NCBI GenBank assembly: GCA_011052815.1
Contig: DRIG01000023.1
Location: 466-64,465 of the forward strand
DNA length: 64,000 bases
Direction: 5' to 3'
DNA from: a candidate division WOR-3 bacterium
GTDB lineage: Bacteria > Hydrothermota > Tepidihabitantia > SM23-42
A program made the position numbers and the translations under genes. This document shows, piece after piece, positions 1 to 64,000 of this stretch (position 1 is its first letter; each line of letters begins with the position of its first letter). The notes under the pieces are model-generated. The model was not told the DNA's origin. It worked only from the letters and a program-made list of their open reading frames with translations, and did no database searches.

Positions 1-2
1 AG

Positions 3-95
3 TTTGATCTTCGTGATTTAGCTGTTGGGGTTTATTTCATCGTCGTCAAACAGGATAAAGAAAAGGTGAGTAAAAAGGTTTTGTTGATAAAGTAG
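3..95 (+). CDS. 3' end of a secreted protein with a T9SS type-A/FlgD-like C-terminal domain (partial, starts before the window)
   Basis: Manual translation FDLRDLAVGVYFIVVKQDKEKVSKKVLLIK*; the GVYF..V....K.L ending is typical of these CTDs. Confidence 0.7.
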   Translation, partial: FDLRDLAVGVYFIVVKQDKEKVSKKVLLIK

Positions 96-253
96 TTCTT
101 TTGTTTTTTCTTTAAACGTTTAATATATCTCTCGAACAAATTGTTATTCTCTATAAATATTGATAAGCAGAGTCCTTTCTAACTGTGTAACTACCGAGTG
201 GTAAGATTTCATGATTTAATCCTGTTAACTCAAAGATAAACTTGACGTCGGTG

Positions 254-484
254 TCACCAGACTGTTTCGTTACGGTGCTGATAACGGAAGATTGAATGCT
301 GATCCACATAATAAATTTGACCAATACCATATTTTAACGCCACCGATTTCATCACTTGGATATGTGCCCAGGTGGTTTCCACATCAATTAACTCCGCATA
401 GAGGATAATCGCTAAAATTACTCAGTCCGGTTTTATCTTTTAAAAAATACCCCCAAATAGTCCAGTTTTAACTTTTACCTAACA
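254..484 (-). pseudogene. Remnant of an integrase-core (IS481/ISNCY-like) transposase plus a probable IS end
   Basis: 254..418 translates ILAIILYAELIDVETTWAHIQVMKSVALKYGIGQIYYVDQHSIFRYQHRNETVW*, no start codon; 19-bp repeats at 424..442 and 459..477 (17/19); TGTTAGG end at 484. Confidence 0.55.
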
Positions 485-500
485 TCTCTCAAATCGAGTA

Positions 501-528
501 TTGACTTTGCCATATATTTACATAGAAT
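501..528 (+). promoter_or_regulatory. sigma70-type promoter TTGACT-N16-TAGAAT
   Basis: Read directly; AAGGAGG SD at 541-547 precedes the SPFH gene. Confidence 0.65.
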
Positions 529-552
529 ATACTATAAATAAAGGAGGTTAAA

Positions 553-1305
553 ATGCCTTTCAGCGGAATGATAATAGTCATCATTCTCTTAATTATCATC
601 AGCGCAATTAAGATCTTGAGAGAGTATGAGCGGGCAGTTGTCTTCAGACTCGGGAGGTTCTTAAGCGTCAAAGGACCCGGTCTATTCATTCTCTGGCCGG
701 GGATTGATAAAATGATCAAGGTATCACTGAGAGTAATCACAATGGATGTTCCTCCTCAGGACGTAATCACCAAAGACAACATTTCGATAAAGGTGAATGC
801 CGTGGCGTATTTCCGGGTCTTTGAACCGAGTAAAGCAATCCTGGAGGTCGAAGACTACCTCTATGCGACGAGCCAGCTTGCTCAAACCACACTGCGCAGT
901 GTACTCGGCGAATACGAACTCGATGATATCCTTATGAAACGGGAAAAGATAAATCTACGGCTGCAGAAGATCATCGACCTGCAGACCGACCCCTGGGGAA
1001 TAAAGGTTTCCACGGTTGAAATTAAGCACGTGGATATTCCCCAAGAGATGCAGAGGGCGATTGCCCGTCAGGCCGAAGCAGAAAGAGAACGTCGTGCAAA
1101 GGTGATTCATGCTGAAGGAGAACTGCAAGCCGCTGAGAAGTTGAACCAGGCAGCCAAGATAATAAGTGAAACACCTACCGGCATACAATTGCGTTTCCTG
1201 CAGACCCTGACCGAGGTGGCGACGGAGAAAAATTCAACGACGATCTTTCCGGTTCCGATAGACCTCTTTGCACCGTTCATAAAGAAAATCAGCAGTAAAG
1301 AATGA
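553..1305 (+). CDS. SPFH/stomatin (slipin) family membrane protein
   Basis: N-terminal [42 protein letters not shown]. Confidence 0.95.
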
Positions 1306-1784
1306 TTGATGTTTATCAGCAAAAATCCCTGAATTACTTCGAGGTCGTCAAAGATGTCATAAGGAAATACCTGGATTTAAATGTCTTTGACGCCGGTTCT
1401 TTCGAGATTCCAGCAAACGCCTATAATCCATTGCGTCAGCAGTACAACGCAATGCATATTATTAATTATCTCATTACACTGAGCGAAAAAAAGAAAGCTA
1501 TGAAGCTGGGAATTGTCGACGTTGACATCTATTCTCAAGGAATGAATTTCATCTTCGGTCTGGCAGCTCCCCTTCAAAAAACCGCTCTCGTCTCCACCCA
1601 CCGTCTATTCGGTGAAAGACTTCTCGAGAGAATCTCCAAAGAGGTAATCCATGAATTAGGACATCTTCTTGGTCTTCGGCACTGTTCTAATGAAAAATGT
1701 GTTATGCGTTTTTCTATGACGATTCAGGATACCGACGATAAGGATCTTGGTTTTTGTAAAGAATGCAGGAGTAAAATTGAATAA
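1302..1784 (+). CDS. Archaemetzincin family Zn metalloprotease
   Basis: [12 protein letters not shown] zinc motif, C..EKCVM.FS and terminal FCKEC Cys cluster. Confidence 0.9.
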
Positions 1785-2859
1785 ATACACTCTTTTCACC
1801 CCGGGGCCCACTGACATACCGCCTGACGTACTGAAAGTACTCTCAAAACCCATCTTCTATCATCGGGAAGAGAATTTCGCTAAACTTCTAAAAGAGGTAA
1901 CCGACGCCCTCGGAAAAATCCTCTCGAGCAGCGGTAAAATCTATTTCTTTACATCCTCGGGGACCGGAGCCATGGAAGCGGCATGTACCAATATTCTTTC
2001 AAGCAAGGATAAACCAGTCGTCGCGCTCTGTGGAAAATTCGGCCAGCGGTGGCTGGAATTATGTAAAGCGTACAGGATAAAACCGATTGTAATCAAAGAA
2101 GATTACGGTAAAGCGATATCTCCCGATAAAATAGAGAAAGTTCTAAAGAAACGGAAAAGTCCGACGGTGCTGTTTACAACCCTCACTGAAACTTCAACCG
2201 GGGTACTTAATGATATCAAAGCATTCGGTAAAATTACAAAAAAATTCAACGCATATCTGGTCGTCGACGGAGTCGCCGGTATCGGAGCCGACCGCTGTTA
2301 TCAGGACGAATGGAATATCGATATCCTGGTCGGAGCATCCCAGAAGGCATTGATGTCACCTCCTGGAATATCTTTTATTTCAGTCAGTAAACGCGCGCTT
2401 AAAAAAATACAAACCTCAACGCTTCCAAAGTATTATTTCGATCTCAATATATACGAAAAGTTCAGAGAAAAAGCGCAAACACCCTGGACGCCTGCAATCA
2501 ACGTCCTCGTCGGCCTCGCCCGCGGTCTCAAAATTATTCTGAAAAGAGGCATCGAGAAAAATTTTCTATATCACCAGAGACTCGGCGACCATACGCGTCA
2601 ACGTGTTCAAAAGATGGGGCTTGAGATAATGCCAAGCCGTCCTTCAAACGCATTAACCGTCGTAAAGATGCCTGAGGATATCGGTGCCACACGGATTATA
2701 AAGAGAGTAAAAGAAAAATACGGCATACTCTTTGCCGACGGTCAGGCGGAACTTAAAAACAGGATAATCAGAATCGGACATATGGGTAATTACTCGATAA
2801 GAAAAATGGACCGGGCACTTGATGCCTTAGCAGAGGTCTTAAACCAATGGAGAAGGTAG
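1777..2859 (+). CDS. Class V PLP aminotransferase (alanine-glyoxylate/serine-pyruvate type)
   Basis: LFTPGPT, SSGTGAMEA, ETSTG, VDGVA, SQKALM Lys; start moved to TTG 1777 behind an AGGAG SD. Confidence 0.9.
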   Translation: MNKYTLFTPGPTDIPPDVLKVLSKPIFYHREENFAKLLKEVTDALGKILSSSGKIYFFTSSGTGAMEAACTNILSSKDKPVVALCGKFGQRWLELCKAYRIKPIVIKEDYGKAISPDKIEKVLKKRKSPTVLFTTLTETSTGVLNDIKAFGKITKKFNAYLVVDGVAGIGADRCYQDEWNIDILVGASQKALMSPPGISFISVSKRALKKIQTSTLPKYYFDLNIYEKFREKAQTPWTPAINVLVGLARGLKIILKRGIEKNFLYHQRLGDHTRQRVQKMGLEIMPSRPSNALTVVKMPEDIGATRIIKRVKEKYGILFADGQAELKNRIIRIGHMGNYSIRKMDRALDALAEVLNQWRR

Positions 2860-2860
2860 T

Positions 2861-3865
2861 ATGAATAGATACATTAAGTTGGGATTTGAAGGTATTGAGC
2901 TGGAGCTTCCGGTTCACGCCCTGTATCTCTATCGGGAGAGCGACCAGCTCCTTTCCAACATCATCCCTCTGATTACCGAGGGAAATGAAAGAAAGGAAAG
3001 ATGTATCTTCATCGGTAAAGAAAAAGAGTGTAAACTCTTAAAGAAAAGATTCAAAAAACATATTACGACAATCAGTAAAGGCGTGGAAGCTGCGGATTTT
3101 ATTCCCTGGATAAAAAGTGAGTATGACAAACTGCCGAAATCATATCGAGGATTGAGGGTATTTCTCCAGAGTACCCCAGATTTTATTAACTATGAAGATA
3201 TTCTCGATGACTTCAACACTCAACCTGATCTCCGTCTCTTCTTATTGTGCCAGTATCAAATAACCGACATCAGCTCTGATCAACTCCTCAATATTCTCAA
3301 AATACATCCCTATGTCTTCGTCGAGCATCTTTTGAAACCGAACTGTTTCTACTCAAGGGTGAAACATCGCATCTGGCTGGATCCTTTAACCGGTATCTTC
3401 AACAGGCGATATTTCGAAAATCAGCTGAGTAAAGAACTGCAGCGCGCCTCACGCTATGAACACACCCTTTCGATTCTCTTCATCGACATCGATCAGTTCA
3501 AGAAGATAAATGATGAGTTCGGTCATCAGGTCGGAGACAGCGTTCTTTCTCAATTATCCGACATCCTTGAAAGAAGCGTCCGCAGTGTCGACGTGGTGGC
3601 GCGTTACGGAGGCGATGAATTCATCATTTTACTTCCTGAAACCAAGAAAACCTATGCACTCAAAACCGCGGAACGGATATTGAAACACATAAAAAACTAT
3701 GATTTTTTCAAAAATGCGCTTAAGGTGAAAGAGTTGAATATCTCAATCGGGATCGCCGGTTTTCCTGAAGATGCGGGAGGTACGTATGAATTAATCAAGA
3801 AAGCGGATACAGCTCTTTACCAGGCGAAACGCGAGGGCGGTGGAAAAGCACTTTTATGTAAATAG
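2861..3865 (+). CDS. Diguanylate cyclase with N-terminal MEDS-like sensory domain
   Basis: DPLTGIFNRR, RSVD I-site, RYGGDEF; N-terminal HALYLY..., LLCQY, HPYV fits MEDS. Confidence 0.88.
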   Translation: MNRYIKLGFEGIELELPVHALYLYRESDQLLSNIIPLITEGNERKERCIFIGKEKECKLLKKRFKKHITTISKGVEAADFIPWIKSEYDKLPKSYRGLRVFLQSTPDFINYEDILDDFNTQPDLRLFLLCQYQITDISSDQLLNILKIHPYVFVEHLLKPNCFYSRVKHRIWLDPLTGIFNRRYFENQLSKELQRASRYEHTLSILFIDIDQFKKINDEFGHQVGDSVLSQLSDILERSVRSVDVVARYGGDEFIILLPETKKTYALKTAERILKHIKNYDFFKNALKVKELNISIGIAGFPEDAGGTYELIKKADTALYQAKREGGGKALLCK

Positions 3866-3894
3866 GTTCCATTTAATTTTTATAAGGAGGTAAA

Positions 3895-4344
3895 ATGCCG
3901 ATAACACCGTTAGAAATACGGAAACAGGAATTTAGAAAATCACTGCGCGGCTATGATCCTCATGAAGTCCGTTCTTTTCTGGAAATGGTCTCCACGGAAA
4001 TAGAAAATCTGTTGAGAGAAAACGCGGGTTTGAATGAAAAGGTGAAGGATATGGATGCAAAGATCGAAGACTACCGACGGATGGAGAAGATACTCCAGGA
4101 CACCCTCACCACCACACAGAAAGCCGCTGACGAAGTGAAGAACGGCGCCCGTAAAGAAGCCGAAACCATAATCGCAAATGCACGGGTTGAAGCCCAGCGA
4201 TTTTTGAAAGAAGCCCAATCCGAACTCGCCCGGGTAAAAGAAGAGACAAAGATGATCGAGCATCAAAAACTGTTGCTGGTTTCAGAATTCCGCGGACTTC
4301 TGGAATCCTACCTGAGACTCCTTGAAAGGCTGGAAAATAAATGA
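3895..4344 (+). CDS. DivIVA domain protein
   Basis: ITPLEIRKQEFRKSLRGYDPHEVRSFL followed by coiled coil. Confidence 0.92.
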   Translation: MPITPLEIRKQEFRKSLRGYDPHEVRSFLEMVSTEIENLLRENAGLNEKVKDMDAKIEDYRRMEKILQDTLTTTQKAADEVKNGARKEAETIIANARVEAQRFLKEAQSELARVKEETKMIEHQKLLLVSEFRGLLESYLRLLERLENK

Positions 4345-4355
4345 GGAAAGAATAA

Positions 4356-5168
4356 GTGAGGGAAAAAGCTACAGAAGCAGCACGGTTTTTAAGGCGGAAG
4401 ATAAAAGCCAGGCCGCGCATCGGAATCATTCTCGGTACTGGTCTCCATCAACTGGCAAAGGCGATCACTGTGAAGGCTTCAATTCCTTATGAAAAAATTC
4501 CCAACTTTCCCACTTCAACCGTGGAATTTCACAAAGGAAGACTGCTTATCGGCAGGCTGAGGGGCAAACAGATCATCGCCATGCAGGGACGTTTTCATTA
4601 CTATGAAGGATATAGTGCAAAAGAAATAACCCTTCCCATCATTGTAATGAAAATGCTCGGCATAAGATACCTGATAATCTCCAATGCCAGCGGCGGCCTG
4701 AATCCACAATTTTCACCGGGTGATATAATGGTGATCACCGACCATATAAATCTCCTGCCTGATAATCCTCTACGCGGTCCCAATGATCCCCGCCTGGGTC
4801 CGAGATTTCCTGATCTGTACAACTGTTATAATGACCGCCTGATTAAATCGGCGGAAGAGGTTGCTTTAAAGAAAAGGATAAAGATACAGAAAGGTGTCTA
4901 TGTCGCTGTGCCGGGTCCCAATCTCGAAACAGGAGCGGAGTACCGCTTTTTAAGGATAATCGGAGCCGATGCCGTAGGTATGTCCACTGTTCCCGAGGTT
5001 ATAATGGCACGTTATCTGAATATAAAGGTGCTGGGTCTGTCAATCATAACCGATATGGGGATCGCCGACGCACTGGAACCCGCCAGCCTGGAAAAAATTC
5101 TGAAAACCGCGGCTAAAGCTGAACCTTTTTTAACGAAACTCGTTTCCGGAATAATCGAAAAATTATGA
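4356..5168 (+). CDS. punA: Purine nucleoside phosphorylase (trimeric type)
   Basis: GIILGTGL, MQGRFHYYEG, GPNLET.AE, VGMSTVPE. Confidence 0.93.
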   Translation: MREKATEAARFLRRKIKARPRIGIILGTGLHQLAKAITVKASIPYEKIPNFPTSTVEFHKGRLLIGRLRGKQIIAMQGRFHYYEGYSAKEITLPIIVMKMLGIRYLIISNASGGLNPQFSPGDIMVITDHINLLPDNPLRGPNDPRLGPRFPDLYNCYNDRLIKSAEEVALKKRIKIQKGVYVAVPGPNLETGAEYRFLRIIGADAVGMSTVPEVIMARYLNIKVLGLSIITDMGIADALEPASLEKILKTAAKAEPFLTKLVSGIIEKL

Positions 5169-6058
5169 AAATAAAATTTCATCTATTAATATGGTCCTCT
5201 TTTTTTATCCTCTTTTTTATCAATTGCTCGAATAAAACAGAACATATCAAAAAAGCGCGTGAGTTTATTAAGAAATGGGACTATGATCGGGCTTTGACGG
5301 AAATCATTTCATACAGAAGAGAACAGGATGCAGAAGTGCAGTATCTTCTGGGTTACTGCTATCTGAAAAAAAACGTCTTTGAGGAAGCGGCTAATTATTT
5401 CAAAAATTCATTGGCGATAGATGATCTTTTTAAAGACAGTATCATAAACATCTATGATAAACTCGCAAAGAATGCACTCAGGATAAATGAACCGGAGCGG
5501 GCGCTCATCTTTTATCAGGAAGCGGCGAAACTGGTGCCTGAATACGAACAGGCGAGTAACCTCTTTTTGATCGCCGGTTTGAACTTCAAAAAAGGCAATT
5601 ATCCCGCCGCTTTAAAGGCGTTCATGCGCGCATTTGAAATCGACTCGACCTCAGAGCAGGCGAAGAAAGCAAAATACAACTACATAAAAACACTTAAGGA
5701 ATGTGACAGTCTGGAACAGGCGCTGCACCTTGCCGAAGAAGAATACGAAAAATTAAAGACCGCCGCCAATATGCTGCAGTTGAATGAGATCCGGTTTGAA
5801 CTCGGCAGGAAATTGTTTACAGAAGGAGCCCTGGACAGTGCGTCGCTCTTCTTTGAACAGATTCTCGCGATGCAGGAGCCGAAATCCCTGCTGGACATTT
5901 CATATTTTTATATGGGAGAAATCCACCTCAAAAAAGGAGATCAGTCAGCGGCTCTCAAGATGTACAAGAAGGTGCTGCGGCTGAATCCTTATGAAAAAGG
6001 AGAAATTGTCAAAAAAGCAAAGGAACGCATAAAAGAATTGAAGGAGAAGAACCGATGA
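5165..6058 (+). CDS. TPR-repeat lipoprotein
   Basis: Hydrophobic N-terminus with lipobox-like FINC; multiple TPR helices. Confidence 0.8.
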   Translation: MKIKFHLLIWSSFFILFFINCSNKTEHIKKAREFIKKWDYDRALTEIISYRREQDAEVQYLLGYCYLKKNVFEEAANYFKNSLAIDDLFKDSIINIYDKLAKNALRINEPERALIFYQEAAKLVPEYEQASNLFLIAGLNFKKGNYPAALKAFMRAFEIDSTSEQAKKAKYNYIKTLKECDSLEQALHLAEEEYEKLKTAANMLQLNEIRFELGRKLFTEGALDSASLFFEQILAMQEPKSLLDISYFYMGEIHLKKGDQSAALKMYKKVLRLNPYEKGEIVKKAKERIKELKEKNR

Positions 6059-6819
6059 AACTCAACGCCTTTCTTTTCATGGTTTTCTTCCTCATCGCTC
6101 TTCTATCGTGTGGAAGCAGACAGGCCGTCACAGTACCGCTGGAGCCCGATATTCAGTTTGAAACCGCTATGGAATATTTTAAAGCGGGAAAGTACGACAA
6201 AGCCATACCACTCTTTGAAAAGATACTTTTTTATCATCCCTCATCCGAATATGTAGACGATGCGCAGTACTGGCTGGGAAAAGCGTATTTTGAGAAGAAA
6301 GACTACAACCAGGCGATTATTGAATTTGATTATCTCATTAAGAATTTCACGACGTCGAAATTCATCGAAGATGCATATTTTTATCGGGCGAAATCATATC
6401 TCAACAAAGCGCCGGGTTATGAAAAAGACCCCACGGAGACAGAGAATGCAATAACCCTTTTCGACCAGTTTCTGACAAAATTTCCAGGTTCCAAATATAT
6501 TGATGAAGTGAAGAAATCAATATTATCAGCACGCAACCGCCTGGCAAAAAAAGAACTGGAAAACGGAAAGCTCTATATAAAACTGGGGGAAAAAGATGCG
6601 GCCCTCCTCTACTTCAACTATGTTATGGAAAATTATCCCGAGACGGACGCGAGCAATGAAGCAAAATATCTGGCGGCGACGCTTTATGAGAAAAAAGGTA
6701 TGACTGAGGAAGCGCTGAACCTCTATAAAGCCCTTATGGAAGAAGAAGAGTGGAAGGAAAGAGTAAAAGAGAGAATCGAACGGATAAATCAGAAAGATCA
6801 ACAATCAGTAAATGAATAG
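6055..6819 (+). CDS. bamD: Outer membrane assembly factor BamD
   Basis: Lipobox LLSC, TPRs, RNRLAKKELENGKLY, AALLYFNYVMENYPET. Confidence 0.85.
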   Translation: MKLNAFLFMVFFLIALLSCGSRQAVTVPLEPDIQFETAMEYFKAGKYDKAIPLFEKILFYHPSSEYVDDAQYWLGKAYFEKKDYNQAIIEFDYLIKNFTTSKFIEDAYFYRAKSYLNKAPGYEKDPTETENAITLFDQFLTKFPGSKYIDEVKKSILSARNRLAKKELENGKLYIKLGEKDAALLYFNYVMENYPETDASNEAKYLAATLYEKKGMTEEALNLYKALMEEEEWKERVKERIERINQKDQQSVNE

Positions 6820-7402
6820 AAGAAAAAAAATCGGTGTATTCGGCGGCCTCTTCGACCCGCCGCATATCGGTCACCTCATTATCGCTCAATCGATTCTGGA
6901 AGAATTCCATTTTGAAAAAATAATCTTCATCCCGGCGGGAAACCCTCCTCATAAAAGAAGATACTCACCATATAAAATTCGATTCCATATGACGAAACTG
7001 GCGATAGAAGATAATAAAAAATTCTTAATAAGCAACATTGAAGAAAAAATAACGGGAAAGACCTATACCGTTGAAGTGATTAAAGAACTGAAAAGAAGAA
7101 TCAACGGTGCACTATACCTCATCATCGGAAGTGATCAGTGGGCTGAAATCAAAACCTGGAAAAATCCGGATGAATTATTCAAACACTGCAGAGTCATCGT
7201 TGCACCGCGCGCCCCGTATAAAATAAAAAAGGTAAGGCGCCTCTCCAATAAGCTCCTGATCGCCCATACACCTTTGATTAATATCTCTTCAAGCGATATA
7301 AGAAAAAGACTCAAAAGGAATCGAAGTATTCAATACCTCGTGCCGTCGAAGGTTCATCAATACATCAAAAAAAAGAGATTGTACCAAAGCGTTGATTCAT
7401 AA
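6812..7402 (+). CDS. nadD: Nicotinate-nucleotide adenylyltransferase
   Basis: GGLFDPPHIGH, GSDQ, ISSSDIR. Confidence 0.95.
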   Translation: MNRRKKIGVFGGLFDPPHIGHLIIAQSILEEFHFEKIIFIPAGNPPHKRRYSPYKIRFHMTKLAIEDNKKFLISNIEEKITGKTYTVEVIKELKRRINGALYLIIGSDQWAEIKTWKNPDELFKHCRVIVAPRAPYKIKKVRRLSNKLLIAHTPLINISSSDIRKRLKRNRSIQYLVPSKVHQYIKKKRLYQSVDS

Positions 7403-7421
7403 AAGCCACTCAAGATGATAC

Positions 7422-7449
7422 TTGTCACCGATTTGAGATTACGTATAAT
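7422..7449 (+). promoter_or_regulatory. Promoter TTGTCA-N16-TATAAT, leaderless to polA
   Basis: ATG 7 nt after the -10 box, no SD. Confidence 0.6.
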
Positions 7450-7456
7450 ATAGCTT

Positions 7457-9904
7457 ATGGCAAAGACCTTCGTCCTTATCGACGCCCACTCCCTTATCTA
7501 TCGCTCATACTTCGCCTTCAGTAAAAATCCATTAAAGAACAGTAAAGGGATGACCACTTCAGGAATATTCGGTTTTCTCAACACATTCGAAAAAATCAAA
7601 CAGCGGTTCACTACTGATTACATTGCACTCGCCTTTGACGCACCGGGCAAAACATTCCGTGACGAGGTTTATGAAGAGTATAAAGCAACTCGACCGCCGA
7701 CCCCCCCTGATCTGCCGTTCCAGGTGGAAAAGGTCAAAGAAATCTGCCGTTATCTGGGAATCACCGGTTTTGAACTTGAAGGATATGAAGCCGATGATAT
7801 CTTGGCTACCTGTGTCGTGAAGTTAAAAAAAGAAGGAACGATTTATATCGTCACTTCAGACAAAGACCTTATGCAACTGGTGGACGATACGGTTTTTCTC
7901 TATGATGCCTATAAAGACATTGTTTATGATCGGGAAAGGGTCATACAAAAATTCGGGGTGCCGCCGGAACGAATCGGTGAATATCTCGCCCTGACCGGCG
8001 ATGCGAGCGACAATATCCCCGGAGTTCCCGGTATCGGTCCGAAGCGCGCCACCGCCATCCTGAAAAAATACTCAAGGTTCGAAGATATGATTGTATCCGA
8101 GAAAAAGCTCGTCGAGTATAAAGAACAGGCACTCCTGTCCCGAAGACTCGTAACCCTTGAGTTCAACGTTCCCCTGAAGATTACACCTGAAGATCTCAAG
8201 ATCAAACCTCTGACCAGAGATAAACTGATGCCCCTGCTCATCGACCTCGAACTCCATTCATACATAAAAACCCTGTCAAAAACCGGTATGGCCGAAGCGA
8301 CGTCGAAATCCGTTGATACCGTCCCCCCACTTAAACAAGGAACGGCCGTCGCCGTATTCAAAGAAAACGATGAAGAAATATACTTCTGTATCGATGAAAA
8401 TGAAATCTACAAAACATCTTTAAAGGCGGCAGAGGGATTCTTGAAGAACCGAACCATTACAAAAGTAGGCCATGATTTGAAGAACCTGCTGAAAGGCGGT
8501 GAGACAGAACCTCCTTTCTTTGACGTCACCATCGCCGCATGGCTCATTGATCCGAATAAAAGGCAGTACAAACTTGAAGACACCGTACTCGCTTATCTGA
8601 ACGAATATCTGAGAATGACACCCGCAAATGCGGTCTCTTCGATTTTTAAATTATATCCGATACTTAAAAAACGACTTGAGGAATTGAAAGAATTAAAACT
8701 CTATCAAGAGATCGAAGAACCGTTGATCTCGGTATTGGCGCGGATGGAACAAAGGGGTATCTGCGTGGACATCGACTATCTCAAAGGGCTGCTTGATGAG
8801 TTCAACGATGAGATAACGGCGATTCAGAATAAAATTTACGATCTTGCCGGTAGAAGATTCAACATCAATTCACCGAAACAACTATCGACCGTTCTGTTTG
8901 AGGATCTTGCGCTGAGACCGTCGAAAAAGGGAAAGAGCCATTACTCCACCAGGGTCGAGGTACTGGAACAACTCAGCAGCGTACACCCCCTTCCCGCTCA
9001 AATCCTTAAATACCGTGAATATACAAAAATCAAATCGACCTATATCGAACCCCTGATTGCGGCTGCCCGCAACGGCCGTGTTCACACGACATTCAACCAA
9101 ACAGGTACGGCGACGGGACGACTATCCTCATCCAATCCCAATATTCAGAATATACCCATCAGAACCGCGGTCGGACGTCGAATAAGAAAAGGATTTATCG
9201 CAGAAAAGGGCTTTCTGCTCGTCTCCGCCGACTATTCCCAGATTGAGCTGAGACTCCTCGCTCATGTTTCAGGTGATGAAACACTTATCCGGGCGTTCAA
9301 AGAGAAGAAGGACATCCATACCCATACTGCTTCACTGGTCTTTGATATACCTGAAGATAAAGTCGACGACAAAAAGAGAAGGATGGCGAAAGTCGTGAAT
9401 TACGGGCTCATATATGGAATGAGTGATTATGGACTCGCCCGGGGGCTCGATATCTCCCGCGAGCAGGCCCTCCAGTTCATCCAATCTTATTATAATCTTT
9501 ATCCGGGAGTGGCTGAATGGCGGAGATCCGCCGTCGCCGCAGCCGAAGAAAAGGGATATACTGAAACTCTGCTCGGCAGGAAAAGGCCCCTCCCCCATAT
9601 TCATTCGCAGAATCATACCCTGCGGGAGTTTTCCAAAAGGGCGGCGATCAACACCCCGATACAGGGAACTGCAGCGGATTTGATAAAAATCGCTATGCTC
9701 CGCGTTGAAAAAGAACTTTCGAGAAAAGGGTTCAAACGAGGGCTCCTTCTCTCGATCCACGACGAATTGATTTTTGAAATCGAAGCTGAAAGAATCGACG
9801 AGGGCAGGGAAGTTATAAAAGAATGCATGGAAAAGGCGCTCGACCTCAAAATCCCGATTGAGGTCACCATCGGCACAGGCGGTAATTGGGATGAAATTCA
9901 TTGA
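7457..9904 (+). CDS. polA: DNA polymerase I
   Basis: 5' nuclease motifs (EADD, DKDL, GDASDNIPGV), ADYSQIELR, KVVNYGLIYG, IHDE. Confidence 0.98.
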   Translation: MAKTFVLIDAHSLIYRSYFAFSKNPLKNSKGMTTSGIFGFLNTFEKIKQRFTTDYIALAFDAPGKTFRDEVYEEYKATRPPTPPDLPFQVEKVKEICRYLGITGFELEGYEADDILATCVVKLKKEGTIYIVTSDKDLMQLVDDTVFLYDAYKDIVYDRERVIQKFGVPPERIGEYLALTGDASDNIPGVPGIGPKRATAILKKYSRFEDMIVSEKKLVEYKEQALLSRRLVTLEFNVPLKITPEDLKIKPLTRDKLMPLLIDLELHSYIKTLSKTGMAEATSKSVDTVPPLKQGTAVAVFKENDEEIYFCIDENEIYKTSLKAAEGFLKNRTITKVGHDLKNLLKGGETEPPFFDVTIAAWLIDPNKRQYKLEDTVLAYLNEYLRMTPANAVSSIFKLYPILKKRLEELKELKLYQEIEEPLISVLARMEQRGICVDIDYLKGLLDEFNDEITAIQNKIYDLAGRRFNINSPKQLSTVLFEDLALRPSKKGKSHYSTRVEVLEQLSSVHPLPAQILKYREYTKIKSTYIEPLIAAARNGRVHTTFNQTGTATGRLSSSNPNIQNIPIRTAVGRRIRKGFIAEKGFLLVSADYSQIELRLLAHVSGDETLIRAFKEKKDIHTHTASLVFDIPEDKVDDKKRRMAKVVNYGLIYGMSDYGLARGLDISREQALQFIQSYYNLYPGVAEWRRSAVAAAEEKGYTETLLGRKRPLPHIHSQNHTLREFSKRAAINTPIQGTAADLIKIAMLRVEKELSRKGFKRGLLLSIHDELIFEIEAERIDEGREVIKECMEKALDLKIPIEVTIGTGGNWDEIH

Positions 9905-9913
9905 TTATTTGTG

Positions 9914-9941
9914 TTGACATTTTGAAAATTTTATCTATAAT
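9914..9941 (+). promoter_or_regulatory. Promoter TTGACA-N16-TATAAT, leaderless to rplM
   Basis: Perfect consensus; ATG 8 nt downstream, no SD. Confidence 0.75.
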
Positions 9942-9949
9942 AATAGTCT

Positions 9950-10378
9950 ATGAAAACAAAAGTTTTGAAGAAAAATGATGTGAGCAGAAAGTGGTATGTG
10001 GTGGACGCCACTGATAAGGTTTTAGGAAGATTTGCGTCTAAGATCGCCGGATTGCTTATCGGTAAGAATAAACCGCAGTATACACCACATATCGACTGCG
10101 GTGATTTCGTGGTTGTCGTCAACGCCGATAAGTTTCGTGTGACCGGCAAGAAATTAAAAGATAAAATATATTATTCACACTCTTTTTATCCGGGTGGGCT
10201 CAAGGAGATAAGTCTTGAAATGCTTATGAAAAAGGACCCGAAACGTGCGATATATCATGCGGTAAGCGGAATGCTTCCCAAAAACAGGTTGCGTGCGAGA
10301 AGATTAAAGCGGTTGAAGATCTATACTTCCTCGGAGCATCCCCATAAAGCGCAATCCCCCACCAAAATTGAGTTATAA
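9950..10378 (+). CDS. rplM: 50S ribosomal protein L13
   Basis: RKWYVVDA, GKNKPQYTPHIDCGD, GMLPKN. Confidence 0.98.
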   Translation: MKTKVLKKNDVSRKWYVVDATDKVLGRFASKIAGLLIGKNKPQYTPHIDCGDFVVVVNADKFRVTGKKLKDKIYYSHSFYPGGLKEISLEMLMKKDPKRAIYHAVSGMLPKNRLRARRLKRLKIYTSSEHPHKAQSPTKIEL

Positions 10379-10408
10379 GAGTGAAATCAGTAAGGAGGAA
10401 AAAGATAT

Positions 10409-10792
10409 ATGCCTGAAGTCATAACCGGTTCCCGAAAGAGAGCACGGGCAAAGGTAATGTTGAAATCCGGTACCGGAATAATAAAGATCAATAGTCGGGA
10501 TCCCCTCGCCTACTTCGGCAGGCAGGACCTCGTCGATCTCGTTCACCTGCCGCTGAAGACCGCCGGGGTTATGGGCAGTGTCGACATCCGGGTAAAAGTT
10601 CTCGGCGGTGGAATTGCTGGTCAGGCAGGGGCAGTATGCCACGGTATCGCCAAGGCACTGGTTAATTACAACCCTGAATTAAGGTCGCCCTTAAAGAGCG
10701 CCGGGCTCCTGAAACGTGACCCGCGCGAGAAAGAACGTATGAAATACGGATTAGCCAAAAGAAGAAAAAGATTTCAATTTTCCAAACGATAA
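10409..10792 (+). CDS. rpsI: 30S ribosomal protein S9
   Basis: GGGIAGQAGA, RDPREKERMKYG, RFQFSKR. Confidence 0.98.
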   Translation: MPEVITGSRKRARAKVMLKSGTGIIKINSRDPLAYFGRQDLVDLVHLPLKTAGVMGSVDIRVKVLGGGIAGQAGAVCHGIAKALVNYNPELRSPLKSAGLLKRDPREKERMKYGLAKRRKRFQFSKR

Positions 10793-10801
10793 GGAGGTAT
10801 C

Positions 10802-11533
10802 TTGGAGCTTGTTGATATTGAACAACTAATCACCGCCGGCGTGCACTTCGGACATCGAACCAAACGTTGGAATCCAAAGATGAAGAAGTATATTTTCGGA
10901 AAGAGAAACGGCGTTCATATCATAGACCTGCGCCAGACACAGGAAGCGCTCAAGCGTGCCTATGAAGCTGTCGTGCGTGTCGCTGAACAGGGAAAAGGTA
11001 TTCTGTTCGTCGGAACAAAAAAACAGGCTAAGGACATCATTAAAGAAGAGGCACAACGAGGGGGCATCTTCTATGTTACGGAAAGGTGGTTGGGCGGTTT
11101 ACTGACGAACTTCGAAACATTAAATCAGCGTGTTCATAGATTAAGGGAATTCGAGCAGATGAAAGAGGACGGACGGTGGGCGCTCCTTCCAAAGAAAGAA
11201 CTCTCCAGGGCGGAAAGGGAATTTTCAAAATTACTGAAATACTTCCAGGGGATCAAGGAGATGGACCGTTTACCGGGATTGGTCTTCATCATCGACATTA
11301 AAAAAGACGTAACCGCACTTCGGGAAGCAAAAAGAAAGAACATCCCGATAGTGGCGATGGTCGATACAAATGTTGATCCGACCGATGTCACCTATCCGAT
11401 TCCGGCGAACGACGATTCCATCCGCTCCATCGCCCTGATCACGAAGATAATCACAGATGCCGTCGTCGAAGGAAGAAAAGGGTTTGAAACAGAAGAAGAA
11501 GTAAAGGAGGAATATGGATCTGGAAAAAGTTAG
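10802..11533 (+). CDS. rpsB: 30S ribosomal protein S2
   Basis: AGVHFGH, RWNPKM, RWLGGLLTN, PANDDSIRSI; TTG start. Confidence 0.98.
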   Translation: MELVDIEQLITAGVHFGHRTKRWNPKMKKYIFGKRNGVHIIDLRQTQEALKRAYEAVVRVAEQGKGILFVGTKKQAKDIIKEEAQRGGIFYVTERWLGGLLTNFETLNQRVHRLREFEQMKEDGRWALLPKKELSRAEREFSKLLKYFQGIKEMDRLPGLVFIIDIKKDVTALREAKRKNIPIVAMVDTNVDPTDVTYPIPANDDSIRSIALITKIITDAVVEGRKGFETEEEVKEEYGSGKS

Positions 11534-12101
11534 AGAATTAAGAGCAAGAACCGGCGCCGGAATAGTGGATTGTAAAAACGCCCTTAATGAAGCCGGGGGC
11601 GATCTGGACAAAGCCGTGGATATATTACGAAAAAAAGGACTGGCTTTAGCGGCGAAGAAAGTCGGTAGGGTCACAAAGGAAGGGATCATCGACGCCTATA
11701 TCCATCCAGGTGACCGATTGGGGGTTCTGCTGGAAGTCAATTGTGAAACGGATTTTGTGGCGAGGACTCAGGAATTCAAACGATTCGTGCGCGACATCGC
11801 ACTTCAAATTGCAGCGAGTGAACCGATTGCAGTAAGTCGGGAAGAACTGCCTGCAGAAGTTATTGAACGGGAAAAAGAAATTTACCGAAGCATGGTCAAG
11901 GATATGAAAAAACCCCCTGAAATCATTGAAAAGATTGTCAACGGCAAACTGGAAAAATTCTATTCCGATGTTTGCCTTTTGGAACAACCATTTGTGAAGA
12001 TTCCTGAAAAAACAGTAGGGGAATATATTAAAGAGCAAATTGCTAAGTTCGGCGAGAACATCGTGATAAGACGCTTTGTCCGTTTTCGCCTCGGTGAATG
12101 A
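11514..12101 (+). CDS. tsf: Elongation factor Ts (short form)
   Basis: LRARTGAG, EVNCETDFVA, RRFVRF. Confidence 0.97.
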   Translation: MDLEKVRELRARTGAGIVDCKNALNEAGGDLDKAVDILRKKGLALAAKKVGRVTKEGIIDAYIHPGDRLGVLLEVNCETDFVARTQEFKRFVRDIALQIAASEPIAVSREELPAEVIEREKEIYRSMVKDMKKPPEIIEKIVNGKLEKFYSDVCLLEQPFVKIPEKTVGEYIKEQIAKFGENIVIRRFVRFRLGE

Positions 12102-12844
12102 AGAAAAAAAAGAATCTTAAAAGAACCTCAAAAAAATCAAGCTATCAAAGACTCATCCTCAAGATCTCCGGTGAAATACTGGGAGGAAGAAACAGCATCT
12201 TCAATATCCCGGCTATAGATTATATCGTAGAACAGATCGCCGCGGCGAGGAATATGGGAGTAAAGATCGGGGTGGTCGTCGGAGGCGGAAACCTTGTCAG
12301 AGGCAGACAAATCTCCTGGCTCAATAAAGTCGATGCGGACCTCTGCGGAATGATGGCGACCGTCATTAACGGCATTGTCCTGCATTCACGACTACTTGAA
12401 CACGGCATCACATCCCGATTGTGCAGCAGTATTGAAATCAACGGGATCATCAGGCGTTTCAATAAATTTGAAGACCGAAAATTCTATGAAAAAGGAGAGG
12501 TCTTGTTGTTCGTCGCTGGGACGGGCAACCCGCTGTTTACGACCGATACAGCCGCCGCCCTGAGGGCGGTGGAACTCGACGCCGACATTTTGATAAAAGC
12601 CACCAAGGTGGAAGGAGTATATACCGCGGATCCAGAGAAGGATAAAAAGGCAAAATTATTCAAAACCCTCACATTTAAAGAGGCAATAGCTAAGAATCTG
12701 GCGGTTATGGATTTATCAGCCTTCAAAATCTGCAAAGACGCCGGCGTCCCTATATGTGTATACAACCTGATGAAATACCCGCTCTCCAGAATCATAAAAG
12801 GTGACAAAATCGGAACATTTATAACCAAAGGGAGGACAAAATGA
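12098..12844 (+). CDS. pyrH: UMP kinase
   Basis: LKISGE, GGGNLVRG, GNPLFTTDTAAALRA. Confidence 0.95.
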   Translation: MKKKKNLKRTSKKSSYQRLILKISGEILGGRNSIFNIPAIDYIVEQIAAARNMGVKIGVVVGGGNLVRGRQISWLNKVDADLCGMMATVINGIVLHSRLLEHGITSRLCSSIEINGIIRRFNKFEDRKFYEKGEVLLFVAGTGNPLFTTDTAAALRAVELDADILIKATKVEGVYTADPEKDKKAKLFKTLTFKEAIAKNLAVMDLSAFKICKDAGVPICVYNLMKYPLSRIIKGDKIGTFITKGRTK

Positions 12845-13398
12845 TAAAAGAGATTCAGGAAAATGCCCGGACGAAAATGGAAAAATCCGTATCTCTTCTG
12901 ACTCAGGAACTGGCGAAATTAAGAACCGGTAGAGCTTCTCCGGCGCTTCTGGACGGAATCAAGGTGGAATATTACGGCAGTGTCTTACCGTTGAATCAAG
13001 TCGCATCAATAAGCATTCCCGAACCCCGTCTGATAATCATTCAACCGTGGGACAAAACCGCACTCGGTGCGATCGAAAAAACACTCTATAAATCCCCCAT
13101 TGGTATAACACCGAATAATGACGGAAATGTCATCAGACTTTCAATCCCACCGCTGACCACTGAACGCCGGGAAGAACTCGTCAAATTAATCCAGAAATTG
13201 GGTGAGGATACTAAAGTAGCAATAAGAAATATAAGAAGAGAAGCCAATAATGAGGTAAAAAAAGAAGAGAAGGATAAAAAGATCTCAGAAGATGAATCAT
13301 ATAAATCTCTGGAAATGATACAGAAAATAACCGATGAATATATCGAAAAAGTCGACGAAATACTTAAAAAGAAAGAAAAAGAGATCAGGGAAACATAA
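12841..13398 (+). CDS. frr: Ribosome recycling factor
   Basis: LRTGRAS, IQPWDK, PPLTTERR, AIRNIRR. Confidence 0.98.
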   Translation: MIKEIQENARTKMEKSVSLLTQELAKLRTGRASPALLDGIKVEYYGSVLPLNQVASISIPEPRLIIIQPWDKTALGAIEKTLYKSPIGITPNNDGNVIRLSIPPLTTERREELVKLIQKLGEDTKVAIRNIRREANNEVKKEEKDKKISEDESYKSLEMIQKITDEYIEKVDEILKKKEKEIRET

Positions 13399-13472
13399 CC
13401 CTGTTTGAAGTTGGAATATCTGTTAATAAACTATTTATTTAAATATTTGTCTAAAGTGTGAAAGGAGGAGAA

Positions 13473-13790
13473 ATGCCTAATTTTTGGAATGATTTGACGA
13501 AATGGTTGGAAGAAGCCTCGAAGGTGGTTGGTAAGGAAGCCGGTGACCTCACACTGAAAGGGCGACTTAAGCTCGAAATCTTCGAACTGAGAAGAAAGCT
13601 GAGAGACAACTTTTCTGATCTTGGTGCACTGATTTTTGAACAGGTATATCTCAAAAAGAAAGCGGAATGGAAAAAGAACGCCAAGATAACGGCGCTCGTC
13701 AGAAAGATAAAGAAGAATCAAAGGCTTCTTGCGAAGAAACAGGCTGAATATAAAAAGATCGGCAAACAGACAAAAAAGAAGAAAAGATAA
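13473..13790 (+). CDS. Hypothetical basic coiled-coil protein
   Basis: AAAGGAGG SD then ATG 13473; upstream TTGAAG-N16-TAAACT. Confidence 0.7.
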   Translation: MPNFWNDLTKWLEEASKVVGKEAGDLTLKGRLKLEIFELRRKLRDNFSDLGALIFEQVYLKKKAEWKKNAKITALVRKIKKNQRLLAKKQAEYKKIGKQTKKKKR

Positions 13791-13864
13791 GAGTTATTCA
13801 ACCAAAATAATCCAACCTCTCCGATCTACGGCTGGAATCACCGTGGATTAAAAAGGAGGTATAT

Positions 13865-15358
13865 ATGTCAAACAAAATTTCTTTACGGACAGCGGGTATC
13901 ATCACCGGTGCGGCAGCAGTATTCGCATTCCTCTTCGGGATCATCATAACGGTCAGTCTTCCCACCGTCGTGAACAAAGGTGAAGCGAGCCCGGGTGAAC
14001 AATCTGCTGTACCTTTAATCGATGAATCGGGTAACAGTCCTTTCACGAAGATCGTTGAACGTGTCTCGCCCGCCGTGGTCAATATCTCGGCTGAGAGAAA
14101 AGTAAGCAGCAATATAAGGAATTTTGAATGGCGCTTTGAAGGTCCCTTTGACGATTTCTTCCGGGATTTCTTTAAGGACTTCCCTAAATTTGAAGGCAAA
14201 ACCCAGACCCTCGGTTCAGGATTTCTCATCAGTTCGGACGGATATGTCGTAACAAACTATCATGTCATAAAAGACGCCTCTGACATAATAATAAAATTGA
14301 CGAATAAAAAAGAGTTCAAAGGAGACAAGGTCAAGATCATAGGTGCGGATAAGAGAACCGACATCGCCCTATTGAAGATCGAAAGTAAAGAAAAGCTGCC
14401 CTTCTTGAAATTCGGTGATTCGGAAAATGTAAAGGTAGGTGACTGGGCGATAGCCGTCGGCAATCCCTTCCATCTTGAAGGTACTGTCACCGTCGGAGTG
14501 ATTTCCGCAAAAGGCAGAGCCAACATCCCTCTTCCAGAAGGGCCTGATTTACAGAGTTTTCTTCAAACCGACGCGGCGATCAATCCCGGAAATTCAGGAG
14601 GACCTTTGATGAATATCCACGGTGAAGTGATCGGAATAAATACCGCAATCACTTCGCCCAGCGGCGGAAACGTCGGCATCGGTTTTGCGATACCGGCGAA
14701 TCTCGCCAATGAAGTAATTACAAAATTGAAGAGCGAAGGAAAAGTAATCAGAGGCTATCTCGGCATACGCCTCCAGGAAATCACCGAAGACCTTAAAGAA
14801 GCATTGGAATTGCCTTCCCTCGATGGTGTATTGATAAGCGAAGTTCTTGAAAATACACCGGCGAGTAAAGCCGGTTTCAAAAGCGGAGACGTCATTCTGA
14901 AGTTCGATGGAAAAAAAGTCACGGATATACAATCATTCCGGCTGCAGGTATCGTCCACGCCCGTGGGAAAGACCGTAAAGGCGGTGGTATATCGCGACGG
15001 AAAGAATAAAACCATTACGGTGAAGATCGGTGAATATCCTGAAGAGGAAATAAGCGCCGGACTTCCGCAAAAAGAAACCCCCGCACTGGGACTGAAAACA
15101 GTCGACATAGACGATTATCAGGCACGGCGATTCAACATCACGGCGGAGACAGGAGTTCTCGTCATCAATGTCGCAAAAGACTCACCGGCTGATAAAGCGG
15201 GTATTAAAACCGGCGACGTGATTCTGGCGGTCGGTAAAAAGAAAATAAACGATCTCGGAGATTACAATAAAGCAATCGCAAAATTGAAAAAAGGAAAACC
15301 TGTGATATTTCACATTCAGCGCAATAACAGAAAATTATATGTTGCAGTAACACCGTAA
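13865..15358 (+). CDS. degP: DegP/HtrA serine protease with two PDZ domains
   Basis: TNYHV, TDIA, GNSGG triad; two PDZ domains. Confidence 0.95.
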   Translation: MSNKISLRTAGIITGAAAVFAFLFGIIITVSLPTVVNKGEASPGEQSAVPLIDESGNSPFTKIVERVSPAVVNISAERKVSSNIRNFEWRFEGPFDDFFRDFFKDFPKFEGKTQTLGSGFLISSDGYVVTNYHVIKDASDIIIKLTNKKEFKGDKVKIIGADKRTDIALLKIESKEKLPFLKFGDSENVKVGDWAIAVGNPFHLEGTVTVGVISAKGRANIPLPEGPDLQSFLQTDAAINPGNSGGPLMNIHGEVIGINTAITSPSGGNVGIGFAIPANLANEVITKLKSEGKVIRGYLGIRLQEITEDLKEALELPSLDGVLISEVLENTPASKAGFKSGDVILKFDGKKVTDIQSFRLQVSSTPVGKTVKAVVYRDGKNKTITVKIGEYPEEEISAGLPQKETPALGLKTVDIDDYQARRFNITAETGVLVINVAKDSPADKAGIKTGDVILAVGKKKINDLGDYNKAIAKLKKGKPVIFHIQRNNRKLYVAVTP

Positions 15359-15362
15359 TTCG

Positions 15363-16196
15363 ATGTTCAGGGTAAGCGGTGACAGAGGACTGAAGCAATA
15401 TCTCACTGAGATAAGTCAATATCCGATACTCACAAAAAAAGAAGAGTTTGAACTCGCCCGCAGAATAAGGCTCAAAAATGATGAAGCGGCTAAGGAAAAA
15501 TTAATCTGTTCCAATCTGCGGATAGTCGTCTACATCGCGAAGAAGTTTCAACAGCAGGGTCTTACATTATCCGAACTGGTGAATGCCGGAAATGAAGGAT
15601 TGATTCACGCCGTCAACAAGTTCGATGAACGAAAAGGATATCGTTTTAATACCTATTCTGTCTGGTGGATAAAAAGGTCCATATACGACGCCATAAACGC
15701 CGGACGTGGGATTGTACCCAAAAGTTATCTTGCAAAAAGAATCCAGATTCAAACATTGAAATATGTCCAAAAACACGGTCAGGAGCCGACTGTGAAAGAA
15801 CTGGCGAAGATGCTGAAAGTGGACGAAAGTGCCATCTCCCTGGCGCTGGGTGAGCTGGTACCGCCTTATTCCCTTGACGAGACATTTGAAGATTCGGAAA
15901 ACCCTTATATCGAATCAGTCCGTCTTGATATTGAAGGAGCCGATAATTTAATCTCTCCGCCCCCTGACGAGCTTTTCAAAAAGAAGGTTCAGAAAGAAAA
16001 ATTGCTCAACGCCTTAAATACCCTCGAACCCCGAGAACGGGAAATTCTGAAAAGGAACTTCGGATTGGGGGATTATGAGGTGCACAGTCTGGAAGACATC
16101 AGCCGGATAATGAATATCACGCGGGAACGTGTCCGCCAGATAAAAGAGAATGCCTTGAGAAAGTTGAAGATCGTGATGTTGCGCCATAAGATTTAA
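15363..16196 (+). CDS. Sigma70-family sigma factor (regions 1.2-4, no region 1.1)
   Basis: QYLTEI, NLRIVV, GLIHAVNKFD, YSVWWIK, TRERVRQI. Confidence 0.92.
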   Translation: MFRVSGDRGLKQYLTEISQYPILTKKEEFELARRIRLKNDEAAKEKLICSNLRIVVYIAKKFQQQGLTLSELVNAGNEGLIHAVNKFDERKGYRFNTYSVWWIKRSIYDAINAGRGIVPKSYLAKRIQIQTLKYVQKHGQEPTVKELAKMLKVDESAISLALGELVPPYSLDETFEDSENPYIESVRLDIEGADNLISPPPDELFKKKVQKEKLLNALNTLEPREREILKRNFGLGDYEVHSLEDISRIMNITRERVRQIKENALRKLKIVMLRHKI

Positions 16197-16210
16197 AAAC
16201 CCCGGAAAGA

Positions 16211-16735
16211 TCACAGCTCTTCGATAAAAATCTCACGATTGGTATATATGCATATACCAGCGGCGATCTCAATCGCTTCCTCAACAATCTCTTTGGCGGA
16301 AAGGTTTGAATATTTGATCAATGCCCGACATGCTGCAAGCCCGTAAGAGCCGCCTGAACCGATGGCGACGATTCCGTCCTCAGGTTCCACAACATCCCCT
16401 GAGCCTGAAACAATATAAGCATGTTCTTTATCCAGGATTGCAAGCATCGCTTCAAGGCGACGCAGTACCTTATCCTGCCGCCAGTCTTTTGCCAGCTCCA
16501 CCACACTCCGCGGCAGGTTGCCGCTGAACGCCTCGAGTTTCGATTCGAACCGTTCAAAAAGTGTAAGGGCGTCGGCAGTGGAACCGGCGAAGCCAACCAG
16601 CACTCTGTTATTGTACATCTTACGGATTTTTCGGGCTGTATGCTTCATAATAACCTCTCCGGCTGTTATCTGACCGTCACAGCCGATCGCCACTTTTCCT
16701 TTATGTTTTAGACCAACTATAGTCGTTCCTCTCAT
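16211..16735 (-). CDS. hslV: ATP-dependent protease subunit HslV
   Basis: GTTI N-terminal Thr, [23 protein letters not shown]. Confidence 0.97.
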
Positions 16736-16749
16736 ACGAAACCTCCTCT

Positions 16750-17806
16750 GGGTTTAAATTTTTATATTACACATATCGCTTTGATCTTCGATTCGATCTT
16801 CTCATAACGTTTTTTCAACTCTATGTCTTCAACCATCTTCTCCTTCAAGCGCCGGCGTAATTGATGCACCGAAACATAATCAATCCTTCCCAACAAACTT
16901 CCTATCTGAACCTGAGTGAGTCCACAGTACCTGTACAACAGGTCGGCTGCCATCCCCCGAAGCTCACCATGAGCGCCGCGCTGCTCGAATAACTCTCTAC
17001 TGATGCCGTATTCCCGCTGGAAGATCTTGAAAAGTGCGGTCGGTTCCAGAGTCGCTGCTGTCGTATTCCGGGAAAACGACTGTTCCCGCCGCGCGCCCCA
17101 GCTTAAATACTGTTTGGCATAAACCACGAACTTATCGTCACCCAGGATGAATCGACTCTTCACCTTCTCAAAAGGATTTCCTTTATCGTATTTCAAACCG
17201 TCGATCATGAAATTACGATAGCCCCGCCGGCCGCCGGCCTTCGACAGAATAAAATCATAATTTATAAAAGAAAGTGCATATCGCTTTCTGAGATAACCAC
17301 CTAAACTGCTCCAGCGGTAATGTCTTGCATATCGCCACTGTCCACGATAATCCGCTGATCTTTTTCTCAATCGTACGATACTCAAATGAAGATATCGGGA
17401 AACTTCAAGTAAATAGGTATCGGCGTCAACCAGAAACGCCTGGTACCGTCCCTGATATAAACTGCCGCACCGGCCATAGCGGCGATTAAACCAGCTGGTG
17501 TAACGAATATTAAAGTGACGCATGAATTCAGAACAATTCGCTCTTCTGGTCTGAATCAGTAGATGAAAATGATCGGACAACATAATGTAGGCGAAGGGTA
17601 TGATCTGATAGATTTCTGATGATTCCAGGAGTAATTCGAGAAATCTGGAACGGTCTCTGTCATCAAGGAATATCCTCCGCCGTTCCATTCCCCGGCAGGT
17701 GATATAATACACCGCACCCGGGAATTGAATTCTTAAAGATCTCGCCATAAACTCAATATAACCATTTTACGGTTGATGTCAATGTACAATGTAAAGATTT
17801 GACCCC
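16750..17806. mobile_element. Y1/RAYT element bounded by imperfect 25-bp inverted repeats
   Basis: 16750..16774 GGGTTTAAATTTTTATATTACACAT vs reverse complement of 17782..17806 GGGGTCAAATCTTTACATTGTACAT, 19/25; no TSD seen. Confidence 0.6.
16762..17748 (-). CDS. REP-associated/IS200-like HUH tyrosine transposase (Y1_Tnp) with DnaA-C-like HTH tail
   Basis: RSLRIQFPGAVYYITCRG, HFH HUH motif, GSLYQGRY, RYLHL, RWSS; C-terminal GLTQVQIG..LGRIDYVSV. Confidence 0.88.
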   Translation of the reverse strand: MARSLRIQFPGAVYYITCRGMERRRIFLDDRDRSRFLELLLESSEIYQIIPFAYIMLSDHFHLLIQTRRANCSEFMRHFNIRYTSWFNRRYGRCGSLYQGRYQAFLVDADTYLLEVSRYLHLSIVRLRKRSADYRGQWRYARHYRWSSLGGYLRKRYALSFINYDFILSKAGGRRGYRNFMIDGLKYDKGNPFEKVKSRFILGDDKFVVYAKQYLSWGARREQSFSRNTTAATLEPTALFKIFQREYGISRELFEQRGAHGELRGMAADLLYRYCGLTQVQIGSLLGRIDYVSVHQLRRRLKEKMVEDIELKKRYEKIESKIKAICVI

Positions 17807-17886
17807 AGCTTTCGGCCTTGACAAGTTTCAGAATACGTATATAATATCTTATATGAAAACAACGGTTAATAGCAACAAGGAGGTCT

Positions 17887-18987
17887 ATGAAAAAATTAAT
17901 CGTGTTCTTTTGTTTTATTTGCATCGCCCTTGGCGAATGGCACCAGAGCAAGGAATTTACCTTACCTAAGGGACTCCAGGTCAATGACCTGGCTATAAGC
18001 AACACAGGAGAGCTGTGGATTCTCTCCTCATCTTCTATCCTTAAATATGAAACGGCTGCGGATGCTCCGTTTTATATCAGGGATTTTGAAAACGGTAAGG
18101 TGCTCGCCGTCTATGACAACACGGTCTATATCATTGACCAAGCCAACCGCTTATACTCCCTCGATCTCGTCAAGGAAGAGATGAAACGTGCTCTCAACAC
18201 GTCCTTAAATATAACCAACCAGATAGTCGTCGTGCCCGTTGAAGAAAAACCCTTCCTTGTAATCCGTGAAGCCAATCGCTTGTCTTTCATCCTAAACGAC
18301 AACCGGGTCGGCTCAATAAACACCGTGGCGGAAAAGATAAGTATGATCCCCACCGGTGATTATGGAAATTCACAAACTCCTTTCTATACCCTGTCCAATA
18401 ACCGCATCTCCGCCTGGGCCGGCGGAACATTCACCAATCCTGATGCCTATACTGAAAATCCGCTCTACAGCACATCAAGCGGTATACTCGACTTTACCGC
18501 CGACCGAAACGGTAATCTCTACATCCTCTTTTCCGACTCCATCGTTGTATTACAACCGAACGGTAAGTACCGGAAGAAAATATCCATCGATAATGTCCCG
18601 ATGAACTCAAAGATACTTACGGATCCGACAAACAACAATGTCGTTATTTTCAACAGGCGATTGAATTCCTTGAAAATTCTCACGGGCATACAAAAAAATG
18701 ACAGCCGGGAGATAATCGTGCTGAACAACAATCAGCCGAATCCTGTTGACAACTACACGGAGATCGAGTTCAGCATAAATCAACCCCTGAATCTGACCCT
18801 CACGATCTACAATTTGATCGGAGAACCGGTCAAGGTCATCGCCAGTGGACGTTATTCCAAAGGTACTCATAGAGCTGTCTGGCGGGCTGACGACGAAAAC
18901 GGAAACCTGGTGCCCAATGGAATCTATTTTTACCGTCTTGAATCGAACAAGGGTGTTGCAATAAGGCAACTTATCGTACTCAGATAA
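17887..18987 (+). CDS. Secreted beta-propeller-like protein with T9SS/FlgD-like CTD
   Basis: Signal peptide; NQPNPV..TEIEF..IYNLIGE..W..DENGNLVPNGIYFYRL; promoter TTGACA-N16-TATAAT at 17818-17845. Confidence 0.8.
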   Translation: MKKLIVFFCFICIALGEWHQSKEFTLPKGLQVNDLAISNTGELWILSSSSILKYETAADAPFYIRDFENGKVLAVYDNTVYIIDQANRLYSLDLVKEEMKRALNTSLNITNQIVVVPVEEKPFLVIREANRLSFILNDNRVGSINTVAEKISMIPTGDYGNSQTPFYTLSNNRISAWAGGTFTNPDAYTENPLYSTSSGILDFTADRNGNLYILFSDSIVVLQPNGKYRKKISIDNVPMNSKILTDPTNNNVVIFNRRLNSLKILTGIQKNDSREIIVLNNNQPNPVDNYTEIEFSINQPLNLTLTIYNLIGEPVKVIASGRYSKGTHRAVWRADDENGNLVPNGIYFYRLESNKGVAIRQLIVLR

Positions 18988-19719
18988 TTGCTGTTTGATA
19001 AAACCGAAGGCAGAAATATAGTCAATACCTGCCTTACATTAATAAGACAGGCGATAGAACGCCATCATTTTCTTGAAAAGAATTCCCGGGTTTTGATCGG
19101 TGTGTCAGGCGGTATCGACAGTATCTCTCTGCTTCTGCTGTTGACAGAATATAACCGGCGATACAACCAGAAGTGGGAGATACATGCTTGTCATGTGAAT
19201 CCTCAATTTCCGGGTTGGGATGCAACGTCACTAAAAAAAATATTCAAGGACCACAATATACGCCATACAATGGTCAGGACGACCATCTATCAAAAAATAA
19301 AAGCACTTCCGAATAAATGTTTTTTCTGCTCTCGTGAACGAAGAAAAAGACTCCTGGAAACAGCCGATCGACTCAACATCTTTCAGGTCGCCCTTGCCCA
19401 CCACAAAGAAGACGCTGCTGAAACCATGCTTTTGAATATGATCTACAACGGTGAAATATCGACTTTGGTTCCGAAGCAGTCGGTGATCCAGGGCAGGTTC
19501 TTTTTCATACGGCCGCTGTACTACCTCGACAAAGGAATTTTAGAGGCCCTGGTCAGAATCTACAAGCTCCCGGTTGCGGGTAACGTATGCCCTTTTTACA
19601 AGAACTCGAAGCGTGAAACGATAAGACGATTTCTTAAAAGACTCGAAAAAGGCAACCCCGATGCATACCACAACATTTTCAGGGCGATATTTCATATCAA
19701 AAAAACATATATGCCTTAA
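18988..19719 (+). CDS. ttcA: TtcA-family tRNA thiolase (PP-loop)
   Basis: SGGIDS PP-loop, CFFC, LAHHKED, IRPL, CP. Confidence 0.85.
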   Translation: MLFDKTEGRNIVNTCLTLIRQAIERHHFLEKNSRVLIGVSGGIDSISLLLLLTEYNRRYNQKWEIHACHVNPQFPGWDATSLKKIFKDHNIRHTMVRTTIYQKIKALPNKCFFCSRERRKRLLETADRLNIFQVALAHHKEDAAETMLLNMIYNGEISTLVPKQSVIQGRFFFIRPLYYLDKGILEALVRIYKLPVAGNVCPFYKNSKRETIRRFLKRLEKGNPDAYHNIFRAIFHIKKTYMP

Positions 19720-19750
19720 GATCGATTTCAAAGCAGACAGTCGTTTCTTT

Positions 19751-20299
19751 TTAATCTTTTTGTTTGAGGGTAAACTTTTGTAATATCTCATACACCGGGC
19801 CTTCCGGTGTAAGGGTGGATTTAAAAAGCACAAACTCCTTAATCCTGAACGGATCGGTTTTGAACTCTCCGGCGATGAGGTCATCCAGTTTACATCGCTT
19901 TTTAACCCGGCCTATCGTAAGATGGGCGTGGAAGCGCCTTTCTTTTTTAAAACCGAAATGAACCAATTCTTCTTCCAAATCTCCGGCGATGGTTTTAAGT
20001 TCATCCGCTCCCTGCCCGACACCGATCCACACCACCCTCGGATTTCGGATATCAGGGAAGCAGCCGAAATTTTCCAGATTGAGCTGGAAGTCCGTGTGTT
20101 TCCCGGCGATTTTCTCTACAACGGGTGTTATCTGTCGTCTCTTCTCTTCACTGGTTTCACCGAGAAATTTAAGTGTAATGTGGAGATTTTCGAACTTAAC
20201 CCATTTAATGGGTAAACCTTTTCTTCGCTCCGCAGCAAGTAATTCATCAATCCTTTTCCTCACGCCATGGGGAACTTCAACAGCAAAGAACAATCTCAT
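19751..20299 (-). CDS. thpR: RNA 2',3'-cyclic phosphodiesterase (2H family)
   Basis: HITL and HLTI 2H motifs, LFKSTL. Confidence 0.93.
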   Translation of the reverse strand: MRLFFAVEVPHGVRKRIDELLAAERRKGLPIKWVKFENLHITLKFLGETSEEKRRQITPVVEKIAGKHTDFQLNLENFGCFPDIRNPRVVWIGVGQGADELKTIAGDLEEELVHFGFKKERRFHAHLTIGRVKKRCKLDDLIAGEFKTDPFRIKEFVLFKSTLTPEGPVYEILQKFTLKQKD

Positions 20300-20787
20300 C
20301 GCCGTCCTCTCTTTGACAGCAGGTCGTTCAGAAAAATCAGTGCTTCCTTACAGGCGTTTTTTCTGACTGTGTTACGGTTTCCCTTGAACAGAAATTTCTT
20401 TACAGAACATCTTCCACCTATTGCAATACCGATGTAAACAAGTCCGACTGGTTTATCTTTCGTACCGCCGGTCGGTCCGGCGATTCCTGTAATACCGACT
20501 CCAATCTTTGATTTCAACCTTCGCCGCCCCCCTCTTGCCATCTCTTCCGCCGTCTCAGCGCTCACCGCACCGAATTTCCGTAAAACAGTTCTTCGTACTC
20601 CAACGACCTTTTCTTTTATCAAATTGGAATATGCAATCACCCCGCCCTGAAAATATCTTGAGCTTCCCGGAACAGCCGTAATAATACTTCCCAGCATACC
20701 GCCGGTGCAGGATTCGCAGATACCGAGTGTTAATCTCTTCGAAATGAGCTTTTTACCGACCCGCTCTGATAACTCGTTTATATTCAT
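20296..20787 (-). CDS. pncC: CinA C-terminal domain protein (NMN deamidase)
   Basis: ESCTGG, GAVSAETA, ITGIAGPTGG. Confidence 0.9.
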   Translation of the reverse strand: MNINELSERVGKKLISKRLTLGICESCTGGMLGSIITAVPGSSRYFQGGVIAYSNLIKEKVVGVRRTVLRKFGAVSAETAEEMARGGRRRLKSKIGVGITGIAGPTGGTKDKPVGLVYIGIAIGGRCSVKKFLFKGNRNTVRKNACKEALIFLNDLLSKRGRR

Positions 20788-21230
20788 ATCCGGATGAACA
20801 ATCTTAAAATCACGACGATTACCGTGGTATAAACCGCCGCTCCGAAATCATCAAACATTATCCCCCATCCTCCGGGCGCTTTTTCCAGCCGTCTTAAAGG
20901 TGGAGGTTTAATTATATCAAAAATTCTGAAGAGGATAAAGCTCAGCACCAGAGGCAAAAATCTTCGGGGCGTGAAATAGAGAGGAATAAGAAAACAGGCG
21001 TACTCATCAATGACAATCATACGGGGATCCCGTCCCCATTCTCCGGTAAGGCTGTCGGAGAGAATTACACCTGCAAAAAGAAAGACAGCGGTGACCGCGA
21101 TATAAATAATCTTATAGGGAAACAGAAAGTACCAGATTATTATACTTATTGCGCAGGAAAATGTGGCTGGAGCTATGGGGATGTATCCTGTATAAAACCC
21201 CGTCGCGACTATCTTCTTAAAAAAATCTAT
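20784..21230 (-). CDS. pgpA: Phosphatidylglycerophosphatase A
   Basis: Frame extends upstream of the track ORF: KKIVATGFYTGYIPIAPATF...DPRMIVIDE...FRIFDIIKP...DD; no ATG/GTG/TTG near the expected start, so the start is approximate. Confidence 0.85.
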   Translation of the reverse strand: MDFFKKIVATGFYTGYIPIAPATFSCAISIIIWYFLFPYKIIYIAVTAVFLFAGVILSDSLTGEWGRDPRMIVIDEYACFLIPLYFTPRRFLPLVLSFILFRIFDIIKPPPLRRLEKAPGGWGIMFDDFGAAVYTTVIVVILRLFIRI

Positions 21231-22126
21231 TTTTTCTTCTTTGGAAATTTCTCTTCCCAGACTGAAACGATATTAGCCACGATAAATATCGATGAATAAG
21301 TACCGATCAGGAATCCGACGAGCAGAGTAAAGGCGAAATCAGCAATGACCGCACCACCGAAGATCAACAGTGCGAGGACGGCAAGTAAAGTCGTGCCTAC
21401 GGTCAGTACTGTCCTTGAAAGAACCTCATTCAGACCGGTGTTCAACACGGTATTATACGGCTCTTTGCGCATCTTCTTGTATTTTTCCCTTATCCTGTCG
21501 GAGATGACGATCGAATCATTTATGGAATAACCGATTATGGTCAGAAGCGCACCGACGATTACGATTGAAAACTCCTTCTGGGTGAGAACGAGAACACCGA
21601 TGGTGATTATTGCGTCATGGAACAGAGCGATGACCGCCGCAGTGCCGAAACGATAGTCGAATCTGAAAGAGACATAAATGAGAATCAAAACCAATGCGAC
21701 GATGATCGACCAGAGTGTTTTAACAAGTAATTCCTTTCCTATCTTCGGTTCAACCGTCTCTTCCCGCAGAAACTCACGTTTGTTGTCAGGAAAATCGGCG
21801 GCCAGAATCTCTTTGAGCGCCCTGGCGAATTCCACCGGGTTCTTTTCCGCAGCACGGATGATATATTCCCGATTCTCCGCCCCCAGCGATTGAATCATCG
21901 CATTTTCAGTCCCTAATTTTGCAAGAGAATTTCTTAAGTCGGCGGTGGAGATAGGTTTATCGAATTTTATCTGAAGAAGAACACCACCCGTGAAGTCGAT
22001 ACCGAAATTCGGACCCTTTATGAAGATAATTAGAACAGCTACAACAAGCAGAACAGCGGAAAAAATGAATCCAAACTTTCTTTTACCGATGAAATCAATA
22101 TTCGGATTTTTTATTATCTCTACCAT
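21227..22126 (-). CDS. secF: Protein translocase subunit SecF
   Basis: GIDFTGG, GYSINDSIVISDRIRE, GTYSSIF. Confidence 0.96.
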   Translation of the reverse strand: MVEIIKNPNIDFIGKRKFGFIFSAVLLVVAVLIIFIKGPNFGIDFTGGVLLQIKFDKPISTADLRNSLAKLGTENAMIQSLGAENREYIIRAAEKNPVEFARALKEILAADFPDNKREFLREETVEPKIGKELLVKTLWSIIVALVLILIYVSFRFDYRFGTAAVIALFHDAIITIGVLVLTQKEFSIVIVGALLTIIGYSINDSIVISDRIREKYKKMRKEPYNTVLNTGLNEVLSRTVLTVGTTLLAVLALLIFGGAVIADFAFTLLVGFLIGTYSSIFIVANIVSVWEEKFPKKKK

Positions 22127-22129
22127 CTT

Positions 22130-23647
22130 TCAGATCCTCAGTCTCTGTACTTCGAATTTATACACGAAATAATTGAATATCACCTTACTGACGAATACCG
22201 CGGAAAAGAGGTTGCTGATAAGACCGATAGTAAGTGTCAAGGCAAAACCTTTGATCGGACCGCTTCCGAAAAGAAAGAGTATGACACCGATGATTATCGT
22301 TGTGACATTGGAATCAAATATTGTAATCCAGGCACGTGCGAACCCCTGATCGATCGCCGTACGGGTGGTTTTCCCCACTTTTAACTCTTCGCGGATCCGT
22401 TCGAAGATTAAAACATTGGCGTCAACCGCCATACCGATGGTCAACGCGATACCCGCGATACCGGGCATGGTCAAACTGCCTCTGAATGCGCTCAGGATGG
22501 CGATCAAGAAAAAGAGGTTTAAAAAGAGGGCGATATCCGCGACAAAACCTGAAAACGAATAATATATCAGCATAAAGAGAATAACCAGGGCGCCGCCGAT
22601 CAGCACCGCCCGAATACCGCTCTCAATTGAATCCCGACCAAGACTTGGACCCACTGTCCTTTCCTCAACGATCTTCAATGGGGCGGGAAGGGCACCTGCC
22701 CTGAGTACAATCGCTAAATCCCTTGCCTGTTCAGCCGTGAATGTGCCTGTAATCACCGCACGCCCATGAGGTATTCTTTCCTGGATAAAAGGAGCTGACT
22801 GCACCACATTATCAAGGATGATCGCCAGACGTTTATTTATATTCTTACCCGTAATTGACGCAAATTTTCTTGCGGCTTCTCTTTTGAATTCAAGACTTAT
22901 CTGCCAGGAACCCAGATGTTGAAGATCACGACCTGAGCTCGGTTGATGGCGTGCGTCACGGATCGCCTCACCGGTAAGTTCGGCTTTCTTCTTCATCAGA
23001 TAAATTTTCTTAACCTCTCTACCCTGAACGACTTCTTTCGGTCCGAACAGAAACTCTAAGTCTTCGGGTATAACCTCCTGTGCCTTTGCGAGCAACGCCT
23101 TCACCGAATCTTCATCGCGGACATCTATACCGATATCCACTCTGTCCACACCGATGAGATAAGAAGAAAAAGGTTCCTCAAAAGCGAGTGAATCTTCCCC
23201 CTGTAAGAATTTATCCATCTTCTCGATAACCTGTTCTTTCTGGTCGTCGGCTACAATCCTGAATTCAAGGTGGGCGACCTTTTCAATAAGGCTTACCGCG
23301 CGATCACGGTCAACGCCTGGAAGTTGAACAAGTATCCTTCCTCCTGACTGTTTCTCTACCACGGGCTCATAAACACCGAATTCATCAATTCGATTCTTTA
23401 TGATTTCAAAGGCTCGATCCCTTAAATCCTGAGGATTTTCCTTGATGCCCGTGGTATCCAGTTCCAGAACAAGATGCATTCCACCCTTAAGGTCGAGTCC
23501 CAGATGTATCGCCCTTTTCGACAGGGCGATTTCATCACTCTTTGACAGATTTTTATCTGTATATAATCGGACCGTGGGGTAGATTGCATAAATACCGAGG
23601 AGAATTACAAAAATTACAATCCCTATTCTTATCCCAATATTTCTCAT
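22130..23647 (-). CDS. secD: Protein translocase subunit SecD
   Basis: LGLDLKGG, LRAGALPAP, GMAVDANVLIFERIREE. Confidence 0.97.
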   Translation of the reverse strand: MRNIGIRIGIVIFVILLGIYAIYPTVRLYTDKNLSKSDEIALSKRAIHLGLDLKGGMHLVLELDTTGIKENPQDLRDRAFEIIKNRIDEFGVYEPVVEKQSGGRILVQLPGVDRDRAVSLIEKVAHLEFRIVADDQKEQVIEKMDKFLQGEDSLAFEEPFSSYLIGVDRVDIGIDVRDEDSVKALLAKAQEVIPEDLEFLFGPKEVVQGREVKKIYLMKKKAELTGEAIRDARHQPSSGRDLQHLGSWQISLEFKREAARKFASITGKNINKRLAIILDNVVQSAPFIQERIPHGRAVITGTFTAEQARDLAIVLRAGALPAPLKIVEERTVGPSLGRDSIESGIRAVLIGGALVILFMLIYYSFSGFVADIALFLNLFFLIAILSAFRGSLTMPGIAGIALTIGMAVDANVLIFERIREELKVGKTTRTAIDQGFARAWITIFDSNVTTIIIGVILFLFGSGPIKGFALTLTIGLISNLFSAVFVSKVIFNYFVYKFEVQRLRI

Positions 23648-24360
23648 CTTGCTCCTTTTATAAGTCTGACCATCTCGTTTGTCGCCTGTCTCAATCCCAC
23701 AAAGACAGCCCGTGCAACAATTGCGAAACCTATCGAATAACCGGTTATTTCAGAAACGGTCAACAACGGTTGAATATTCCGATAATCAAGGCCGTGACCG
23801 GCGTGAACCATCAGATTCTCGCGTTTTCCCGCTTTGGCAACGCGGGCGATCCTTATCAACTCATTCCTGATCTCTCTGGTCTTCAACCTTGAATATTCAC
23901 TGGTATTGATTTCGATATACTGTGCACCGATTCTTGCAGCCTCTTTTACCTGTTCGATATCAGGGTCAACAAAGATACCGACTGTAATACCATGTTCTTT
24001 TAAATTGGAGATAAAAAGTTTTAAATCCTCTTTGATATTAAGAAGATTCAGACCACCCTGGGTTGTAACCTCACCGGGTGACTCAGGGACAAGGGTTATG
24101 TAATCCGGCTTAATCCTCGCCGCCAGTTCCGCCATTTCCCGATCAACCGCCATTTCCAGTGTCACCTCGGTCTTGATGATCTTCTTTATTAATTCCAGAT
24201 CGCGTTCTTTAATATGACGTCGGTCGCCGCGCAGATGCACTGTAACACCATCAGCACCGCCGAGTTCCGCTTCAACGGCGGCGTACACCGGATCCGGAAT
24301 ATTTTCTTTCCGTGCCTCTCTTAAAGTTGCAATATGGTCGACATTAACTGAAAGTTCCAT
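23644..24360 (-). CDS. pdxJ: Pyridoxine 5'-phosphate synthase
   Basis: VNVDHIATLREAR, HLRGDRRHI, AGHGL; leaderless promoter TTGACA-N16-TATAAT at 24366-24393. Confidence 0.96.
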   Translation of the reverse strand: MELSVNVDHIATLREARKENIPDPVYAAVEAELGGADGVTVHLRGDRRHIKERDLELIKKIIKTEVTLEMAVDREMAELAARIKPDYITLVPESPGEVTTQGGLNLLNIKEDLKLFISNLKEHGITVGIFVDPDIEQVKEAARIGAQYIEINTSEYSRLKTREIRNELIRIARVAKAGKRENLMVHAGHGLDYRNIQPLLTVSEITGYSIGFAIVARAVFVGLRQATNEMVRLIKGAR

Positions 24361-24412
24361 TCGCTATTATAGTCAAAATGTCTTTAATGTCAACCATAAA
24401 TAAGTAATAAAT

Positions 24413-24441
24413 ACGAAAGGCGGGCTGTGCCCGCCTTTCGT
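24413..24441 (-). terminator. Intrinsic terminator hairpin
   Basis: ACGAAAGGCGGGC-TGT-GCCCGCCTTTCGT perfect 13-bp stem just after the stop at 24460. Confidence 0.75.
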
Positions 24442-24459
24442 AAAAATCCGCACCGGTTC

Positions 24460-26226
24460 TCAGTGTAGAACAATAAAAGTCCGACTGATCGTCTCACCGT
24501 TCAAATCAAGAACAGCGAAATAGGTTCCGTTTGCAAGGCTGTTTGTCTCCATATTCACACTGTAAGTTCCACGGGTCTTCTGCCCGGTACCAAAATCTTT
24601 CACCACCCTGCCCGATGCATCGAACACCTTCAAGGAAACCGCTGTTTCTTTTGTCAAAGTGTAATTGATCAAGGCATTATGCTGGACAGGATTAGGAAGG
24701 ACAACCATGCTCATCATATCCGGTACTTCTGTCTTATGTTCCTGGATACCAAACGTCGGCATAACCCAGCAACGCACCGGATTCTCAGTCACGGTACCTT
24801 CATTCTGCGGTACTCCACCGGCGTCCTTATCCTCGATATAGGTCAAGAAGATACTGTCATTAACCACATAAGGACAGGCGGTCATATAATCTTCATCATC
24901 ACAGGCACCGGCACCAGCACCGGGAGAACGGGTATTGGTCAGATTCACATAATCCGACCACGTGGCTCCGCCGTCGAATGAGACCGAACCGAAAAATTCA
25001 CCGTTGAAGAAACCAGCGGCAGAACCGTCATTATAATCGTCATTACCCTGCCACAGACAATAAAGGGTGTTGTCAGTCAGATCAACGACAAGTTGAGGCT
25101 GGTCTGCCGGCAATCTCCAACCTCCGGGCTGAGGACTGGATGCCGTCGCGATCCACCAACCGCCGGGTTCTGTATAATAAGTGCTCGGGCTGTTCACGAC
25201 CGTGATATTTCCTGATACCTCATCCCAGTGGAAAATCTTTGAGGCGACATAATAACCACCGGCGTCGACCTTGCGGCCGCTCCATACAATATGCAGATTG
25301 TCATTTGCATCAAAGATCGCATTAACATCTGTATAGGCGCGTACTGTGTCAGCCGGTTGATAATCGGTCACATTGACCGGTGCTCCCCAGGTCGCACCGC
25401 CGTCGGTCGAAAGCATATACCAGATATTGTTGTCAAGCTGGCCGCTGGCGATTGAATCCGTGATGAATTTTGTCCAGCACACAACAACTTTTTGTGAACC
25501 GGAATTCCTTGAAGCACGTACAAACTGGGAAATTGTAGCACAGGAATCAATACTTGCAACCGTGGTCCAGGAACTACCCCCATCAGTGGTCACATCAACA
25601 TAAATATGATTATCTCCGGGCACGGGATAGCCGTGGGAAACAAGGATGATATTATTGTTTCCCGCAAGTGCAACATAAGGCCAGATATGATCGGCGATCT
25701 GCGGCGACACAGGATTATTGGGCCAGATGCCCCAGAGATTTCCACCGTCGATGTCAACCCACGAATAATAACCCGTACCGGGATCAAAGTGATATGCGAT
25801 GGCGGTTCTCTGATTATCGGGATTGGCGTCCTGTGTCACATCAAGCTGTACATAACCGCTCCAGGAATTTGATGCCTGAGTCTCTCCATAATACGAACCG
25901 TCTGAAAAACGGGCGTTCCAGGCGCAATATCTCATTGTCTGCCCTGGATAATCCTGCCACATCCAGTCGATGTGCGCCTGTCCATAATCATCAACTACAA
26001 ACCTCTGACCGAAACCACCGTTTGCCTGATAATCATAGGCGGTTGTGCCGATCTGATCACCGGGACCACGACCGCCGAGATACGGAATAATTTCCTTTGC
26101 AATCAATGGTTCGTTTCCGACAATACCCCGGCATGGCTGAGTATCTGCCTTCTTGATCGTCAGTGAAAAACCGGCGGTAACGATCAAAACGATGGGCAAT
26201 AGCATATACATCTTCACACTTCTCAT
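24460..26226 (-). CDS. Secreted BNR/Asp-box repeat protein with T9SS-like CTD
   Basis: Signal peptide; Asp-boxes TTDGGSSW, STDGGATW, SFDGGATW; PNPV...VFDASGRVV...LANGTYF. Confidence 0.82.
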   Translation of the reverse strand: MRSVKMYMLLPIVLIVTAGFSLTIKKADTQPCRGIVGNEPLIAKEIIPYLGGRGPGDQIGTTAYDYQANGGFGQRFVVDDYGQAHIDWMWQDYPGQTMRYCAWNARFSDGSYYGETQASNSWSGYVQLDVTQDANPDNQRTAIAYHFDPGTGYYSWVDIDGGNLWGIWPNNPVSPQIADHIWPYVALAGNNNIILVSHGYPVPGDNHIYVDVTTDGGSSWTTVASIDSCATISQFVRASRNSGSQKVVVCWTKFITDSIASGQLDNNIWYMLSTDGGATWGAPVNVTDYQPADTVRAYTDVNAIFDANDNLHIVWSGRKVDAGGYYVASKIFHWDEVSGNITVVNSPSTYYTEPGGWWIATASSPQPGGWRLPADQPQLVVDLTDNTLYCLWQGNDDYNDGSAAGFFNGEFFGSVSFDGGATWSDYVNLTNTRSPGAGAGACDDEDYMTACPYVVNDSIFLTYIEDKDAGGVPQNEGTVTENPVRCWVMPTFGIQEHKTEVPDMMSMVVLPNPVQHNALINYTLTKETAVSLKVFDASGRVVKDFGTGQKTRGTYSVNMETNSLANGTYFAVLDLNGETISRTFIVLH

Positions 26227-26321
26227 TCTTCCTCCTTTCAGATTGTTCTGCTTCCTAAATTAGATTATAGTAAAAATATTTATGGTGTCAAGAAGTTCTG
26301 ATGTAAAAATGAATATATCTT

Positions 26322-29300
26322 CTATTTAGATTTTCTGGCAAGCGCTTCTGCTTTTTTTCTATATGCCGCCGCAAGCTTTTTCTCACCGATCTCCTTCAAT
26401 ATCTCTGCATAGTTGTAATATGCATCCTGAAGCAATCTGATCCGTCCGAGGTCGACAAACAATTCATCGGCTTTTTCCATATACTCTTCGGCTTTCTTCA
26501 ATTTTCCTATACCGGCGTATAACTTCGCAAAATTCAAAGCACAATCCGCTTGCCCCGCCTTGTTACCTGTTCCCTGCGCCAAATCCCATGCGAGATTCAG
26601 GTACTCAAGTGCATTCTCAGGTCGTTCATGTTTCAAACGCTTTATTTCAGCGAGGTAATTATATGCTGTCGCCAACAACTGTTTGTTCCCTAATTCTTTA
26701 ATAATCTTTTCTGCACGCAATAGATGCTGTTCTGCTTTATCATATTCTTTAATTCTCAAATAGAGAATTGCGAGATTACCAAGGGCAGCACTGATGCTCG
26801 TTTTGTCACCTATGCTCTCAGCGATTTCCAAATATTTGTAAAAATACTTGCGTGCCATTTCGTATTCATCCGTGTTCAGGTAAAATATCGCCAGGTTGCT
26901 GTATGCAAATCCTTCACCGCGTCTGTCTCCGATCTCCAGACTAATTTGCAACGCCTTTCGATGAAAATCTAATACCTTTTCACCTTTCTCAAGATATGAA
27001 TACATAATTCCGAGGTTAGTATATGTACGGCCGATATTCTTTTTATCACCGATCTGTTCGAGAATCATCCTGCTCTGTTCATTCAATTCAATCGCCTTTT
27101 TATAATCACCTTTCATATGATATACAATCCCCAATAGATACATAACGTTTCCGATAACCTGTTTGTCATTCAACTCTTCAAGTAACACCCTACTCTGTTC
27201 ATATCTTTTAATAGCCTTATCGTAATCACCATGATTGCGGAATATGCCGGCCAGGCTGATATATGCCTTGGCCCTTATCTTTTTCACGCGTTCATCTTCA
27301 GAGATTCTCTCAATGATATTCAATGTTTTTTCGACTGATTTCCGGGCTTCTTCCATGGCCCCCTGGACTTCATACACGGCGCCACGCAGTAAATAGACCT
27401 CGGCCTGTTCAAGGAGGGCGTCGTCAGAGTCATCCGATAAAATTTCTAAACTTTTGTCCAGAAAATCTAACGCCTCAGTGAAGTTACTCTGGTGCCAATA
27501 AACTCTGGCTGTCTTTCGTTGCGCCCTGGCGCGCAAAATCAAATTTTCACTTTTATTAATTATTGATGCATAAGCATTAATCGCTGCCTCATATGCACCG
27601 CGTATTGCATTAACATCTCCCAATGCTTCATATGCTCTCACCTGTATCATTTTATCTTGTGTACTGACTTCAGGAAATCTGTTAAAGAGAGAAATAACTT
27701 TTTCAAAATATTTAACCGCCTCTTTATTGGCATACTGCTCTTTGGCACGAAAACCTGCTTTCTCCAACCAGACGATAGCCTTCTCTTTTTCATCGCTGTT
27801 TGCATAATGGAGGGCAAGAAAATCAGTGAATTCATCAAGACGGTCAACTAATATCTCTTCCATGATTTCTGCTATTTGACCATGTAATTCCCGTCGTTCT
27901 TTTTTCGGTAGACTGTTGTAAACGACTTCCCGAACCAATGGGTGTTTAAAAGTATACTCCAGCTGCGGTTCCTTTGTTAATAAACGAATATATTCCAGTT
28001 CTTCAAGGGTCGCCAGATGAACACTCATCATCAAACTATCGATTCCTGTTAAACATTCGAGTAAATGCACCAGAAAATTCCTTCCGATGACAGCCGCTTT
28101 CTGGAGTATCACTTTAAGATTAGGTTCAAGGTTGTCAATTCGAGTAGCGATGATTTCCTGAATCGAATCAGGTATCCAATCAATATCGAGATCATCACTC
28201 GCTTTCCAGGTGCCGGATTCACGAATCAGAAGACCTCTGTCAATAAGTGAACGAATAATCTCCTCAAGGAAAAGCGGATTCCCCTCTGCTTTATCAAGGA
28301 TCTTTCTCTGTACCTCTTCAGAAAGTCCGGAAACCTTAAGTAGATTATCTGTAAGCTGCTGACTTACTTCATCGCTGAGTACATGCAGTTCAATTTCAGT
28401 AAAATCACTCCCCAATCTTTTGCGAAAAAACTCCTTCACTTCATATCCATGCGTTTCCTTCGTGAAACGGGAAAGACACAACAGAAGTATTGGTTCGTTC
28501 TCGGTGGTATCAAAGATGAACTTAAGAAAATCAAGTGAGGCATCATCTATCCAGTGGTAATCTTCAATGATCACAAGAAGCGGCGTCTTTTTCGCCGCCA
28601 TATGCAGCAGAATCTTCAAAGCGACAAACATCTGCAGATTCAACCCCTCAGCATCGAGATGTTTGACCTTCTCGCTGAATTCTTTAGGCAAAGGAATTGA
28701 AAGTAAATATAGAATGTAAGGCACAACTTCTTGATCTTTGTGGGGAAGAAGTTTTTTACATACACTCAGAACTTTCTGTTTAATGATATCCATCGTATCC
28801 TTATCCGAAATATGAAAAAGTTGCTTTATGATTTGCAGAATGGGATGATAAGTGATCATCTCGCCGTATGAAAGGCAGCGTCCTTCAATAATCTTTACAG
28901 GTATAGTTTCGGAAATAATCCGCCTTTTTAGTTCGTTGTAAAGTCGTGACTTCCCGATACCCGCTTCACCGAGGACAAAGACAACACCCCCCTTTTTCTG
29001 CTGATAAAGAAGCTGCGCCTTATTATGGAGTAGCGCCAGCTCTTTATCCCTACCGACCATAACCGACTCAAATCCTTCGATACCCCGCTTGGGATCTGCT
29101 TTATCCTTTATCTTCAGAGGCCTGAATATCTGAACCGGTCTACTGATACCCTTCACATGAATCGGCTTCAGGGGTTGGTATTCAAATAGGTAACGCGTCT
29201 GCCGAAAGACCCGCCCGGAAACCAATATTTCCCGATCATCCGCTGCATCCATAAGACGCGAGGCCATATTGACTGCCTCACCGATGATAGTATATTCTTT

Positions 29301-29702
29301 TTTTTCTCTGGAGCCAATAGTACCGGCGAATACCGTTCCGAGATTTATACCTATATGGAGCCCGAGATCACAATCGGCCTTCAGCTTCATTCCCAATGCC
29401 TTATTGATCTCTGGAATGCGCTCCATCATTTCCAGAGCCGTTTTCACTCCCCGTTCAGGGTCATCTTCATGTGCCTGAGGTAAACCAAATACCGCTAGAA
29501 CGGAATCACCTTCATACTTGTGAATCGTCCCACCGTATTTAGAGATAATACGATTGAGGATCTCAAAACAAATATTAAGTGCTTCATTAAGTTCTTCGGG
29601 ATCAAGATTTTCAGAAAGAGCGGTAAAACCAGAAAGGTCCGCAAAAAGGATTGTAACCAGACGGCGCTCTTTCTGGCATTCGTTATGGAGCGAATTTTTC
29701 AT
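26322..29702 (-). CDS. Class III adenylate/guanylate cyclase - STAND ATPase - TPR protein
   Basis: LFADLSGFT, HKYEGD, GEAVNMASRL; Walker A GEAGIGKS; EDYHWID; GNPLFLEE; many TPRs. Confidence 0.92.
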   Translation of the reverse strand: MKNSLHNECQKERRLVTILFADLSGFTALSENLDPEELNEALNICFEILNRIISKYGGTIHKYEGDSVLAVFGLPQAHEDDPERGVKTALEMMERIPEINKALGMKLKADCDLGLHIGINLGTVFAGTIGSREKKEYTIIGEAVNMASRLMDAADDREILVSGRVFRQTRYLFEYQPLKPIHVKGISRPVQIFRPLKIKDKADPKRGIEGFESVMVGRDKELALLHNKAQLLYQQKKGGVVFVLGEAGIGKSRLYNELKRRIISETIPVKIIEGRCLSYGEMITYHPILQIIKQLFHISDKDTMDIIKQKVLSVCKKLLPHKDQEVVPYILYLLSIPLPKEFSEKVKHLDAEGLNLQMFVALKILLHMAAKKTPLLVIIEDYHWIDDASLDFLKFIFDTTENEPILLLCLSRFTKETHGYEVKEFFRKRLGSDFTEIELHVLSDEVSQQLTDNLLKVSGLSEEVQRKILDKAEGNPLFLEEIIRSLIDRGLLIRESGTWKASDDLDIDWIPDSIQEIIATRIDNLEPNLKVILQKAAVIGRNFLVHLLECLTGIDSLMMSVHLATLEELEYIRLLTKEPQLEYTFKHPLVREVVYNSLPKKERRELHGQIAEIMEEILVDRLDEFTDFLALHYANSDEKEKAIVWLEKAGFRAKEQYANKEAVKYFEKVISLFNRFPEVSTQDKMIQVRAYEALGDVNAIRGAYEAAINAYASIINKSENLILRARAQRKTARVYWHQSNFTEALDFLDKSLEILSDDSDDALLEQAEVYLLRGAVYEVQGAMEEARKSVEKTLNIIERISEDERVKKIRAKAYISLAGIFRNHGDYDKAIKRYEQSRVLLEELNDKQVIGNVMYLLGIVYHMKGDYKKAIELNEQSRMILEQIGDKKNIGRTYTNLGIMYSYLEKGEKVLDFHRKALQISLEIGDRRGEGFAYSNLAIFYLNTDEYEMARKYFYKYLEIAESIGDKTSISAALGNLAILYLRIKEYDKAEQHLLRAEKIIKELGNKQLLATAYNYLAEIKRLKHERPENALEYLNLAWDLAQGTGNKAGQADCALNFAKLYAGIGKLKKAEEYMEKADELFVDLGRIRLLQDAYYNYAEILKEIGEKKLAAAYRKKAEALARKSK

Positions 29703-29704
29703 AA

Positions 29705-31003
29705 TTAAGGAACTATATCGCGCCAGATTTTGAGTGCCTTTATTTCCTGCTCCCTCGCTTCTGTCAAACGGATCACTTCTTCCCTGCGCATTCTGTCCGA
29801 CCAGTCACCGCGGTCTTTCAGAGTAAAGTTGTAAATAACAACCTCTTGAGCCGGTTTTAAAATTTCCACCTCTTTCTGATATATGCCGGCGAGTTCATTG
29901 AGTTTATCACTCAATTCAGGGAATGTGGATTTGATTTTCTTAAGATACTCAACTGCAAGCGTTCGATCTTCAATCAACCGCTCATAGATCCAGGCGTTCG
30001 CCTGACAGGCCGTCATGAAACCATCATTGTCCATTGTTTCAAAATCGTCTGTTTGCAAACGATTTAACCAACAGTCAAATGCCGCGATTCCGGATCGATA
30101 AAGACCGTAGCTTTCGGTCGTAAGATTTTCAAAAGCGACGGCAAAAGAACGCATATGGTTTTCAAGATCCCTGGGCATATCCCCTTTACCATCAATAAAG
30201 TATACAAGCCAGGGAAACTTATCAGCGATGTCATAACCATCTCTTCGATCAAAATAGGTTCGACATATTAATTCTTCACCACCGCTTTGATATCCTGTGA
30301 TAATACCCCATTCAGGAACATCAATGAGTTCCACGGCCATAATCGGCATCCCTTCGTCGATACTGTCCATGATTTCTTTTAAGAATGCTTTCTGTCCCGC
30401 CGTGTCATCCTTCGGAACATATTTGGTGTGGTACTTTAATCCAAGAGCATCGAACGCAACTTCATCCGCTCTGTAGCCGCAGCCCGGGTCCGGTGAACTC
30501 GGACACCAATTTTCATGGAATTGAAGTCGAAATACAGTTCCCGACACCCCGCTGATATAGAGATAATCTTTTTCAATCCCAAGATGCTGTGCGATGATCT
30601 CCAAGCTGGCATGGAAACTACAATACTTTCCCGTCGACCAGTCGAGCTTCGGGATACCTCTGAGTATTACGGCATCTTTCTTATATTTAATATCAGGTAG
30701 CAGTTCTTTCAAATAAACCCCCATCTGCCCTTTCGGCAGTTTATAGCTTATATTCTTATTATCCCTGAGGATAACGACATCTACAGATTCTTTTTCGACC
30801 ACGGCTTCGAGCGTAAGGATTTGATTTGGTGTATGCGTGGGTTTACCATTATATTCAAGTACAATATCTCCTTCTCTGATCCCGGCTTGTTGTGCCGCAG
30901 ACCCTGGAATAATGCCGGTAACTACAAGTCTTGGGACTTCCGTATCAGCATAGAGAACCGGAGTCGATAATATTATGATAGTGGACAATATTAAATTCTT
31001 CAT
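29705..31003 (-). CDS. Secreted PDZ-domain protein with a papain-like (BtrH/C39-like) region
   Basis: Signal peptide; PGSAAQQAGIREGDIVLEYNG; YCSF, SGVSG..F, PEWGIITGY. Confidence 0.7.
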   Translation of the reverse strand: MKNLILSTIIILSTPVLYADTEVPRLVVTGIIPGSAAQQAGIREGDIVLEYNGKPTHTPNQILTLEAVVEKESVDVVILRDNKNISYKLPKGQMGVYLKELLPDIKYKKDAVILRGIPKLDWSTGKYCSFHASLEIIAQHLGIEKDYLYISGVSGTVFRLQFHENWCPSSPDPGCGYRADEVAFDALGLKYHTKYVPKDDTAGQKAFLKEIMDSIDEGMPIMAVELIDVPEWGIITGYQSGGEELICRTYFDRRDGYDIADKFPWLVYFIDGKGDMPRDLENHMRSFAVAFENLTTESYGLYRSGIAAFDCWLNRLQTDDFETMDNDGFMTACQANAWIYERLIEDRTLAVEYLKKIKSTFPELSDKLNELAGIYQKEVEILKPAQEVVIYNFTLKDRGDWSDRMRREEVIRLTEAREQEIKALKIWRDIVP

Positions 31004-31140
31004 TCAAGCTCCTTTGTTTAGTTTTGTCTATATATAGATTCTACCTTTATATCACTGAAAGTCAACCCCTGAGAAAATACAAAACTGAGTATTGGAATAT
31101 TTCTTCGATTTCTTTGTATAATTAAGTAAAGGAGGTAAGA

Positions 31141-32160
31141 ATGAAACGCATGCTGTTGATTCTCCTGGGGCTGTTTCTCTTCTCTGCCAGTGGAGCTGGA
31201 GAAACGACCGTCGATAAATATCTCAATGCCGTTGAAATCGGCAAACCGATTGAATATGAAAATTTGACGCTCTTTCCTCTCAAATCAAAAAAATCCCTGT
31301 CGATCCAGAGTTATGTAACCCTTGACCAGGCGACTGACAAGGGATGGATAAAGATCAAAGAACGCGGTACTGGAGAAGTAAATTATGTCGAAGTAAAGAA
31401 CAACGGTAAAAAGATGGTTTTTCTTATGACCGGCGAAATAATCAGCGGTGCAAAACAGGATCGGATGATCAATCATGATATCCTGCTGCCAGCAAACAGC
31501 GGATGGATACAGGTACCGGTATATTGTGTTGAACACGGCAGATGGACCCAGGTAACACCAGAATTCAAATCAGAAAAACTCATTGTACCCAATGCCCTGC
31601 GTCAGAAAGCGAAACTATCTGAAAGTCAAGCCGAGGTCTGGGATGAAATAAGCGCAAGCCAAACCAGAATGGGAATCGCATCAGGAACCGGTACTGTAAG
31701 AGCGAACTACGAGGATGCAGAAATCAAGAAAAAGCTCGACGAATATGTCAAAAAATTCGAAAAGGTTCCGGCTTTATCAAGTTCCACAATCGGAGTCGTT
31801 GTTACAACCGGTGACAGAATAATCTGTTTCGATATGTTCGCCAATAACGGATTGCTGAAAAAACTATGGAAGAAACTGGTGAAGTCATATGCAATGGATG
31901 CACTTGAGGGAGAAAAAGGGAATTTATCAAAAGAAGATATCAAAAAATTCCTTGAGTCCCTTAAGCACGCTGATTATATATCAACGGGCACCCCGGGCCT
32001 GGGTAGTCTTATCAAAGTCGAATCTGATTTTGGTAAAGGCTCTGCCCTGCTCTATAAATCGGCTGTTGTGCATATGGATTTTTTCCCGAACCAGGGATTC
32101 ATCGACCAGGAAGAAGAACTCGATCTCCAGTTCCGACGCGACCAGAGATTGGATGAATAG
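31141..32160 (+). CDS. ARPP-1/DUF6569-like domain protein with signal peptide
   Basis: YENLTLFPL, GEIISGAKQDRMI, VPVYCVEHGRW, SQAEVWDEI, LVKSYAMDA. Confidence 0.75.
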   Translation: MKRMLLILLGLFLFSASGAGETTVDKYLNAVEIGKPIEYENLTLFPLKSKKSLSIQSYVTLDQATDKGWIKIKERGTGEVNYVEVKNNGKKMVFLMTGEIISGAKQDRMINHDILLPANSGWIQVPVYCVEHGRWTQVTPEFKSEKLIVPNALRQKAKLSESQAEVWDEISASQTRMGIASGTGTVRANYEDAEIKKKLDEYVKKFEKVPALSSSTIGVVVTTGDRIICFDMFANNGLLKKLWKKLVKSYAMDALEGEKGNLSKEDIKKFLESLKHADYISTGTPGLGSLIKVESDFGKGSALLYKSAVVHMDFFPNQGFIDQEEELDLQFRRDQRLDE

Positions 32161-32253
32161 CCGGTGGATCGTTTAATATTCCTTTCGCAGCTTGACAAAT
32201 CATTGAAATTTATTATAGTGATATAGAATAAGCAGATGTGGAGGTAAGAAACC

Positions 32254-32736
32254 ATGGCTAAAAAACGCAAAACCTGGCGTGAAAAACTGGCTGGCAGCAA
32301 AGATCTTCCACGCGTTGAAAAAATAACACCGAAGATGGCGGGTAGATGGGGGACAAAATCCGGTGACACCGTGGTGATCCCCGCCCCCAAAGAAGTGGAT
32401 GAGATAATGAAAAAAGTTCCACAAGGAAAATTAATTACGATTAACCAGATTCGTGAAATCGTCGCCCAGAGACACAAAGCGACGATAGGCTGTCCGATCA
32501 CCTGTGGAATCTTCGCAAGAATCGCAGCCGGTGCGGCAGATGAAGAAGCGAAAGAGGGAAAGAAGAAGATTACTCCTTATTGGCGGACGCTGAAAGCCGG
32601 CGGTGTGATAAACGAAAAATACCCCGGTGGAGTAACGGCGCAAAAGAAACTTCTGGAAAAAGAAGGACATAAGATAATTAAAAAGGGTAAAAAGTATGTA
32701 GTTGTTGATTTTGAAAAGCATCTGGTTAAATTATGA
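32254..32736 (+). CDS. MGMT-family / alkyltransferase-like DNA-binding protein
   Basis: VPQGKLIT, PYWR in place of PCHR, QKKLLEKEG. Confidence 0.75.
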   Translation: MAKKRKTWREKLAGSKDLPRVEKITPKMAGRWGTKSGDTVVIPAPKEVDEIMKKVPQGKLITINQIREIVAQRHKATIGCPITCGIFARIAAGAADEEAKEGKKKITPYWRTLKAGGVINEKYPGGVTAQKKLLEKEGHKIIKKGKKYVVVDFEKHLVKL

Positions 32737-32829
32737 GCGACGTGTGCGACGTGGAAATATATAAATTTACTTTATCTCTTGCAACGTTGTATTGACAAAA
32801 GAATATTTTTCTGTATAATAAGAATCGAT

Positions 32830-32901
32830 CGCGGGGTGGAGCAGCGGTAGCTCATTGGGCTCATAACCCAAAGGTCGCTGGTTCGAATCCAGCCCCCGCT
32901 A
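32830..32901 (+). tRNA. tRNA-fMet (CAT), initiator
   Basis: C1:U72 mismatch, three G:C pairs in the anticodon stem (TTGGG CT CAT AA CCCAA), GTTCGAATC T-loop; CCA not encoded; promoter TTGACA-N16-TATAAT at 32792-32819. Confidence 0.95.
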
Positions 32902-32924
32902 TTTTTTTTACAGAGAAATAACCG

Positions 32925-33659
32925 TCAAATCTGTCTGTAAGCGGCGAGGATTTTGCAGATACCTGCAATAGCCGCGGTTTCACTGCGAAGTCTGTTCTCA
33001 CCGAGATTCAATAAACCAACACCCCCATTCCGGAATTGAGTGATTTCGTCCGGAGTGAATCCTCCCTCAGGTCCGACAATATAAAGAAGCGACTTTAAAA
33101 AAAGCGGGATCTCATCGCCACCCGACATATCAGCCACACACACATACGCAAAATCCTGGAACTTTTCTATCAATCCGTCCAGTCCACCACAGGGAACGAT
33201 ATGTGGTAAATGATATTGTCGTGATTGAAGCATTGCACCCCTTGCAATCTTCTCAAAACGCTCGATCTTTTTCTGGCTCAGCCGACGTACAACAGAAAAT
33301 CTGGAGATAAACGGAAAAAAGATTCTCACGCCGAGTTCTGTACCTTTTTCAATAATAAATTCATTTCTTGTCCCTTTTAAAGGAACAAAAGCAAGTCCCA
33401 GATTCAAACTTCCTTTCTGCGGCATATATTTCGTCTCCAGAATTTCAGTGATTATCTTCGAACGTTCAATATCCACAATCTCTGCTTTATATCTATTCCC
33501 CTGACCGTCGGTTACAAAAACAACATCGCCGATCTTTTTCCGTAAAACATTCTTGAGGTGATGTACTGTATCCCCGCTCAGAATTATCTGTCGGGATGAG
33601 ATCTTCTCCGGCGGAGAAAAAAATAAATTATGAATCCAATCTGCCGTTTCTTCCTTCAT
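32925..33659 (-). CDS. rsmE: 16S rRNA m3U1498 methyltransferase
   Basis: HHLKNVLR, EKGTELG, VGPEGGF, LRSETA. Confidence 0.94.
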   Translation of the reverse strand: MKEETADWIHNLFFSPPEKISSRQIILSGDTVHHLKNVLRKKIGDVVFVTDGQGNRYKAEIVDIERSKIITEILETKYMPQKGSLNLGLAFVPLKGTRNEFIIEKGTELGVRIFFPFISRFSVVRRLSQKKIERFEKIARGAMLQSRQYHLPHIVPCGGLDGLIEKFQDFAYVCVADMSGGDEIPLFLKSLLYIVGPEGGFTPDEITQFRNGGVGLLNLGENRLRSETAAIAGICKILAAYRQI

Positions 33660-33684
33660 AAATCGGACAGATATTCAGGGGAAA

Positions 33685-34791
33685 CTATTGAGTCCTCTTT
33701 CGCGGAACCGATTCCCCTTCGTACTGACTGAGTTCTTCGAGTATCTTATGTAAATTTTTATCGCGACTCTTCAACGGTTTCAAATCAAGTTCCACATATA
33801 AATCACCATGACCACCATCCGGTCGGGGCATACCTTTTCCTTTTATACGAATGATCTCAGGAGCACTGCTGCCCCTGGGTACTTTAACCCGTTCTTTCTT
33901 GCCGTTGAGACTCGGGATGTCGATAGATCCTCCGTTCGCCAAAGTGGAATACGGCGTGAGCATTCTTAAGTACAGGTCATAACCTCTTCTCTCAAAAAAC
34001 TGATGGGGTTTTTCTTCAAACTCCACGATGATATTACCCTTACCACCCAGACCATAATGTCCTTCACCACGCAGTACAATATATTGACCGTTTGCTATTC
34101 CCTGGGGAATTTTTATCTCGATGGTGCGTGTTTTTTTGAGCCTTCCTGAACCCCGGCATTTGGTACACGGGTTCTTTATGATCTTTCCCTGACCATGGCA
34201 TCTCGGGCAGGTTGAAACGCTCGTGAACGTACCGAAGAAACTGCGCGTCTGGGTCCTCACCTGACCCCGGCCTCCACACTGGGGACAGTCCACCAAATCA
34301 GTACCTCCCTGACCGCGGCATACCGGACACGCCTCATAACGATCGATCTTGAATTTCTTTTTTGTTCTGTTGACGATATCCTCCAGGGTCACCCGGAGAA
34401 TAACGTGGATGTCACCGCCCTTTCTCGGTCGGTACCGGTCCGCCCTCCTGCCGCCGCCGAAGAACTCTTCGAAGATCGAACCGCCGAACAGATTACCGAG
34501 AATATCCTGCAGGTCATCAAAATGAGTGAAATCATCCCAGGAGAATCCTCTACCCCGGAAAGTCTGTGAAACCCCTTCATGGCCGTACTGGTCATAGAGC
34601 TGCCTTTTCTGGGGATCCATCAGAACTTCATAAGCCTCTGAAACCTCCTTGAATTTCTCTTCCGCCTCCGCTTTATTACCGGGGTTCATATCGGGATGAT
34701 ACTGTTTCGCCTTCTGACGATAAGCCTTCTTTATCTCCTCGGCAGAGGCGTTTCTGGAAACCCCCAGTATTTCATAATAATCTTTCTTCAT
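33685..34791 (-). CDS. dnaJ: Chaperone DnaJ
   Basis: J domain with HPD, G/F region, four CxxCxGxG repeats. Confidence 0.98.
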
Positions 34792-34860
34792 AATTTCATC
34801 TTTATCAACCTCTGTTCTACATAAAAATTATCTTCGGCCGTTGTCTATCTCTTTTCAGAT

Positions 34861-36801
34861 TTATTTGTTTTCCTCCTCCTCATCAACGACCCGATAATCA
34901 GCTCCGCCGTCTCCTTCTGAAGCCTGCCGCGGCTCTTGTTTCGGCGGTTCCTGAGGTTGTTCCGGACCCGGCGCCTGATGCTGTTGCTGTTGTGCCTGGG
35001 CAGCCTCCCGATAAACCGCTTCAGACAATTTATATACAGACTGCTGCAGGTCATCCATCGCCTGTTTGATCGCCGCAACGTTATTGCTGTCTTTTTTACT
35101 CTTCAGTTCATCGAGTTTTTTATTGATTTCGCTTCTGTCTTCAAAAGAAATCTTTTCACCGTAGTCTTTAAGGGTCTTTTCCACCGAATATATAACTGCA
35201 TCCGCCTGGTTTCTGATATCGATCAATTCCTTTTGCTTCTTGTCTTCGGCTGCATGTTCTTCAGCTTCCCGCACCATTCGATCCACTTCTTCTTTTGTCA
35301 AACCGCTTGAAGCCGTAATACGGATCTTCTGTTCTTTGCCGGTTCCCATGTCTTTTGCCGAAACGTGAAGAATACCGTCGGCGTCGATATCAAATGTGAC
35401 TTCGATCTGCGGTATGCCGCGCGGCGCCGGTGGGATACCGTAAAGGTCGAACTTACCGAGTGTTCGGTTCTGACTCGCCATTGTTCTTTCACCCTGAAGC
35501 ACGTGGATCGTCACTGCGGTCTGATTATCCTCGGCGGTGCTGAAGATCTGTGATTTCTTCGTCGGTATCGTGGTATTCCGTGGAATGATCTGGGTCATGA
35601 CACCACCCAATGTCTCGATACCGAGAGTCAACGGTGTCACGTCGAGGAGAAGAATATCTTTTTTCTCACCGCTCAGAACCGCACCCTGTATCGCAGCTCC
35701 TACGGCAACGACCTCATCCGGATTAATCCCTTTATGGGGTTCTTTCCCGAACAACTCCGTCACCAGCTGCTGAACCTTGGGCATCCTTGTCTGACCTCCC
35801 ACGAGAACGACTTCATTGATGTCTGCGGGAGTGAGCTTCGCATCAGCGAGCGCTTGTTTGCACGGCGGCATTGAACGTTGTATCAAATCCTCAACCAGGG
35901 ACTCGAGTTTTGCACGCGTGATTTTCATCTCTAAATGAAGTGGTGTCTTATCCTTACCTGATGCGATAAAAGGTAAACTTATCGTCGTCTCCATCACTGA
36001 CGAAAGCTCGCACTTCGCCTTCTCCGCCGCCTCTTTCATCCTCTGCAGTGCGGTAAGATCCTTGCGTAAATCGATCTCGTGTTCCTTCATAAACTCATCA
36101 GCGATGTAATTCATTATCCGTTCATCAAGATCATCACCGCCCAGGTGAGTATCACCGTTTGTCGACTTGACTTCAAAAACACCTTCACCTATTTCAAGAA
36201 TTGAAATATCAAATGTTCCACCACCGAAGTCATAGACTGCGATCTTTTCATTCTTCTTCTTTTCAAGGCCGTATGCCAAGGAAGAAGCCGTCGGCTCATT
36301 GATGATACGCAACACCTCAAGTCCGGCGATCCTTCCTGCATCCTTTGTCGCCTGACGCTGGGAATCATTAAAATACGCCGGTACCGTAATAACCGCCTTG
36401 GTCACCTTTTCTCCAAGATACTGCTCTGCCGCCTGCTTAAGATACTGCAAGATCATCGCTGAAATTTCCGGTGGAGAATAGCGTTTTCCCTGCACTTCCA
36501 CCCAGGCGTCACCGTTATCATGTTCGACAATCTTAAAAGGGAAACGGGCGACCTCATTTTCCACTTCTTTAAACCGTCTGCCCATAAAACGTTTTATCGA
36601 ATATATCGTATTTTCGGGATTGGTTATCGCCTGACGCTTTGCCAGAGGACCGACCAATCTCTCACCCGTCTTTGTGAAAGCCACCACCGACGGCGTGGTT
36701 CTGCCGCCTTCCGGGTTTGGAATGACAATAGGTTGACCGCCTTCCATGACTGCGACACATGAATTTGTTGTTCCTAAATCAATCCCTATTATTTTCGGCA
36801 T
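34861..36801 (-). CDS. dnaK: Chaperone DnaK
   Basis: [26 protein letters not shown]; start moved to ATG 36801 behind AAGGAGG. Confidence 0.99.
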
Positions 36802-37300
36802 CTTCTTGACCTCCTTTCTTCTGTTTGGAGACAAAAACCTTCGCGGGTTTTACAATCTGGTCATCCACAATATATCCCTTGCTGACTTCCTCCACAACCA
36901 TATCCTCTGGATGTTCATCCGTGGCGATCGTCGCAACCGCTTCATGTCGGCTCGGGTCAAAGACTTCACCGAGTCCTGAAAACTCAATAAGTCCCATTGA
37001 CTTCAGTGATTCCTTTAACTGCCGCTGGATAATCTCCATTCCTTTATAAAAATTATCAAAATTTTCCGATACCTCGGCACTGCTCAACGCCCTGTCAAAA
37101 CTGTCGAGCACCGGAATAAGTTTTCTTATGAACTCAACCTTACATGACCTTCTGTAATTAGCCATCTCCTTCTGCATAAGCTTACGATAGTTATCCAGTT
37201 CCGCCACCGCACGAAGATATTTATCATTGAGTTCTTTCACCTCATCCATCTTTTCTTTGAGTTCTTCTTTTAGCCTGGTAACCGGACCTTTTCTCTTCAT
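36779..37300 (-). CDS. grpE: Nucleotide exchange factor GrpE
   Basis: [25 protein letters not shown]....VKPAKV. Confidence 0.96.
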
Positions 37301-37410
37301 TTTATCTCCTTAACAGAAATATATCTTGCTCCAAAATTTAGACATTAAACCATTCCTTAAAGTTTATCGGGTAACTACCATAAAAAACAGAATAAAACAA
37401 TATAATCTCC

Positions 37411-38139
37411 TCACCGTCCCACAAGTAATCTATCAGCAAGGGATTCAGGCAATCCCGCATCAATGACCTTTTGCTGGGCAAGCGGAATATTGTAATCCAG
37501 GCGTACGATTTCGATCGTCTTTTTATTGCCGTCGTAAATGGCATAACTCGCTCTCGGATCGAGGTCTCTCGGTTGCCCCACACTACCCACATTCACGATA
37601 TATCTCCTGTTTTCAAGCAGAGGAAAAGGGTTGTCCCGTAAAAAATCAGTATAACCGTTGGCATCCTGGAATACTGCACCGGGGATATGTGAATGGCCTA
37701 TAAAACATATCTGAGTCTTGTAATACCGGAACTGCTTTTTGAAGTTTTCCAAGGAAAAGAGATAATTCCATTTTGAAGGATCGCCAGGTGAAGCATGGAC
37801 CAAGAAGAGATTGGCGGTCGTTTCCATAAGTTTCAGTTTTCTCAATCTGGCGAGATTATTGCTGCTCGTGTGCTCCTGGGTCCATCTTATGGCTTCGGCT
37901 GCAACAGGATTAAACAGTGTTACATCGGTCTTATCGATCGCCGCCCAGTCGTGATTTCCCGCTATGGTAATCTTCGCTTCTTTAAGACATAGCTCTATAC
38001 ACTCATTGGGATTCGCTCCATAACCAACCAGATCGCCGAGGCAGAAGATATTTTTTATTCTCCTCTTCTTTATGTCCTTAACAACTGCCTGTAAGGCTTC
38101 TAAATTTGAATGGATATCACTGATTATCGCTGCTTTCAT
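37411..38139 (-). CDS. Calcineurin-like metallophosphoesterase
   Basis: DIH, GDLVGYG, GNHD, GHSH, NVGSVGQPRD. Confidence 0.92.
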   Translation of the reverse strand: MKAAIISDIHSNLEALQAVVKDIKKRRIKNIFCLGDLVGYGANPNECIELCLKEAKITIAGNHDWAAIDKTDVTLFNPVAAEAIRWTQEHTSSNNLARLRKLKLMETTANLFLVHASPGDPSKWNYLFSLENFKKQFRYYKTQICFIGHSHIPGAVFQDANGYTDFLRDNPFPLLENRRYIVNVGSVGQPRDLDPRASYAIYDGNKKTIEIVRLDYNIPLAQQKVIDAGLPESLADRLLVGR

Positions 38140-38533
38140 AATTCTTTTTTACGGCATCAAGGACCCCATTGACGAACTTACCGGAATCTCCTCCTCCGTA
38201 TTTCTTTGCGATTTCAATCGCCTCATTGATTGAAACCTGAGGCGGGATATCTTTAAAATATAAGATCTCACAAGTACCGAGCCGTAGAATAATTTTATCG
38301 ATGACTGAAACCCGATCAAAGGGCCAGTTTTCCAGAACATTAATGATCTGCTCGTCGATTGTCTTTAAATTATCTATCGTCATCTCCACCAATTCCCTGG
38401 AAAATTTCTTATCTTCCTCGGCATATTGTTTCGCCTCCAATACAGAATCCAGTACCTTCGACAATTCCCTGTCTCCTTCTTCATAACGATAAAGGATCTT
38501 CAACGCAAGTTCACGCGATAATCTCCGACCCAT
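38117..38533 (-). CDS. nusB: Transcription antitermination factor NusB
   Basis: RRLSRELAL, INEAIEIAKKY, FVNGVLD. Confidence 0.96.
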   Translation of the reverse strand: MGRRLSRELALKILYRYEEGDRELSKVLDSVLEAKQYAEEDKKFSRELVEMTIDNLKTIDEQIINVLENWPFDRVSVIDKIILRLGTCEILYFKDIPPQVSINEAIEIAKKYGGGDSGKFVNGVLDAVKKNYESSDNQ

Positions 38534-38582
38534 TTAAGCTGTCCCGTCAGAAAATTTCATTCCACGGCAGGGAACAAATCCA

Positions 38583-39059
38583 TCAACGTTTTCCAACAGG
38601 TTTTATCTTCGCGTAAAGGTCTGCAAGCTCCAGGCCGGTCATCGCCGCATCCCAACCTTTATTTCCGAGCTTGGTACCCGCCCGATCAACCGCCTGATCA
38701 ACAGTATCAGCCGTAATAATACCATAAACCAGGGGAGTGCCGTCTTCAAGGTTTAATGCGGCAATACCCTTTGTCACCTCATTTGCGATATAATCAAAAT
38801 GAGGTGTATCTCCTCTGATGACCGCTCCGAGACAGAGAACGCAGTCATATTTCAATTTCCTGACGCGAAGTGCGACACCCGGTATCTCAAAACTTCCCGG
38901 AGTCCAGTAAACCGTCACATCTTCTTCCCTGACACCGTGTCGACGCAGACAATCATATGCTCCTTCGAGTAATCTCTTGGAGATAAACTCATTAAAACGT
39001 GAAATCACTATCGCGAACTTTCTGCCCTTGCCTGAAAGATGTCCCTTGATTTCCTCCAT
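38583..39059 (-). CDS. ribH: 6,7-dimethyl-8-ribityllumazine synthase
   Basis: SRFN, PGSFEIP, GAVIRGDTPHFDY, GNKG; start ATG 39059 with GGAGG SD. Confidence 0.96.
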   Translation of the reverse strand: MEEIKGHLSGKGRKFAIVISRFNEFISKRLLEGAYDCLRRHGVREEDVTVYWTPGSFEIPGVALRVRKLKYDCVLCLGAVIRGDTPHFDYIANEVTKGIAALNLEDGTPLVYGIITADTVDQAVDRAGTKLGNKGWDAAMTGLELADLYAKIKPVGKR

Positions 39060-39073
39060 TCTATGCCTCCTCA

Positions 39074-40345
39074 TTATTTTCTTCGCTTCTTTCCTTTCTT
39101 CCTCTTCTTTTTTTCTGTTCTTTTCCTGGAATTTTCAACTCTTAAAAAGGCTGAATCAGGAATCAAATGACCAAGCTTTTCCCTCTTTGTCCTTAAATAC
39201 CTCACATTTCCTTTATGAACCACATAAATAGGAATCTGTTTGGTCACTTTCAAACCGTATCCTTCCAGACCGATGATTTTTTTGGGATTATTGGTTAAAA
39301 GCCTCACCGAGGATAATCCCAGATCACAGAGGATTTGAGCACCGATACCATAATCCCTCAAATCCGCATCAAATCCCAGGGCAAGATTTGCTTCAACAGT
39401 ATCAAGCCCTTTATCCTGTAATTTATACGCCTTCAGTTTGTTCACCAGCCCGATTCCTCTTCCTTCCTGCCTCATATAAAGAAAAACCCCTTTTTTCTCT
39501 TTGGCGATAAGCCGCAGGGCTGCATCCATCTGATCACCACAATCACACCTCAAGGAATGGAATACATCACCGGTAAGGCACTGAGAATGAACCCTCACCA
39601 GAATATTCTTTCCTCCCTTAACATTACCGAGTACCAGGGCGATATGATGATCCCTGGTTACTGTATCCTCAAACATAATCAACCTGAATTCCGCATACTT
39701 TGTCGGCAATCTCGTTTCCAGAACACGCTCCACCAGTTTCTCTTTTTGTCGGCGGTATTCAATCAAGTCTTTAATGGTTATAATCTTTAAATGAAACCGC
39801 CGGGCGATCTTCTTCAGCTCAGGCAGCCGCGCCATTGTTCCGTCAGAACTCAGAATTTCACACAGCACACCGGCGGGATAAAAACCGGCAAGCCGGGCAA
39901 GATCCACACTCGCTTCAGTATGGCCTGCACGGCGCAGAACACCGCCGTCCACGGCACGCAGCGGAAAGATATGGCCGGGTCGGGCAAAGTCAGAGGGTTT
40001 TGTCTTTTTGTCGATCAGGGCCTTTACTGTCCGCGCCCGATCAAAAGCGGAAATTCCGGTGGTCGTCCCCTTCTTTACATCAACACTGACTGTAAACGGT
40101 GTTCCGTGCAGAGCCGTATTCTCCTCGACCATAATGGGAATCTCCAACTCCTCAAGTCGCTCCTGCTTCATCGGAACACAGATCAAGCCGCGTCCGTACT
40201 TTGCCATAAAATTTATCAATTTCGGCGTTACCTTCTCCGCAGCGGCGATAAAATCGCCTTCATTCTCCCGATTTTCATCATCGACGACAATCACCGGCTT
40301 TCCCTTCTTTATCTCCTTAATACCCTCTTCAATGCTCGAGACCAT
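39074..40345 (-). CDS. ribBA: Bifunctional DHBP synthase / GTP cyclohydrolase II
   Basis: [40 protein letters not shown]; leaderless promoter TTGACT-N16-TACAAT. Confidence 0.97.
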
Positions 40346-40392
40346 AACTAATATTGTATTAAAATTAAAGAAAAAGTCAACTATAATTTTGG

Positions 40393-40627
40393 CTGACTCC
40401 TCTCCACTTTTTTATCATCCCTCCGCCCGCTCTTTTGTCATTCTGAAGGAGTCTGCCCCAAGCAGACGACTGAAGAATCCCAATGACTAATGACTGATAA
40501 AGATTCTTCGTTTCACTCAGAATGACAGAGAAAGAAGGTAAACTCAGACGTTGTCCTGAGTGTAACGAAGGAATGATAGAGAAAGAAGGATCTTTAAATA
40601 AAAACAAAAAAAGTGGAGAGGAATCAG
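40393..40627. mobile_element. 235-bp non-autonomous MITE
   Basis: TIRs CTGACTCCTCTCCACTTTTTT / AAAAAAGTGGAGAGGAATCAG (20/21); 9-bp direct repeat TAATTTTGG at 40384-40392 and 40628-40636. Confidence 0.85.
40436..40589. repeat. REP-like palindromes inside the MITE
   Basis: TGTCATTCTGA (40436) pairs with TCAGAATGACA (40517); GAAGAATC pairs with GATTCTTC; direct repeat GAATGAYAGAGAAAGAAGG at 40520 and 40571. Confidence 0.75.
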
Positions 40628-40650
40628 TAATTTTGGAAGTACACCCGGGA

Positions 40651-42498
40651 TCAAGCTAACAGAAGGAGGAGCTCAGCGATCAGGCAGAAAAGCGCCAGAA
40701 AGAGGAAAAGACGGCTCAGGCTGCGTGTTTTCAGATCTTTCTCCATATCAAGAATATGGACATTCAGAACTTCGGCGGTATTCTTACCGAGCACCTTCAA
40801 ATTTCCCTCTTCCGGCCCCACATTGACGCCGAGTGTCTGGGAGGGCGTGGTATAAAAACCAGGCAGTAAAAACTTATCCCCTGTTTTCAAATATTCACCG
40901 GTGGGTGCCTTTAGTCCGCTGGTCTCCGGAACAGTATCCCCTACATAGAACTCTTTATCCGGCGAGGCATTACAGACATTGATTATCAATCTGAAGAGTA
41001 AAGGAACAAAAGCGGCTTTGTATACGATGTTCGTGGTCTGGGGTTCGAATCGTAAGGCGAGAACCGCGACATTACCGTCGACTATGATAAAAGGATATTC
41101 ACCGGTGAGTTTTGCAATAACTTTTTTGTCGGTCGAGAATTTGTGAAAGCGATATATCTTTATGTTCTTCAAACCGACATTTTTATCAAAAACCTTAAAG
41201 ATTGGATGATTATAGTCTATCCAATCAATGGTTACATACCCCTGAGCCGCGACCGTCTCCCCGGGGGTGCAGTACTGGCTGAGGAATGTCTTTAGGTTCT
41301 CACCGATTTCCGCACCGGGGAAAAAGATAAACCCGTGCCGCCTCTGCGCGATGAAATTATGTAACCGATAGATGTCACTCTTTGAAATATCGGGAACCCC
41401 GTTCAATATTACAACGGTGAATCTCCGTAAATCAACGCCTTTCAACGTGCTGGCTGTTTTGACGACGAAGAGCGGATTGAGTTTGTCCGCCGGCTGCAGG
41501 GCGGTATGCAGAAATTTATCATCACCCACAATCAAAATCTTTATTCTTTCGGGAAGTGATTTTGAAAAGAAATAGCTGTTGTCTTTCAGGAGGCTGTCAT
41601 CATAAATAGTGAATTTGCCGTGTGTTACAGAGACCGGCAGGAGAAATTCCACCTTTAAATCACTCTGCGCCTGAATCTCGGCTTCTTTTTCATAATGATA
41701 ACCGCCTGCCTGGAGTACGACCTTTCCCTGCCAGAACCTACTTGAATGGTTCATTAATTTCACATAGAGGCTGTAATTTTCTTCAGGTATGGAAATCGGG
41801 TCCTTTACAGCCACGCTCTCTATGGAGACATTCCCGCCGCAGGGGATTTTCAACCAGTAGAAATCCACTGTGTCGGCGGTAATATCTTCGGAAAATCCTC
41901 TGAAGGTGACCTCCTGACCGTCACCGATGTAGATGTACTCGAGATGATGCTTTGCTTTTTCTGACGGGGTCAACCCTGTCAACAGTGCAGAAAGCCTGCC
42001 CGTTTTATTGGAAAGTGTTATCTCTTCAATAATCTGCAGGGCGGATCTCTTATCCACCCATGAAATCGGTGCATCGGTGTCATGGAAGTCGGTTTTGTCG
42101 CAGAGGGGCAGGACGATAAATTCCGAACCGGCTGAGTACAGGGAGAGTATCTCAGCCGCCGCTTCTTTCGCCAGTGTGAAGTTTTCTCCGTAATCCATAC
42201 TATAGGAGTTGTCAAGCAGAAGAATCACGGATGCAAGACGCCGCGCTCCCGGAACCGGCCGCCTGACCTGAGGCTTTGCAAGACTGAGGAATATAAAGGT
42301 GATCAGCAGACAACGCAGGATAAGGATAAGAATTTCCCTAAATCTCAACCAGCCCAGTTTTTTCGCTTCGGTCTTCTTCAGAAATTTCAAGGAGGAAAAT
42401 GGAATCTTCTGCAGTCTTTTATGAAACCAGAGGTGGATTATGATGGGTACGGCGGTGAGACCGACGCCGAGAAGAAAGAAGGGTTGCAGAAAACTCAT
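40651..42498 (-). CDS. BatA (aerotolerance N-terminal) + VWA domain membrane protein
   Basis: PIIIHL....IPFSSLKFL, LAKP, LLDNSYSM MIDAS-like motif, C-terminal TM. Confidence 0.85.
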   Translation of the reverse strand: MSFLQPFFLLGVGLTAVPIIIHLWFHKRLQKIPFSSLKFLKKTEAKKLGWLRFREILILILRCLLITFIFLSLAKPQVRRPVPGARRLASVILLLDNSYSMDYGENFTLAKEAAAEILSLYSAGSEFIVLPLCDKTDFHDTDAPISWVDKRSALQIIEEITLSNKTGRLSALLTGLTPSEKAKHHLEYIYIGDGQEVTFRGFSEDITADTVDFYWLKIPCGGNVSIESVAVKDPISIPEENYSLYVKLMNHSSRFWQGKVVLQAGGYHYEKEAEIQAQSDLKVEFLLPVSVTHGKFTIYDDSLLKDNSYFFSKSLPERIKILIVGDDKFLHTALQPADKLNPLFVVKTASTLKGVDLRRFTVVILNGVPDISKSDIYRLHNFIAQRRHGFIFFPGAEIGENLKTFLSQYCTPGETVAAQGYVTIDWIDYNHPIFKVFDKNVGLKNIKIYRFHKFSTDKKVIAKLTGEYPFIIVDGNVAVLALRFEPQTTNIVYKAAFVPLLFRLIINVCNASPDKEFYVGDTVPETSGLKAPTGEYLKTGDKFLLPGFYTTPSQTLGVNVGPEEGNLKVLGKNTAEVLNVHILDMEKDLKTRSLSRLFLFLALFCLIAELLLLLA

Positions 42499-43385
42499 GG
42501 AAGTTTTTTCCTCTTCTGAAGATAGGCGAACAGTGCTTTATCATAGAGCGTATTGGTGTACATGATTTCGTAATCGATATATGAGGCGAGCAATCTGTCA
42601 TGATAGAGTTTCAATATCTTATTGAATTTTTTCCGATATGAATCACGGATGGCGTCCGGTTGAATTACAAGTTCTTCTTTGTTCTCGAGGTCGCAGAATA
42701 TCGCCGATTTATTAAAAGGAAATGTGGCTTCATCGGGATCGAGGATATGAAAGACAAGGAGCTCGTGCTTTCGGTATCTGAAAGAACGCAGCGCCTTGAT
42801 CACCGTCTCCGGTTCATCCAGGAGGTCTGAGAGTAGAATAACGATTCCCCGACGTTTTATTTTTTGCGCCAGTTCAAAGAGCATATTGGATAAAGAGGTT
42901 TCGCCACCCGCTGCGGCGCTGTCAATGGTATTGAGAATCTGCAGGAAATTACTTCTCTTTGAAGAAGGTGGAATGATTACCTTGAGTTTCTTATCAAAGG
43001 TTGCAATACCCACACTGTCTTTCTGCCTGAAGAGCATATATGCCAGGCTGGCGCTCAGATACTTCGCATATTCAAGTTTTTCTATCTTTTTTCCGTACCC
43101 CATTGAACCGCTTTTATCAAGAAGGATATATGCACGCAAATTTGTTTCTTCCTGAAATTCTTTGATGTAGAAACGGTCACTGCGTGCAAAAACCTTCCAA
43201 TCAATACGCTTCGGTTCATCACCGGGCATATACTGACGATAATCGGCGAACTCCTGAGAAAATCCCTTGTATGGACTGGAGTGCAAACCGCTCATAAATC
43301 CCTCGACGACCAGCCTCGCCTTCAATTCCAGACGAGATAGACGAGCGAGGACTTCTGGATTAAGATATTTTCTGGAAGTACTCAA
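42495..43385 (-). CDS. DUF58 domain protein
   Basis: GLHSSPYKGFSQEFADYRQYMPGD, IDWK, LDKSGSM. Confidence 0.93.
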   Translation of the reverse strand: MSTSRKYLNPEVLARLSRLELKARLVVEGFMSGLHSSPYKGFSQEFADYRQYMPGDEPKRIDWKVFARSDRFYIKEFQEETNLRAYILLDKSGSMGYGKKIEKLEYAKYLSASLAYMLFRQKDSVGIATFDKKLKVIIPPSSKRSNFLQILNTIDSAAAGGETSLSNMLFELAQKIKRRGIVILLSDLLDEPETVIKALRSFRYRKHELLVFHILDPDEATFPFNKSAIFCDLENKEELVIQPDAIRDSYRKKFNKILKLYHDRLLASYIDYEIMYTNTLYDKALFAYLQKRKKLP

Positions 43386-44277
43386 AGGTTCTTCTTATCC
43401 CCTCTTTCAGGGATACTATTGGCCGCCACTGAATCAAGGATTCCGCCTTTGTCGGATCAATGACATTTCTCCGTACCTCTTCAAGCCGCGGTGCGTCGTG
43501 TCGATGTGCGACCCGCTGTCCGGTTATCTCGGAGAGCATATCTATCAATTCATTGACACTCGTTTCGATCCCGGTGCCGATATTTAAAATAACAGAATCA
43601 CAGGTCAAGGCGGAGATGTTCGCATTGACGACGTCCGCCACGTATACGAAATCACGCGTTTGAGCACCGTCGCCGAAGACCACACACTCTTTATTCTTCA
43701 AGATCTGTTCAATGAAGATGGAAATGACGCCGGCTTCACTCTTTGATATCTGCCTGGGTCCGTAAACATTACTGTATCTTAATATCACGTAATCTATATT
43801 ATGCTGTAATGAGAAAAGAGTAAGATATCGTTCAAATGTCGCTTTGGAGATACCATAGGGTGAATTCGGTCTTATCGGATAGTCTTCGGTGATCGGAAGC
43901 TCCTTCGGCTCACCATAGACCGTGCCGCCGCTCGATGCAAAGATGAACTTTTTAACGCCGTATCGAAGAGCCGCGGACATCAAATTCAAAGAACCTATGA
44001 TATTGACATCTGCATCAAAAAGGGGGTCTTCAGCTGAAACCCGTACATTGATCTGGGCGGCGTGGTGATTGACAACGTCGAATTTTCCTTCTTCGAATAT
44101 TTTTTTGATATTTTGACTGCGGATATCTTCCTTAAAAAATTTCGCCTCAGGGTTGAGATTTTTTATATCACCGGTTGAGAGATTATCGATTATTGAAACC
44201 TTATGTCCCATATCTATGTAGGCATCAACAATATGGGAGCCGATAAATCCACAACCTCCGGTTACAAGAATCTTCAT
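43360..44277 (-). CDS. NAD-dependent epimerase/dehydratase (GalE-like)
   Basis: TGGCGFIGS, HHAAQ, YGISK (YxxxK), RYSNVYGPRQ. Confidence 0.93.
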   Translation of the reverse strand: MKILVTGGCGFIGSHIVDAYIDMGHKVSIIDNLSTGDIKNLNPEAKFFKEDIRSQNIKKIFEEGKFDVVNHHAAQINVRVSAEDPLFDADVNIIGSLNLMSAALRYGVKKFIFASSGGTVYGEPKELPITEDYPIRPNSPYGISKATFERYLTLFSLQHNIDYVILRYSNVYGPRQISKSEAGVISIFIEQILKNKECVVFGDGAQTRDFVYVADVVNANISALTCDSVILNIGTGIETSVNELIDMLSEITGQRVAHRHDAPRLEEVRRNVIDPTKAESLIQWRPIVSLKEGIRRTFEYFQKIS

Positions 44278-44373
44278 GCTGAAAAATTATATCTATAAAA
44301 TCAGGAGAGTCAACCGCCATAATGAAATCAAATCTTTCTTGATTTTAGAAAAAAGTTCGGTATAATATAGACT

Positions 44374-45588
44374 ATGTCGATAATAGTAACCAAATTCGGT
44401 GGGACTTCACTCGCGACACCGGCATTGATTATGAGTGTCGCGAAAAAGATTTTTCGTATAAGCAAGAACAACGATGTAGTGGTGGTGGTCTCTGCAATGG
44501 GCGATACAACAGATAAACTTCTTGCAATGTCCCGGCAAATAACCGCCGAGCCGAAGGCCCGGGAGCTGGATATGCTCCTGACCGCCGGCGAGAGGATATC
44601 CGTCGCCCTGCTCTCCATGGCACTGGAAAAATTAAATTTAAAGGCGGTCTCATACACCGGCTCCCAGGTGGGAATCATCACCGATAATAAACACACAGAC
44701 GCGAGGATTCTTGAGATCAGGGGGGAGCGGCTCAAAAAGGCGCTGTCCGAGCACAAGATCACTGTTGTCTGCGGTTTTCAGGGAGTGAGTCTGGAAAAAG
44801 AAATAACGACCCTGGGCCGCGGTGGTTCAGATACTACTGCACTTGCTTTAAGCGCCGCTTTAAAGGCGGAAAGATGTATCATCTATACGGATGTCGACGG
44901 TGTCTATACAGAGGATCCGAATAAATATCCCGGGGTTAAAAAAATCAATAAAATTTCTTATAATGAGATGCTGGAGTTGTCCTGCCGCGGCGCCCAGGTC
45001 CTCCATCCACGGGCATCAAGCATCGCCGCCCGTTTTAAAATCCCGGTCGAGATACGCAACAGCTTCAACAACAAGAGCGGCACCTTGATAACCGATCTAA
45101 AGAGGATTGAAAACCCCCGGCCAAAGGCGATAACCCATAATGATGAACTTTATTTGATCACTTTGATGAGAGTGATTAAACGGCCCAATTATCTTTCACA
45201 GATTGTAACCGAGCTGGCGAAAGCCGGCATTCATCTGAAATTCTTTTTTCACGGTATTTCGTCGGCGAAGAAATTCGATCTTTCCTTCATAATCCCCCTT
45301 GAAGAAAAGGAGAAGGCGAAATCGATATTAAGGAAGGTTGCTGAGAAGCTCAAGATTCGACAGATCAGCGAATCTTCGGATATCTGTTCTCTCAGTTTGA
45401 TCGGTCAGGGCATTGGTTCGGCGAACAGAATATTAACTGAAGTCTTCAACACTCTTTCAAAAACAAAGATTCACATCGAAGCGATCACCACTTCTGAATT
45501 ATCCGTTAATATCTTCCTGAGAAAAAAATACCTGGACCGCGGAGTAAACGCCCTGCTGGAAAAATTCAATTTAAAGAAGAAAACTTGA
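44374..45588 (+). CDS. lysC: Aspartate kinase with ACT domains
   Basis: KFGGTS, SAMGDTTD, LGRGGSD, DVDGVYT. Confidence 0.96.
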   Translation: MSIIVTKFGGTSLATPALIMSVAKKIFRISKNNDVVVVVSAMGDTTDKLLAMSRQITAEPKARELDMLLTAGERISVALLSMALEKLNLKAVSYTGSQVGIITDNKHTDARILEIRGERLKKALSEHKITVVCGFQGVSLEKEITTLGRGGSDTTALALSAALKAERCIIYTDVDGVYTEDPNKYPGVKKINKISYNEMLELSCRGAQVLHPRASSIAARFKIPVEIRNSFNNKSGTLITDLKRIENPRPKAITHNDELYLITLMRVIKRPNYLSQIVTELAKAGIHLKFFFHGISSAKKFDLSFIIPLEEKEKAKSILRKVAEKLKIRQISESSDICSLSLIGQGIGSANRILTEVFNTLSKTKIHIEAITTSELSVNIFLRKKYLDRGVNALLEKFNLKKKT

Positions 45589-46237
45589 AGACCACACCCA
45601 GCCCGAATTGATTGACCGTATATTTTATCCCCATATTGTCGCTGAACAACCAGTTACTCTCCGGTAGAATAGAAAATTTATCACCAATGACGAGCCCGAG
45701 TCCGTGTCCGTATTGAAAAATGTAGCGCGGCGGTCGTTCTGAATGTTCCTGACGGTCTCTCAGGTGAATCGAATAGATGATCTTCGGTGCATAAAACAAG
45801 CAAATTTTTTCAGTAATCTTTTTACTCAGGATAAAAGTCGGATAGAAATCAAACACATAATCAGTCACAAATCCTCTTCTTGTACCTTTCATATAACCGA
45901 ATCCGAACTTGAACGCCGCATCAATGGAATTCTTCCAGAACTGATATTTCAGGGAAACGACGCCGCAGGTGGGTGAGGAATATTTTATCTCAAACTCTGC
46001 ATTCTTGAAGACACCCACCCGGCCGAACAGATCAAATCTACGTGTGTCATAAGAGATAGAATCCGGATCATGGGTATACAGAGTGAAATTATTTATACTG
46101 AAGCCGAATGCATAATCACCGGGAACATAACTTACGGCGGACTCGTACGTGCAGTATGACTGTGACCAGGTGTTGGGCAGACTCTGGGAAAAAATCATAC
46201 AAATAAAAAATGACAATAAGAATGTACTTCGCTGCAT
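45566..46237 (-). CDS. Hypothetical exported protein, likely outer-membrane beta-barrel
   Basis: Signal peptide, aromatic-rich alternating strands; promoter TTGACA-N17-TATAAT at 46244-46272. Confidence 0.6.
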   Translation of the reverse strand: MQRSTFLLSFFICMIFSQSLPNTWSQSYCTYESAVSYVPGDYAFGFSINNFTLYTHDPDSISYDTRRFDLFGRVGVFKNAEFEIKYSSPTCGVVSLKYQFWKNSIDAAFKFGFGYMKGTRRGFVTDYVFDFYPTFILSKKITEKICLFYAPKIIYSIHLRDRQEHSERPPRYIFQYGHGLGLVIGDKFSILPESNWLFSDNMGIKYTVNQFGLGVVFKFSSLN

Positions 46238-46302
46238 ATTCCCATTATAAAAAAAAATACCACCGGTGTCAATACCAGAATCCTGGAGTATCCTACAATT
46301 TT

Positions 46303-47610
46303 CTAATGGGCCCCTTCCTGCTTTAACACCGTAAGTATGGTTTTTAAGAATATCTTTAAATCAAGTTTCAGTGACATGTTATTTATGTACTGCAGATCAT
46401 AACTCAGTTTCTTCTTGACATCTTCGATCGAAGTGTCATAAGTATGTTTCACCTGAGCCAGACCCGTAATTCCGGGATGGACATTCAACCGCAGGGTGTA
46501 AAGCGGTATCGATTTCTTTAATTCTTCAACAAAAGCAGGTCTCTCGGGTCGGGGACCGACAAAACTCATATCTCCCTTCAACACATTAAAAAGCTGGGGT
46601 AACTCGTCAAGTCGGAAAGGACGCAGGATTCTTCCCACCCGCGTAATCCGTTCATCATTCTTTGACGCCCAGACCGGACCAGTATGTTTCTCAGCGTCAC
46701 TGATCATCGAACGGAACTTATAAAGAGTGAACTCCTTACCGCGGAAACCCAACCTCCTCTGTTTGTAAAACACAGGACCACTGCTGTCTATTTTGATGAA
46801 AAGTGATATCAATAGCAGAATGGGTGCCAAAAGCACCAATGAAATTGCGACAATTGTAATATCCATCACCCGTTTCAAAAAACGATCCCAGTTTGACAAC
46901 GGATGAAAAATAATCTTCAAAAACGGTGAATCAGGAATCTTCTGCACAAGAAAATATTTATAGACCAGTGAATATAATTTCGGAGAGATGAATATTTCAT
47001 ATTTTGTATCGGCGAATTTTGAAATTATATTAAAAACACTATTCATACTGTGCCCGTTACTCTCGATGACGATACCCTGAATATTGTGTTTGGACAGCAC
47101 CTCCTCCTGCATGGCACGATTGAATTCACTCAATTTCACCTTCTTGACAACATTGAAGTTGCTGTAGTCGTTTATTGTATCCCCATTTTGAAAAATCAGC
47201 ACCTTCTCCTGTGGGGTTTTGAAGAACTCACCGACTATCCCCCGCCAGAAAAACCGCCAGACAAGGATTGACGGTATCAGCACCAGATATGAAGGAATAA
47301 AGCCGCTGGCTTTGACGAAGTTTATATTGATAAGATAACTCACTCCGAAAATCATCAAAAGCCCGACGCATATCGCCTTAAAGATCTTGAACAATTCGTT
47401 CATTATCTGCACTTTTGAACGGGGGACATAGAGTTCGTATGTCTGGAACAGAAAAAGCCAGAAAATAAGGATAAGAAAATTACCGATAATCGAATGCCAA
47501 CTTATCACTGAAGTGTTTATAGCCGAGGCTTTCCAGCTGATAAAATAGACTGCGGAAAGTATCAGCACATCACCTGAGATAGTCAGTAAAAATTCAGTCT
47601 TACGGTTCAT
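46303..47610 (-). CDS. Polyprenyl-phosphate sugar phosphotransferase (WcaJ/WbaP-like)
   Basis: Four N-terminal TMs; KFRSM, RLDELPQLFNVLKGDMSFVGPRPE, PGITGLAQ. Confidence 0.93.
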   Translation of the reverse strand: MNRKTEFLLTISGDVLILSAVYFISWKASAINTSVISWHSIIGNFLILIFWLFLFQTYELYVPRSKVQIMNELFKIFKAICVGLLMIFGVSYLININFVKASGFIPSYLVLIPSILVWRFFWRGIVGEFFKTPQEKVLIFQNGDTINDYSNFNVVKKVKLSEFNRAMQEEVLSKHNIQGIVIESNGHSMNSVFNIISKFADTKYEIFISPKLYSLVYKYFLVQKIPDSPFLKIIFHPLSNWDRFLKRVMDITIVAISLVLLAPILLLISLFIKIDSSGPVFYKQRRLGFRGKEFTLYKFRSMISDAEKHTGPVWASKNDERITRVGRILRPFRLDELPQLFNVLKGDMSFVGPRPERPAFVEELKKSIPLYTLRLNVHPGITGLAQVKHTYDTSIEDVKKKLSYDLQYINNMSLKLDLKIFLKTILTVLKQEGAH

Positions 47611-47799
47611 CAAACATCTGAATTACTGCTAACAACCTCCTTGTAACCGATCTTTATCTTTAGTGACCCATCTCCCGGCTTGCAGTTTTATACTGGAACC
47701 AGCCGTTAAAGAAAATGTTGTTCTTAAAATCGATGATGAAAAAATAGTATTTAAACTGAAGCCCATCAAACATCTAAGGTGCCGCTAACAACCTCCTTG
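47608..47799 (-). repeat. Two copies of a 36-nt motif, period 156 nt
   Basis: 47608-47643 vs 47764-47799, 31/36 identical; consensus on minus strand CAAGGAGGTTGTTAGC-N8-AGATGTTTGATG. Confidence 0.8.
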
Positions 47800-47884
47800 G
47801 ACATATCCCATTATATCCAGTATATAAAAGTTGTCAAGAGATCAGTTTCTGTTGACTTTTCGGGATATTTTTTTATAATATGGT

Positions 47885-48127
47885 GTGCGTATAGATCTAT
47901 TCTTAAAAAAAATACTTATTTTCAAAAAAAGGAACGAAGCGAAAATGATGTGCAACAAAGAGTTGATAAAAGTGAACGGCAGGATCAGTAAACCGTCCCG
48001 AAATGTGCGGAAAGGTGACGTTATTGAAATAGAAACTTTTCACGGCTTGGTGAAATTAAAAGTCCTGGAAATTCCAGCGGGAAATGTTAAAAAAAGCGAA
48101 GCGGATCTCTATTATGAAAGATTATAA
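47885..48127 (+). CDS. S4-domain RNA-binding protein (Hsp15/YabO-like)
   Basis: MRIDLFL....KKRNEAK..C....VNGRISKPS..V..GD; leaderless GTG. Confidence 0.9.
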   Translation: MRIDLFLKKILIFKKRNEAKMMCNKELIKVNGRISKPSRNVRKGDVIEIETFHGLVKLKVLEIPAGNVKKSEADLYYERL

Positions 48128-48184
48128 ATACTGTTCGGTTACGGAAGATCCGAACTTTATCACGGTTTTTAAAAAAAGCCCTTC

Positions 48185-49114
48185 ATGATGAAGATCGGTA
48201 TTACGATCGGCGATCCCGCGGGCATCGGTCCGGAAATAATTCTGAAGAGTGCCTCTATGATGAAAAACATAGGGAATCTGTTCATATTCGGTAATAAAAA
48301 AATTTTAAAAAAAACCGCGCTTGACCTGGGTCTTCGATCCAATTACGGATTGATAAAAGATAAGATACTCGATTGTATCGGAAATATAACTTTTCAATAC
48401 GGAAAACCTTCTGGCAAGACCGGCCGGGCGGCGATGGAGTCGTTAAAGAGCGCTCTGGATCAGGGGGTTGATGTCTTAATTACTTCACCGATCGTAAAAG
48501 ATGTTATAAGAGATTTCATACCGGGCTTCATCGGACATACTGAATATCTCGCCCGATATTTCAAAACCAGAAACTATGCCATGATGGGGCTCTGGCGAAA
48601 CAAAAGAATCATGCTCCTGACCACCCACGTCCCGATGCGCCGTATATTTAAAACAATCACCGTAAGAAATGTGTTGAAGAAAATAATACTTCTCGACCAA
48701 AGTACAAAAAAATATTTCGGAGTCAAAAGACCGAAGATCGGAGTGAGTTCTTTGAATCCTCACGCCTTTGAATTCAGCCTTGGTGAGGATGAACAGATAC
48801 AAAAAGCAGTGATTGAAGCGCGAAAGCTGAAGATCGATGTATCTGGGCCATATCCCGCAGATTCACTCTTCAATCGCAGTTTTGATGCGTTTCTGGCGAT
48901 GTATCATGACCAGGCGATGATTTATCTTAAGTCGAAAAACAGAGGCTTGAATTTCACTGTCGGCATTCCGATTATCAGACTTTCTCCTCTATTCGGCGCC
49001 GCACTCGATATCGCCGGAAAGAGAATAGCAGATGAATCGGGTTTTATCCATGCAATCCTGCAAGGTATAAAGATCTTCAAAAATGTGAGGAAATATGAAA
49101 AAAAAGAATCTTGA
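48185..49114 (+). CDS. pdxA: PdxA family 4-hydroxythreonine-4-phosphate dehydrogenase (divergent)
   Basis: TIGDPAGIGPE, GHTE, TTHVP, LNPHA, GPYPADS, AMYHDQ. Confidence 0.85.
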   Translation: MMKIGITIGDPAGIGPEIILKSASMMKNIGNLFIFGNKKILKKTALDLGLRSNYGLIKDKILDCIGNITFQYGKPSGKTGRAAMESLKSALDQGVDVLITSPIVKDVIRDFIPGFIGHTEYLARYFKTRNYAMMGLWRNKRIMLLTTHVPMRRIFKTITVRNVLKKIILLDQSTKKYFGVKRPKIGVSSLNPHAFEFSLGEDEQIQKAVIEARKLKIDVSGPYPADSLFNRSFDAFLAMYHDQAMIYLKSKNRGLNFTVGIPIIRLSPLFGAALDIAGKRIADESGFIHAILQGIKIFKNVRKYEKKES

Positions 49115-50300
49115 TCAAAAACAACATCTGAATTATTTTTGGCTTTTTCTGTTATGTTTCTTCACCCTGATATTCTGTTCACGTAAAAGCGACCTCCAGA
49201 AAGGTATTGAAGCGATAAAAAAAGGTGATTATGCAAAAGCGGTGCGGACCCTGGAAAAAAGTCTGGAAGCCGACTCCATGAATCCGGATGTCCATTATAA
49301 CCTCAGCTTTGCATACGCTAATCTCGATTCCGTGAGGAGCTCATTTTTACATTATCTTAAACTTGTCGAAATGGAGTCTCCGTTGAAAAATGACGTAAAA
49401 TTGAAAGAACTGCTTGCGAACTTTCTGAACTTAGACCCATACCCGGCACGCTTGATACCCATGAAAGGAATGAATCAATTTAAAGGTTCTCTGGCGCCGC
49501 AAGGAGATATCATTGCTGTTGCTGCGGCAAAACGCGACATCGCAAACATCTATCTGGTGACATTAAAGGGAAAAATTAAAGAGAAAATAACCTCGCGGGG
49601 GATGAATACCGACCCCGACTTCTCACCGACCGGCGATTATATCGTGTATGTTTCAAATATAGACGGTGATGACGAATTGTATCTTTACGAGTTAAAGACC
49701 AAAAAGGTCAAAAAGATCACCGACAACACCGCTAAAGATTTCTCACCGTCATTTTCACCAGACGGCGAGGAAATCGTGTTTGTCTCTAATATGGACGAGC
49801 CGTATAAATGGGAAATCTATAAAATTAACGTGAGTTCGGGACGTATCAAACGGTTGACCAGAAACAATTACTGGGACGGTTTCCCGAAATTCTCTTCTGA
49901 TGGAAAGTTCATTGTTTTTTCATCCAAAAGGGACGGCAGTGAAGACATATATCGTATGAAGAAAAACGGCGGCGGTGAGAAGATTCTCTATAAGAGCACC
50001 GGTGACGACAGCGATCCGACTTTGATCGACGATAATCTCTTCTTCAAATCAGATCAGAACGGAAACCTGGAAATTTTCCGATATAATCTGAAAACCAAAA
50101 AGTTGACCCGGATTACAAACAATCGTGTTCCAGACTGGAATCCACGCATCGCAAAAGACGGTTCAAAAATGTTGGTTACAAAAAAAGTCAAAAAACGATG
50201 GCGGCTCTATCTGATTGACTTCAAAAACGGTATAGCGAGCGAGTTACTTGCTGAAAGAATAAAGGCGAAACTGAAAATAAATACCACCGAGAAAAAATAG
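49095..50300 (+). CDS. TPR + TolB-like (PD40) beta-propeller lipoprotein
   Basis: Lipobox-like IFC; repeated PDFSPTG/PSFSPDG/PKFSSDG motifs. Confidence 0.85.
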   Translation: MKKKNLDQKQHLNYFWLFLLCFFTLIFCSRKSDLQKGIEAIKKGDYAKAVRTLEKSLEADSMNPDVHYNLSFAYANLDSVRSSFLHYLKLVEMESPLKNDVKLKELLANFLNLDPYPARLIPMKGMNQFKGSLAPQGDIIAVAAAKRDIANIYLVTLKGKIKEKITSRGMNTDPDFSPTGDYIVYVSNIDGDDELYLYELKTKKVKKITDNTAKDFSPSFSPDGEEIVFVSNMDEPYKWEIYKINVSSGRIKRLTRNNYWDGFPKFSSDGKFIVFSSKRDGSEDIYRMKKNGGGEKILYKSTGDDSDPTLIDDNLFFKSDQNGNLEIFRYNLKTKKLTRITNNRVPDWNPRIAKDGSKMLVTKKVKKRWRLYLIDFKNGIASELLAERIKAKLKINTTEKK

Positions 50301-50400
50301 ATTTTCAGCTTTTACTACAGAAAAGTATAGTATATTACATTCTTTCATCTTGACAAAACAAAAATTGTGTATATAATTTCTCAATGGAAAAGGAGGTAAA

Positions 50401-50901
50401 ATGAAAAAGCTTTTTGCTGTAGCAATAGCTGTTTCCATATTCAGCGGTCTCTATGCTTTAAATCTCGGTCTCGGTGTTGCCTATCAGGATGTTACCGAGG
50501 ATGCACGCTATCTCGCAGTCAAAGCCGACGCCCGTGTTCCAGTACTTCCCATTCTTGACTGGCGTGCCGGCCTATTGAATGTAGCGCTTCCTGACGGCGG
50601 TAAGGCAATTCACTTTGGTACTAGTGTATCTTCTGACCTGCTCATTAAATTCCCGATGCCGGCTTCATTTCAGCCGTATCTGGTTATGGGGCTTTGGTTT
50701 GATATGGGGCTTGAGGACGAACCCTTAGATTATACAGTACTTAAGCTCAAAGCGGGTCTCGGCGGTGAAATGGGTCTCGGCGGTGTAAATGCCTATTTAG
50801 AAGGCGGTCTTGATAAATTCAACTGGACAAAAGATGGTGATCCTGCAACCTCACAGGAGATCTATGTGCAAATTGGAGTACTGCTGCCGGTTGGTCTATA
50901 G
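50401..50901 (+). CDS. Small outer-membrane beta-barrel-like protein
   Basis: Signal peptide, Gly/aromatic alternating strands; promoter TTGACA-N16-TATAAT at 50350-50377. Confidence 0.65.
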   Translation: MKKLFAVAIAVSIFSGLYALNLGLGVAYQDVTEDARYLAVKADARVPVLPILDWRAGLLNVALPDGGKAIHFGTSVSSDLLIKFPMPASFQPYLVMGLWFDMGLEDEPLDYTVLKLKAGLGGEMGLGGVNAYLEGGLDKFNWTKDGDPATSQEIYVQIGVLLPVGL

Positions 50902-50915
50902 GTAAAACACTCTAT

Positions 50916-50945
50916 AAAAAAAGCGGGCAGTGCCCGCTTTTTTTT
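50916..50945. terminator. Bidirectional intrinsic terminator
   Basis: AAAAAAAGCGGGC-AGT-GCCCGCTTTTTTTT between convergent genes. Confidence 0.9.
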
Positions 50946-50949
50946 ATTA

Positions 50950-51034
50950 CGGAGAGAGAGGGATTTGAACCCCCGATCCCTTGCGGGATACGCGATTTCG
51001 AGTCGCGCGCCTTCGTCCACTCGGCCATCTCTCC
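50950..51034 (-). tRNA. tRNA-Ser (CGA)
   Basis: GGAGAGATGGCCGAGTGG...CT CGA AA, long variable arm, GGTTCAAATCC. Confidence 0.96.
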
Positions 51035-51054
51035 TGGTTGTTTTAAATCACATC

Positions 51055-51513
51055 TCAAAGCTGTTCTTTACGTCTTTTTTGAAAAAACTCTCTGATCAAA
51101 GCCGCGGCTTGTCTCTGTAGAACCCCCTCGACAATTTCTATCCGGTGATTAAGTCTCTTTTCCTGCACAACATTAAAAATTGAACCACAACCACCGAATT
51201 TTTCATCCCGTGCGCCGAATACTATCCGTCTTACCCGCGCCAGGACCAGGGCACCGGCACACATAATACACGGCTCGATCGTGGCATAGATATCGACCTC
51301 CTGCAATCTCCAGGAATTCAATGAATTCGCCGCCGCAGTGATCGCTATCATCTCAGCATGGGCAGTAGGATCCTGCAACCTTTCCGTCTGATTATGTCCC
51401 CTGCCAATGATTTGATTTTTGAACACGGCAACCGCACCGATCGGCACTTCCTTTTCATTAAACGCCCTTTCTGCTTCCTTGAGTGCCTCTTTCATAAAAA
51501 ATTCATAAGTCAT
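51055..51513 (-). CDS. tadA: tRNA adenosine(34) deaminase
   Basis: EVPIGA, HAE, EPCIMC. Confidence 0.95.
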   Translation of the reverse strand: MTYEFFMKEALKEAERAFNEKEVPIGAVAVFKNQIIGRGHNQTERLQDPTAHAEMIAITAAANSLNSWRLQEVDIYATIEPCIMCAGALVLARVRRIVFGARDEKFGGCGSIFNVVQEKRLNHRIEIVEGVLQRQAAALIREFFQKRRKEQL

Positions 51514-51555
51514 GGTCTTTCCGCTGCAAACAATCTGCTGTCTTTTGACGACATA

Positions 51556-51629
51556 TACGCCCGAGGCGATTTGAACGCCTAACCTGCGGATCCGTAGTCC
51601 GCCGCTCTATCCAGTTGAGCTACGGGCGC
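51556..51629 (-). tRNA. tRNA-Arg (ACG)
   Basis: GCGCCCGTAGCTCAACTGGATAGAGC...CT ACG GA...GTTCAAATC; TadA substrate located next to tadA. Confidence 0.96.
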
Positions 51630-51636
51630 AATATGG

Positions 51637-51886
51637 GGGATTCTCCCCCCTATTCTCCACTCTGTTTTTGTAAACAACCACAAAAACATTCGTGGAGACC
51701 TCACACCCCCCTACCACCTGCAGTCTCTGATCTTTTTATCTTATCTGAGACCGCCGTGGTCGATACCTTGAGCAGACGCCGTTTCATTACGCTAACAGAT
51801 TCATAAAGGAGGGATTCTCCCCCCTATTCTCCACTCTGTTTTTGTAAACAACCACAAAAACATTCGTGGAGACCTCATACCCCCCT
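51637..51886. repeat. 76-bp direct repeat (2 copies, period 174)
   Basis: 51637-51712 and 51811-51886 differ at one position; each folds into a CTCCAC/GTGGAG + TGTTTTTGT/ACAAAAACA hairpin. Confidence 0.9.
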
Positions 51887-51947
51887 TTTTTGATTTTGTT
51901 TTATTATATTAGTTTTTTTATTATTGTCAATAAACTTACCAGGTTGA

Positions 51948-53660
51948 TCACTGCTCATAGCGATAAGGTAGATATTCCGGATTCCATATTGCGTGGCTTA
52001 TCAATTCCCGGAGTTTATCATCCGCCAAATGAATTCCTAAACCGGCATCACGTGCTTCCTTAGCAACTGCAAATGCCACTTCTTCAGAAACTTTTCGGAT
52101 ATCACTTATCTCAGGCAGAAGATTTCCTTTTGCTGCAGCTGAATGAGGAATAAGATCCTGCAGTGCCTTAGCCGCCGCATAGAACATCGCATCAGTAACT
52201 TTTGATGTCATAGAAACAATCGCTCCAAGCCCGACCCCCGGGAAAATATACATATTATTACACTGCGTGATTTTCCTGGTTTCGCCATTAACCACTACAG
52301 CGTCAAAAGGACTGCCGGTTGCAATTAAACAAGAACCATTGGTGGCGGTAAAGGCTTGCTCAGGTGTACACTCACATTTTTTATTCGGATTAGACAGGGC
52401 GAAAATCACCGGTTGAGCTGTATTCTCAGCCATCTGAGCAAGTACCTCGGCGGTAAAACTGTTCGGCATACCGGATGTCCCGATTAACACGGTCGCCTTG
52501 CTGTTCAGAACCGTGTCATATAAATCAATCTTATCAGGATTACGGAGTTTCCAGGAGCCGGTATCTGCACGCGAGCGGGCAAAAGGCGCCTGATATTCGT
52601 GAGGATTGGTGTCATCAAAAACAAGCCCATTGTGACCCAATGGATAGATGCGTTCTTTTGCTTCTTTTTCTGTCAGCCCTTCATCAATCATTGCATGGGT
52701 TAAAATGTTCGCGATACCATAACCGGCTTGACCGAATCCGAAGAAAACATAAATTTGGTCTTTCAACTTCTCTCCTTTGCCGTAAATAGCTGAGAGCAGA
52801 GCAGCAAGCGTCACTGCACCGGTACCCTGAATATCATCATTAAAAGAACATATGCGTTCACGATAGCGATTAAGAATGCGCAGTGCATGCTGTTTTCCAA
52901 AATCTTCCCATTGCACAAGGGCATGAGGAAAAACTCTTTTCACACTCTGCACAAAATGTTCAATCACTGAATAATATTCATCTCCAGTGAGCCGTTCATG
53001 TCTGAGGCCGAGATAAAGAGGATCATTAAGTAAATCCTTATTGTTTGTTCCCACATCAAGCAGTATCGGCAGACACAAAGCCGGATGTAACCCTGCTCCG
53101 ACTACATACAAACTCGTCTTGCCGACCGGTATTGCCATACCACCGACTCCCTGATCACCCAGGCCTAAAATCCGCTCACCGTCAGTGACGACGATTAAAT
53201 TAACATTGGAAAAAGGCGCATTGGCGAGAATCGAATCAATCATTGTGATTTGATCAGCCGCAATATACAAACCGCGTGGTCGGCGGAACATATGACTGAA
53301 GGTCTTCGCCGCCTCACCAACCGTCGGTGTATATACTATCGGTAACATTTCTTCAGCATTATCCAGGACAAGTCGATAAAAAAGTGTCTCATTACGATCC
53401 AGCAACCCAAGCAGAAAAATGAATTTTTCGATCGGACTCGTCTTCTTTGAATAATTTTCATATACCCTTTTCACCTGTTCATCCATTGTCGAACTGTGAC
53501 GCGGTAAAACCCCATGTAAATCAAGTTGTTCACGCTCCTGCTCAGTAAATGCTGAACCTTTATTATAAATTGGATGTTCCACCAGCAGCCTTCCTTTAAA
53601 AGGAACCCTGATGTATTTCTCACCATTCATCGGGTCAACCTGTATTGCAAAGTCTCTCAT
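51948..53660 (-). CDS. maeA: NAD-dependent malic enzyme
   Basis: YTPTVG, VTDGERILGLGD, QWEDF, FNDDIQGT, LSNP, QCNN. Confidence 0.95.
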   Translation of the reverse strand: MRDFAIQVDPMNGEKYIRVPFKGRLLVEHPIYNKGSAFTEQEREQLDLHGVLPRHSSTMDEQVKRVYENYSKKTSPIEKFIFLLGLLDRNETLFYRLVLDNAEEMLPIVYTPTVGEAAKTFSHMFRRPRGLYIAADQITMIDSILANAPFSNVNLIVVTDGERILGLGDQGVGGMAIPVGKTSLYVVGAGLHPALCLPILLDVGTNNKDLLNDPLYLGLRHERLTGDEYYSVIEHFVQSVKRVFPHALVQWEDFGKQHALRILNRYRERICSFNDDIQGTGAVTLAALLSAIYGKGEKLKDQIYVFFGFGQAGYGIANILTHAMIDEGLTEKEAKERIYPLGHNGLVFDDTNPHEYQAPFARSRADTGSWKLRNPDKIDLYDTVLNSKATVLIGTSGMPNSFTAEVLAQMAENTAQPVIFALSNPNKKCECTPEQAFTATNGSCLIATGSPFDAVVVNGETRKITQCNNMYIFPGVGLGAIVSMTSKVTDAMFYAAAKALQDLIPHSAAAKGNLLPEISDIRKVSEEVAFAVAKEARDAGLGIHLADDKLRELISHAIWNPEYLPYRYEQ

Positions 53661-53878
53661 ATTACCTCCAATTTCAGAATTCCAAAATATAAGATATGCT
53701 TCATGGCTATGTTTTTCAGAACCCTACATCTTCTTCAGTATATACCATTCAAACAAAAAGTCAAATGTTTTAAATGTAAATCTAAAAAACTACACCTTTT
53801 ATAATTCTTTCAAGATAATTTTGTATTCAAGAAAAAAACATTAATTCAATAATTTGAAGATTAGAGATTTGCCCCTAA

Positions 53879-56581
53879 CTAGTTCTTTCTCCTGAAAAGA
53901 CTGATGATGCCGGGAATGAAAAGAACGGTCATCACAAAGCATGCTGCAACCCCCACGGTCAGTAAAGTGCCCAAACTGCGATATGCTGGATAACTGCTAA
54001 ATGAAAGCGCCCCGAACCCGGCCATTGTAGTCAGAGATGTCAGAAGAATTGCCTTGCCCGTACTGCGCAGCACATCCGATGTTTTATCAAAACCTTCGTA
54101 TTTATAGCGATGAATGACATGCACACCATCATCAATACCAATCCCGACGATCATTGGTATTCCCATCACATTGATAAAGTCAAGAAGCATACCAAATGAT
54201 TTCATAATGCCCATCATCACAATACCTCCGCTGATAAGCGGTAGCATCCCCAGCAGGGCAAGACGCAGACTGCGAAAATCAATCCACAAGAGGAGCAAGA
54301 CAACGATAAGCGTCAAAATTGTTGCCCATAATCCATCTTTCCCAATCAGATTAATAAGATGTAAAAACATTGGAGGTGTGCCGGTTACCCGGGGGCTGAC
54401 CAGTTGCAGTTGTTTGGTAAACCGATCAAGCACAGCAAAATCCCACATCTGTTTGCGTGCATAGATTGTTACAAGAAAGTTATCACCACGTTCATTAACA
54501 TACCGATCTTTTATGTGCTGAGGCAGAACATCAAGGGTAATGAGTTCAGGATTTGCCATATCAAATAATTTCTTTTTTAAAACCGGATAATAATACTTCT
54601 GAAATTTATTGAGCTGACGCACTGCCAGTACTGGCTTATCCTGAATTGCTTCAATCAGTTCCATAATAAGACCCTGAACATCTTCCTGTTCTGGGTCTCC
54701 GATAATGAGTTTACATTTCTCATCAATCTTATCCTGACCTCCGATATATGCCAGCTGAGCAAGCTCGTAGATATTCAGATCAAGCCGCTTTAGCTGGGCA
54801 ATTAATTTTTTAAGTGAATTTACTTCTAAAAGGGCTATTTTCTTATTCTTTCCAATTTTTTCTCTTAGGGCTTTAACATAGGGCTGGCGCAACCTCTGCA
54901 CTGATTCAGGCGGACAGACATCACCGATTCCCTCAACAATACTTAATGCCGGCAAGGCCTTTGCTTTTTGTTCCAGTTTCCAGGATTCTTCAATTGAAGA
55001 AGCAGTAACCATGGCAAAATCAGGGCTCATTTCAAATGCCTTTATAATTGTATCCTGAAGATGGATTACTGGAATATCCGGCTCTAAACTCATCATATTA
55101 TAATTGAATTTTAGATTGAATGCTTGATATAACAGAATACCAGTAATAACCACCCCGCCTATTATGTAAAGCGCTCTATGCTTTACAACATTTTGACCGA
55201 CATTACCAAGAAAATGAAATTCAGAAACCTTTGGTTTTACCATCTCCTTTTTAACGCGGAAGATCCAGCGTTCCCGCACAACCAGGATCGCAGGCAGTGC
55301 GGCAAGCGAAGTAATCATTGCACTACAGATCCCAATACCGAGCACAATCCCCATCTCTTTAATACCACGGGTCGACGAGATTGCCAGGGCAAAAAATGCC
55401 GCCGCCGTAGTCAGGGCACCAGTAATTATACCGGAACCCGAACGGGCAAAAGTTTCTTCCATTGCCTGTCTCTGATCAGAATCGATATTACGGCGCTCAT
55501 TATAAACTGAAATCAGGTGAATCGCATAATCAATACCAAGGCCAATAAGTATCACAGCGAATATCGAAGTCATCATATTAAGCCGACCAATTGTAATAGC
55601 CACAATGCCCGCAGTAATAATTATTGCGATAACAAGATTTAAACCGGCAAGGATCGGTGCACTCCACATCCGAAAGCTAATAATAAAGAGGATTATCACA
55701 AGCAGTAGGGCGATTATTGAACTTAAGAACATCGCCTTTTCCGTATATTCCATTTCATATTTCTGAATTGGAATAATACCAGTGACACCGGCATGAATCC
55801 CGAGATATTTTTTTTGTGTCCTTTCGATAATCTCTTCAATGGCACTGGTTGCCGCAATGTCTTTTTCAATATCGATCGAAGAAAAGGTTGGTTTACAGGA
55901 AAGAAGTAGAGTTTTCTTATTGTAGGAAATAAAATAAAGATCGCCATATAGAAAACGCTCAACCATTGAGTCAATCAGAACATGATTTGCACCTACCGGG
56001 GTATTTATAAATGTATCCATTGTTTTAAGCCAGTGGTATAAGCCATCGAGTGCGCGGGCTGCTTCGTCTTCTTTTGTCCGCGTATCCAGTGCCTGATCAT
56101 TGCCAACATATTCTTTTTCAAAATTATTATTAATGTTATCAAGCAAAGGTACTAAATTCAAATCATTGAACATATCAGTTGTATTTCTGAGATCTTCAAT
56201 GTCAGTAAGCATAAAACCGTGCCGACCAAAAAATTCCTTATCGAGTTTATAGTCAACCCGTTCAATATACGCCTCTAATTCTTCGATTTCTGGAGCAATT
56301 TCATCAGCAAATTTTTTGATTGCCGCCTCTTCACCTTGAATAACAATAAGTATTGTTGAGGTGCTCTTAAATTCTTTTATGATACGCTCGAACTCCTGAG
56401 CCATAGGATCGCCTGAAGGCAGCATATCTGACCAGCGCATATCCATTCGCAGAGCAGAAGCAAAGATCACTGAAAGGATAATAAGAACAAAAATAACAGC
56501 CAATACCCACCAGGGATGTGTTGCCACAAAACGTGCCCACTGCCGTAATAATCTTTCTTTCATATATTTCTTTCTCCTCAA
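53879..56581 (-). CDS. MMPL/RND-family transporter
   Basis: Two TM halves, GLGIDYAIH and GIGIDDGVH motifs, large periplasmic loops. Confidence 0.92.
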   Translation of the reverse strand: MRRKKYMKERLLRQWARFVATHPWWVLAVIFVLIILSVIFASALRMDMRWSDMLPSGDPMAQEFERIIKEFKSTSTILIVIQGEEAAIKKFADEIAPEIEELEAYIERVDYKLDKEFFGRHGFMLTDIEDLRNTTDMFNDLNLVPLLDNINNNFEKEYVGNDQALDTRTKEDEAARALDGLYHWLKTMDTFINTPVGANHVLIDSMVERFLYGDLYFISYNKKTLLLSCKPTFSSIDIEKDIAATSAIEEIIERTQKKYLGIHAGVTGIIPIQKYEMEYTEKAMFLSSIIALLLVIILFIISFRMWSAPILAGLNLVIAIIITAGIVAITIGRLNMMTSIFAVILIGLGIDYAIHLISVYNERRNIDSDQRQAMEETFARSGSGIITGALTTAAAFFALAISSTRGIKEMGIVLGIGICSAMITSLAALPAILVVRERWIFRVKKEMVKPKVSEFHFLGNVGQNVVKHRALYIIGGVVITGILLYQAFNLKFNYNMMSLEPDIPVIHLQDTIIKAFEMSPDFAMVTASSIEESWKLEQKAKALPALSIVEGIGDVCPPESVQRLRQPYVKALREKIGKNKKIALLEVNSLKKLIAQLKRLDLNIYELAQLAYIGGQDKIDEKCKLIIGDPEQEDVQGLIMELIEAIQDKPVLAVRQLNKFQKYYYPVLKKKLFDMANPELITLDVLPQHIKDRYVNERGDNFLVTIYARKQMWDFAVLDRFTKQLQLVSPRVTGTPPMFLHLINLIGKDGLWATILTLIVVLLLLWIDFRSLRLALLGMLPLISGGIVMMGIMKSFGMLLDFINVMGIPMIVGIGIDDGVHVIHRYKYEGFDKTSDVLRSTGKAILLTSLTTMAGFGALSFSSYPAYRSLGTLLTVGVAACFVMTVLFIPGIISLFRRKN

Positions 56582-56589
56582 TTTATAGT

Positions 56590-57783
56590 TTAGAAGTAAA
56601 CCGTAGCACGCAGCAGACCGCTGTTTCCAAAATTATGATTGAATGCCTTGCCTTCAGCACCAATAAATATATTGAACATCAAAGCGAGATCGATGTTTTC
56701 AAAGAGACTGCTGTTTATCATCGGCACCAATACCACACTCTGATCACTAATACTGAAAATGAACATACTGCCTACAGTGGTTAAATCAGTAATGGGGTAT
56801 TGCGTAAGACCATATAACTGGTCGCGTGAGATTGTTTTGACCTCCCCTGTGATATAACGCATCCAATCATTGAGGTCATAATTATGGTAATCATCTTTTG
56901 CAATCGAGTTGTGATGATACTCGAACATTATATAAAAACCATTCTTAAAGGTGTAATCACCACCTGCCAGACACTCATAAGAATTCTCTCCTTCATCAGC
57001 CATAACATTATAAACACCTTCACCCCACACTCCACAGCCGAGCAGTTCTCCCACAAAATCAGCACCGAGCATGGTTCGTTCTTCCGTAGCAGACTGGAAT
57101 GTATAAAAATCGGTCGTTGTATGCCAGAATCGATATGCAATAGCTGAAATATCAAAATGTCCCAGTCCGAGTTTTACCCGACCGAGTTTACCTGATTGCT
57201 GCCAATCAGCATTGATCGGCGTGTAAAGTGCAGTAATACTGATACGTGGCACCGGGTATATCTCTATTCTGAGCGCATTGTGGCCGGACTGTTCATAGGT
57301 TGGATCGAGCGCATCTTTGATGTTTAATTGATCAGTGGGATTGGCAAAATAACCAGTGCCAAACGAAATCTGCTGTTTACCAATCATAAAAGCAAACTTA
57401 GGAACATTCAGGCGGACATAGGCATTGTCCAGATATATTGTGTCATTGAAATAACTCTCATAATAGGGCTGCATCTCAGGCGGAATTGAATCGGCGATCT
57501 CATCCGGCAAAAAATCTAAAATATTCCAGTGGCGTAGACCAAAGTAATGAAGATAGATGAGGTCTGCTCCAAAACGCACATTTTTGTTTTCGGTATTTTT
57601 TAAATCGATACGTAGTTTTCCATAGCCGGTCTGGTTGTAATCACGGTTCAGTAAATATCCGGCATATTGTGGTTCAAAATAACCGTAAATCTCAACCTGG
57701 CCATATAGCCCGGCTAAAGGCAGGATCAGAACCAAAATGATTATCAATTCAATAATCCAGTTCTTATTACATAGATTCTTCAT
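56590..57783 (-). CDS. Outer membrane beta-barrel protein (porin-like)
   Basis: Signal peptide, GKQQISFG, C-terminal ...ATVYF. Confidence 0.7.
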   Translation of the reverse strand: MKNLCNKNWIIELIIILVLILPLAGLYGQVEIYGYFEPQYAGYLLNRDYNQTGYGKLRIDLKNTENKNVRFGADLIYLHYFGLRHWNILDFLPDEIADSIPPEMQPYYESYFNDTIYLDNAYVRLNVPKFAFMIGKQQISFGTGYFANPTDQLNIKDALDPTYEQSGHNALRIEIYPVPRISITALYTPINADWQQSGKLGRVKLGLGHFDISAIAYRFWHTTTDFYTFQSATEERTMLGADFVGELLGCGVWGEGVYNVMADEGENSYECLAGGDYTFKNGFYIMFEYHHNSIAKDDYHNYDLNDWMRYITGEVKTISRDQLYGLTQYPITDLTTVGSMFIFSISDQSVVLVPMINSSLFENIDLALMFNIFIGAEGKAFNHNFGNSGLLRATVYF

Positions 57784-58556
57784 TGTTTCATTCCTTCCTC
57801 AGTGAATAACGCGTCTGGTAAATCAACATTATAATTAATCTCTATGATTTCCATAGTCGTCTTGGTATCGTCGAGTTTGTTGTACATCGTAAATTTCATC
57901 GGCGTATAGATGCCGTCGATAAGTTCTATGTCCGTGCAGATGAGTTGCTTTTCACGCAGCTCGGGATCATCATCATGGAAATAGTCAATGACAATCGGCA
58001 CAAACGTTTTTTTGTCGACCCAGACAATAATCCGCGAGTAACCGGCGTCACTCTCTGGTTTACGGCTCAATTCCAGTTTATAACATTGACGCCCTTCCTT
58101 TTTCTCGTCCTCCAGACGTACGGATTCGTATTCTTCGACAAAGGTATTGGAACCGCCCATATCCTCATACGAAAAGTCACTGCCTTCAAGTTTTTGCCGG
58201 CGTGCATGACTGGCAAGTTTACGCACATGATTTCTTTTGGGAAAATAGATCCAGATGTCGTCACCGTCATTGAGCATCAGGATAGTCTGTCCCTTGACAC
58301 GGGAAGGCTCAAGGTATTTCATAAGGCTCTTTTTACCTCGACCTTTTGAATAGGTGTGATAGAAAAACGAACGCTCCTCACCTGACGTGGTTGTGATCGT
58401 CATCTTCATCTTTGCTTCTGATTGTTCCGGATTCATCGCCTGCGTCATAGTGTTAATAATCTCACCTGCAGTAATATTGTCCTCTGCCCAAACCAGGTGG
58501 CTGTATATTGCACCTGCCAAAAAAAGTAAGATAAAACCAAGTAAATATTTAAACAT
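57780..58556 (-). CDS. Outer membrane lipoprotein-sorting (LolA-like) protein
   Basis: P..VKGQTIL, IWIYFP...VRK, GSDFSYEDM, LPDALF; start ATG 58556 with SD. Confidence 0.85.
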   Translation of the reverse strand: MFKYLLGFILLFLAGAIYSHLVWAEDNITAGEIINTMTQAMNPEQSEAKMKMTITTTSGEERSFFYHTYSKGRGKKSLMKYLEPSRVKGQTILMLNDGDDIWIYFPKRNHVRKLASHARRQKLEGSDFSYEDMGGSNTFVEEYESVRLEDEKKEGRQCYKLELSRKPESDAGYSRIIVWVDKKTFVPIVIDYFHDDDPELREKQLICTDIELIDGIYTPMKFTMYNKLDDTKTTMEIIEINYNVDLPDALFTEEGMKQ

Positions 58557-58567
58557 ATTTCCTCCTT

Positions 58568-59317
58568 TTACCATAATCGATATCTTCTTTTTGTCTGTTT
58601 ATCATCTGGTTCAGTCCGGGGCTGTAATTTTTCAAAGAAGAACTGCATTATTTCTTCAAACTCGCCCGGCACATATATTTTTATTGAACCCCTGGCTGCA
58701 CCAAGAATGCGTTCAATTAAGTCCTGATACATCTTTATCTTGATACTCGTCTGTGCACATATCTTCTTAATATCAGTCGCACCATTGAGCAAACTTTTGC
58801 AGACAACTTCATTTATATGTCTTCCTAAATTTATTATAATCTCGCCCATATATTCAGGGTACGAGGTATTGAACACACCTTCTTTTATACCCTGCTTAAC
58901 AATCTTTTCAATTATCCCTGAATTTTTTTCAATCGAACGTTCAAACATCCGCGCACGCAGCAAGTAATTCTCTTCCTGGTAAAGGGTCTTTAAGAATATA
59001 AGAAAGAGGTCAATATTTTTTACCTTGTAGCCGGTTCCAGCGCGAAATATTTCATTTATCTTTTCTATTGCACTTTTCTTTGAATCCGCAATCAGCTGCA
59101 ATTGCCGCGACATTTCAGTAACCATCTCCTCAACCAGAGAATCGAGCAATTGCATCTTGGAACTGAAATAATGATAAAAAGTACCCTTTGCAATATCAAG
59201 GGCATCGATTATATCCTGAACAGTGGTGGTCTCATAGCCTTTCTGGAAGAACAATCGTCGGGCAGTATCAATAATCTCCTGCCGGCGAACCCGGTAATCT
59301 TGTCCCTGCTTAACCAT
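58568..59317 (-). CDS. TetR/AcrR transcriptional regulator
   Basis: IIDTARRLFFQKGYETTTVQDI....KGTFYHYF. Confidence 0.95.
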   Translation of the reverse strand: MVKQGQDYRVRRQEIIDTARRLFFQKGYETTTVQDIIDALDIAKGTFYHYFSSKMQLLDSLVEEMVTEMSRQLQLIADSKKSAIEKINEIFRAGTGYKVKNIDLFLIFLKTLYQEENYLLRARMFERSIEKNSGIIEKIVKQGIKEGVFNTSYPEYMGEIIINLGRHINEVVCKSLLNGATDIKKICAQTSIKIKMYQDLIERILGAARGSIKIYVPGEFEEIMQFFFEKLQPRTEPDDKQTKRRYRLW

Positions 59318-59328
59318 AATTCCTCCTT

Positions 59329-59386
59329 TAGACCGACCGTCGGTTTAGGGAATAATATTATAGACCGACCGTCAGTCTATAATATT
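59329..59386. promoter_or_regulatory. Two palindromic TetR-type operators
   Basis: TAGACCGAC-C-GTCGGTTTA (59329-59347) and the 33-bp AATATTATAGACCGAC-C-GTCAGTCTATAATATT (59354-59386), overlapping the -10 of TTGACA-N16-TAGAAT. Confidence 0.85.
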
Positions 59387-59670
59387 CTATCAATTTTTTT
59401 TGATTTGTCAAGCCCTTTTTATCGAAAAACTTCTGACTGCGGGTGTGAAACATTATCTGTAATTCTACCTATGTAATTCTACGTATAATATTCCATTTTT
59501 AAATAATGGGCTGTCGAGTATATTTTAAAGTTCAACAAGCGACTTAAGAACGGAGTCAATAAAGATGAAAGAGAAGCAGAAGCCAAAAGAAAACAGTGTC
59601 CTTCAAAAATCAATTAATTACAGAAAAACGGACAAACAACCATTGTTCGTTGAAAAGGAGGTGAGCCACG

Positions 59671-60213
59671 ATGAAAGGCATAATAAATAAAGGCATTCAG
59701 GAAATGGTCGAGAGTATGTACGGTACAGATGCCTGGAATACAGTGAAAGAAAAAGCCGGGTGTAATGAACCGTTCTTTGCAATCAGCCTTGATTACCCCG
59801 ATGAAATGACCATCGCACTTATTAAAGCGGCTGCCGAGGTCTCAGGAAGGGACGAGGAAACAGTAATGGTTGAATACGGAAAGTTTATGGTTCCCAACAC
59901 CCTGAAGAAATATTATCCCACATATTTCAAACTGGCGGGTTCCACGGCCCGGGAATTTCTTCTCAACATGGGAAAAGTTCATGAACAGGCGACGCGCAGC
60001 ATCACCAATGCAAAACCGCCCCATTTTGATTATGAAGAGACGTCCGACGGTAAACTACGGATGTGCTATCATTCAAAACGAAATCTCTGTGCGGTGTTGC
60101 GTGGATTGATTCTCGGAGTAGGCATTCTGTTCAATGAAAAGCTGAAAGTACAGGAGATCGCCTGTGTACACAAAGGTGACCCCAACTGCATTATGGAGGT
60201 AACCTTTTCATGA
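59671..60213 (+). CDS. Heme NO/O2-binding (H-NOX) protein
   Basis: MKGII N-terminus, DYPD, proximal His (VHEQ), P..F, YHSKR (YxSxR), GLILG. Confidence 0.93.
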   Translation: MKGIINKGIQEMVESMYGTDAWNTVKEKAGCNEPFFAISLDYPDEMTIALIKAAAEVSGRDEETVMVEYGKFMVPNTLKKYYPTYFKLAGSTAREFLLNMGKVHEQATRSITNAKPPHFDYEETSDGKLRMCYHSKRNLCAVLRGLILGVGILFNEKLKVQEIACVHKGDPNCIMEVTFS

Positions 60214-62372
60214 AAAAAACAGATAAGTCAATCCGGATAATTCCAGAACAATTGACAACCTTTGCCCCTTTTATTATCCTTACAGATAAGAAACTCATCA
60301 TCAAATGGGCGAGTAAAGCCGTCATCAAAAGAGACAAAAAAATTATCGGCAGAAAAATATCGGATGTCCTGACTTCAAAAACACCCATAAAAAAGATAAC
60401 CGTGAGCGGACTAAAAAAGCACCAGGGAAAACGTTTTAATTTCATCCTGTTGAATAAAAAAGCACCGGTGAATCTCATCGGCTACTGGCTTGAAACAGAA
60501 AAAGGTTTTTTACTCATGGCAACGCCAGATGTAAAAACCACCGAAGAACTTTCCACCCTCTCGTTTGAAGATTTTCCCGAGAATGACCGCACCATTGACT
60601 TCCTCGTCGCCCAGGATGAAATAAAATATTCGTTGAATGAAGCGACACGCACCTCGAACATCCTCAAAGAACAGAATCAGGCTCTGGAAAAGTCTAAGAA
60701 AGAACTTGAATCATTGAATGCTGATTTAAAAAAGGAGATAGCCGAACGTAAACGTATTGAGGCTGAACTGGTTGAAGCCCGTAAAGTGGCACTTCAGGCG
60801 TCTCGTACAAAATCAGAATTTCTCGCGAGCATGAGCCATGAAATACGAACGCCGATGAATGCGATCATCGGAATGGCGGACCTGTTGTGGGAGACCGACT
60901 TGACCCCCGAACAACAGCAGTACGTGAAGATATTCCGCAATGCCGGAGAGAATCTTCTCAATATAATCAATGATATTCTTGACATTTCCAAAGTCGAAGC
61001 CGGCCAGATCGAACTCGAAAATATCGACTTTAATCTGAACGACCTAATTGAAAAGACGTGTGAAATAATGGCGCTTCGCGCCCATACAAAAAATCTCGAG
61101 CTCACCTGCTATTTGAAGTCCGATGTTCCTACTGAACTGGTCGGAGATCCCATCCGGCTGCGTCAGATCATCGTGAATCTCGTGGGTAATGCGATAAAAT
61201 TCACCGAAGAAGGTGAAGTCGTCATCAGGATTGAAAAACTTAAAGAAAAGAAAGACGGAGAAAAAAATTCTGTAACCATCCTCTTTTCGGTATCAGACAC
61301 CGGCATCGGGATACCTGAAGATAAATTAAACACGATCTTCGACACCTTCACACAGGCTGATGCATCCACGACCAGAAAATACGGCGGTACCGGTTTAGGA
61401 CTCGCCATCTCCAAAAAACTGGTTGAACTGATGAACGGCAAAATTTGGGTCGAAAGTGAAGTAGGAAAAGGAAGTACCTTTCGGTTCACCGCAAAATTCG
61501 GGATTGCAAAAAAGATAGAAGAAGAAAAAACAACACCCCTTATCAATCTCAATGGTGTCAGCATTCTCGTCGTCGACGACAACGCCACCAATCGGCTAAT
61601 CCTGAGGGAACTCCTCAACGGCTGGGGTGCCGAGGTGACCGAGGCGGAAAACGGCGCACGAGCCGTCGCCTTAGTGAAAAAAGCATCAAGAACAGACAAT
61701 TTCTACGACCTCATCCTGCTGGACTGCCGAATGCCCGGCATGGGAGGATTCGAAGTTGTTGAAAAGATCAATGAGATCCTTGGAGAAACAAAAACGACCA
61801 TTATGATGCTCACCTCAGACCGACGCAAAGGAGATATCGCGAAATGCCGTGAATTGAATATCGCAACCTATCTGGTGAAGCCGATAAAAAAATCAGAATT
61901 ACAGAATGCAATCAAGGTGGCACTGGGTAAAGCCAAAGTTAAAGCGAAAAAAGACAAAAAGAAAAAAAAGGACCATCGAAAAAGCACCTCTGCTCCCAAT
62001 ATCCTGCTTGTTGAAGATTCAGAAGACAACCGCTTTTTGATTCAGGCGTACTTGAAAAAAATCGTCTGCCGCATCGATATAGCGGAAAACGGAGCAATCG
62101 GTGTTGAAAAGTTCAAAAAGAACAAATATGATATCATTCTTATGGATATGCAGATGCCGGTGATGGACGGTTATACGGCGACAAGAGAAATCCGTAAATT
62201 GGAAAAAGAAAAGGGATTGAAACACACACCCATTATCGCCCTCACCGCTCACGCGTTGAAAGAAGAGATACAAAAGAGCCTTGATGCAGGATGCGACATT
62301 CATCTGTCAAAGCCTATTAAAAAAGTTAAACTCCTGGAAATAATTAAAAAATATACAGGAGAAAATTTATGA
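60210..62372 (+). CDS. Hybrid histidine kinase: HNOBA-like - HisKA - HATPase - REC - REC
   Basis: SHEIRTPMN, NLVGNAIKF, DTGIG, GGTGLGL; two receivers LDCRMP and MDMQMP. Confidence 0.95.
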   Translation: MKKTDKSIRIIPEQLTTFAPFIILTDKKLIIKWASKAVIKRDKKIIGRKISDVLTSKTPIKKITVSGLKKHQGKRFNFILLNKKAPVNLIGYWLETEKGFLLMATPDVKTTEELSTLSFEDFPENDRTIDFLVAQDEIKYSLNEATRTSNILKEQNQALEKSKKELESLNADLKKEIAERKRIEAELVEARKVALQASRTKSEFLASMSHEIRTPMNAIIGMADLLWETDLTPEQQQYVKIFRNAGENLLNIINDILDISKVEAGQIELENIDFNLNDLIEKTCEIMALRAHTKNLELTCYLKSDVPTELVGDPIRLRQIIVNLVGNAIKFTEEGEVVIRIEKLKEKKDGEKNSVTILFSVSDTGIGIPEDKLNTIFDTFTQADASTTRKYGGTGLGLAISKKLVELMNGKIWVESEVGKGSTFRFTAKFGIAKKIEEEKTTPLINLNGVSILVVDDNATNRLILRELLNGWGAEVTEAENGARAVALVKKASRTDNFYDLILLDCRMPGMGGFEVVEKINEILGETKTTIMMLTSDRRKGDIAKCRELNIATYLVKPIKKSELQNAIKVALGKAKVKAKKDKKKKKDHRKSTSAPNILLVEDSEDNRFLIQAYLKKIVCRIDIAENGAIGVEKFKKNKYDIILMDMQMPVMDGYTATREIRKLEKEKGLKHTPIIALTAHALKEEIQKSLDAGCDIHLSKPIKKVKLLEIIKKYTGENL

Positions 62373-62695
62373 CAGGGAATCAAGAAAATTCAAATAAAAA
62401 ACACGTCGAAGTTCATATCGACGAAGAACTCAAAGAATTGATTCCGGGTTATCTTAAAAACCGCCATAAAGACATCGAGTCTATCACAGAAGCGTTGAAA
62501 AATGATGATTTCTCCATAATCCAGACACTCGGCCACAGCATGAAGGGTTCTGGCGGTGGTTATGGTTTTAATCTGATATCTGAAATCGGTAAGAAGCTGG
62601 AACAGGCAGCTAAGGATAAATCCCGTGAAACAATCACGGCATGCCTAACCGAATTGAAAGATTATCTCGATCATTTAGAGATCGTGTATGAATAA
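62369..62695 (+). CDS. Hpt phosphotransfer protein
   Basis: LGHSMKGSGGGYG. Confidence 0.93.
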   Translation: MTGNQENSNKKHVEVHIDEELKELIPGYLKNRHKDIESITEALKNDDFSIIQTLGHSMKGSGGGYGFNLISEIGKKLEQAAKDKSRETITACLTELKDYLDHLEIVYE

Positions 62696-64000
62696 AGAAG
62701 AACAACCATTGATTCTGGTGGTCGATGACGACCGTGACCTTCTCGCGTTGTTCGAACGCCTGCTGACCAAGCACAACTATCGGGTTATCACCGCAGACAG
62801 CGGTATTAAGGCATGGGAAGTACTGTCAGAAACAAAACCGGATATCATTCTTCTTGATGTCATGATGCCGGGAATGAACGGTTATCGGTTCTGTGCCAGG
62901 CTCCAAGCCGACAGCGAAACCGCTTTCATCCCGGTGATCTTCGTCACCGGTCTTAAAGAAGAGCACAACAAAGCAAAAGCATTTTCAGTTGGTGCAGTGG
63001 ATTATTTAGTGAAACCGATTGATAAAAAAATTCTTATCGAAAAGATCGAAAAACACCTGAAAACACAACGACAGTGGCAGAGTTTACGCAAGGTCTCTTT
63101 TCGTACCGGTACTCGGCTGGCATCATTCAACTTCACCCGATTCAAAGAATTTTTAAAAAAACAACTGAATTTATCCGTCAAAGAAGAATATAAACTTGCG
63201 ATGATAACCCATACGGAAATTTATTCCGCTGCTGCGGAACTCGGTGTAACGAATGAAAAGATCGCCCGCTACATCGCAGCTTTCCTTGACCTGCCGTATC
63301 TTGACTATATCGATCCGTCAACCGTGGAACTCGGTGTTCTACCGGTGCCGTTCTGTCGGACGAATCATGTTTTGGCAGTAAAAAGCAACAGCCGTAACCG
63401 TGTTTTCGTTCTGAGCAATCCCTTTGACCTTGAGCTGCTGGATATCATAGAAAAGTTAAAAAAACCTGAAGATAAACCACTCAAACTTGTCATAACCAAA
63501 CCGGAAAATATCGAAGCATTCCTCAAAAGCGGAACAGGCGACACCAGCACCGTAGACAAGGAACTTTCATTTAAGAAGGATCAGGATAAACTCACGCGAC
63601 TTCCTGAAGTCAAAGAAACCGCTTCTGCCCGGGAAGAGGATATGGATGAATTCCCGATCCTCTCCATTGCAAACAACATTCTTCAGACAGCCGTGGCCCA
63701 ACGGGCGAGTGATATCCACATTGAACCAAAAAAAGATAAAACGGTCGTCCGTTTCCGTATTGACGGAGATATGCACGACCTTTTCACTTTGAAAAAAAAG
63801 ACCGGTGTGATGTTGATCAATCGGTTCAAGGTAATCGCTGATATGGACATAGCGGAGAAACACAAACCCCAGGATGGCTCAGTGGAAGCAGTGATAAGTG
63901 ATCGAAATTTCAAATTACGACTGGCGACGACTTCCACCCCTGATGGAGAGAGCCTCATCATCAGACTTCTGGAGCCGAATGTAAAACCGAAAAAGTTGAC
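62688..64000 (+). CDS. Receiver domain fused to a GspE/PilB-family ATPase (partial, runs off the window; absent from the ORF track)
   Basis: Manual translation from ATG 62688, no stop: ILVVDDD...LLDVMMP...FVTG...YLVKP, then LPYLD..., SNPFD, RASDIHIEP, VRFRIDG, MDIAEKHKPQDG, RLATTSTPDGESLIIRLL. Confidence 0.9.
   Translation, partial: MNKEEQPLILVVDDDRDLLALFERLLTKHNYRVITADSGIKAWEVLSETKPDIILLDVMMPGMNGYRFCARLQADSETAFIPVIFVTGLKEEHNKAKAFSVGAVDYLVKPIDKKILIEKIEKHLKTQRQWQSLRKVSFRTGTRLASFNFTRFKEFLKKQLNLSVKEEYKLAMITHTEIYSAAAELGVTNEKIARYIAAFLDLPYLDYIDPSTVELGVLPVPFCRTNHVLAVKSNSRNRVFVLSNPFDLELLDIIEKLKKPEDKPLKLVITKPENIEAFLKSGTGDTSTVDKELSFKKDQDKLTRLPEVKETASAREEDMDEFPILSIANNILQTAVAQRASDIHIEPKKDKTVVRFRIDGDMHDLFTLKKKTGVMLINRFKVIADMDIAEKHKPQDGSVEAVISDRNFKLRLATTSTPDGESLIIRLLEPNVKPKKL

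Follow-up and report, generated by a model that had tools for sequence, protein, structure and literature searches.

Predicted promoters of candidate division WOR-3 favour a 16-bp spacer between canonical -35 and -10 boxes

Predicted promoters in the window

The stretch of DNA that we analysed (hereafter the window; 64,000 nucleotides from a candidate division WOR-3 bacterium) carries predicted promoters that sit between genes and point at the downstream gene or tRNA. Their targets include the housekeeping rplM operon, polA, tRNA-Met, pdxJ and ribBA. The original prediction held that sigma-70-type promoters in this window almost uniformly place 16 nt between the two boxes, and all 20 of the 20 pairs that it gave with this spacing are present in the sequence, as is its sole 17-nt case, an exact 12/12 match at 46272-46244 (-). 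It named plus-strand sites by the first base of the -35 box and minus-strand sites by the low end (p) of that box, whose first base is p+5 (17777 becomes 17782). The promoters, all predicted from sequence, are the following (SD, Shine-Dalgarno; distances to ATG are from the -10 box).

501..528 (+), TTGACT-N16-TAGAAT, 5' of a band-7/HflK-like gene (553-1305); SD leader
7422..7449 (+), TTGTCA-N16-TATAAT, polA (7457-9904); leaderless, ATG at 7 nt
9914..9941 (+), TTGACA-N16-TATAAT (12/12), rplM-rpsI-rpsB from 9950 (Pfam L13/S9/S2); leaderless, ATG at 8 nt
13405..13432 (+), TTGAAG-N16-TAAACT, weak candidate (8/12, 9.0 bits) 5' of an ORF (13458-13790); the least convincing site
17755..17782 (-), TTGACA-N16-TATATT, REP-associated tyrosine-transposase-like gene (16762-17748); leaderless, ATG at 6 nt; divergent with 17818
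17818..17845 (+), TTGACA-N16-TATAAT (12/12), type IX secretion (T9SS)-tail protein (17887-18987); 41-nt leader with SD
24366..24393 (-), TTGACA-N16-TATAAT (12/12), pdxJ (23644-24360); leaderless, ATG at 5 nt
26264..26291 (-), TTGACA-N16-TATAAT (12/12), T9SS-tail/BNR protein (24460-26226); 37-nt leader with SD
31038..31065 (-), TTGACT-N16-TAGAAT, PDZ protein and adenylate-cyclase/AAA/TPR protein (26322-31003)
32192..32219 (+), TTGACA-N16-TATAGT, ORF (32254-32736)
32792..32819 (+), TTGACA-N16-TATAAT (12/12), tRNA-Met (32829-32902); -10 end 9 nt 5' of the mature end
40353..40380 (-), TTGACT-N16-TACAAT, ribBA (39074-40345); leaderless, ATG at 7 nt
44286..44313 (-), TTGACT-N16-TATAAT, GalE-like epimerase (43360-44277); leaderless, ATG at 8 nt
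44339..44366 (+), TTGATT-N16-TATAAT, aspartate kinase (44374-45588); leaderless, ATG at 7 nt; divergent with 44313
46244..46272 (-), TTGACA-N17-TATAAT (12/12), the lone N17 promoter, ORF (45566-46237); leaderless, ATG at 6 nt
47810..47837 (-), TTGACA-N16-TATAAT (12/12), toward a sugar transferase (46303-47613)
47852..47879 (+), TTGACT-N16-TATAAT, toward a small ORF and pdxA (48185-49114); divergent with 47837
50350..50377 (+), TTGACA-N16-TATAAT (12/12), ORF (50401-50901); SD leader
51903..51930 (-), TTGACA-N16-TATAAT (12/12), followed by two 76-nt structured repeat copies and then tRNA-Arg (51555-51630)
53737..53764 (-), TTGACT-N16-TATACT, malic enzyme (51948-53660)
59384..59411 (-), TTGACA-N16-TAGAAT, TetR regulator and MMPL/RND-type transporter operon (53879-59317)

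Directly 3' of the -10 box of the last promoter lies a 9-N9-9 palindrome (59357-59383).

Spacer length in the window

Eight pairs match TTGACA-N16-TATAAT at all 12 positions (9914+, 17818+, 32792+, 50350+, 24393-, 26291-, 47837- and 51930-), against about 0.019 such pairs expected per spacer length (Poisson p ~3e-19). The remaining sites mostly match 10-11 of the 12 consensus positions, with 10/12 at 44339. The sites had been picked by eye, a caveat that the original prediction itself attached to them, and site 13405 is weak; the uniformity could thus be an artefact of selection or a product of chance. However, it was upheld by four approaches. When up to one mismatch per box is allowed over the whole window and both strands, 24 N16 pairs are found versus 4.66±2.17 in 200 dinucleotide shuffles (shuffle maximum 11), and the three N17 pairs are at the chance level (4.5 expected). 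When spacers of 13-21 were weighted equally, a matrix derived from E. coli returned, as the best match upstream of each ORF, 19 matches of at least 10.5 bits: 16 with N16 and a single one for each of N15, N17 and N19. In a de novo scan for 4-mer dyads in upstream regions the top pair was TGAC-N17-TATA (10 observed, 0.34 expected), which equals TTGACA-N16-TATAAT, and the top five matches of a separate promoter scanner over positions 1-20000 were all N16.

Distribution among WOR-3 genomes

The closest DnaK loci, at 83-85% identity, belong to metagenome-assembled genomes of Candidatus Stahlbacteria / candidate division WOR-3, and the window shows about 70% DNA synteny with the related loci L002-L007. 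We counted TTGACn-Nx-TAnnnT in upstream regions of the relatives' loci and of 64 metagenome contigs with a WOR-3 rpoD. In total, WOR-3 gave 57 N16 and 7 N17 promoters, versus 1 and 27 in Chloroflexi controls put through an identical pipeline (Fisher p ~1e-15). The N16/N17 counts were 14/1 in the window, 18/1 in loci L002-L007 (orthologous promoters among those of L002, L003 and L005 make these counts non-independent), and 14/2, 4/0, 3/2 and 3/0 in loci with RpoD types A, D, C and B; the high-GC clades (types B and C) have few detectable consensus promoters, and the rule is thinly sampled there. The N16 rule is seen in clades of varied habitat and from 32% to 55% GC. Even where promoters are orthologous, as for pdxJ in L002 and L003 and for the galE-like gene in L002, L003 and L005, the boxes and the N16 spacing are kept and the spacer sequences have diverged.

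Since the unbiased scans recover N16 and the Chloroflexi controls peak at N17, we reject a selection artefact, which we regard as practically excluded. The original prediction had also proposed an altered geometry as a property of this lineage; the lineage part of that proposal stands, given that N16 recurs in WOR-3 and the Chloroflexi peak at N17, and the geometry is taken up below as a proposed cause. We found no earlier report of this preference.

Box sequences and the spacer signature

Among 37 WOR-3 promoters the -35 box reads T, T and G in 37/37 each, A in 36/37 and C in 34/37, followed by A or T. In the -10 box the second base is A and the sixth T in 37/37, which is partly imposed by the scoring; TATA/ATAA/TAAT was also recovered by the dyad scan, which uses no prior. 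Within the spacer, T-16 occurs in 31/37 and T-18 in 28/37, whereas 51 N17 control promoters have T-15 in 29 and G-14 in 24. The WOR-3 spacer signature is therefore T at -16/-18, replacing the canonical TG at -15/-14.

In eight genes of the window the start codon lies 5-8 nt 3' of the -10 box, and NCBIfam alignments of the products start at residue 1-2. About half of the promoters are thus predicted to be leaderless, and the position of these ATGs suggests that the -10 box is in its normal register; group-1 sigma promoters start transcription some 6-8 nt past the -10 hexamer.

Weaker negative supercoiling or tighter winding of the WOR-3 chromosome, relative to model bacteria, might explain the short spacer with an ordinary RNA polymerase, as the two boxes would then be rotationally aligned across 16 bp in the way that they are across 17 bp in E. 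coli. From -21 to -16 the WOR-3 spacers are rich in T/A, and T/A-rich tracts are overwound. In the thermodynamic model put forward by Forquet et al., relaxed DNA favours short spacers and strongly negative supercoiling favours long ones (PMC9303308), and there are thermophiles among WOR-3 (PMC12285271). However, the rule holds across the habitats and base compositions noted above, and a change in twist would leave unexplained why the T(G) signal is displaced by one base relative to the -10 box. Thermotoga maritima has reverse gyrase. The spacers of this hyperthermophile are centred on 17 bp (PMC3636130), and in E. coli the 16-nt spacers are the one class that departs from the torsional model (PMC9303308). 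We consider an explanation by DNA topology rather improbable.

The primary sigma factor

The evidence on RpoD is drawn from WOR-3 clades other than that of the window. The protein is long (550-620 aa), its N-terminal domain can be aligned to the SigA N-terminus, and in genomes that obey the N16 rule (L032, L036 and L010) it aligns from region 2 to region 4.2 with the primary sigmas of B. subtilis, E. coli and others. Lineage-specific indels, for which the original prediction had proposed to inspect RpoD, did not turn up in the linkers, the lone exception being one extra residue in region 3.1 of one clade; no indel was seen that would plainly bring domains 2 and 4 closer together. The residues of regions 2.4 and 4.2 that read the -12 position and the -35 box are conserved: the motifs WWIKQAITRAI and TRER(I/V)RQIEAKA are present in L008-L011, L032, L036 and the 64 metagenome contigs, and contain the equivalents of Q437/T440 (-12) and R584/E585/Q589 (-35).

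The sole lineage-specific change that we found in RpoD lies in region 3.0, where substitutions cluster (VPAHIIDAINK versus PVHM(I/V)ETINK) at the equivalents of E. coli V454, M456, E458 and T459, in a helix that adjoins the spacer. All of the metagenome contigs encoding VPAHIIDAINK (64/64) carry the WOR-3-type RpoD. These are conservative changes (V to A, E to D). In E. coli sigma, E458 reads the TG of the extended -10 element and R451 senses position -18 (PMC3130263). Together with the displaced T-16/-18 signature, the region 3.0 substitutions fit an altered interface between protein and spacer; that they cause the 16-bp spacing is speculation.

An alternative reader of the boxes would be a sigma factor other than the primary one, with a natural spacing of 16 bp: either the 277-aa protein encoded in the window (15363-16196) or another group-2/3 sigma. 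The 277-aa protein belongs to the sigma-70 family, and its region 4.2 retains the residues that read TTGACA (TRERVRQI). However, it falls below all curated RpoD, RpoS and RpoH cutoffs, has a 3-residue deletion in region 3.0, differs at both region 2.4 positions that read -12, and its gene lies behind htrA, as would be expected for a stress sigma. In addition, N16 promoters precede genes for ribosomal proteins, tRNA, polA and vitamin biosynthesis, and WOR-3 genomes with a canonical full-length RpoD obey the same N16 rule. This makes a different sigma factor very unlikely.

Interpretation and comparison with known systems

In our view the predicted boxes are probably housekeeping promoters of the group-1 sigma (RpoD/SigA-type), for which WOR-3 prefers 16 bp and not 17 bp, with a protein geometry that we infer. 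The shift would stem neither from chance nor from DNA supercoiling or a special class of promoters, but from the WOR-3 holoenzyme itself: sigma domain 4 on the beta flap may sit about 1 bp nearer to sigma domain 2, or, alternatively, the spacer DNA may run differently across sigma region 3.0 and the beta' zipper. The wider proposal, to which we give slightly less than an even chance, is that WOR-3 (Caldipriscota-Stahliibacteriota) underwent a phylum-wide 1-bp shift in core promoter geometry, with a strict 16-bp optimum and with the spacer contact moved from TG at -15/-14 to T at -16/-18, encoded in sigma region 3.0 and/or the beta flap and beta' zipper. If true, this would be the first natural primary-sigma holoenzyme with canonical -35/-10 specificity but an optimum other than 17 bp.

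With the canonical sigma-70/SigA system of E. coli, B. subtilis and most studied phyla (TTGACA-N17-TATAAT), WOR-3 shares the hexamers, the invariant A-11 and T-7 and the conserved sigma regions 2.4 and 4.2, and its -10 box is predicted to lie at the same distance from the start site. It differs in its modal spacer of 16 bp, 17 or 18 being nearly absent, whereas 17 bp predominates throughout a survey of 49 species (PMC12641261). Measured against a spacer of 17±1 bp, the mode departs from the norm but 16 is within the tolerated range, so that WOR-3 promoters depart in their mode and still belong to the class.

A 16-bp spacer also characterizes a subclass of E. coli promoters (the rrnB P1-type stable-RNA promoters), which shares good hexamers with the window. 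By analogy with this rRNA P1 class, the optimum in WOR-3 could still be 17 bp, with a slightly suboptimal spacer selected in promoters with near-perfect hexamers, avoiding over-stable complexes and slow escape. The window promoters are unusually near consensus, a 16-nt subclass that includes stable-RNA promoters does exist in E. coli (PMC9303308), and in synthetic libraries 16-bp spacers can equal 17-bp spacers in strength (PMC8695583). However, N17 is unenriched even with imperfect boxes, where such tuning is needless. The E. coli class is a minority with a G/C-rich discriminator and unusual sensitivity to supercoiling and ppGpp (PMC9303308), whereas the window uses 16 bp for all gene classes and has A/T-rich discriminators (27% GC in the 5 nt 3' of the -10 box at 20 sites, versus 44% in the window). 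T. maritima promoters, too, are of very high information and yet have 17 bp (PMC3636130). Kinetic tuning is, in our judgement, an unlikely explanation.

T. maritima, whose genome is small and deep-branching, shares near-consensus promoters with WOR-3, its tRNA promoters being among the best matches (Latif et al. 2013; PMC3636130). Its spacer centres on 17 bp, with a dominant extended -10 TGn, and leaderless transcripts were not found there (PMC3636130); the window, in contrast, has 16 bp, no canonical TGn and about half of its promoters predicted as leaderless.

The promoters of Bacteroidota, read by sigma-ABfr (-33 TTTG / -7 TAnnTTTG), illustrate that a lineage of the FCB superphylum has left the E. 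coli promoter geometry. The gap from TTG to TA in Bacteroidota is said, after work by Chen and colleagues in 2007 and Bayley and colleagues in 2000, to be about 19-21 bp; a gap of 19 would match TTGACA-N16-TA. However, the WOR-3 -10 box is TATAAT with no TTTG after it, and TTGACA is complete at -35. Sigma-ABfr is a short primary sigma that lacks region 1.1 and has diverged regions 2.4 and 4.2, whereas the WOR-3 RpoD is long and of the canonical group 1. On the one B. thetaiotaomicron plasmid that we scanned, a clear -33 signal was not seen, and in F. johnsoniae this element is weak (PMC6847099).

Leaderlessness is a side feature that does not explain the 16-bp spacing. The distance of 5-8 nt from the -10 box to the start codon, which would place the start of transcription on or beside the ATG, is shared with the leaderless-rich Actinobacteria and Deinococcus-Thermus; in contrast to these, the window mixes leaderless genes with genes that have strong GGAGG Shine-Dalgarno leaders, and keeps a full -35 box.

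Spacing of the promoters in the window

The original prediction held that the sigma-70-type promoters of the window almost uniformly have 16 bp between the -35 (TTGACA) and -10 (TATAAT) boxes. All 20 of the sites it listed with this spacing (N16), and the single site with 17 bp (N17), are present in the sequence, its minus-strand coordinates marking the low-coordinate end of the -35 box. The exact arrangement TTGACA-N16-TATAAT is found at 8 sites, against about 0.02 expected. With one mismatch allowed per box, the whole window, read on both strands, contains 24 N16 sites compared to 4.66±2.17 in 200 dinucleotide-preserving shuffles, whereas N17 sites under the same count number 3 versus 4.5 expected and are not enriched. 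A chance origin of the N16 pattern is effectively excluded. We also considered that the sites are copies of a repeat or mobile element and rejected this possibility since their spacer sequences are all different.

To remove the bias of picking sites by eye, we searched the upstream region of each ORF and each tRNA, using an E. coli-derived matrix in which spacers of 13-21 were weighted equally. Nineteen hits scored 10.5 bits or more, 16 of them N16; the other three are the N17 site at 46272, site 501 read alternatively as N15, and a hit at 31092 that lacks a real -35 box. A promoter scanner run over positions 1-20000 placed N16 sites in its first five ranks. The promoter sets are defined by E. 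coli-like matrices, with the exception of a prior-free 4-mer dyad scan, whose best dyad was TGAC-N17-TATA (10 observed versus 0.34 expected). This is the same arrangement as TTGACA-N16-TATAAT, so the 16-bp spacing was recovered without a prior motif. The spacing first noticed by eye thus also emerges from unbiased two-block searches of the window, with a mode at N16 and N17 unenriched.

Promoter anatomy and the spacer signature

In an alignment of 37 N16 promoters the -35 box reads sTTGAC(a/t), where s is C or G, the -10 box reads TATAAT, and C or A is preferred about 5-6 nt downstream of the -10 box. The spacer carries T at -16 in 31 of the 37 and T at -18 in 28, with A or T at -19 and -20; a TG dinucleotide begins at -16 in 11 promoters but at the canonical position, -15, in only 5. 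Of 51 N17 promoters from other phyla, 29 have T at -15, 24 have G at -14, and 17 have TG from -15. Compared with the canonical arrangement, the N16 promoters thus have their -35 box shifted by one base toward the -10 box and their T(G) feature shifted by one base away from it. The promoter at 31092-31122, which precedes the gene for an ARPP-1-domain protein (31141-32160), has a perfect TATAAT and T at -18 and -16 but no -35 box at N16, which suggests that it is the -10 box that fixes the position of the spacer signature.

With 27% GC, the 5-nt discriminator is rich in A and T. A short spacer could in principle be a kinetic tuning of over-strong consensus promoters; however, this is unlikely, as even the imperfect promoters lack N17 and the discriminators show no G/C richness.

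Identity of the predicted promoters and leaderless genes

All sites are intergenic, and each is directed at a gene or tRNA. The downstream units include the rplM operon, tRNA-Met, polA, pdxJ and ribBA; that such housekeeping promoters are read by an alternative sigma is effectively excluded. The orthologous pdxJ and galE-like promoters of three related WOR-3 loci (L002, L003 and L005) have diverged in spacer sequence but retain the two boxes at a distance of 16 bp.

Eight genes, belonging to about half of the promoters, have their start codon 5-8 nt downstream of the -10 box and lack a Shine-Dalgarno sequence:

7457, polA
9950, rplM
17748, minus strand, RAYT-like gene
24360, minus strand, pdxJ
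40345, minus strand, ribBA
44277, minus strand, galE-like gene
44374, aspartate kinase
46237, minus strand, gene with no assigned identity

Family alignments of four of the products (those of pdxJ and ribBA, the GalE-like protein, and aspartate kinase) start at residue 1-2. Together with the position of the start codons, this suggests that the mRNAs are leaderless, which would place the TATAAT box in its normal register relative to the transcription start. Other genes of the window have strong GGAGG leaders, and the same combination is found in L002-L007, the syntenic relatives. Leaderless genes in such numbers bear on gene-start calling in WOR-3 genomes.

Three further arrangements were observed. 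In the tRNA-Met unit (promoter and gene, 32792-32902) the -10 box ends 9 nt before the mature 5' end, so that only about 2-3 nt are predicted to precede the tRNA in the primary transcript. Three pairs of promoters (17755-17845, 44286-44366 and 47810-47879) are divergent and back to back, their -35 boxes 14-35 bp apart. Directly after the -10 box of site 59411 lies the palindrome ATTATAGAC-N9-GTCTATAAT (9-N9-9; 59357-59383), which precedes a TetR-family gene (58568-59317) followed by an MMPL/RND-type transporter operon. A palindrome right at the promoter before the TetR gene is the usual layout of autoregulated TetR promoters, and this one looks like a candidate TetR operator.

Distribution of the spacing among WOR-3 bacteria

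DnaK of the window is 83-85% identical to that of Candidatus Stahlbacteria and candidate division WOR-3 MAGs, and the window is syntenic with L002-L007 at about 70% DNA identity; these similarities assign it to an uncultivated member of phylum WOR-3. The same promoter pipeline was run on every locus retrieved. Promoters were detectable in ten WOR-3 relatives, with 22 N16 and 1 N17 in total, whereas Chloroflexi loci peaked at N17. A further 64 JGI metagenome contigs (L082-L145) were retrieved by a degenerate DNA pattern encoding VPAHIIDAINK, a peptide of RpoD, and all 64 encode a WOR-3-type RpoD. We then grouped loci by RpoD type (A-D, variants of the WOR-3 primary sigma) and counted a loose pattern in upstream regions only.

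Matches to TTGACn-Nx-TAnnnT in upstream regions
Window: N16 14, N17 1
L002-L007: N16 18, N17 1
RpoD type A loci: N16 14, N17 2
RpoD type B loci: N16 3, N17 0
RpoD type C loci: N16 3, N17 2
RpoD type D loci: N16 4, N17 0
Chloroflexi: N16 1, N17 27

The WOR-3 total of 57 N16 versus 7 N17 differs from Chloroflexi with a Fisher p of about 1e-15, some WOR-3 counts being orthologous and hence non-independent. The high-GC WOR-3 clades have few consensus promoters, so their counts are small and test the rule weakly. A raw N17 excess in L008, a WOR-3 relative, was considered as a counter-example and rejected, as the matches are weak and lie inside genes. Several TTGACA-N16-TA(A/G)nTT sites are found upstream of genes in three unlabelled AT-rich MAG contigs (L059, L079 and L026), and the 16-bp habit may extend beyond loci labelled WOR-3.

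The dyad scan upstream of Chloroflexi genes (e.g., L029, L035, L040, L049, L052 and L072) was dominated by the CIRCE heat-shock operator near dnaK, TTAGCACTC-N9-GAGTGCTAA; CIRCE is absent from the WOR-3 window, even with 3 mismatches allowed.

Sigma factors and the origin of the spacing

The sole sigma gene of the window (15363-16196) encodes a sigma-70-family protein of 277 aa and lies right after htrA/degP (13865-15358). The protein keeps the -35-reading residues, has R/Y at both -12-reading positions, and carries a 3-residue deletion in region 3.0. We rejected it as the primary sigma because of this deletion, the differing -12-reading residues, and scores that reach none of the curated cutoffs; it probably acts as a stress sigma. 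A canonical RpoD is encoded downstream of dnaK in the relatives L008-L011, L032 and L036, and L032, L036 and L010 obey the N16 rule. Between regions 2 and 4.2 these proteins can be aligned with SigA of B. subtilis and two further SigA proteins of solved structure, the only gap being a single extra residue in region 3.1 of the L032/L036 type, and comparison by eye with E. coli shows no indel in region 3.2. In these relatives, the lineage-specific RpoD indels that the original prediction proposed to look for are absent from the linker, the region 3.1 residue being the one length change. A homology search with a 109-aa fragment gave no RpoD from the window's own clade.

Conservation of region 2.4 (WWIKQAITRAI) and region 4.2 (TRERIRQIEAKA) accounts for the canonical boxes. 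Region 3.0 is distinctive: WOR-3 has ADQSRTVRVPAHIIDAINK (VPAHIIDAINK), whereas model bacteria have ADQARTIRIPVHM(I/V)ETINK (PVHM(I/V)ETINK), the differences being V454A, M456I, E458D and T459A in E. coli numbering. Since every pattern-matched contig encodes a WOR-3-type RpoD, we regard VPAHIIDAINK as a phylum signature. E458 of the E. coli protein is the residue that reads the TG of the extended -10, and R451 senses position -18, where T is stimulatory (PMC3130263). R451 is conserved in WOR-3 RpoD, and the region 3.0 substitutions are consistent with the altered spacer signature; their role as the cause of the 16-bp preference is something we only infer.

The main rival is that DNA topology sets the spacing. 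A torsional model predicts that short spacers are favored on relaxed DNA (PMC9303308); however, T. maritima retains 17 bp (PMC3636130), 16-nt spacers in E. coli are the very class that violates the model (PMC9303308), and the shifted T(G) feature is not explained by twist. In the WOR-3 loci retrieved, no rpoB or rpoC was present among ORFs of 900 aa or more, and tblastn detected no gyrA. We favor a protein-encoded change in holoenzyme geometry, which would set the 16-bp spacing, because N16 is uniform over gene classes and promoter strengths, because the rule spans WOR-3 clades of differing GC content and habitat, and because it is accompanied by displacement of the spacer contact and by a region 3.0 specific to the phylum. 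Of the altered geometry originally proposed for this lineage, the spread of the spacing through the lineage is borne out by the comparison with Chloroflexi, while its geometric cause is what we infer.

Relation to known promoters

In bacterial housekeeping promoters, a spacer of 17 bp is regarded as almost universally constant, and it is a hard-wired prior in promoter predictors and biophysical models applied across phyla. A phylum with 16 bp between canonical boxes would be mis-scored by such tools. Bacteroidota, which also belong to the FCB group, have an unusual promoter geometry (TTG-N19-TAnnTTTG), and a link to the WOR-3 spacing is possible; two loci labelled Bacteroidota contained no TAnnTTTG sites, and a B. 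thetaiotaomicron plasmid gave no clear -33 peak. Mapped start sites of 49 species, WOR-3 not among them, were surveyed in 2025, and 17 bp predominated throughout (PMC12641261). We found no report in the literature of WOR-3 promoter work, or of any lineage with a 16-bp optimum. We regard the predicted WOR-3 promoters as sigma-70-type promoters of the canonical kind in which both the modal spacer and the spacer signature are shifted.

The WOR-3 spacing is a natural experiment from which the determinants of the separation of sigma domains 2 and 4 could be learned, with few candidate region 3.0 residues that could be swapped into E. coli. A WOR-3 isolate exists (PMC12285271), which makes the 16-bp prediction directly testable, and the N16 signature offers a simple marker of transcription units in WOR-3 metagenome bins.

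Other features of the window

The window has 43.7% GC and is about 92% coding over its 64 kb. It contains polA, the rplM-rpsI-rpsB operon, secDF, pdxJ, pdxA and ribBA, and further encodes grpE-dnaK-dnaJ, malic enzyme, aspartate kinase, proteins with type IX secretion (T9SS) sorting tails, BatA, the TetR-regulated MMPL/RND-type transporter operon, and an H-NOX/hybrid kinase pair. The latter (59671-62372) comprises an H-NOX (haem-NO-binding) protein and, after it, a hybrid histidine kinase that has two receiver domains, and is likely a NO- or O2-sensing pair; no N16 promoter is recognizable upstream of it. The product of the gene at 16762-17748, which has a predicted leaderless promoter, matches REP-associated tyrosine transposases at its N terminus (RAYT; NCBIfam E = 5e-13, below cutoff).

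A 76-nt element, without an Rfam match or further copies in the window or any fetched locus, is present in two 99%-identical copies 174 nt apart (51637-51712 and 51811-51886, minus-strand sense). The copies sit between a perfect promoter at 51930 (minus strand) and tRNA-Arg, and each is predicted to form a long hairpin (-26.7 kcal/mol, z = -4.1).

Follow-up and report, generated by a model that had tools for sequence, protein, structure and literature searches.

A six-gene operon encodes a probable H-NOX phosphorelay together with a two-receiver assembly-type ATPase in a candidate division WOR-3 bacterium

Introduction

What could a gas-sensing phosphorelay control when its last gene encodes an ATPase of the pilus- or secretion-assembly type? 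The question is raised by positions 59671-64000 of a 64-kb stretch of candidate division WOR-3 DNA (the window), where genes for an H-NOX protein, a hybrid histidine kinase with two receivers, an Hpt protein and a REC-MshEN-T2SSE protein follow one another, all four translationally coupled and the last cut by the window end. The original prediction proposed that the first cognate receiver is fused to a T2SS/T4P ATPase, so that gas would control a pilus or secretion motor through a circuit of a kind not known to have been described. We refer to the complete REC-ATPase-REC protein as RGR (REC-MshEN-like-T2SSE-REC).

Results

Operon organization

Within the window, the genes are joined by ATGA overlaps at 60210-60213 (H-NOX/kinase) and 62369-62372 (kinase/Hpt) and by an 8-nt overlap at 62688-62695 (Hpt/RGR); the open reading frames and overlaps reproduce the coordinates, gene order and overlapping stop/start codons of the original prediction (Table 1). 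Downstream genes were taken from L001, a 16.4-kb Logan contig with 0 mismatches to window positions 52369-64000 (11.6 kb). It adds two coupled genes after RGR, for a zinc-ribbon membrane protein and a prepilin-type protein, reached across a 1-nt gap and then an ATGA overlap, so that each of the six genes overlaps its neighbor or sits 1 nt away. These junctions make the unit an operon of six genes, in the order H-NOX, hybrid kinase, Hpt, RGR, zinc-ribbon membrane protein, prepilin-type protein.

Table 1. Coordinates of the operon and its upstream region
Feature	Position	Strand	Basis
TetR-family gene	58568-59317	minus	TetR_N in gene calls of identical contig L001
Intergenic region between divergent TetR-family gene and H-NOX gene	59318..59670	+	read from sequence
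H-NOX gene, 180 aa	59671..60213	+	Pfam HNOB
Hybrid histidine kinase gene, 720 aa	60210..62372	+	Pfam and motif positions
Hpt gene, 108 aa	62369..62695	+	Pfam Hpt
RGR gene, first 437 codons of 853 aa, no stop in window	62688..64000	+	Pfam; full protein on L001
Zinc-ribbon membrane protein gene, beyond window end	L001 12883-13428 = window-equivalent 65251-65796
Prepilin-type protein gene, beyond window end	L001 13425-13967 = window-equivalent 65793-66335

A strong Shine-Dalgarno sequence (AAGGAGGTG) lies a few bases 5' of the ATG at 59671. The operon promoter should lie in the intergenic region upstream, where a promoter scan found weak sigma-70-like sites only; a perfect sigma-70 consensus (12/12) occurs only 3' of the pilin gene, before the next gene. 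The same gene order is found in an independent metagenome contig with 94.6% DNA identity, and comparison with this relative shows that the six genes are under purifying selection (dN/dS 0.05-0.19 across all six; 0.07 for H-NOX, from the 73 C-terminal codons available). The remaining window holds housekeeping genes, with no other pilin gene among them; a BatA aerotolerance gene is also present.

The H-NOX protein and its kinase

The H-NOX gene matches Pfam HNOB (E 3.5e-45), and its closest solved structure is the Nostoc H-NOX Alr2278 (E 3.6e-27). His104 aligns to the proximal histidine of Alr2278 and the YHSKR motif (Y133-S135-R137) to its YQSTR; P116/P117 were also located. The residue aligned to Met144 of Alr2278 is Val142, and the protein therefore lacks the distal tyrosine that is linked to O2 binding in H-NOX proteins. 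We predict a stand-alone haem sensor of the NO/CO type with an apolar distal pocket.

The kinase matches HisKA (1.2e-21), HATPase_c (1e-33) and, in two stretches, Response_reg (1.8e-50), with a sub-threshold Pfam match to HNOBA at its N-terminus. It is cytoplasmic; its H-NOX-coupled N-terminal domain spans residues 1-190 and is followed by HisKA, HATPase_c and two REC domains. The catalytic and phosphoacceptor residues, which the original prediction had called intact, were located in all four proteins; in the kinase they comprise His210, the N, G1, F and G2 boxes, and D456/D457-D505-T535-K557 and E602/D603-D646-T679-K701 in the two receivers.

Judged by its sequence relationships, the kinase is a chimera in which an H-NOX-coupled N-terminus is spliced to an RGR-type transmitter. 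Residues 172-719 are 62.6% identical to a PAS/GAF hybrid kinase that precedes Hpt-RGR at another locus (L082), and residues 1-187 share 43-44% identity with the N-terminal regions of two kinases (L088, L090) whose adjoining H-NOX genes are 71-72% identical to ours. A survey of H-NOX neighborhoods, suggested in the original prediction, found an RGR gene in none of 47 H-NOX loci. Conversely, the surroundings of RGR-type and ordinary PilB/GspE ATPase genes, 79 loci in all, contain no H-NOX gene; among the loci surveyed, H-NOX and RGR are linked only in the window organism and its 94.6%-identical relative. H-NOX is thus outside the conserved RGR module, a lineage-specific input attached via the chimeric kinase.

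The Hpt protein and the RGR ATPase

The Hpt protein is a single domain (Pfam Hpt, 1.7e-8, 35 bits against a cut-off of 24.6) with His56 in the motif GHSMKG, and its orthologues at RGR loci are 36-55% identical. In at least 33 of 40 independent loci, Hpt and RGR are neighbors, usually with overlapping genes, and most loci have a hybrid kinase upstream; the distance from the end of Hpt to the start of RGR is at most 100 nt in 31 of the 40 and at most 1.5 kb in 33. Phosphotransfer from Hpt to the ATPase receiver is therefore the most economical wiring.

The window stops within the N2 domain of RGR, upstream of Walker A, and its part of the gene matches Response_reg (1.5e-29), MshEN (8e-9) and T2SSE (2.3e-25, profile positions 3-115 of 370 only). 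Truncation of the ATPase, which would have spoken against the original prediction, is not what the downstream sequence shows: RGR is complete at 853 residues (L001 10320-12881), with a T2SSE match of 6.1e-108 for the whole protein, Walker A at 465, an Asp box at 492, the Walker B region at 527 and a His box at 551. The proposed receiver-ATPase fusion after Hpt is indeed there, but RGR carries one receiver at each end (D13/D14-D57-T87-K109 and, intact at the C-terminus, D738/D739-D781-T809-K831), bringing the circuit to four receivers, two in the kinase and two in RGR.

The closest solved structure to RGR is V. cholerae EpsE/GspE (E 3.5e-82). RGR keeps an N1-like domain, and its tetracysteine motif (CxxC at 598 and 632) has an aligned counterpart in the extension ATPase EpsE. 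Such a motif is missing from retraction ATPases; N1 is the domain by which GspE binds GspL. Against the NCBIfam equivalog cut-offs, RGR scores below all three: GspE (399/630), PilB (373/676) and TfpB (400/850).

The family counts more than 120 protein clusters that match RGR from end to end at 52-62% identity, in metagenome-assembled genomes (MAGs) whose titles cover about eight phyla; a more distant relative, 38% identical and aligned to query residues 26-848, occurs in a Geobacter MAG (L040). In an alignment of 29 sequences, the D/D/K residues of both receivers, Walker A and the four cysteines are invariant, and the c-di-GMP-binding MshEN motif, in its strict or relaxed 24-residue form, occurs in none. 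The core shared between loci is hybrid kinase-Hpt-RGR, to which the zinc-ribbon and pilin-like proteins are often added.

Genes 3' of RGR differ widely between loci, and at some loci there are further genes for a stand-alone REC or a REC-GGDEF protein; the Smithella locus has REC-GGDEF between Hpt and RGR. In one lineage (P0005), a rubrerythrin gene overlaps the RGR stop within an oxidative-stress cluster (AhpC, rubredoxin, flavodiiron, SOD, rubrerythrin), genes of which gave isolated matches only at other loci.

Zinc-ribbon and pilin-like partners

Of 33 loci, at least 11 have a zinc-ribbon gene after RGR and at least 9 a prepilin-type ORF. The pilin-like proteins include some that are not orthologues of one another; one locus (L134) repeats the RGR-zinc-ribbon-pilin order with a pilin of this operon's type. 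Pfam, NCBIfam and the PDB gave no family or fold matching the zinc-ribbon protein. In one MAG (L033) it is fused to the RGR C-terminus and in another (L012) to a 3keto-disac_hyd domain. An HMM that detects PilC adjoining ordinary PilB genes found no PilC/GspF-like gene in the 64-kb window, in the 4.2 kb beyond it, or within ~10 kb of RGR at any of 46 loci. Platform, secretin and alignment-complex genes were likewise not found near RGR. The pilus or secretion motor of the original prediction is putative: the operon contains a prepilin-type gene, but no PilC/GspF gene lies near any family member.

Comparison with known systems

The known H-NOX/hybrid kinase/Hpt relays, Vibrio HnoX-HqsK-LuxU-LuxO, that of Silicibacter sp. 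TrichCH4B and V. fischeri HnoX-HahK (PMC6759604, PMC4436077, PMC12369376), share with the window a stand-alone H-NOX gene adjoining a cytoplasmic kinase without a sensor domain of its own, and a receiver-bearing hybrid kinase followed by an Hpt step. Their outputs are transcription regulators, c-di-GMP enzymes and biofilm regulators, whereas in the window the gene of a two-receiver assembly-type ATPase overlaps Hpt; the window kinase further differs in its two receivers and its RGR-linked transmitter half.

That such a circuit had not been described agrees with the literature searched as far as H-NOX signalling onto an assembly ATPase is concerned. The REC-MshEN-T2SSE architecture, however, was catalogued in 2016 for Gmet_3473 of Geobacter metallireducens with no function assigned (Wang et al. 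2016, Supplementary Table 4), and no mention of Gmet_3473 was found in the literature searched. Judged by that domain listing alone, which gives neither context nor a second receiver, Gmet_3473 and RGR both start with a receiver, followed in the same chain by an MshEN-type N-domain and a T2SSE ATPase; RGR differs in its C-terminal receiver, missing c-di-GMP motif and conserved Hpt partner.

In its ATPase core, RGR best matches V. cholerae EpsE (GspE) and Geobacter/Thermus PilB/PilF (PDB 1p9r, 4ksr, 4pht, 5tsg, 5it5; E 1e-72 to 3.5e-82), with which it shares Walker A/B, the Asp and His boxes, the zinc-binding CxxC...CxxC and an N1-like domain aligned from residue 225. Unlike them, it has a receiver at each end, and its gene has no gspF/pilC or other gsp/pil neighbors. 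V. cholerae MshE and P. aeruginosa PA14_29490 are c-di-GMP-gated extension ATPases of the MshE/PilB2 type (PMC5013675). Like RGR, they are hexameric GspE/PilB-type ATPases with an N-terminal regulatory module before N1/N2, on which a second-messenger-type signal acts directly; in RGR the input would be aspartyl phosphorylation of the fused receivers instead, and no platform gene lies nearby. According to a preprint, Synechocystis PATAN-REC receivers act in trans on a PilB-type motor, bypassing transcription (bioRxiv 10.1101/2021.06.11.447907); there, a separate receiver protein binds PilB1 under a CheA-type kinase, whereas in RGR the receiver is fused twice and would be fed by Hpt.

Discussion

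We consider it moderately probable that the operon as a whole encodes a gas-sensing relay gating an ATPase that assembles a prepilin-type protein. Counting against this are the missing PilC/GspF near RGR, the housekeeping content of the remaining window with no other pilin gene, zinc-ribbon and pilin genes detected at only about a third of loci, the sub-cut-off GspE, PilB and TfpB scores, the confinement of the H-NOX linkage to two close relatives, and the presence of four receivers.

The same observations admit other readings of the ATPase. RGR, zinc-ribbon and pilin-like protein might form a self-contained minimal machine that dispenses with PilC/GspF and uses the zinc-ribbon protein as membrane adaptor, which would make it a new branch of the type IV filament superfamily and not an accessory ATPase of an existing pilus or T2SS. 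The consistent lack of PilC/GspF around 46 loci of many phyla, the recurring gene order with overlaps, both fusions and the unmatched zinc-ribbon protein argue for it; still, we think it unlikely, as to our knowledge all characterised GspE/PilB-type ATPases work via a polytopic platform protein, the PilC/GspF result covers 10 kb either side of RGR and not complete genomes, and only about one locus in three has the partner genes. It is similarly improbable that RGR has a signalling or regulatory role, or serves as a phosphate sink, and does not drive fibre assembly, with the pilin-like neighbor incidental or a regulated cargo. Although the nearby absence of platform, secretin and alignment-complex genes and the varying neighbors, among them the P0005 rubrerythrin and the Smithella REC-GGDEF, would fit, the extension-ATPase catalytic motifs are all invariant across the family, as are the tetracysteine motif and N1-like docking domain, and prepilin-type genes recur directly 3' of RGR in translational coupling.

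Other readings concern the signal. One Hpt protein often serves several receivers, additional REC or REC-GGDEF genes occur at some RGR loci, and in the closest H-NOX relatives the signalling partner is a plain kinase, beside which a single-domain receiver is encoded (L086). The main Hpt target could thus be a response regulator encoded elsewhere, with the RGR receivers served by other kinases or acting as non-phosphorylated docking modules; gas would then act on the ATPase indirectly or not at all. Against this very unlikely arrangement stand the Hpt/RGR overlap and the adjacency of both genes across phyla, the complete phosphorylation residues of both receivers in 29 of 29 aligned sequences, and an operon that, with the 4.2 kb beyond the window, contains no other receiver gene, in line with the original prediction. 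Unlikely too, finally, is that H-NOX senses O2, CO or redox state and not NO, in an aerotolerance or oxygen-avoidance response of an anaerobe. RGR MAG titles are mostly of anaerobic lineages (Syntrophales, Desulfobacterota, Elusimicrobiota, Coriobacteriia), and the oxidative-stress cluster around one RGR lineage and the BatA gene point the same way; but the closest structural relative is of the NO/CO type, the distal tyrosine is missing, and the oxidative-stress neighborhood is not general.

Returning to the gas-gated assembly ATPase, we infer each phosphotransfer step, the sign of the NO effect, the receiver used and the nature of the output. The haem ligand state of H-NOX, most likely NO, would set autophosphorylation of the partner kinase, and phosphate would pass from His210 via a kinase receiver and Hpt His56 to one or both ATPase receivers. 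A phosphorylated receiver may then gate hexamer activity or membrane docking of the GspE/PilB-type extension ATPase, which, anchored to the membrane via the zinc-ribbon protein, would build a short fibre or pseudopilus from the co-encoded prepilin-type protein; platform protein and prepilin peptidase are probably borrowed, encoded elsewhere in the genome. The gas signal would thus probably switch the motor directly by phosphorylation. In the RGR family, which is widespread yet unstudied, the receiver may fill the regulatory role played in MshE-type ATPases by c-di-GMP bound to MshEN.

A six-gene operon headed by H-NOX

At the 3' end of the window lie genes for an H-NOX protein, a hybrid histidine kinase, an Hpt protein and an assembly ATPase, which we call RGR for its REC1-MshEN-like-T2SSE-REC2 architecture (see table). 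The original prediction had read here four frames with overlapping stop and start codons and intact catalytic and phosphoacceptor residues. Our re-reading of coordinates and overlaps agrees on both points: each of the three junctions is a genuine overlap of stop and start codons (ATGA, ATGA and 8 nt), and we located His104 of H-NOX, His210 with the N (323), G1 (363), F (377) and G2 (392) boxes and the receiver aspartates D505 and D646 of the kinase, His56 of Hpt and D57 of RGR. The four-gene set is a tightly coupled array of strong domain matches, and a chance pattern is ruled out.

A look-up of the Hpt protein led to L001, a Logan contig of 16.4 kb that matches window positions 52369-64000 with 0 mismatches and extends 4.2 kb beyond the window. 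In it, a gene for a zinc-ribbon membrane protein (ZnR) starts 1 nt past the RGR stop codon and is overlapped by ATGA with a gene for a prepilin-type protein. The first gap, of 100 bp, follows this pilin gene and contains a perfect TTGACA-16-TATAAT promoter (12/12 sigma-70 consensus). Because the gap and the promoter come only after the pilin gene, the operon comprises six genes.

A JGI contig from another metagenome, with 94.6% DNA identity, carries all six genes in unchanged order, and dN/dS between the two operons lies at 0.05-0.19 in every one of the six; the arrangement is therefore real and under purifying selection. An assembly chimera is ruled out by the same arrangement in L001, in the JGI contig and in a further Logan contig, L002, which spans only the kinase 3' end to the 5' part of RGR.

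The remainder of the window is housekeeping in character (PolA, ribosomal proteins, EF-Ts, HtrA, SecDF, DnaK/DnaJ/GrpE, riboflavin genes and others). The divergent genes next to the operon encode, besides the TetR-family regulator, a TP_0789-like lipoprotein, a transporter of MMPL/RND type (900 aa) and a 397-aa protein for which Pfam recorded no match; by appearance they are an operon of their own for efflux or lipid export. Two proteins with sorting domains hint at a type IX secretion system in the source organism, as in the FCB group and related phyla; the GC content is 43.7%.

Features of the window, of its continuation in L001 and of the RGR protein
Feature	Position	Strand	Remarks
MEDS-GGDEF diguanylate cyclase	2861-3865	+	among a housekeeping run of Band_7, class-V aminotransferase, DivIVA, PNP
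IS200-like Y1 transposase domain ORF, 328 aa	16762-17748	-	amid housekeeping genes
Type IX secretion C-terminal sorting domains (Por_Secre_tail / CHU_C), two proteins	17887-18987; 24460-26226	+; -
Adenylate/guanylate cyclase catalytic domain, AAA_16 ATPase and many TPR repeats, 1126 aa	26322-29702	-
TetR-family regulator and further genes	53879-59317	-	directly upstream of, and divergent from, the H-NOX operon
H-NOX gene	59671-60213	+	ORF read, Pfam HNOB
Hybrid kinase gene	60210-62372	+	ORF read, Pfam
Hpt gene	62369-62695	+	ORF read, Pfam
RGR gene, 5' part	62688-window end	+	ORF read, Pfam
YkuD (L,D-transpeptidase)-DUF4846 fusion, 502 aa	L001 14018-15575 = window 66386-67943		unrelated, after the operon; promoter precedes
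REC1	RGR residues 1-135		Pfam/model
MshEN-like helical and alpha/beta region	RGR residues 145-280		model; disordered linker next
N2 and C-terminal ATPase domains	Walker A 465, Asp box 492, Walker B 527, His box 551, CxxC...CxxC 598, 632
REC2	RGR residues 732-852		D738/D739-D781-T809-K831

H-NOX as a lineage-specific input

The H-NOX protein matches the Pfam family HNOB with 154.3 bits (cut-off 25.5, E 3.5e-45), the alignment spanning positions 1-162 of the 163 in the profile. In an alignment with Nostoc Alr2278, His104 corresponds to the proximal histidine and YHSKR (133-137) to YQSTR, so that the haem-propionate motif Y-x-S-x-R is kept (Y133-S135-R137). We predict a haem-based gas sensor that regulates the neighbouring kinase, to which it is linked by adjacency and a 4-nt gene overlap. 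As for the ligand, O2 binding by H-NOX proteins needs a distal tyrosine, and Val142 occupies the position of Met144 in the nearest structural relative, the NO/CO-type Nostoc protein; for these reasons NO would be a likelier signal than O2, the rival ligand.

The survey of H-NOX neighbourhoods suggested with the original prediction brought to light no fusion of the RGR kind among the matches listed. A metagenome scan seeded with an H-NOX alignment gave a sample of at least 47 confirmed H-NOX loci, and among the matches listed none of these 47 carries Hpt-RGR. The ten closest of the matches listed (63-76% identity) have other kinases downstream of H-NOX; in one of these loci, L086, a 469-aa non-hybrid kinase and a single-domain receiver follow. 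Conversely, an ATPase-based genome scan found H-NOX within 10 kb in 0 of 79 loci, about 44 of them with RGR and the remainder with ordinary PilB/GspE genes. H-NOX is a lineage-specific input.

A chimeric kinase and its proposed phosphorelay

The second gene encodes HisKA, HATPase_c and two receivers, all above the Pfam cut-offs, and both fused receivers have the complete D-D-D-T-K set. Its two ends have different relatives. Residues 172-719, which comprise the transmitter and both receivers, are 62.6% identical to an RGR-linked PAS/GAF kinase in locus L082, whereas over residues 1-187 the closest resemblance (43-44% identity) is to N-terminal parts of kinases adjoining H-NOX genes that are themselves 71-72% identical. 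An H-NOX-coupled sensor domain has taken the place of the sensor region in an RGR-type kinase, and this chimerism speaks for RGR as the intended destination of the H-NOX signal.

The Hpt protein scores 35 bits (Pfam cut-off 24.6) and has its His56 in an HxxKG motif. That the RGR receivers are its phosphorylation targets is suggested by gene adjacency, seen in at least 33 of 40 RGR loci. A rival reading places the Hpt target elsewhere in the genome. As to which RGR receiver Hpt would serve, pairwise distances of Hpt correlated with those of REC1, REC2 and the ATPase core give partial correlations of about 0 and favour neither, and misaligned ORF starts may contribute in part.

RGR, a complete ATPase with two receivers

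The window holds RGR up to position 115 of the 370-position T2SSE profile; L001 supplies the complete protein of 853 aa, which matches T2SSE with 361 bits (cut-off 24.9). A truncated ATPase without Walker motifs would have refuted the original prediction, but all motifs are present, and the full ORF and the dN/dS values rule out a truncated or pseudogenised gene. In an alignment of 29 sequences, Walker A, Asp box, Walker B and His box are invariant, as are C598, C601, C632 and C635, which match the CxxC pairs of EpsE. Such a tetracysteine zinc motif is typical of extension ATPases and is lacking in PilT retraction ATPases. REC1 has the acidic pair, phospho-aspartate, threonine and lysine complete (D13/D14-D57-T87-K109), as has REC2, and in each receiver the phospho-aspartate, one acidic-pocket aspartate and the lysine are invariant across the 29 sequences.

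Pfam matches MshEN to residues 207-280, where an AlphaFold (AF2) model, used for domain boundaries only (pLDDT 69, pTM 0.41), has four-helix and alpha/beta segments. The 24-residue c-di-GMP motif RLGxx(L/V/I)(L/V/I)xxG(L/V/I)(L/V/I)xxxxLxxxLxxQ, sought in its strict form and in the looser version given by Wang et al. 2016, occurs in 0 of 29 RGR members, and its absence rules out RGR as a c-di-GMP receptor.

The structures nearest to the RGR core are V. cholerae EpsE/GspE (3.5e-82), followed by PilB/PilF. Its NCBIfam scores stay below the equivalog cut-offs of TfpB (400.5 against 850), GspE (399.2 against 630), PilB (373.3 against 676) and ComGA (263 against 300). RGR is a separate subfamily of GspE/PilB-type ATPases. 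More than 120 protein clusters of about 850 aa match the full RGR with the same architecture (52-62% identity over 96-100% of the length). In a scan of one genome per species, 44 loci (L003-L046) matched it over most of its length, and a later ORF search found the RGR ORF in 44/44. All are metagenome-assembled genomes (MAGs), titled Syntrophales, Smithella, Syntrophus, Desulfobacteraceae, Geobacter, Omnitrophota, Aminicenantes, Chloroflexota, Dehalococcoidia, Elusimicrobiota, Fermentibacteria, Coriobacteriia, Actinobacteria, Gemmatimonadota and Eubacteriales. The taxonomic spread is wide, with binning errors possible in MAGs.

The conserved RGR cassette

Among the 40 loci with upstream DNA, 31 have an Hpt orthologue that ends no more than 100 nt from the start of RGR, and 33 have one within 1.5 kb; the latter count is a lower bound, since three loci scored negative had BLAST-level Hpt matches. 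Upstream of Hpt, most RGR loci have a large hybrid kinase with varied sensor domains: PAS/GAF in L082, and dCache-HAMP in L083-L085; the other kinases measure 900-1700 aa. Where enough downstream DNA was available, RGR is followed by ZnR in at least 11 of 33 loci and by a prepilin-type ORF in at least 9 of 33. The order RGR-ZnR-pilin recurs in L134, with a pilin clearly orthologous to that of the window operon. ZnR is fused to the C-terminus of RGR in a 987-aa ORF of L033 (10901-13864) and to a 3keto-disac_hyd (DUF1080-like) domain in L012 (13841-14653), each fusion coming from a single MAG and possibly from a sequencing or assembly error. The same 3-keto-disaccharide-hydrolase-like domain forms the head of pilin-like proteins in several other RGR loci.

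Some loci have additional neighbours. In L083-L085 (for example L083 560-13822), the loci of protein P0005, dCache-HAMP kinase, Hpt and RGR lie inside an oxidative-stress cluster with two AhpC, a rubredoxin, a flavodiiron-type ODP protein and Fe-SOD, and a rubrerythrin gene overlaps the RGR stop codon. A general link of RGR to oxidative stress is rejected, as other loci gave no more than isolated matches (one SOD, one AhpC). A diguanylate cyclase of REC-GGDEF type adjoins Hpt in Smithella and in a related MAG, either between Hpt and RGR (L010 7648-8589, L044 9974-10915) or just upstream of Hpt (L013 2713-3699), so that one Hpt may feed both a c-di-GMP enzyme and the ATPase. In L019, L021, L022 and L031 (Syntrophales and Syntrophus MAGs), the place of the hybrid kinase upstream of Hpt-RGR is held by a gene for an NlpC/P60 peptidoglycan hydrolase with SH3b (~476 aa); a pilin-like gene directly follows RGR in the first three.

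ZnR, pilin and the platform

ZnR has 181 aa and consists of a CxxC...CxxC zinc ribbon at the N-terminus, a single transmembrane helix and a cysteine-containing C-terminal domain. It matched no family in Pfam or NCBIfam; a homologue search gave 4 matches, and a Foldseek search of PDB with its weak model (pLDDT 65) gave nothing below E = 1. The pilin (180 aa) has the prepilin motif KKNG|FTMVEI, with matches to N_methyl and IV_pilin_GFxxxE, and is the sole protein with a prepilin motif in the window and its extension.

Platform genes beside the ATPase are typical of the GspE/PilB family, though no absolute criterion. We built a PilC/GspF HMM from 21 ORFs adjoining ordinary PilB/GspE genes in L051-L081, a cluster identified by position, length and sequence rather than by Pfam scan. 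It readily matches L047, L049 and L050, but gave no match to the window or to L001, nor to any of 46 RGR loci (~10 kb on each side). Of the downstream features for which the original prediction proposed to look, L001 has the Walker A part of RGR and a pilin gene, and no pilC/gspF by this HMM.

Near ordinary PilB genes in L047, L049, L050, L054, L073 and L076, from candidate-phyla-radiation and other MAGs, we found a stand-alone receiver gene (~121-123 aa), with PilC after that PilB in the first three. It may be an unfused counterpart of receiver control of a pilus ATPase.

Comparison with known systems

Receivers are commonly fused to many kinds of output domain. For the assembly ATPases that serve type IV pili and type II secretion, the known gating inputs are c-di-GMP and accessory proteins. 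H-NOX/hybrid kinase/Hpt relays are known from Vibrio, Silicibacter and V. fischeri (PMC6759604, PMC4436077, PMC12369376), where they end on transcription, c-di-GMP or biofilm regulators, whereas that of the window would end on a motor-type ATPase. The sole link between H-NOX and pili in the searched literature is an indirect proteomic effect in Caulobacter. For Synechocystis, a preprint (bioRxiv 10.1101/2021.06.11.447907) describes receivers that control PilB in trans.

The original prediction knew of no described circuit of this kind. In the searched literature this stands for the coupling to H-NOX but not for the fusion itself, as Wang et al. 2016 list 'REC-MshEN-T2SSE' among MshEN architectures (Gmet_3473; beta-, gamma- and delta-proteobacteria). 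Their entry comes without function, context or the second receiver that RGR has, and Gmet_3473 is not mentioned elsewhere in the searched literature; the REC-ATPase fusion is thus on record as an architecture, yet uncharacterised. The searched literature contains no description of the two-receiver form, of the Hpt/zinc-ribbon/pilin cassette or of the coupling to H-NOX.

Proposed circuit and its implications

In the circuit that we propose, H-NOX would tune the activity of the kinase according to its gas state, and phosphate would pass from His210 via a kinase receiver and His56 of Hpt to REC1 and/or REC2. Receiver phosphorylation would gate RGR, an extension-type ATPase, the receiver playing the part that c-di-GMP-bound MshEN has in MshE. 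Docked via ZnR, RGR would have the co-encoded pilin-like protein as its assembly substrate, and the platform used for this probably lies elsewhere in the genome. Of the direct gas-controlled switching of a pilus or secretion motor originally proposed, the wiring has the backing of gene order and coupling, of conservation and of the kinase chimera, with the biochemistry predicted throughout; the motor role is without a platform partner.

This missing partner bears on two rival readings. RGR could be a purely regulatory ATPase, a reading to be set against its invariant catalytic motifs, extension-type tetracysteine signature and recurrent prepilin-type neighbours. Or the machine could be minimal and independent of a platform: the phosphorylation-gated ATPase and ZnR would then assemble or extrude a single pilin-like protein. 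The recurrence of the cassette at loci where the HMM found no PilC/GspF is consistent with this, and a platform encoded farther away would account for the same observation. We consider it rather unlikely that Hpt-RGR-ZnR-pilin is a self-contained branch of the type IV filament superfamily without PilC/GspF, its input here rewired so that a haem gas sensor drives it directly. The circuit is best described as a two-component phosphorelay with an unusual motor-type output, and the chance that it marks a new minimal filament system is a real one.

The kinase chimera is a clear natural case of domain-swap rewiring, in which an output module that already existed has received an H-NOX input. If the motor is indeed the terminal response regulator, a signal from the environment would reach fibre assembly or secretion by the shortest route known. 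H-NOX biology would gain an output that involves neither transcription nor c-di-GMP, and the circuit would offer a clean experimental handle on hexamer switching (BeF3-, Asp mutants, Hpt~P). RGR proteins are common among uncultured anaerobes from many phyla, and characterising a single one would provide an annotation for hundreds of genes.
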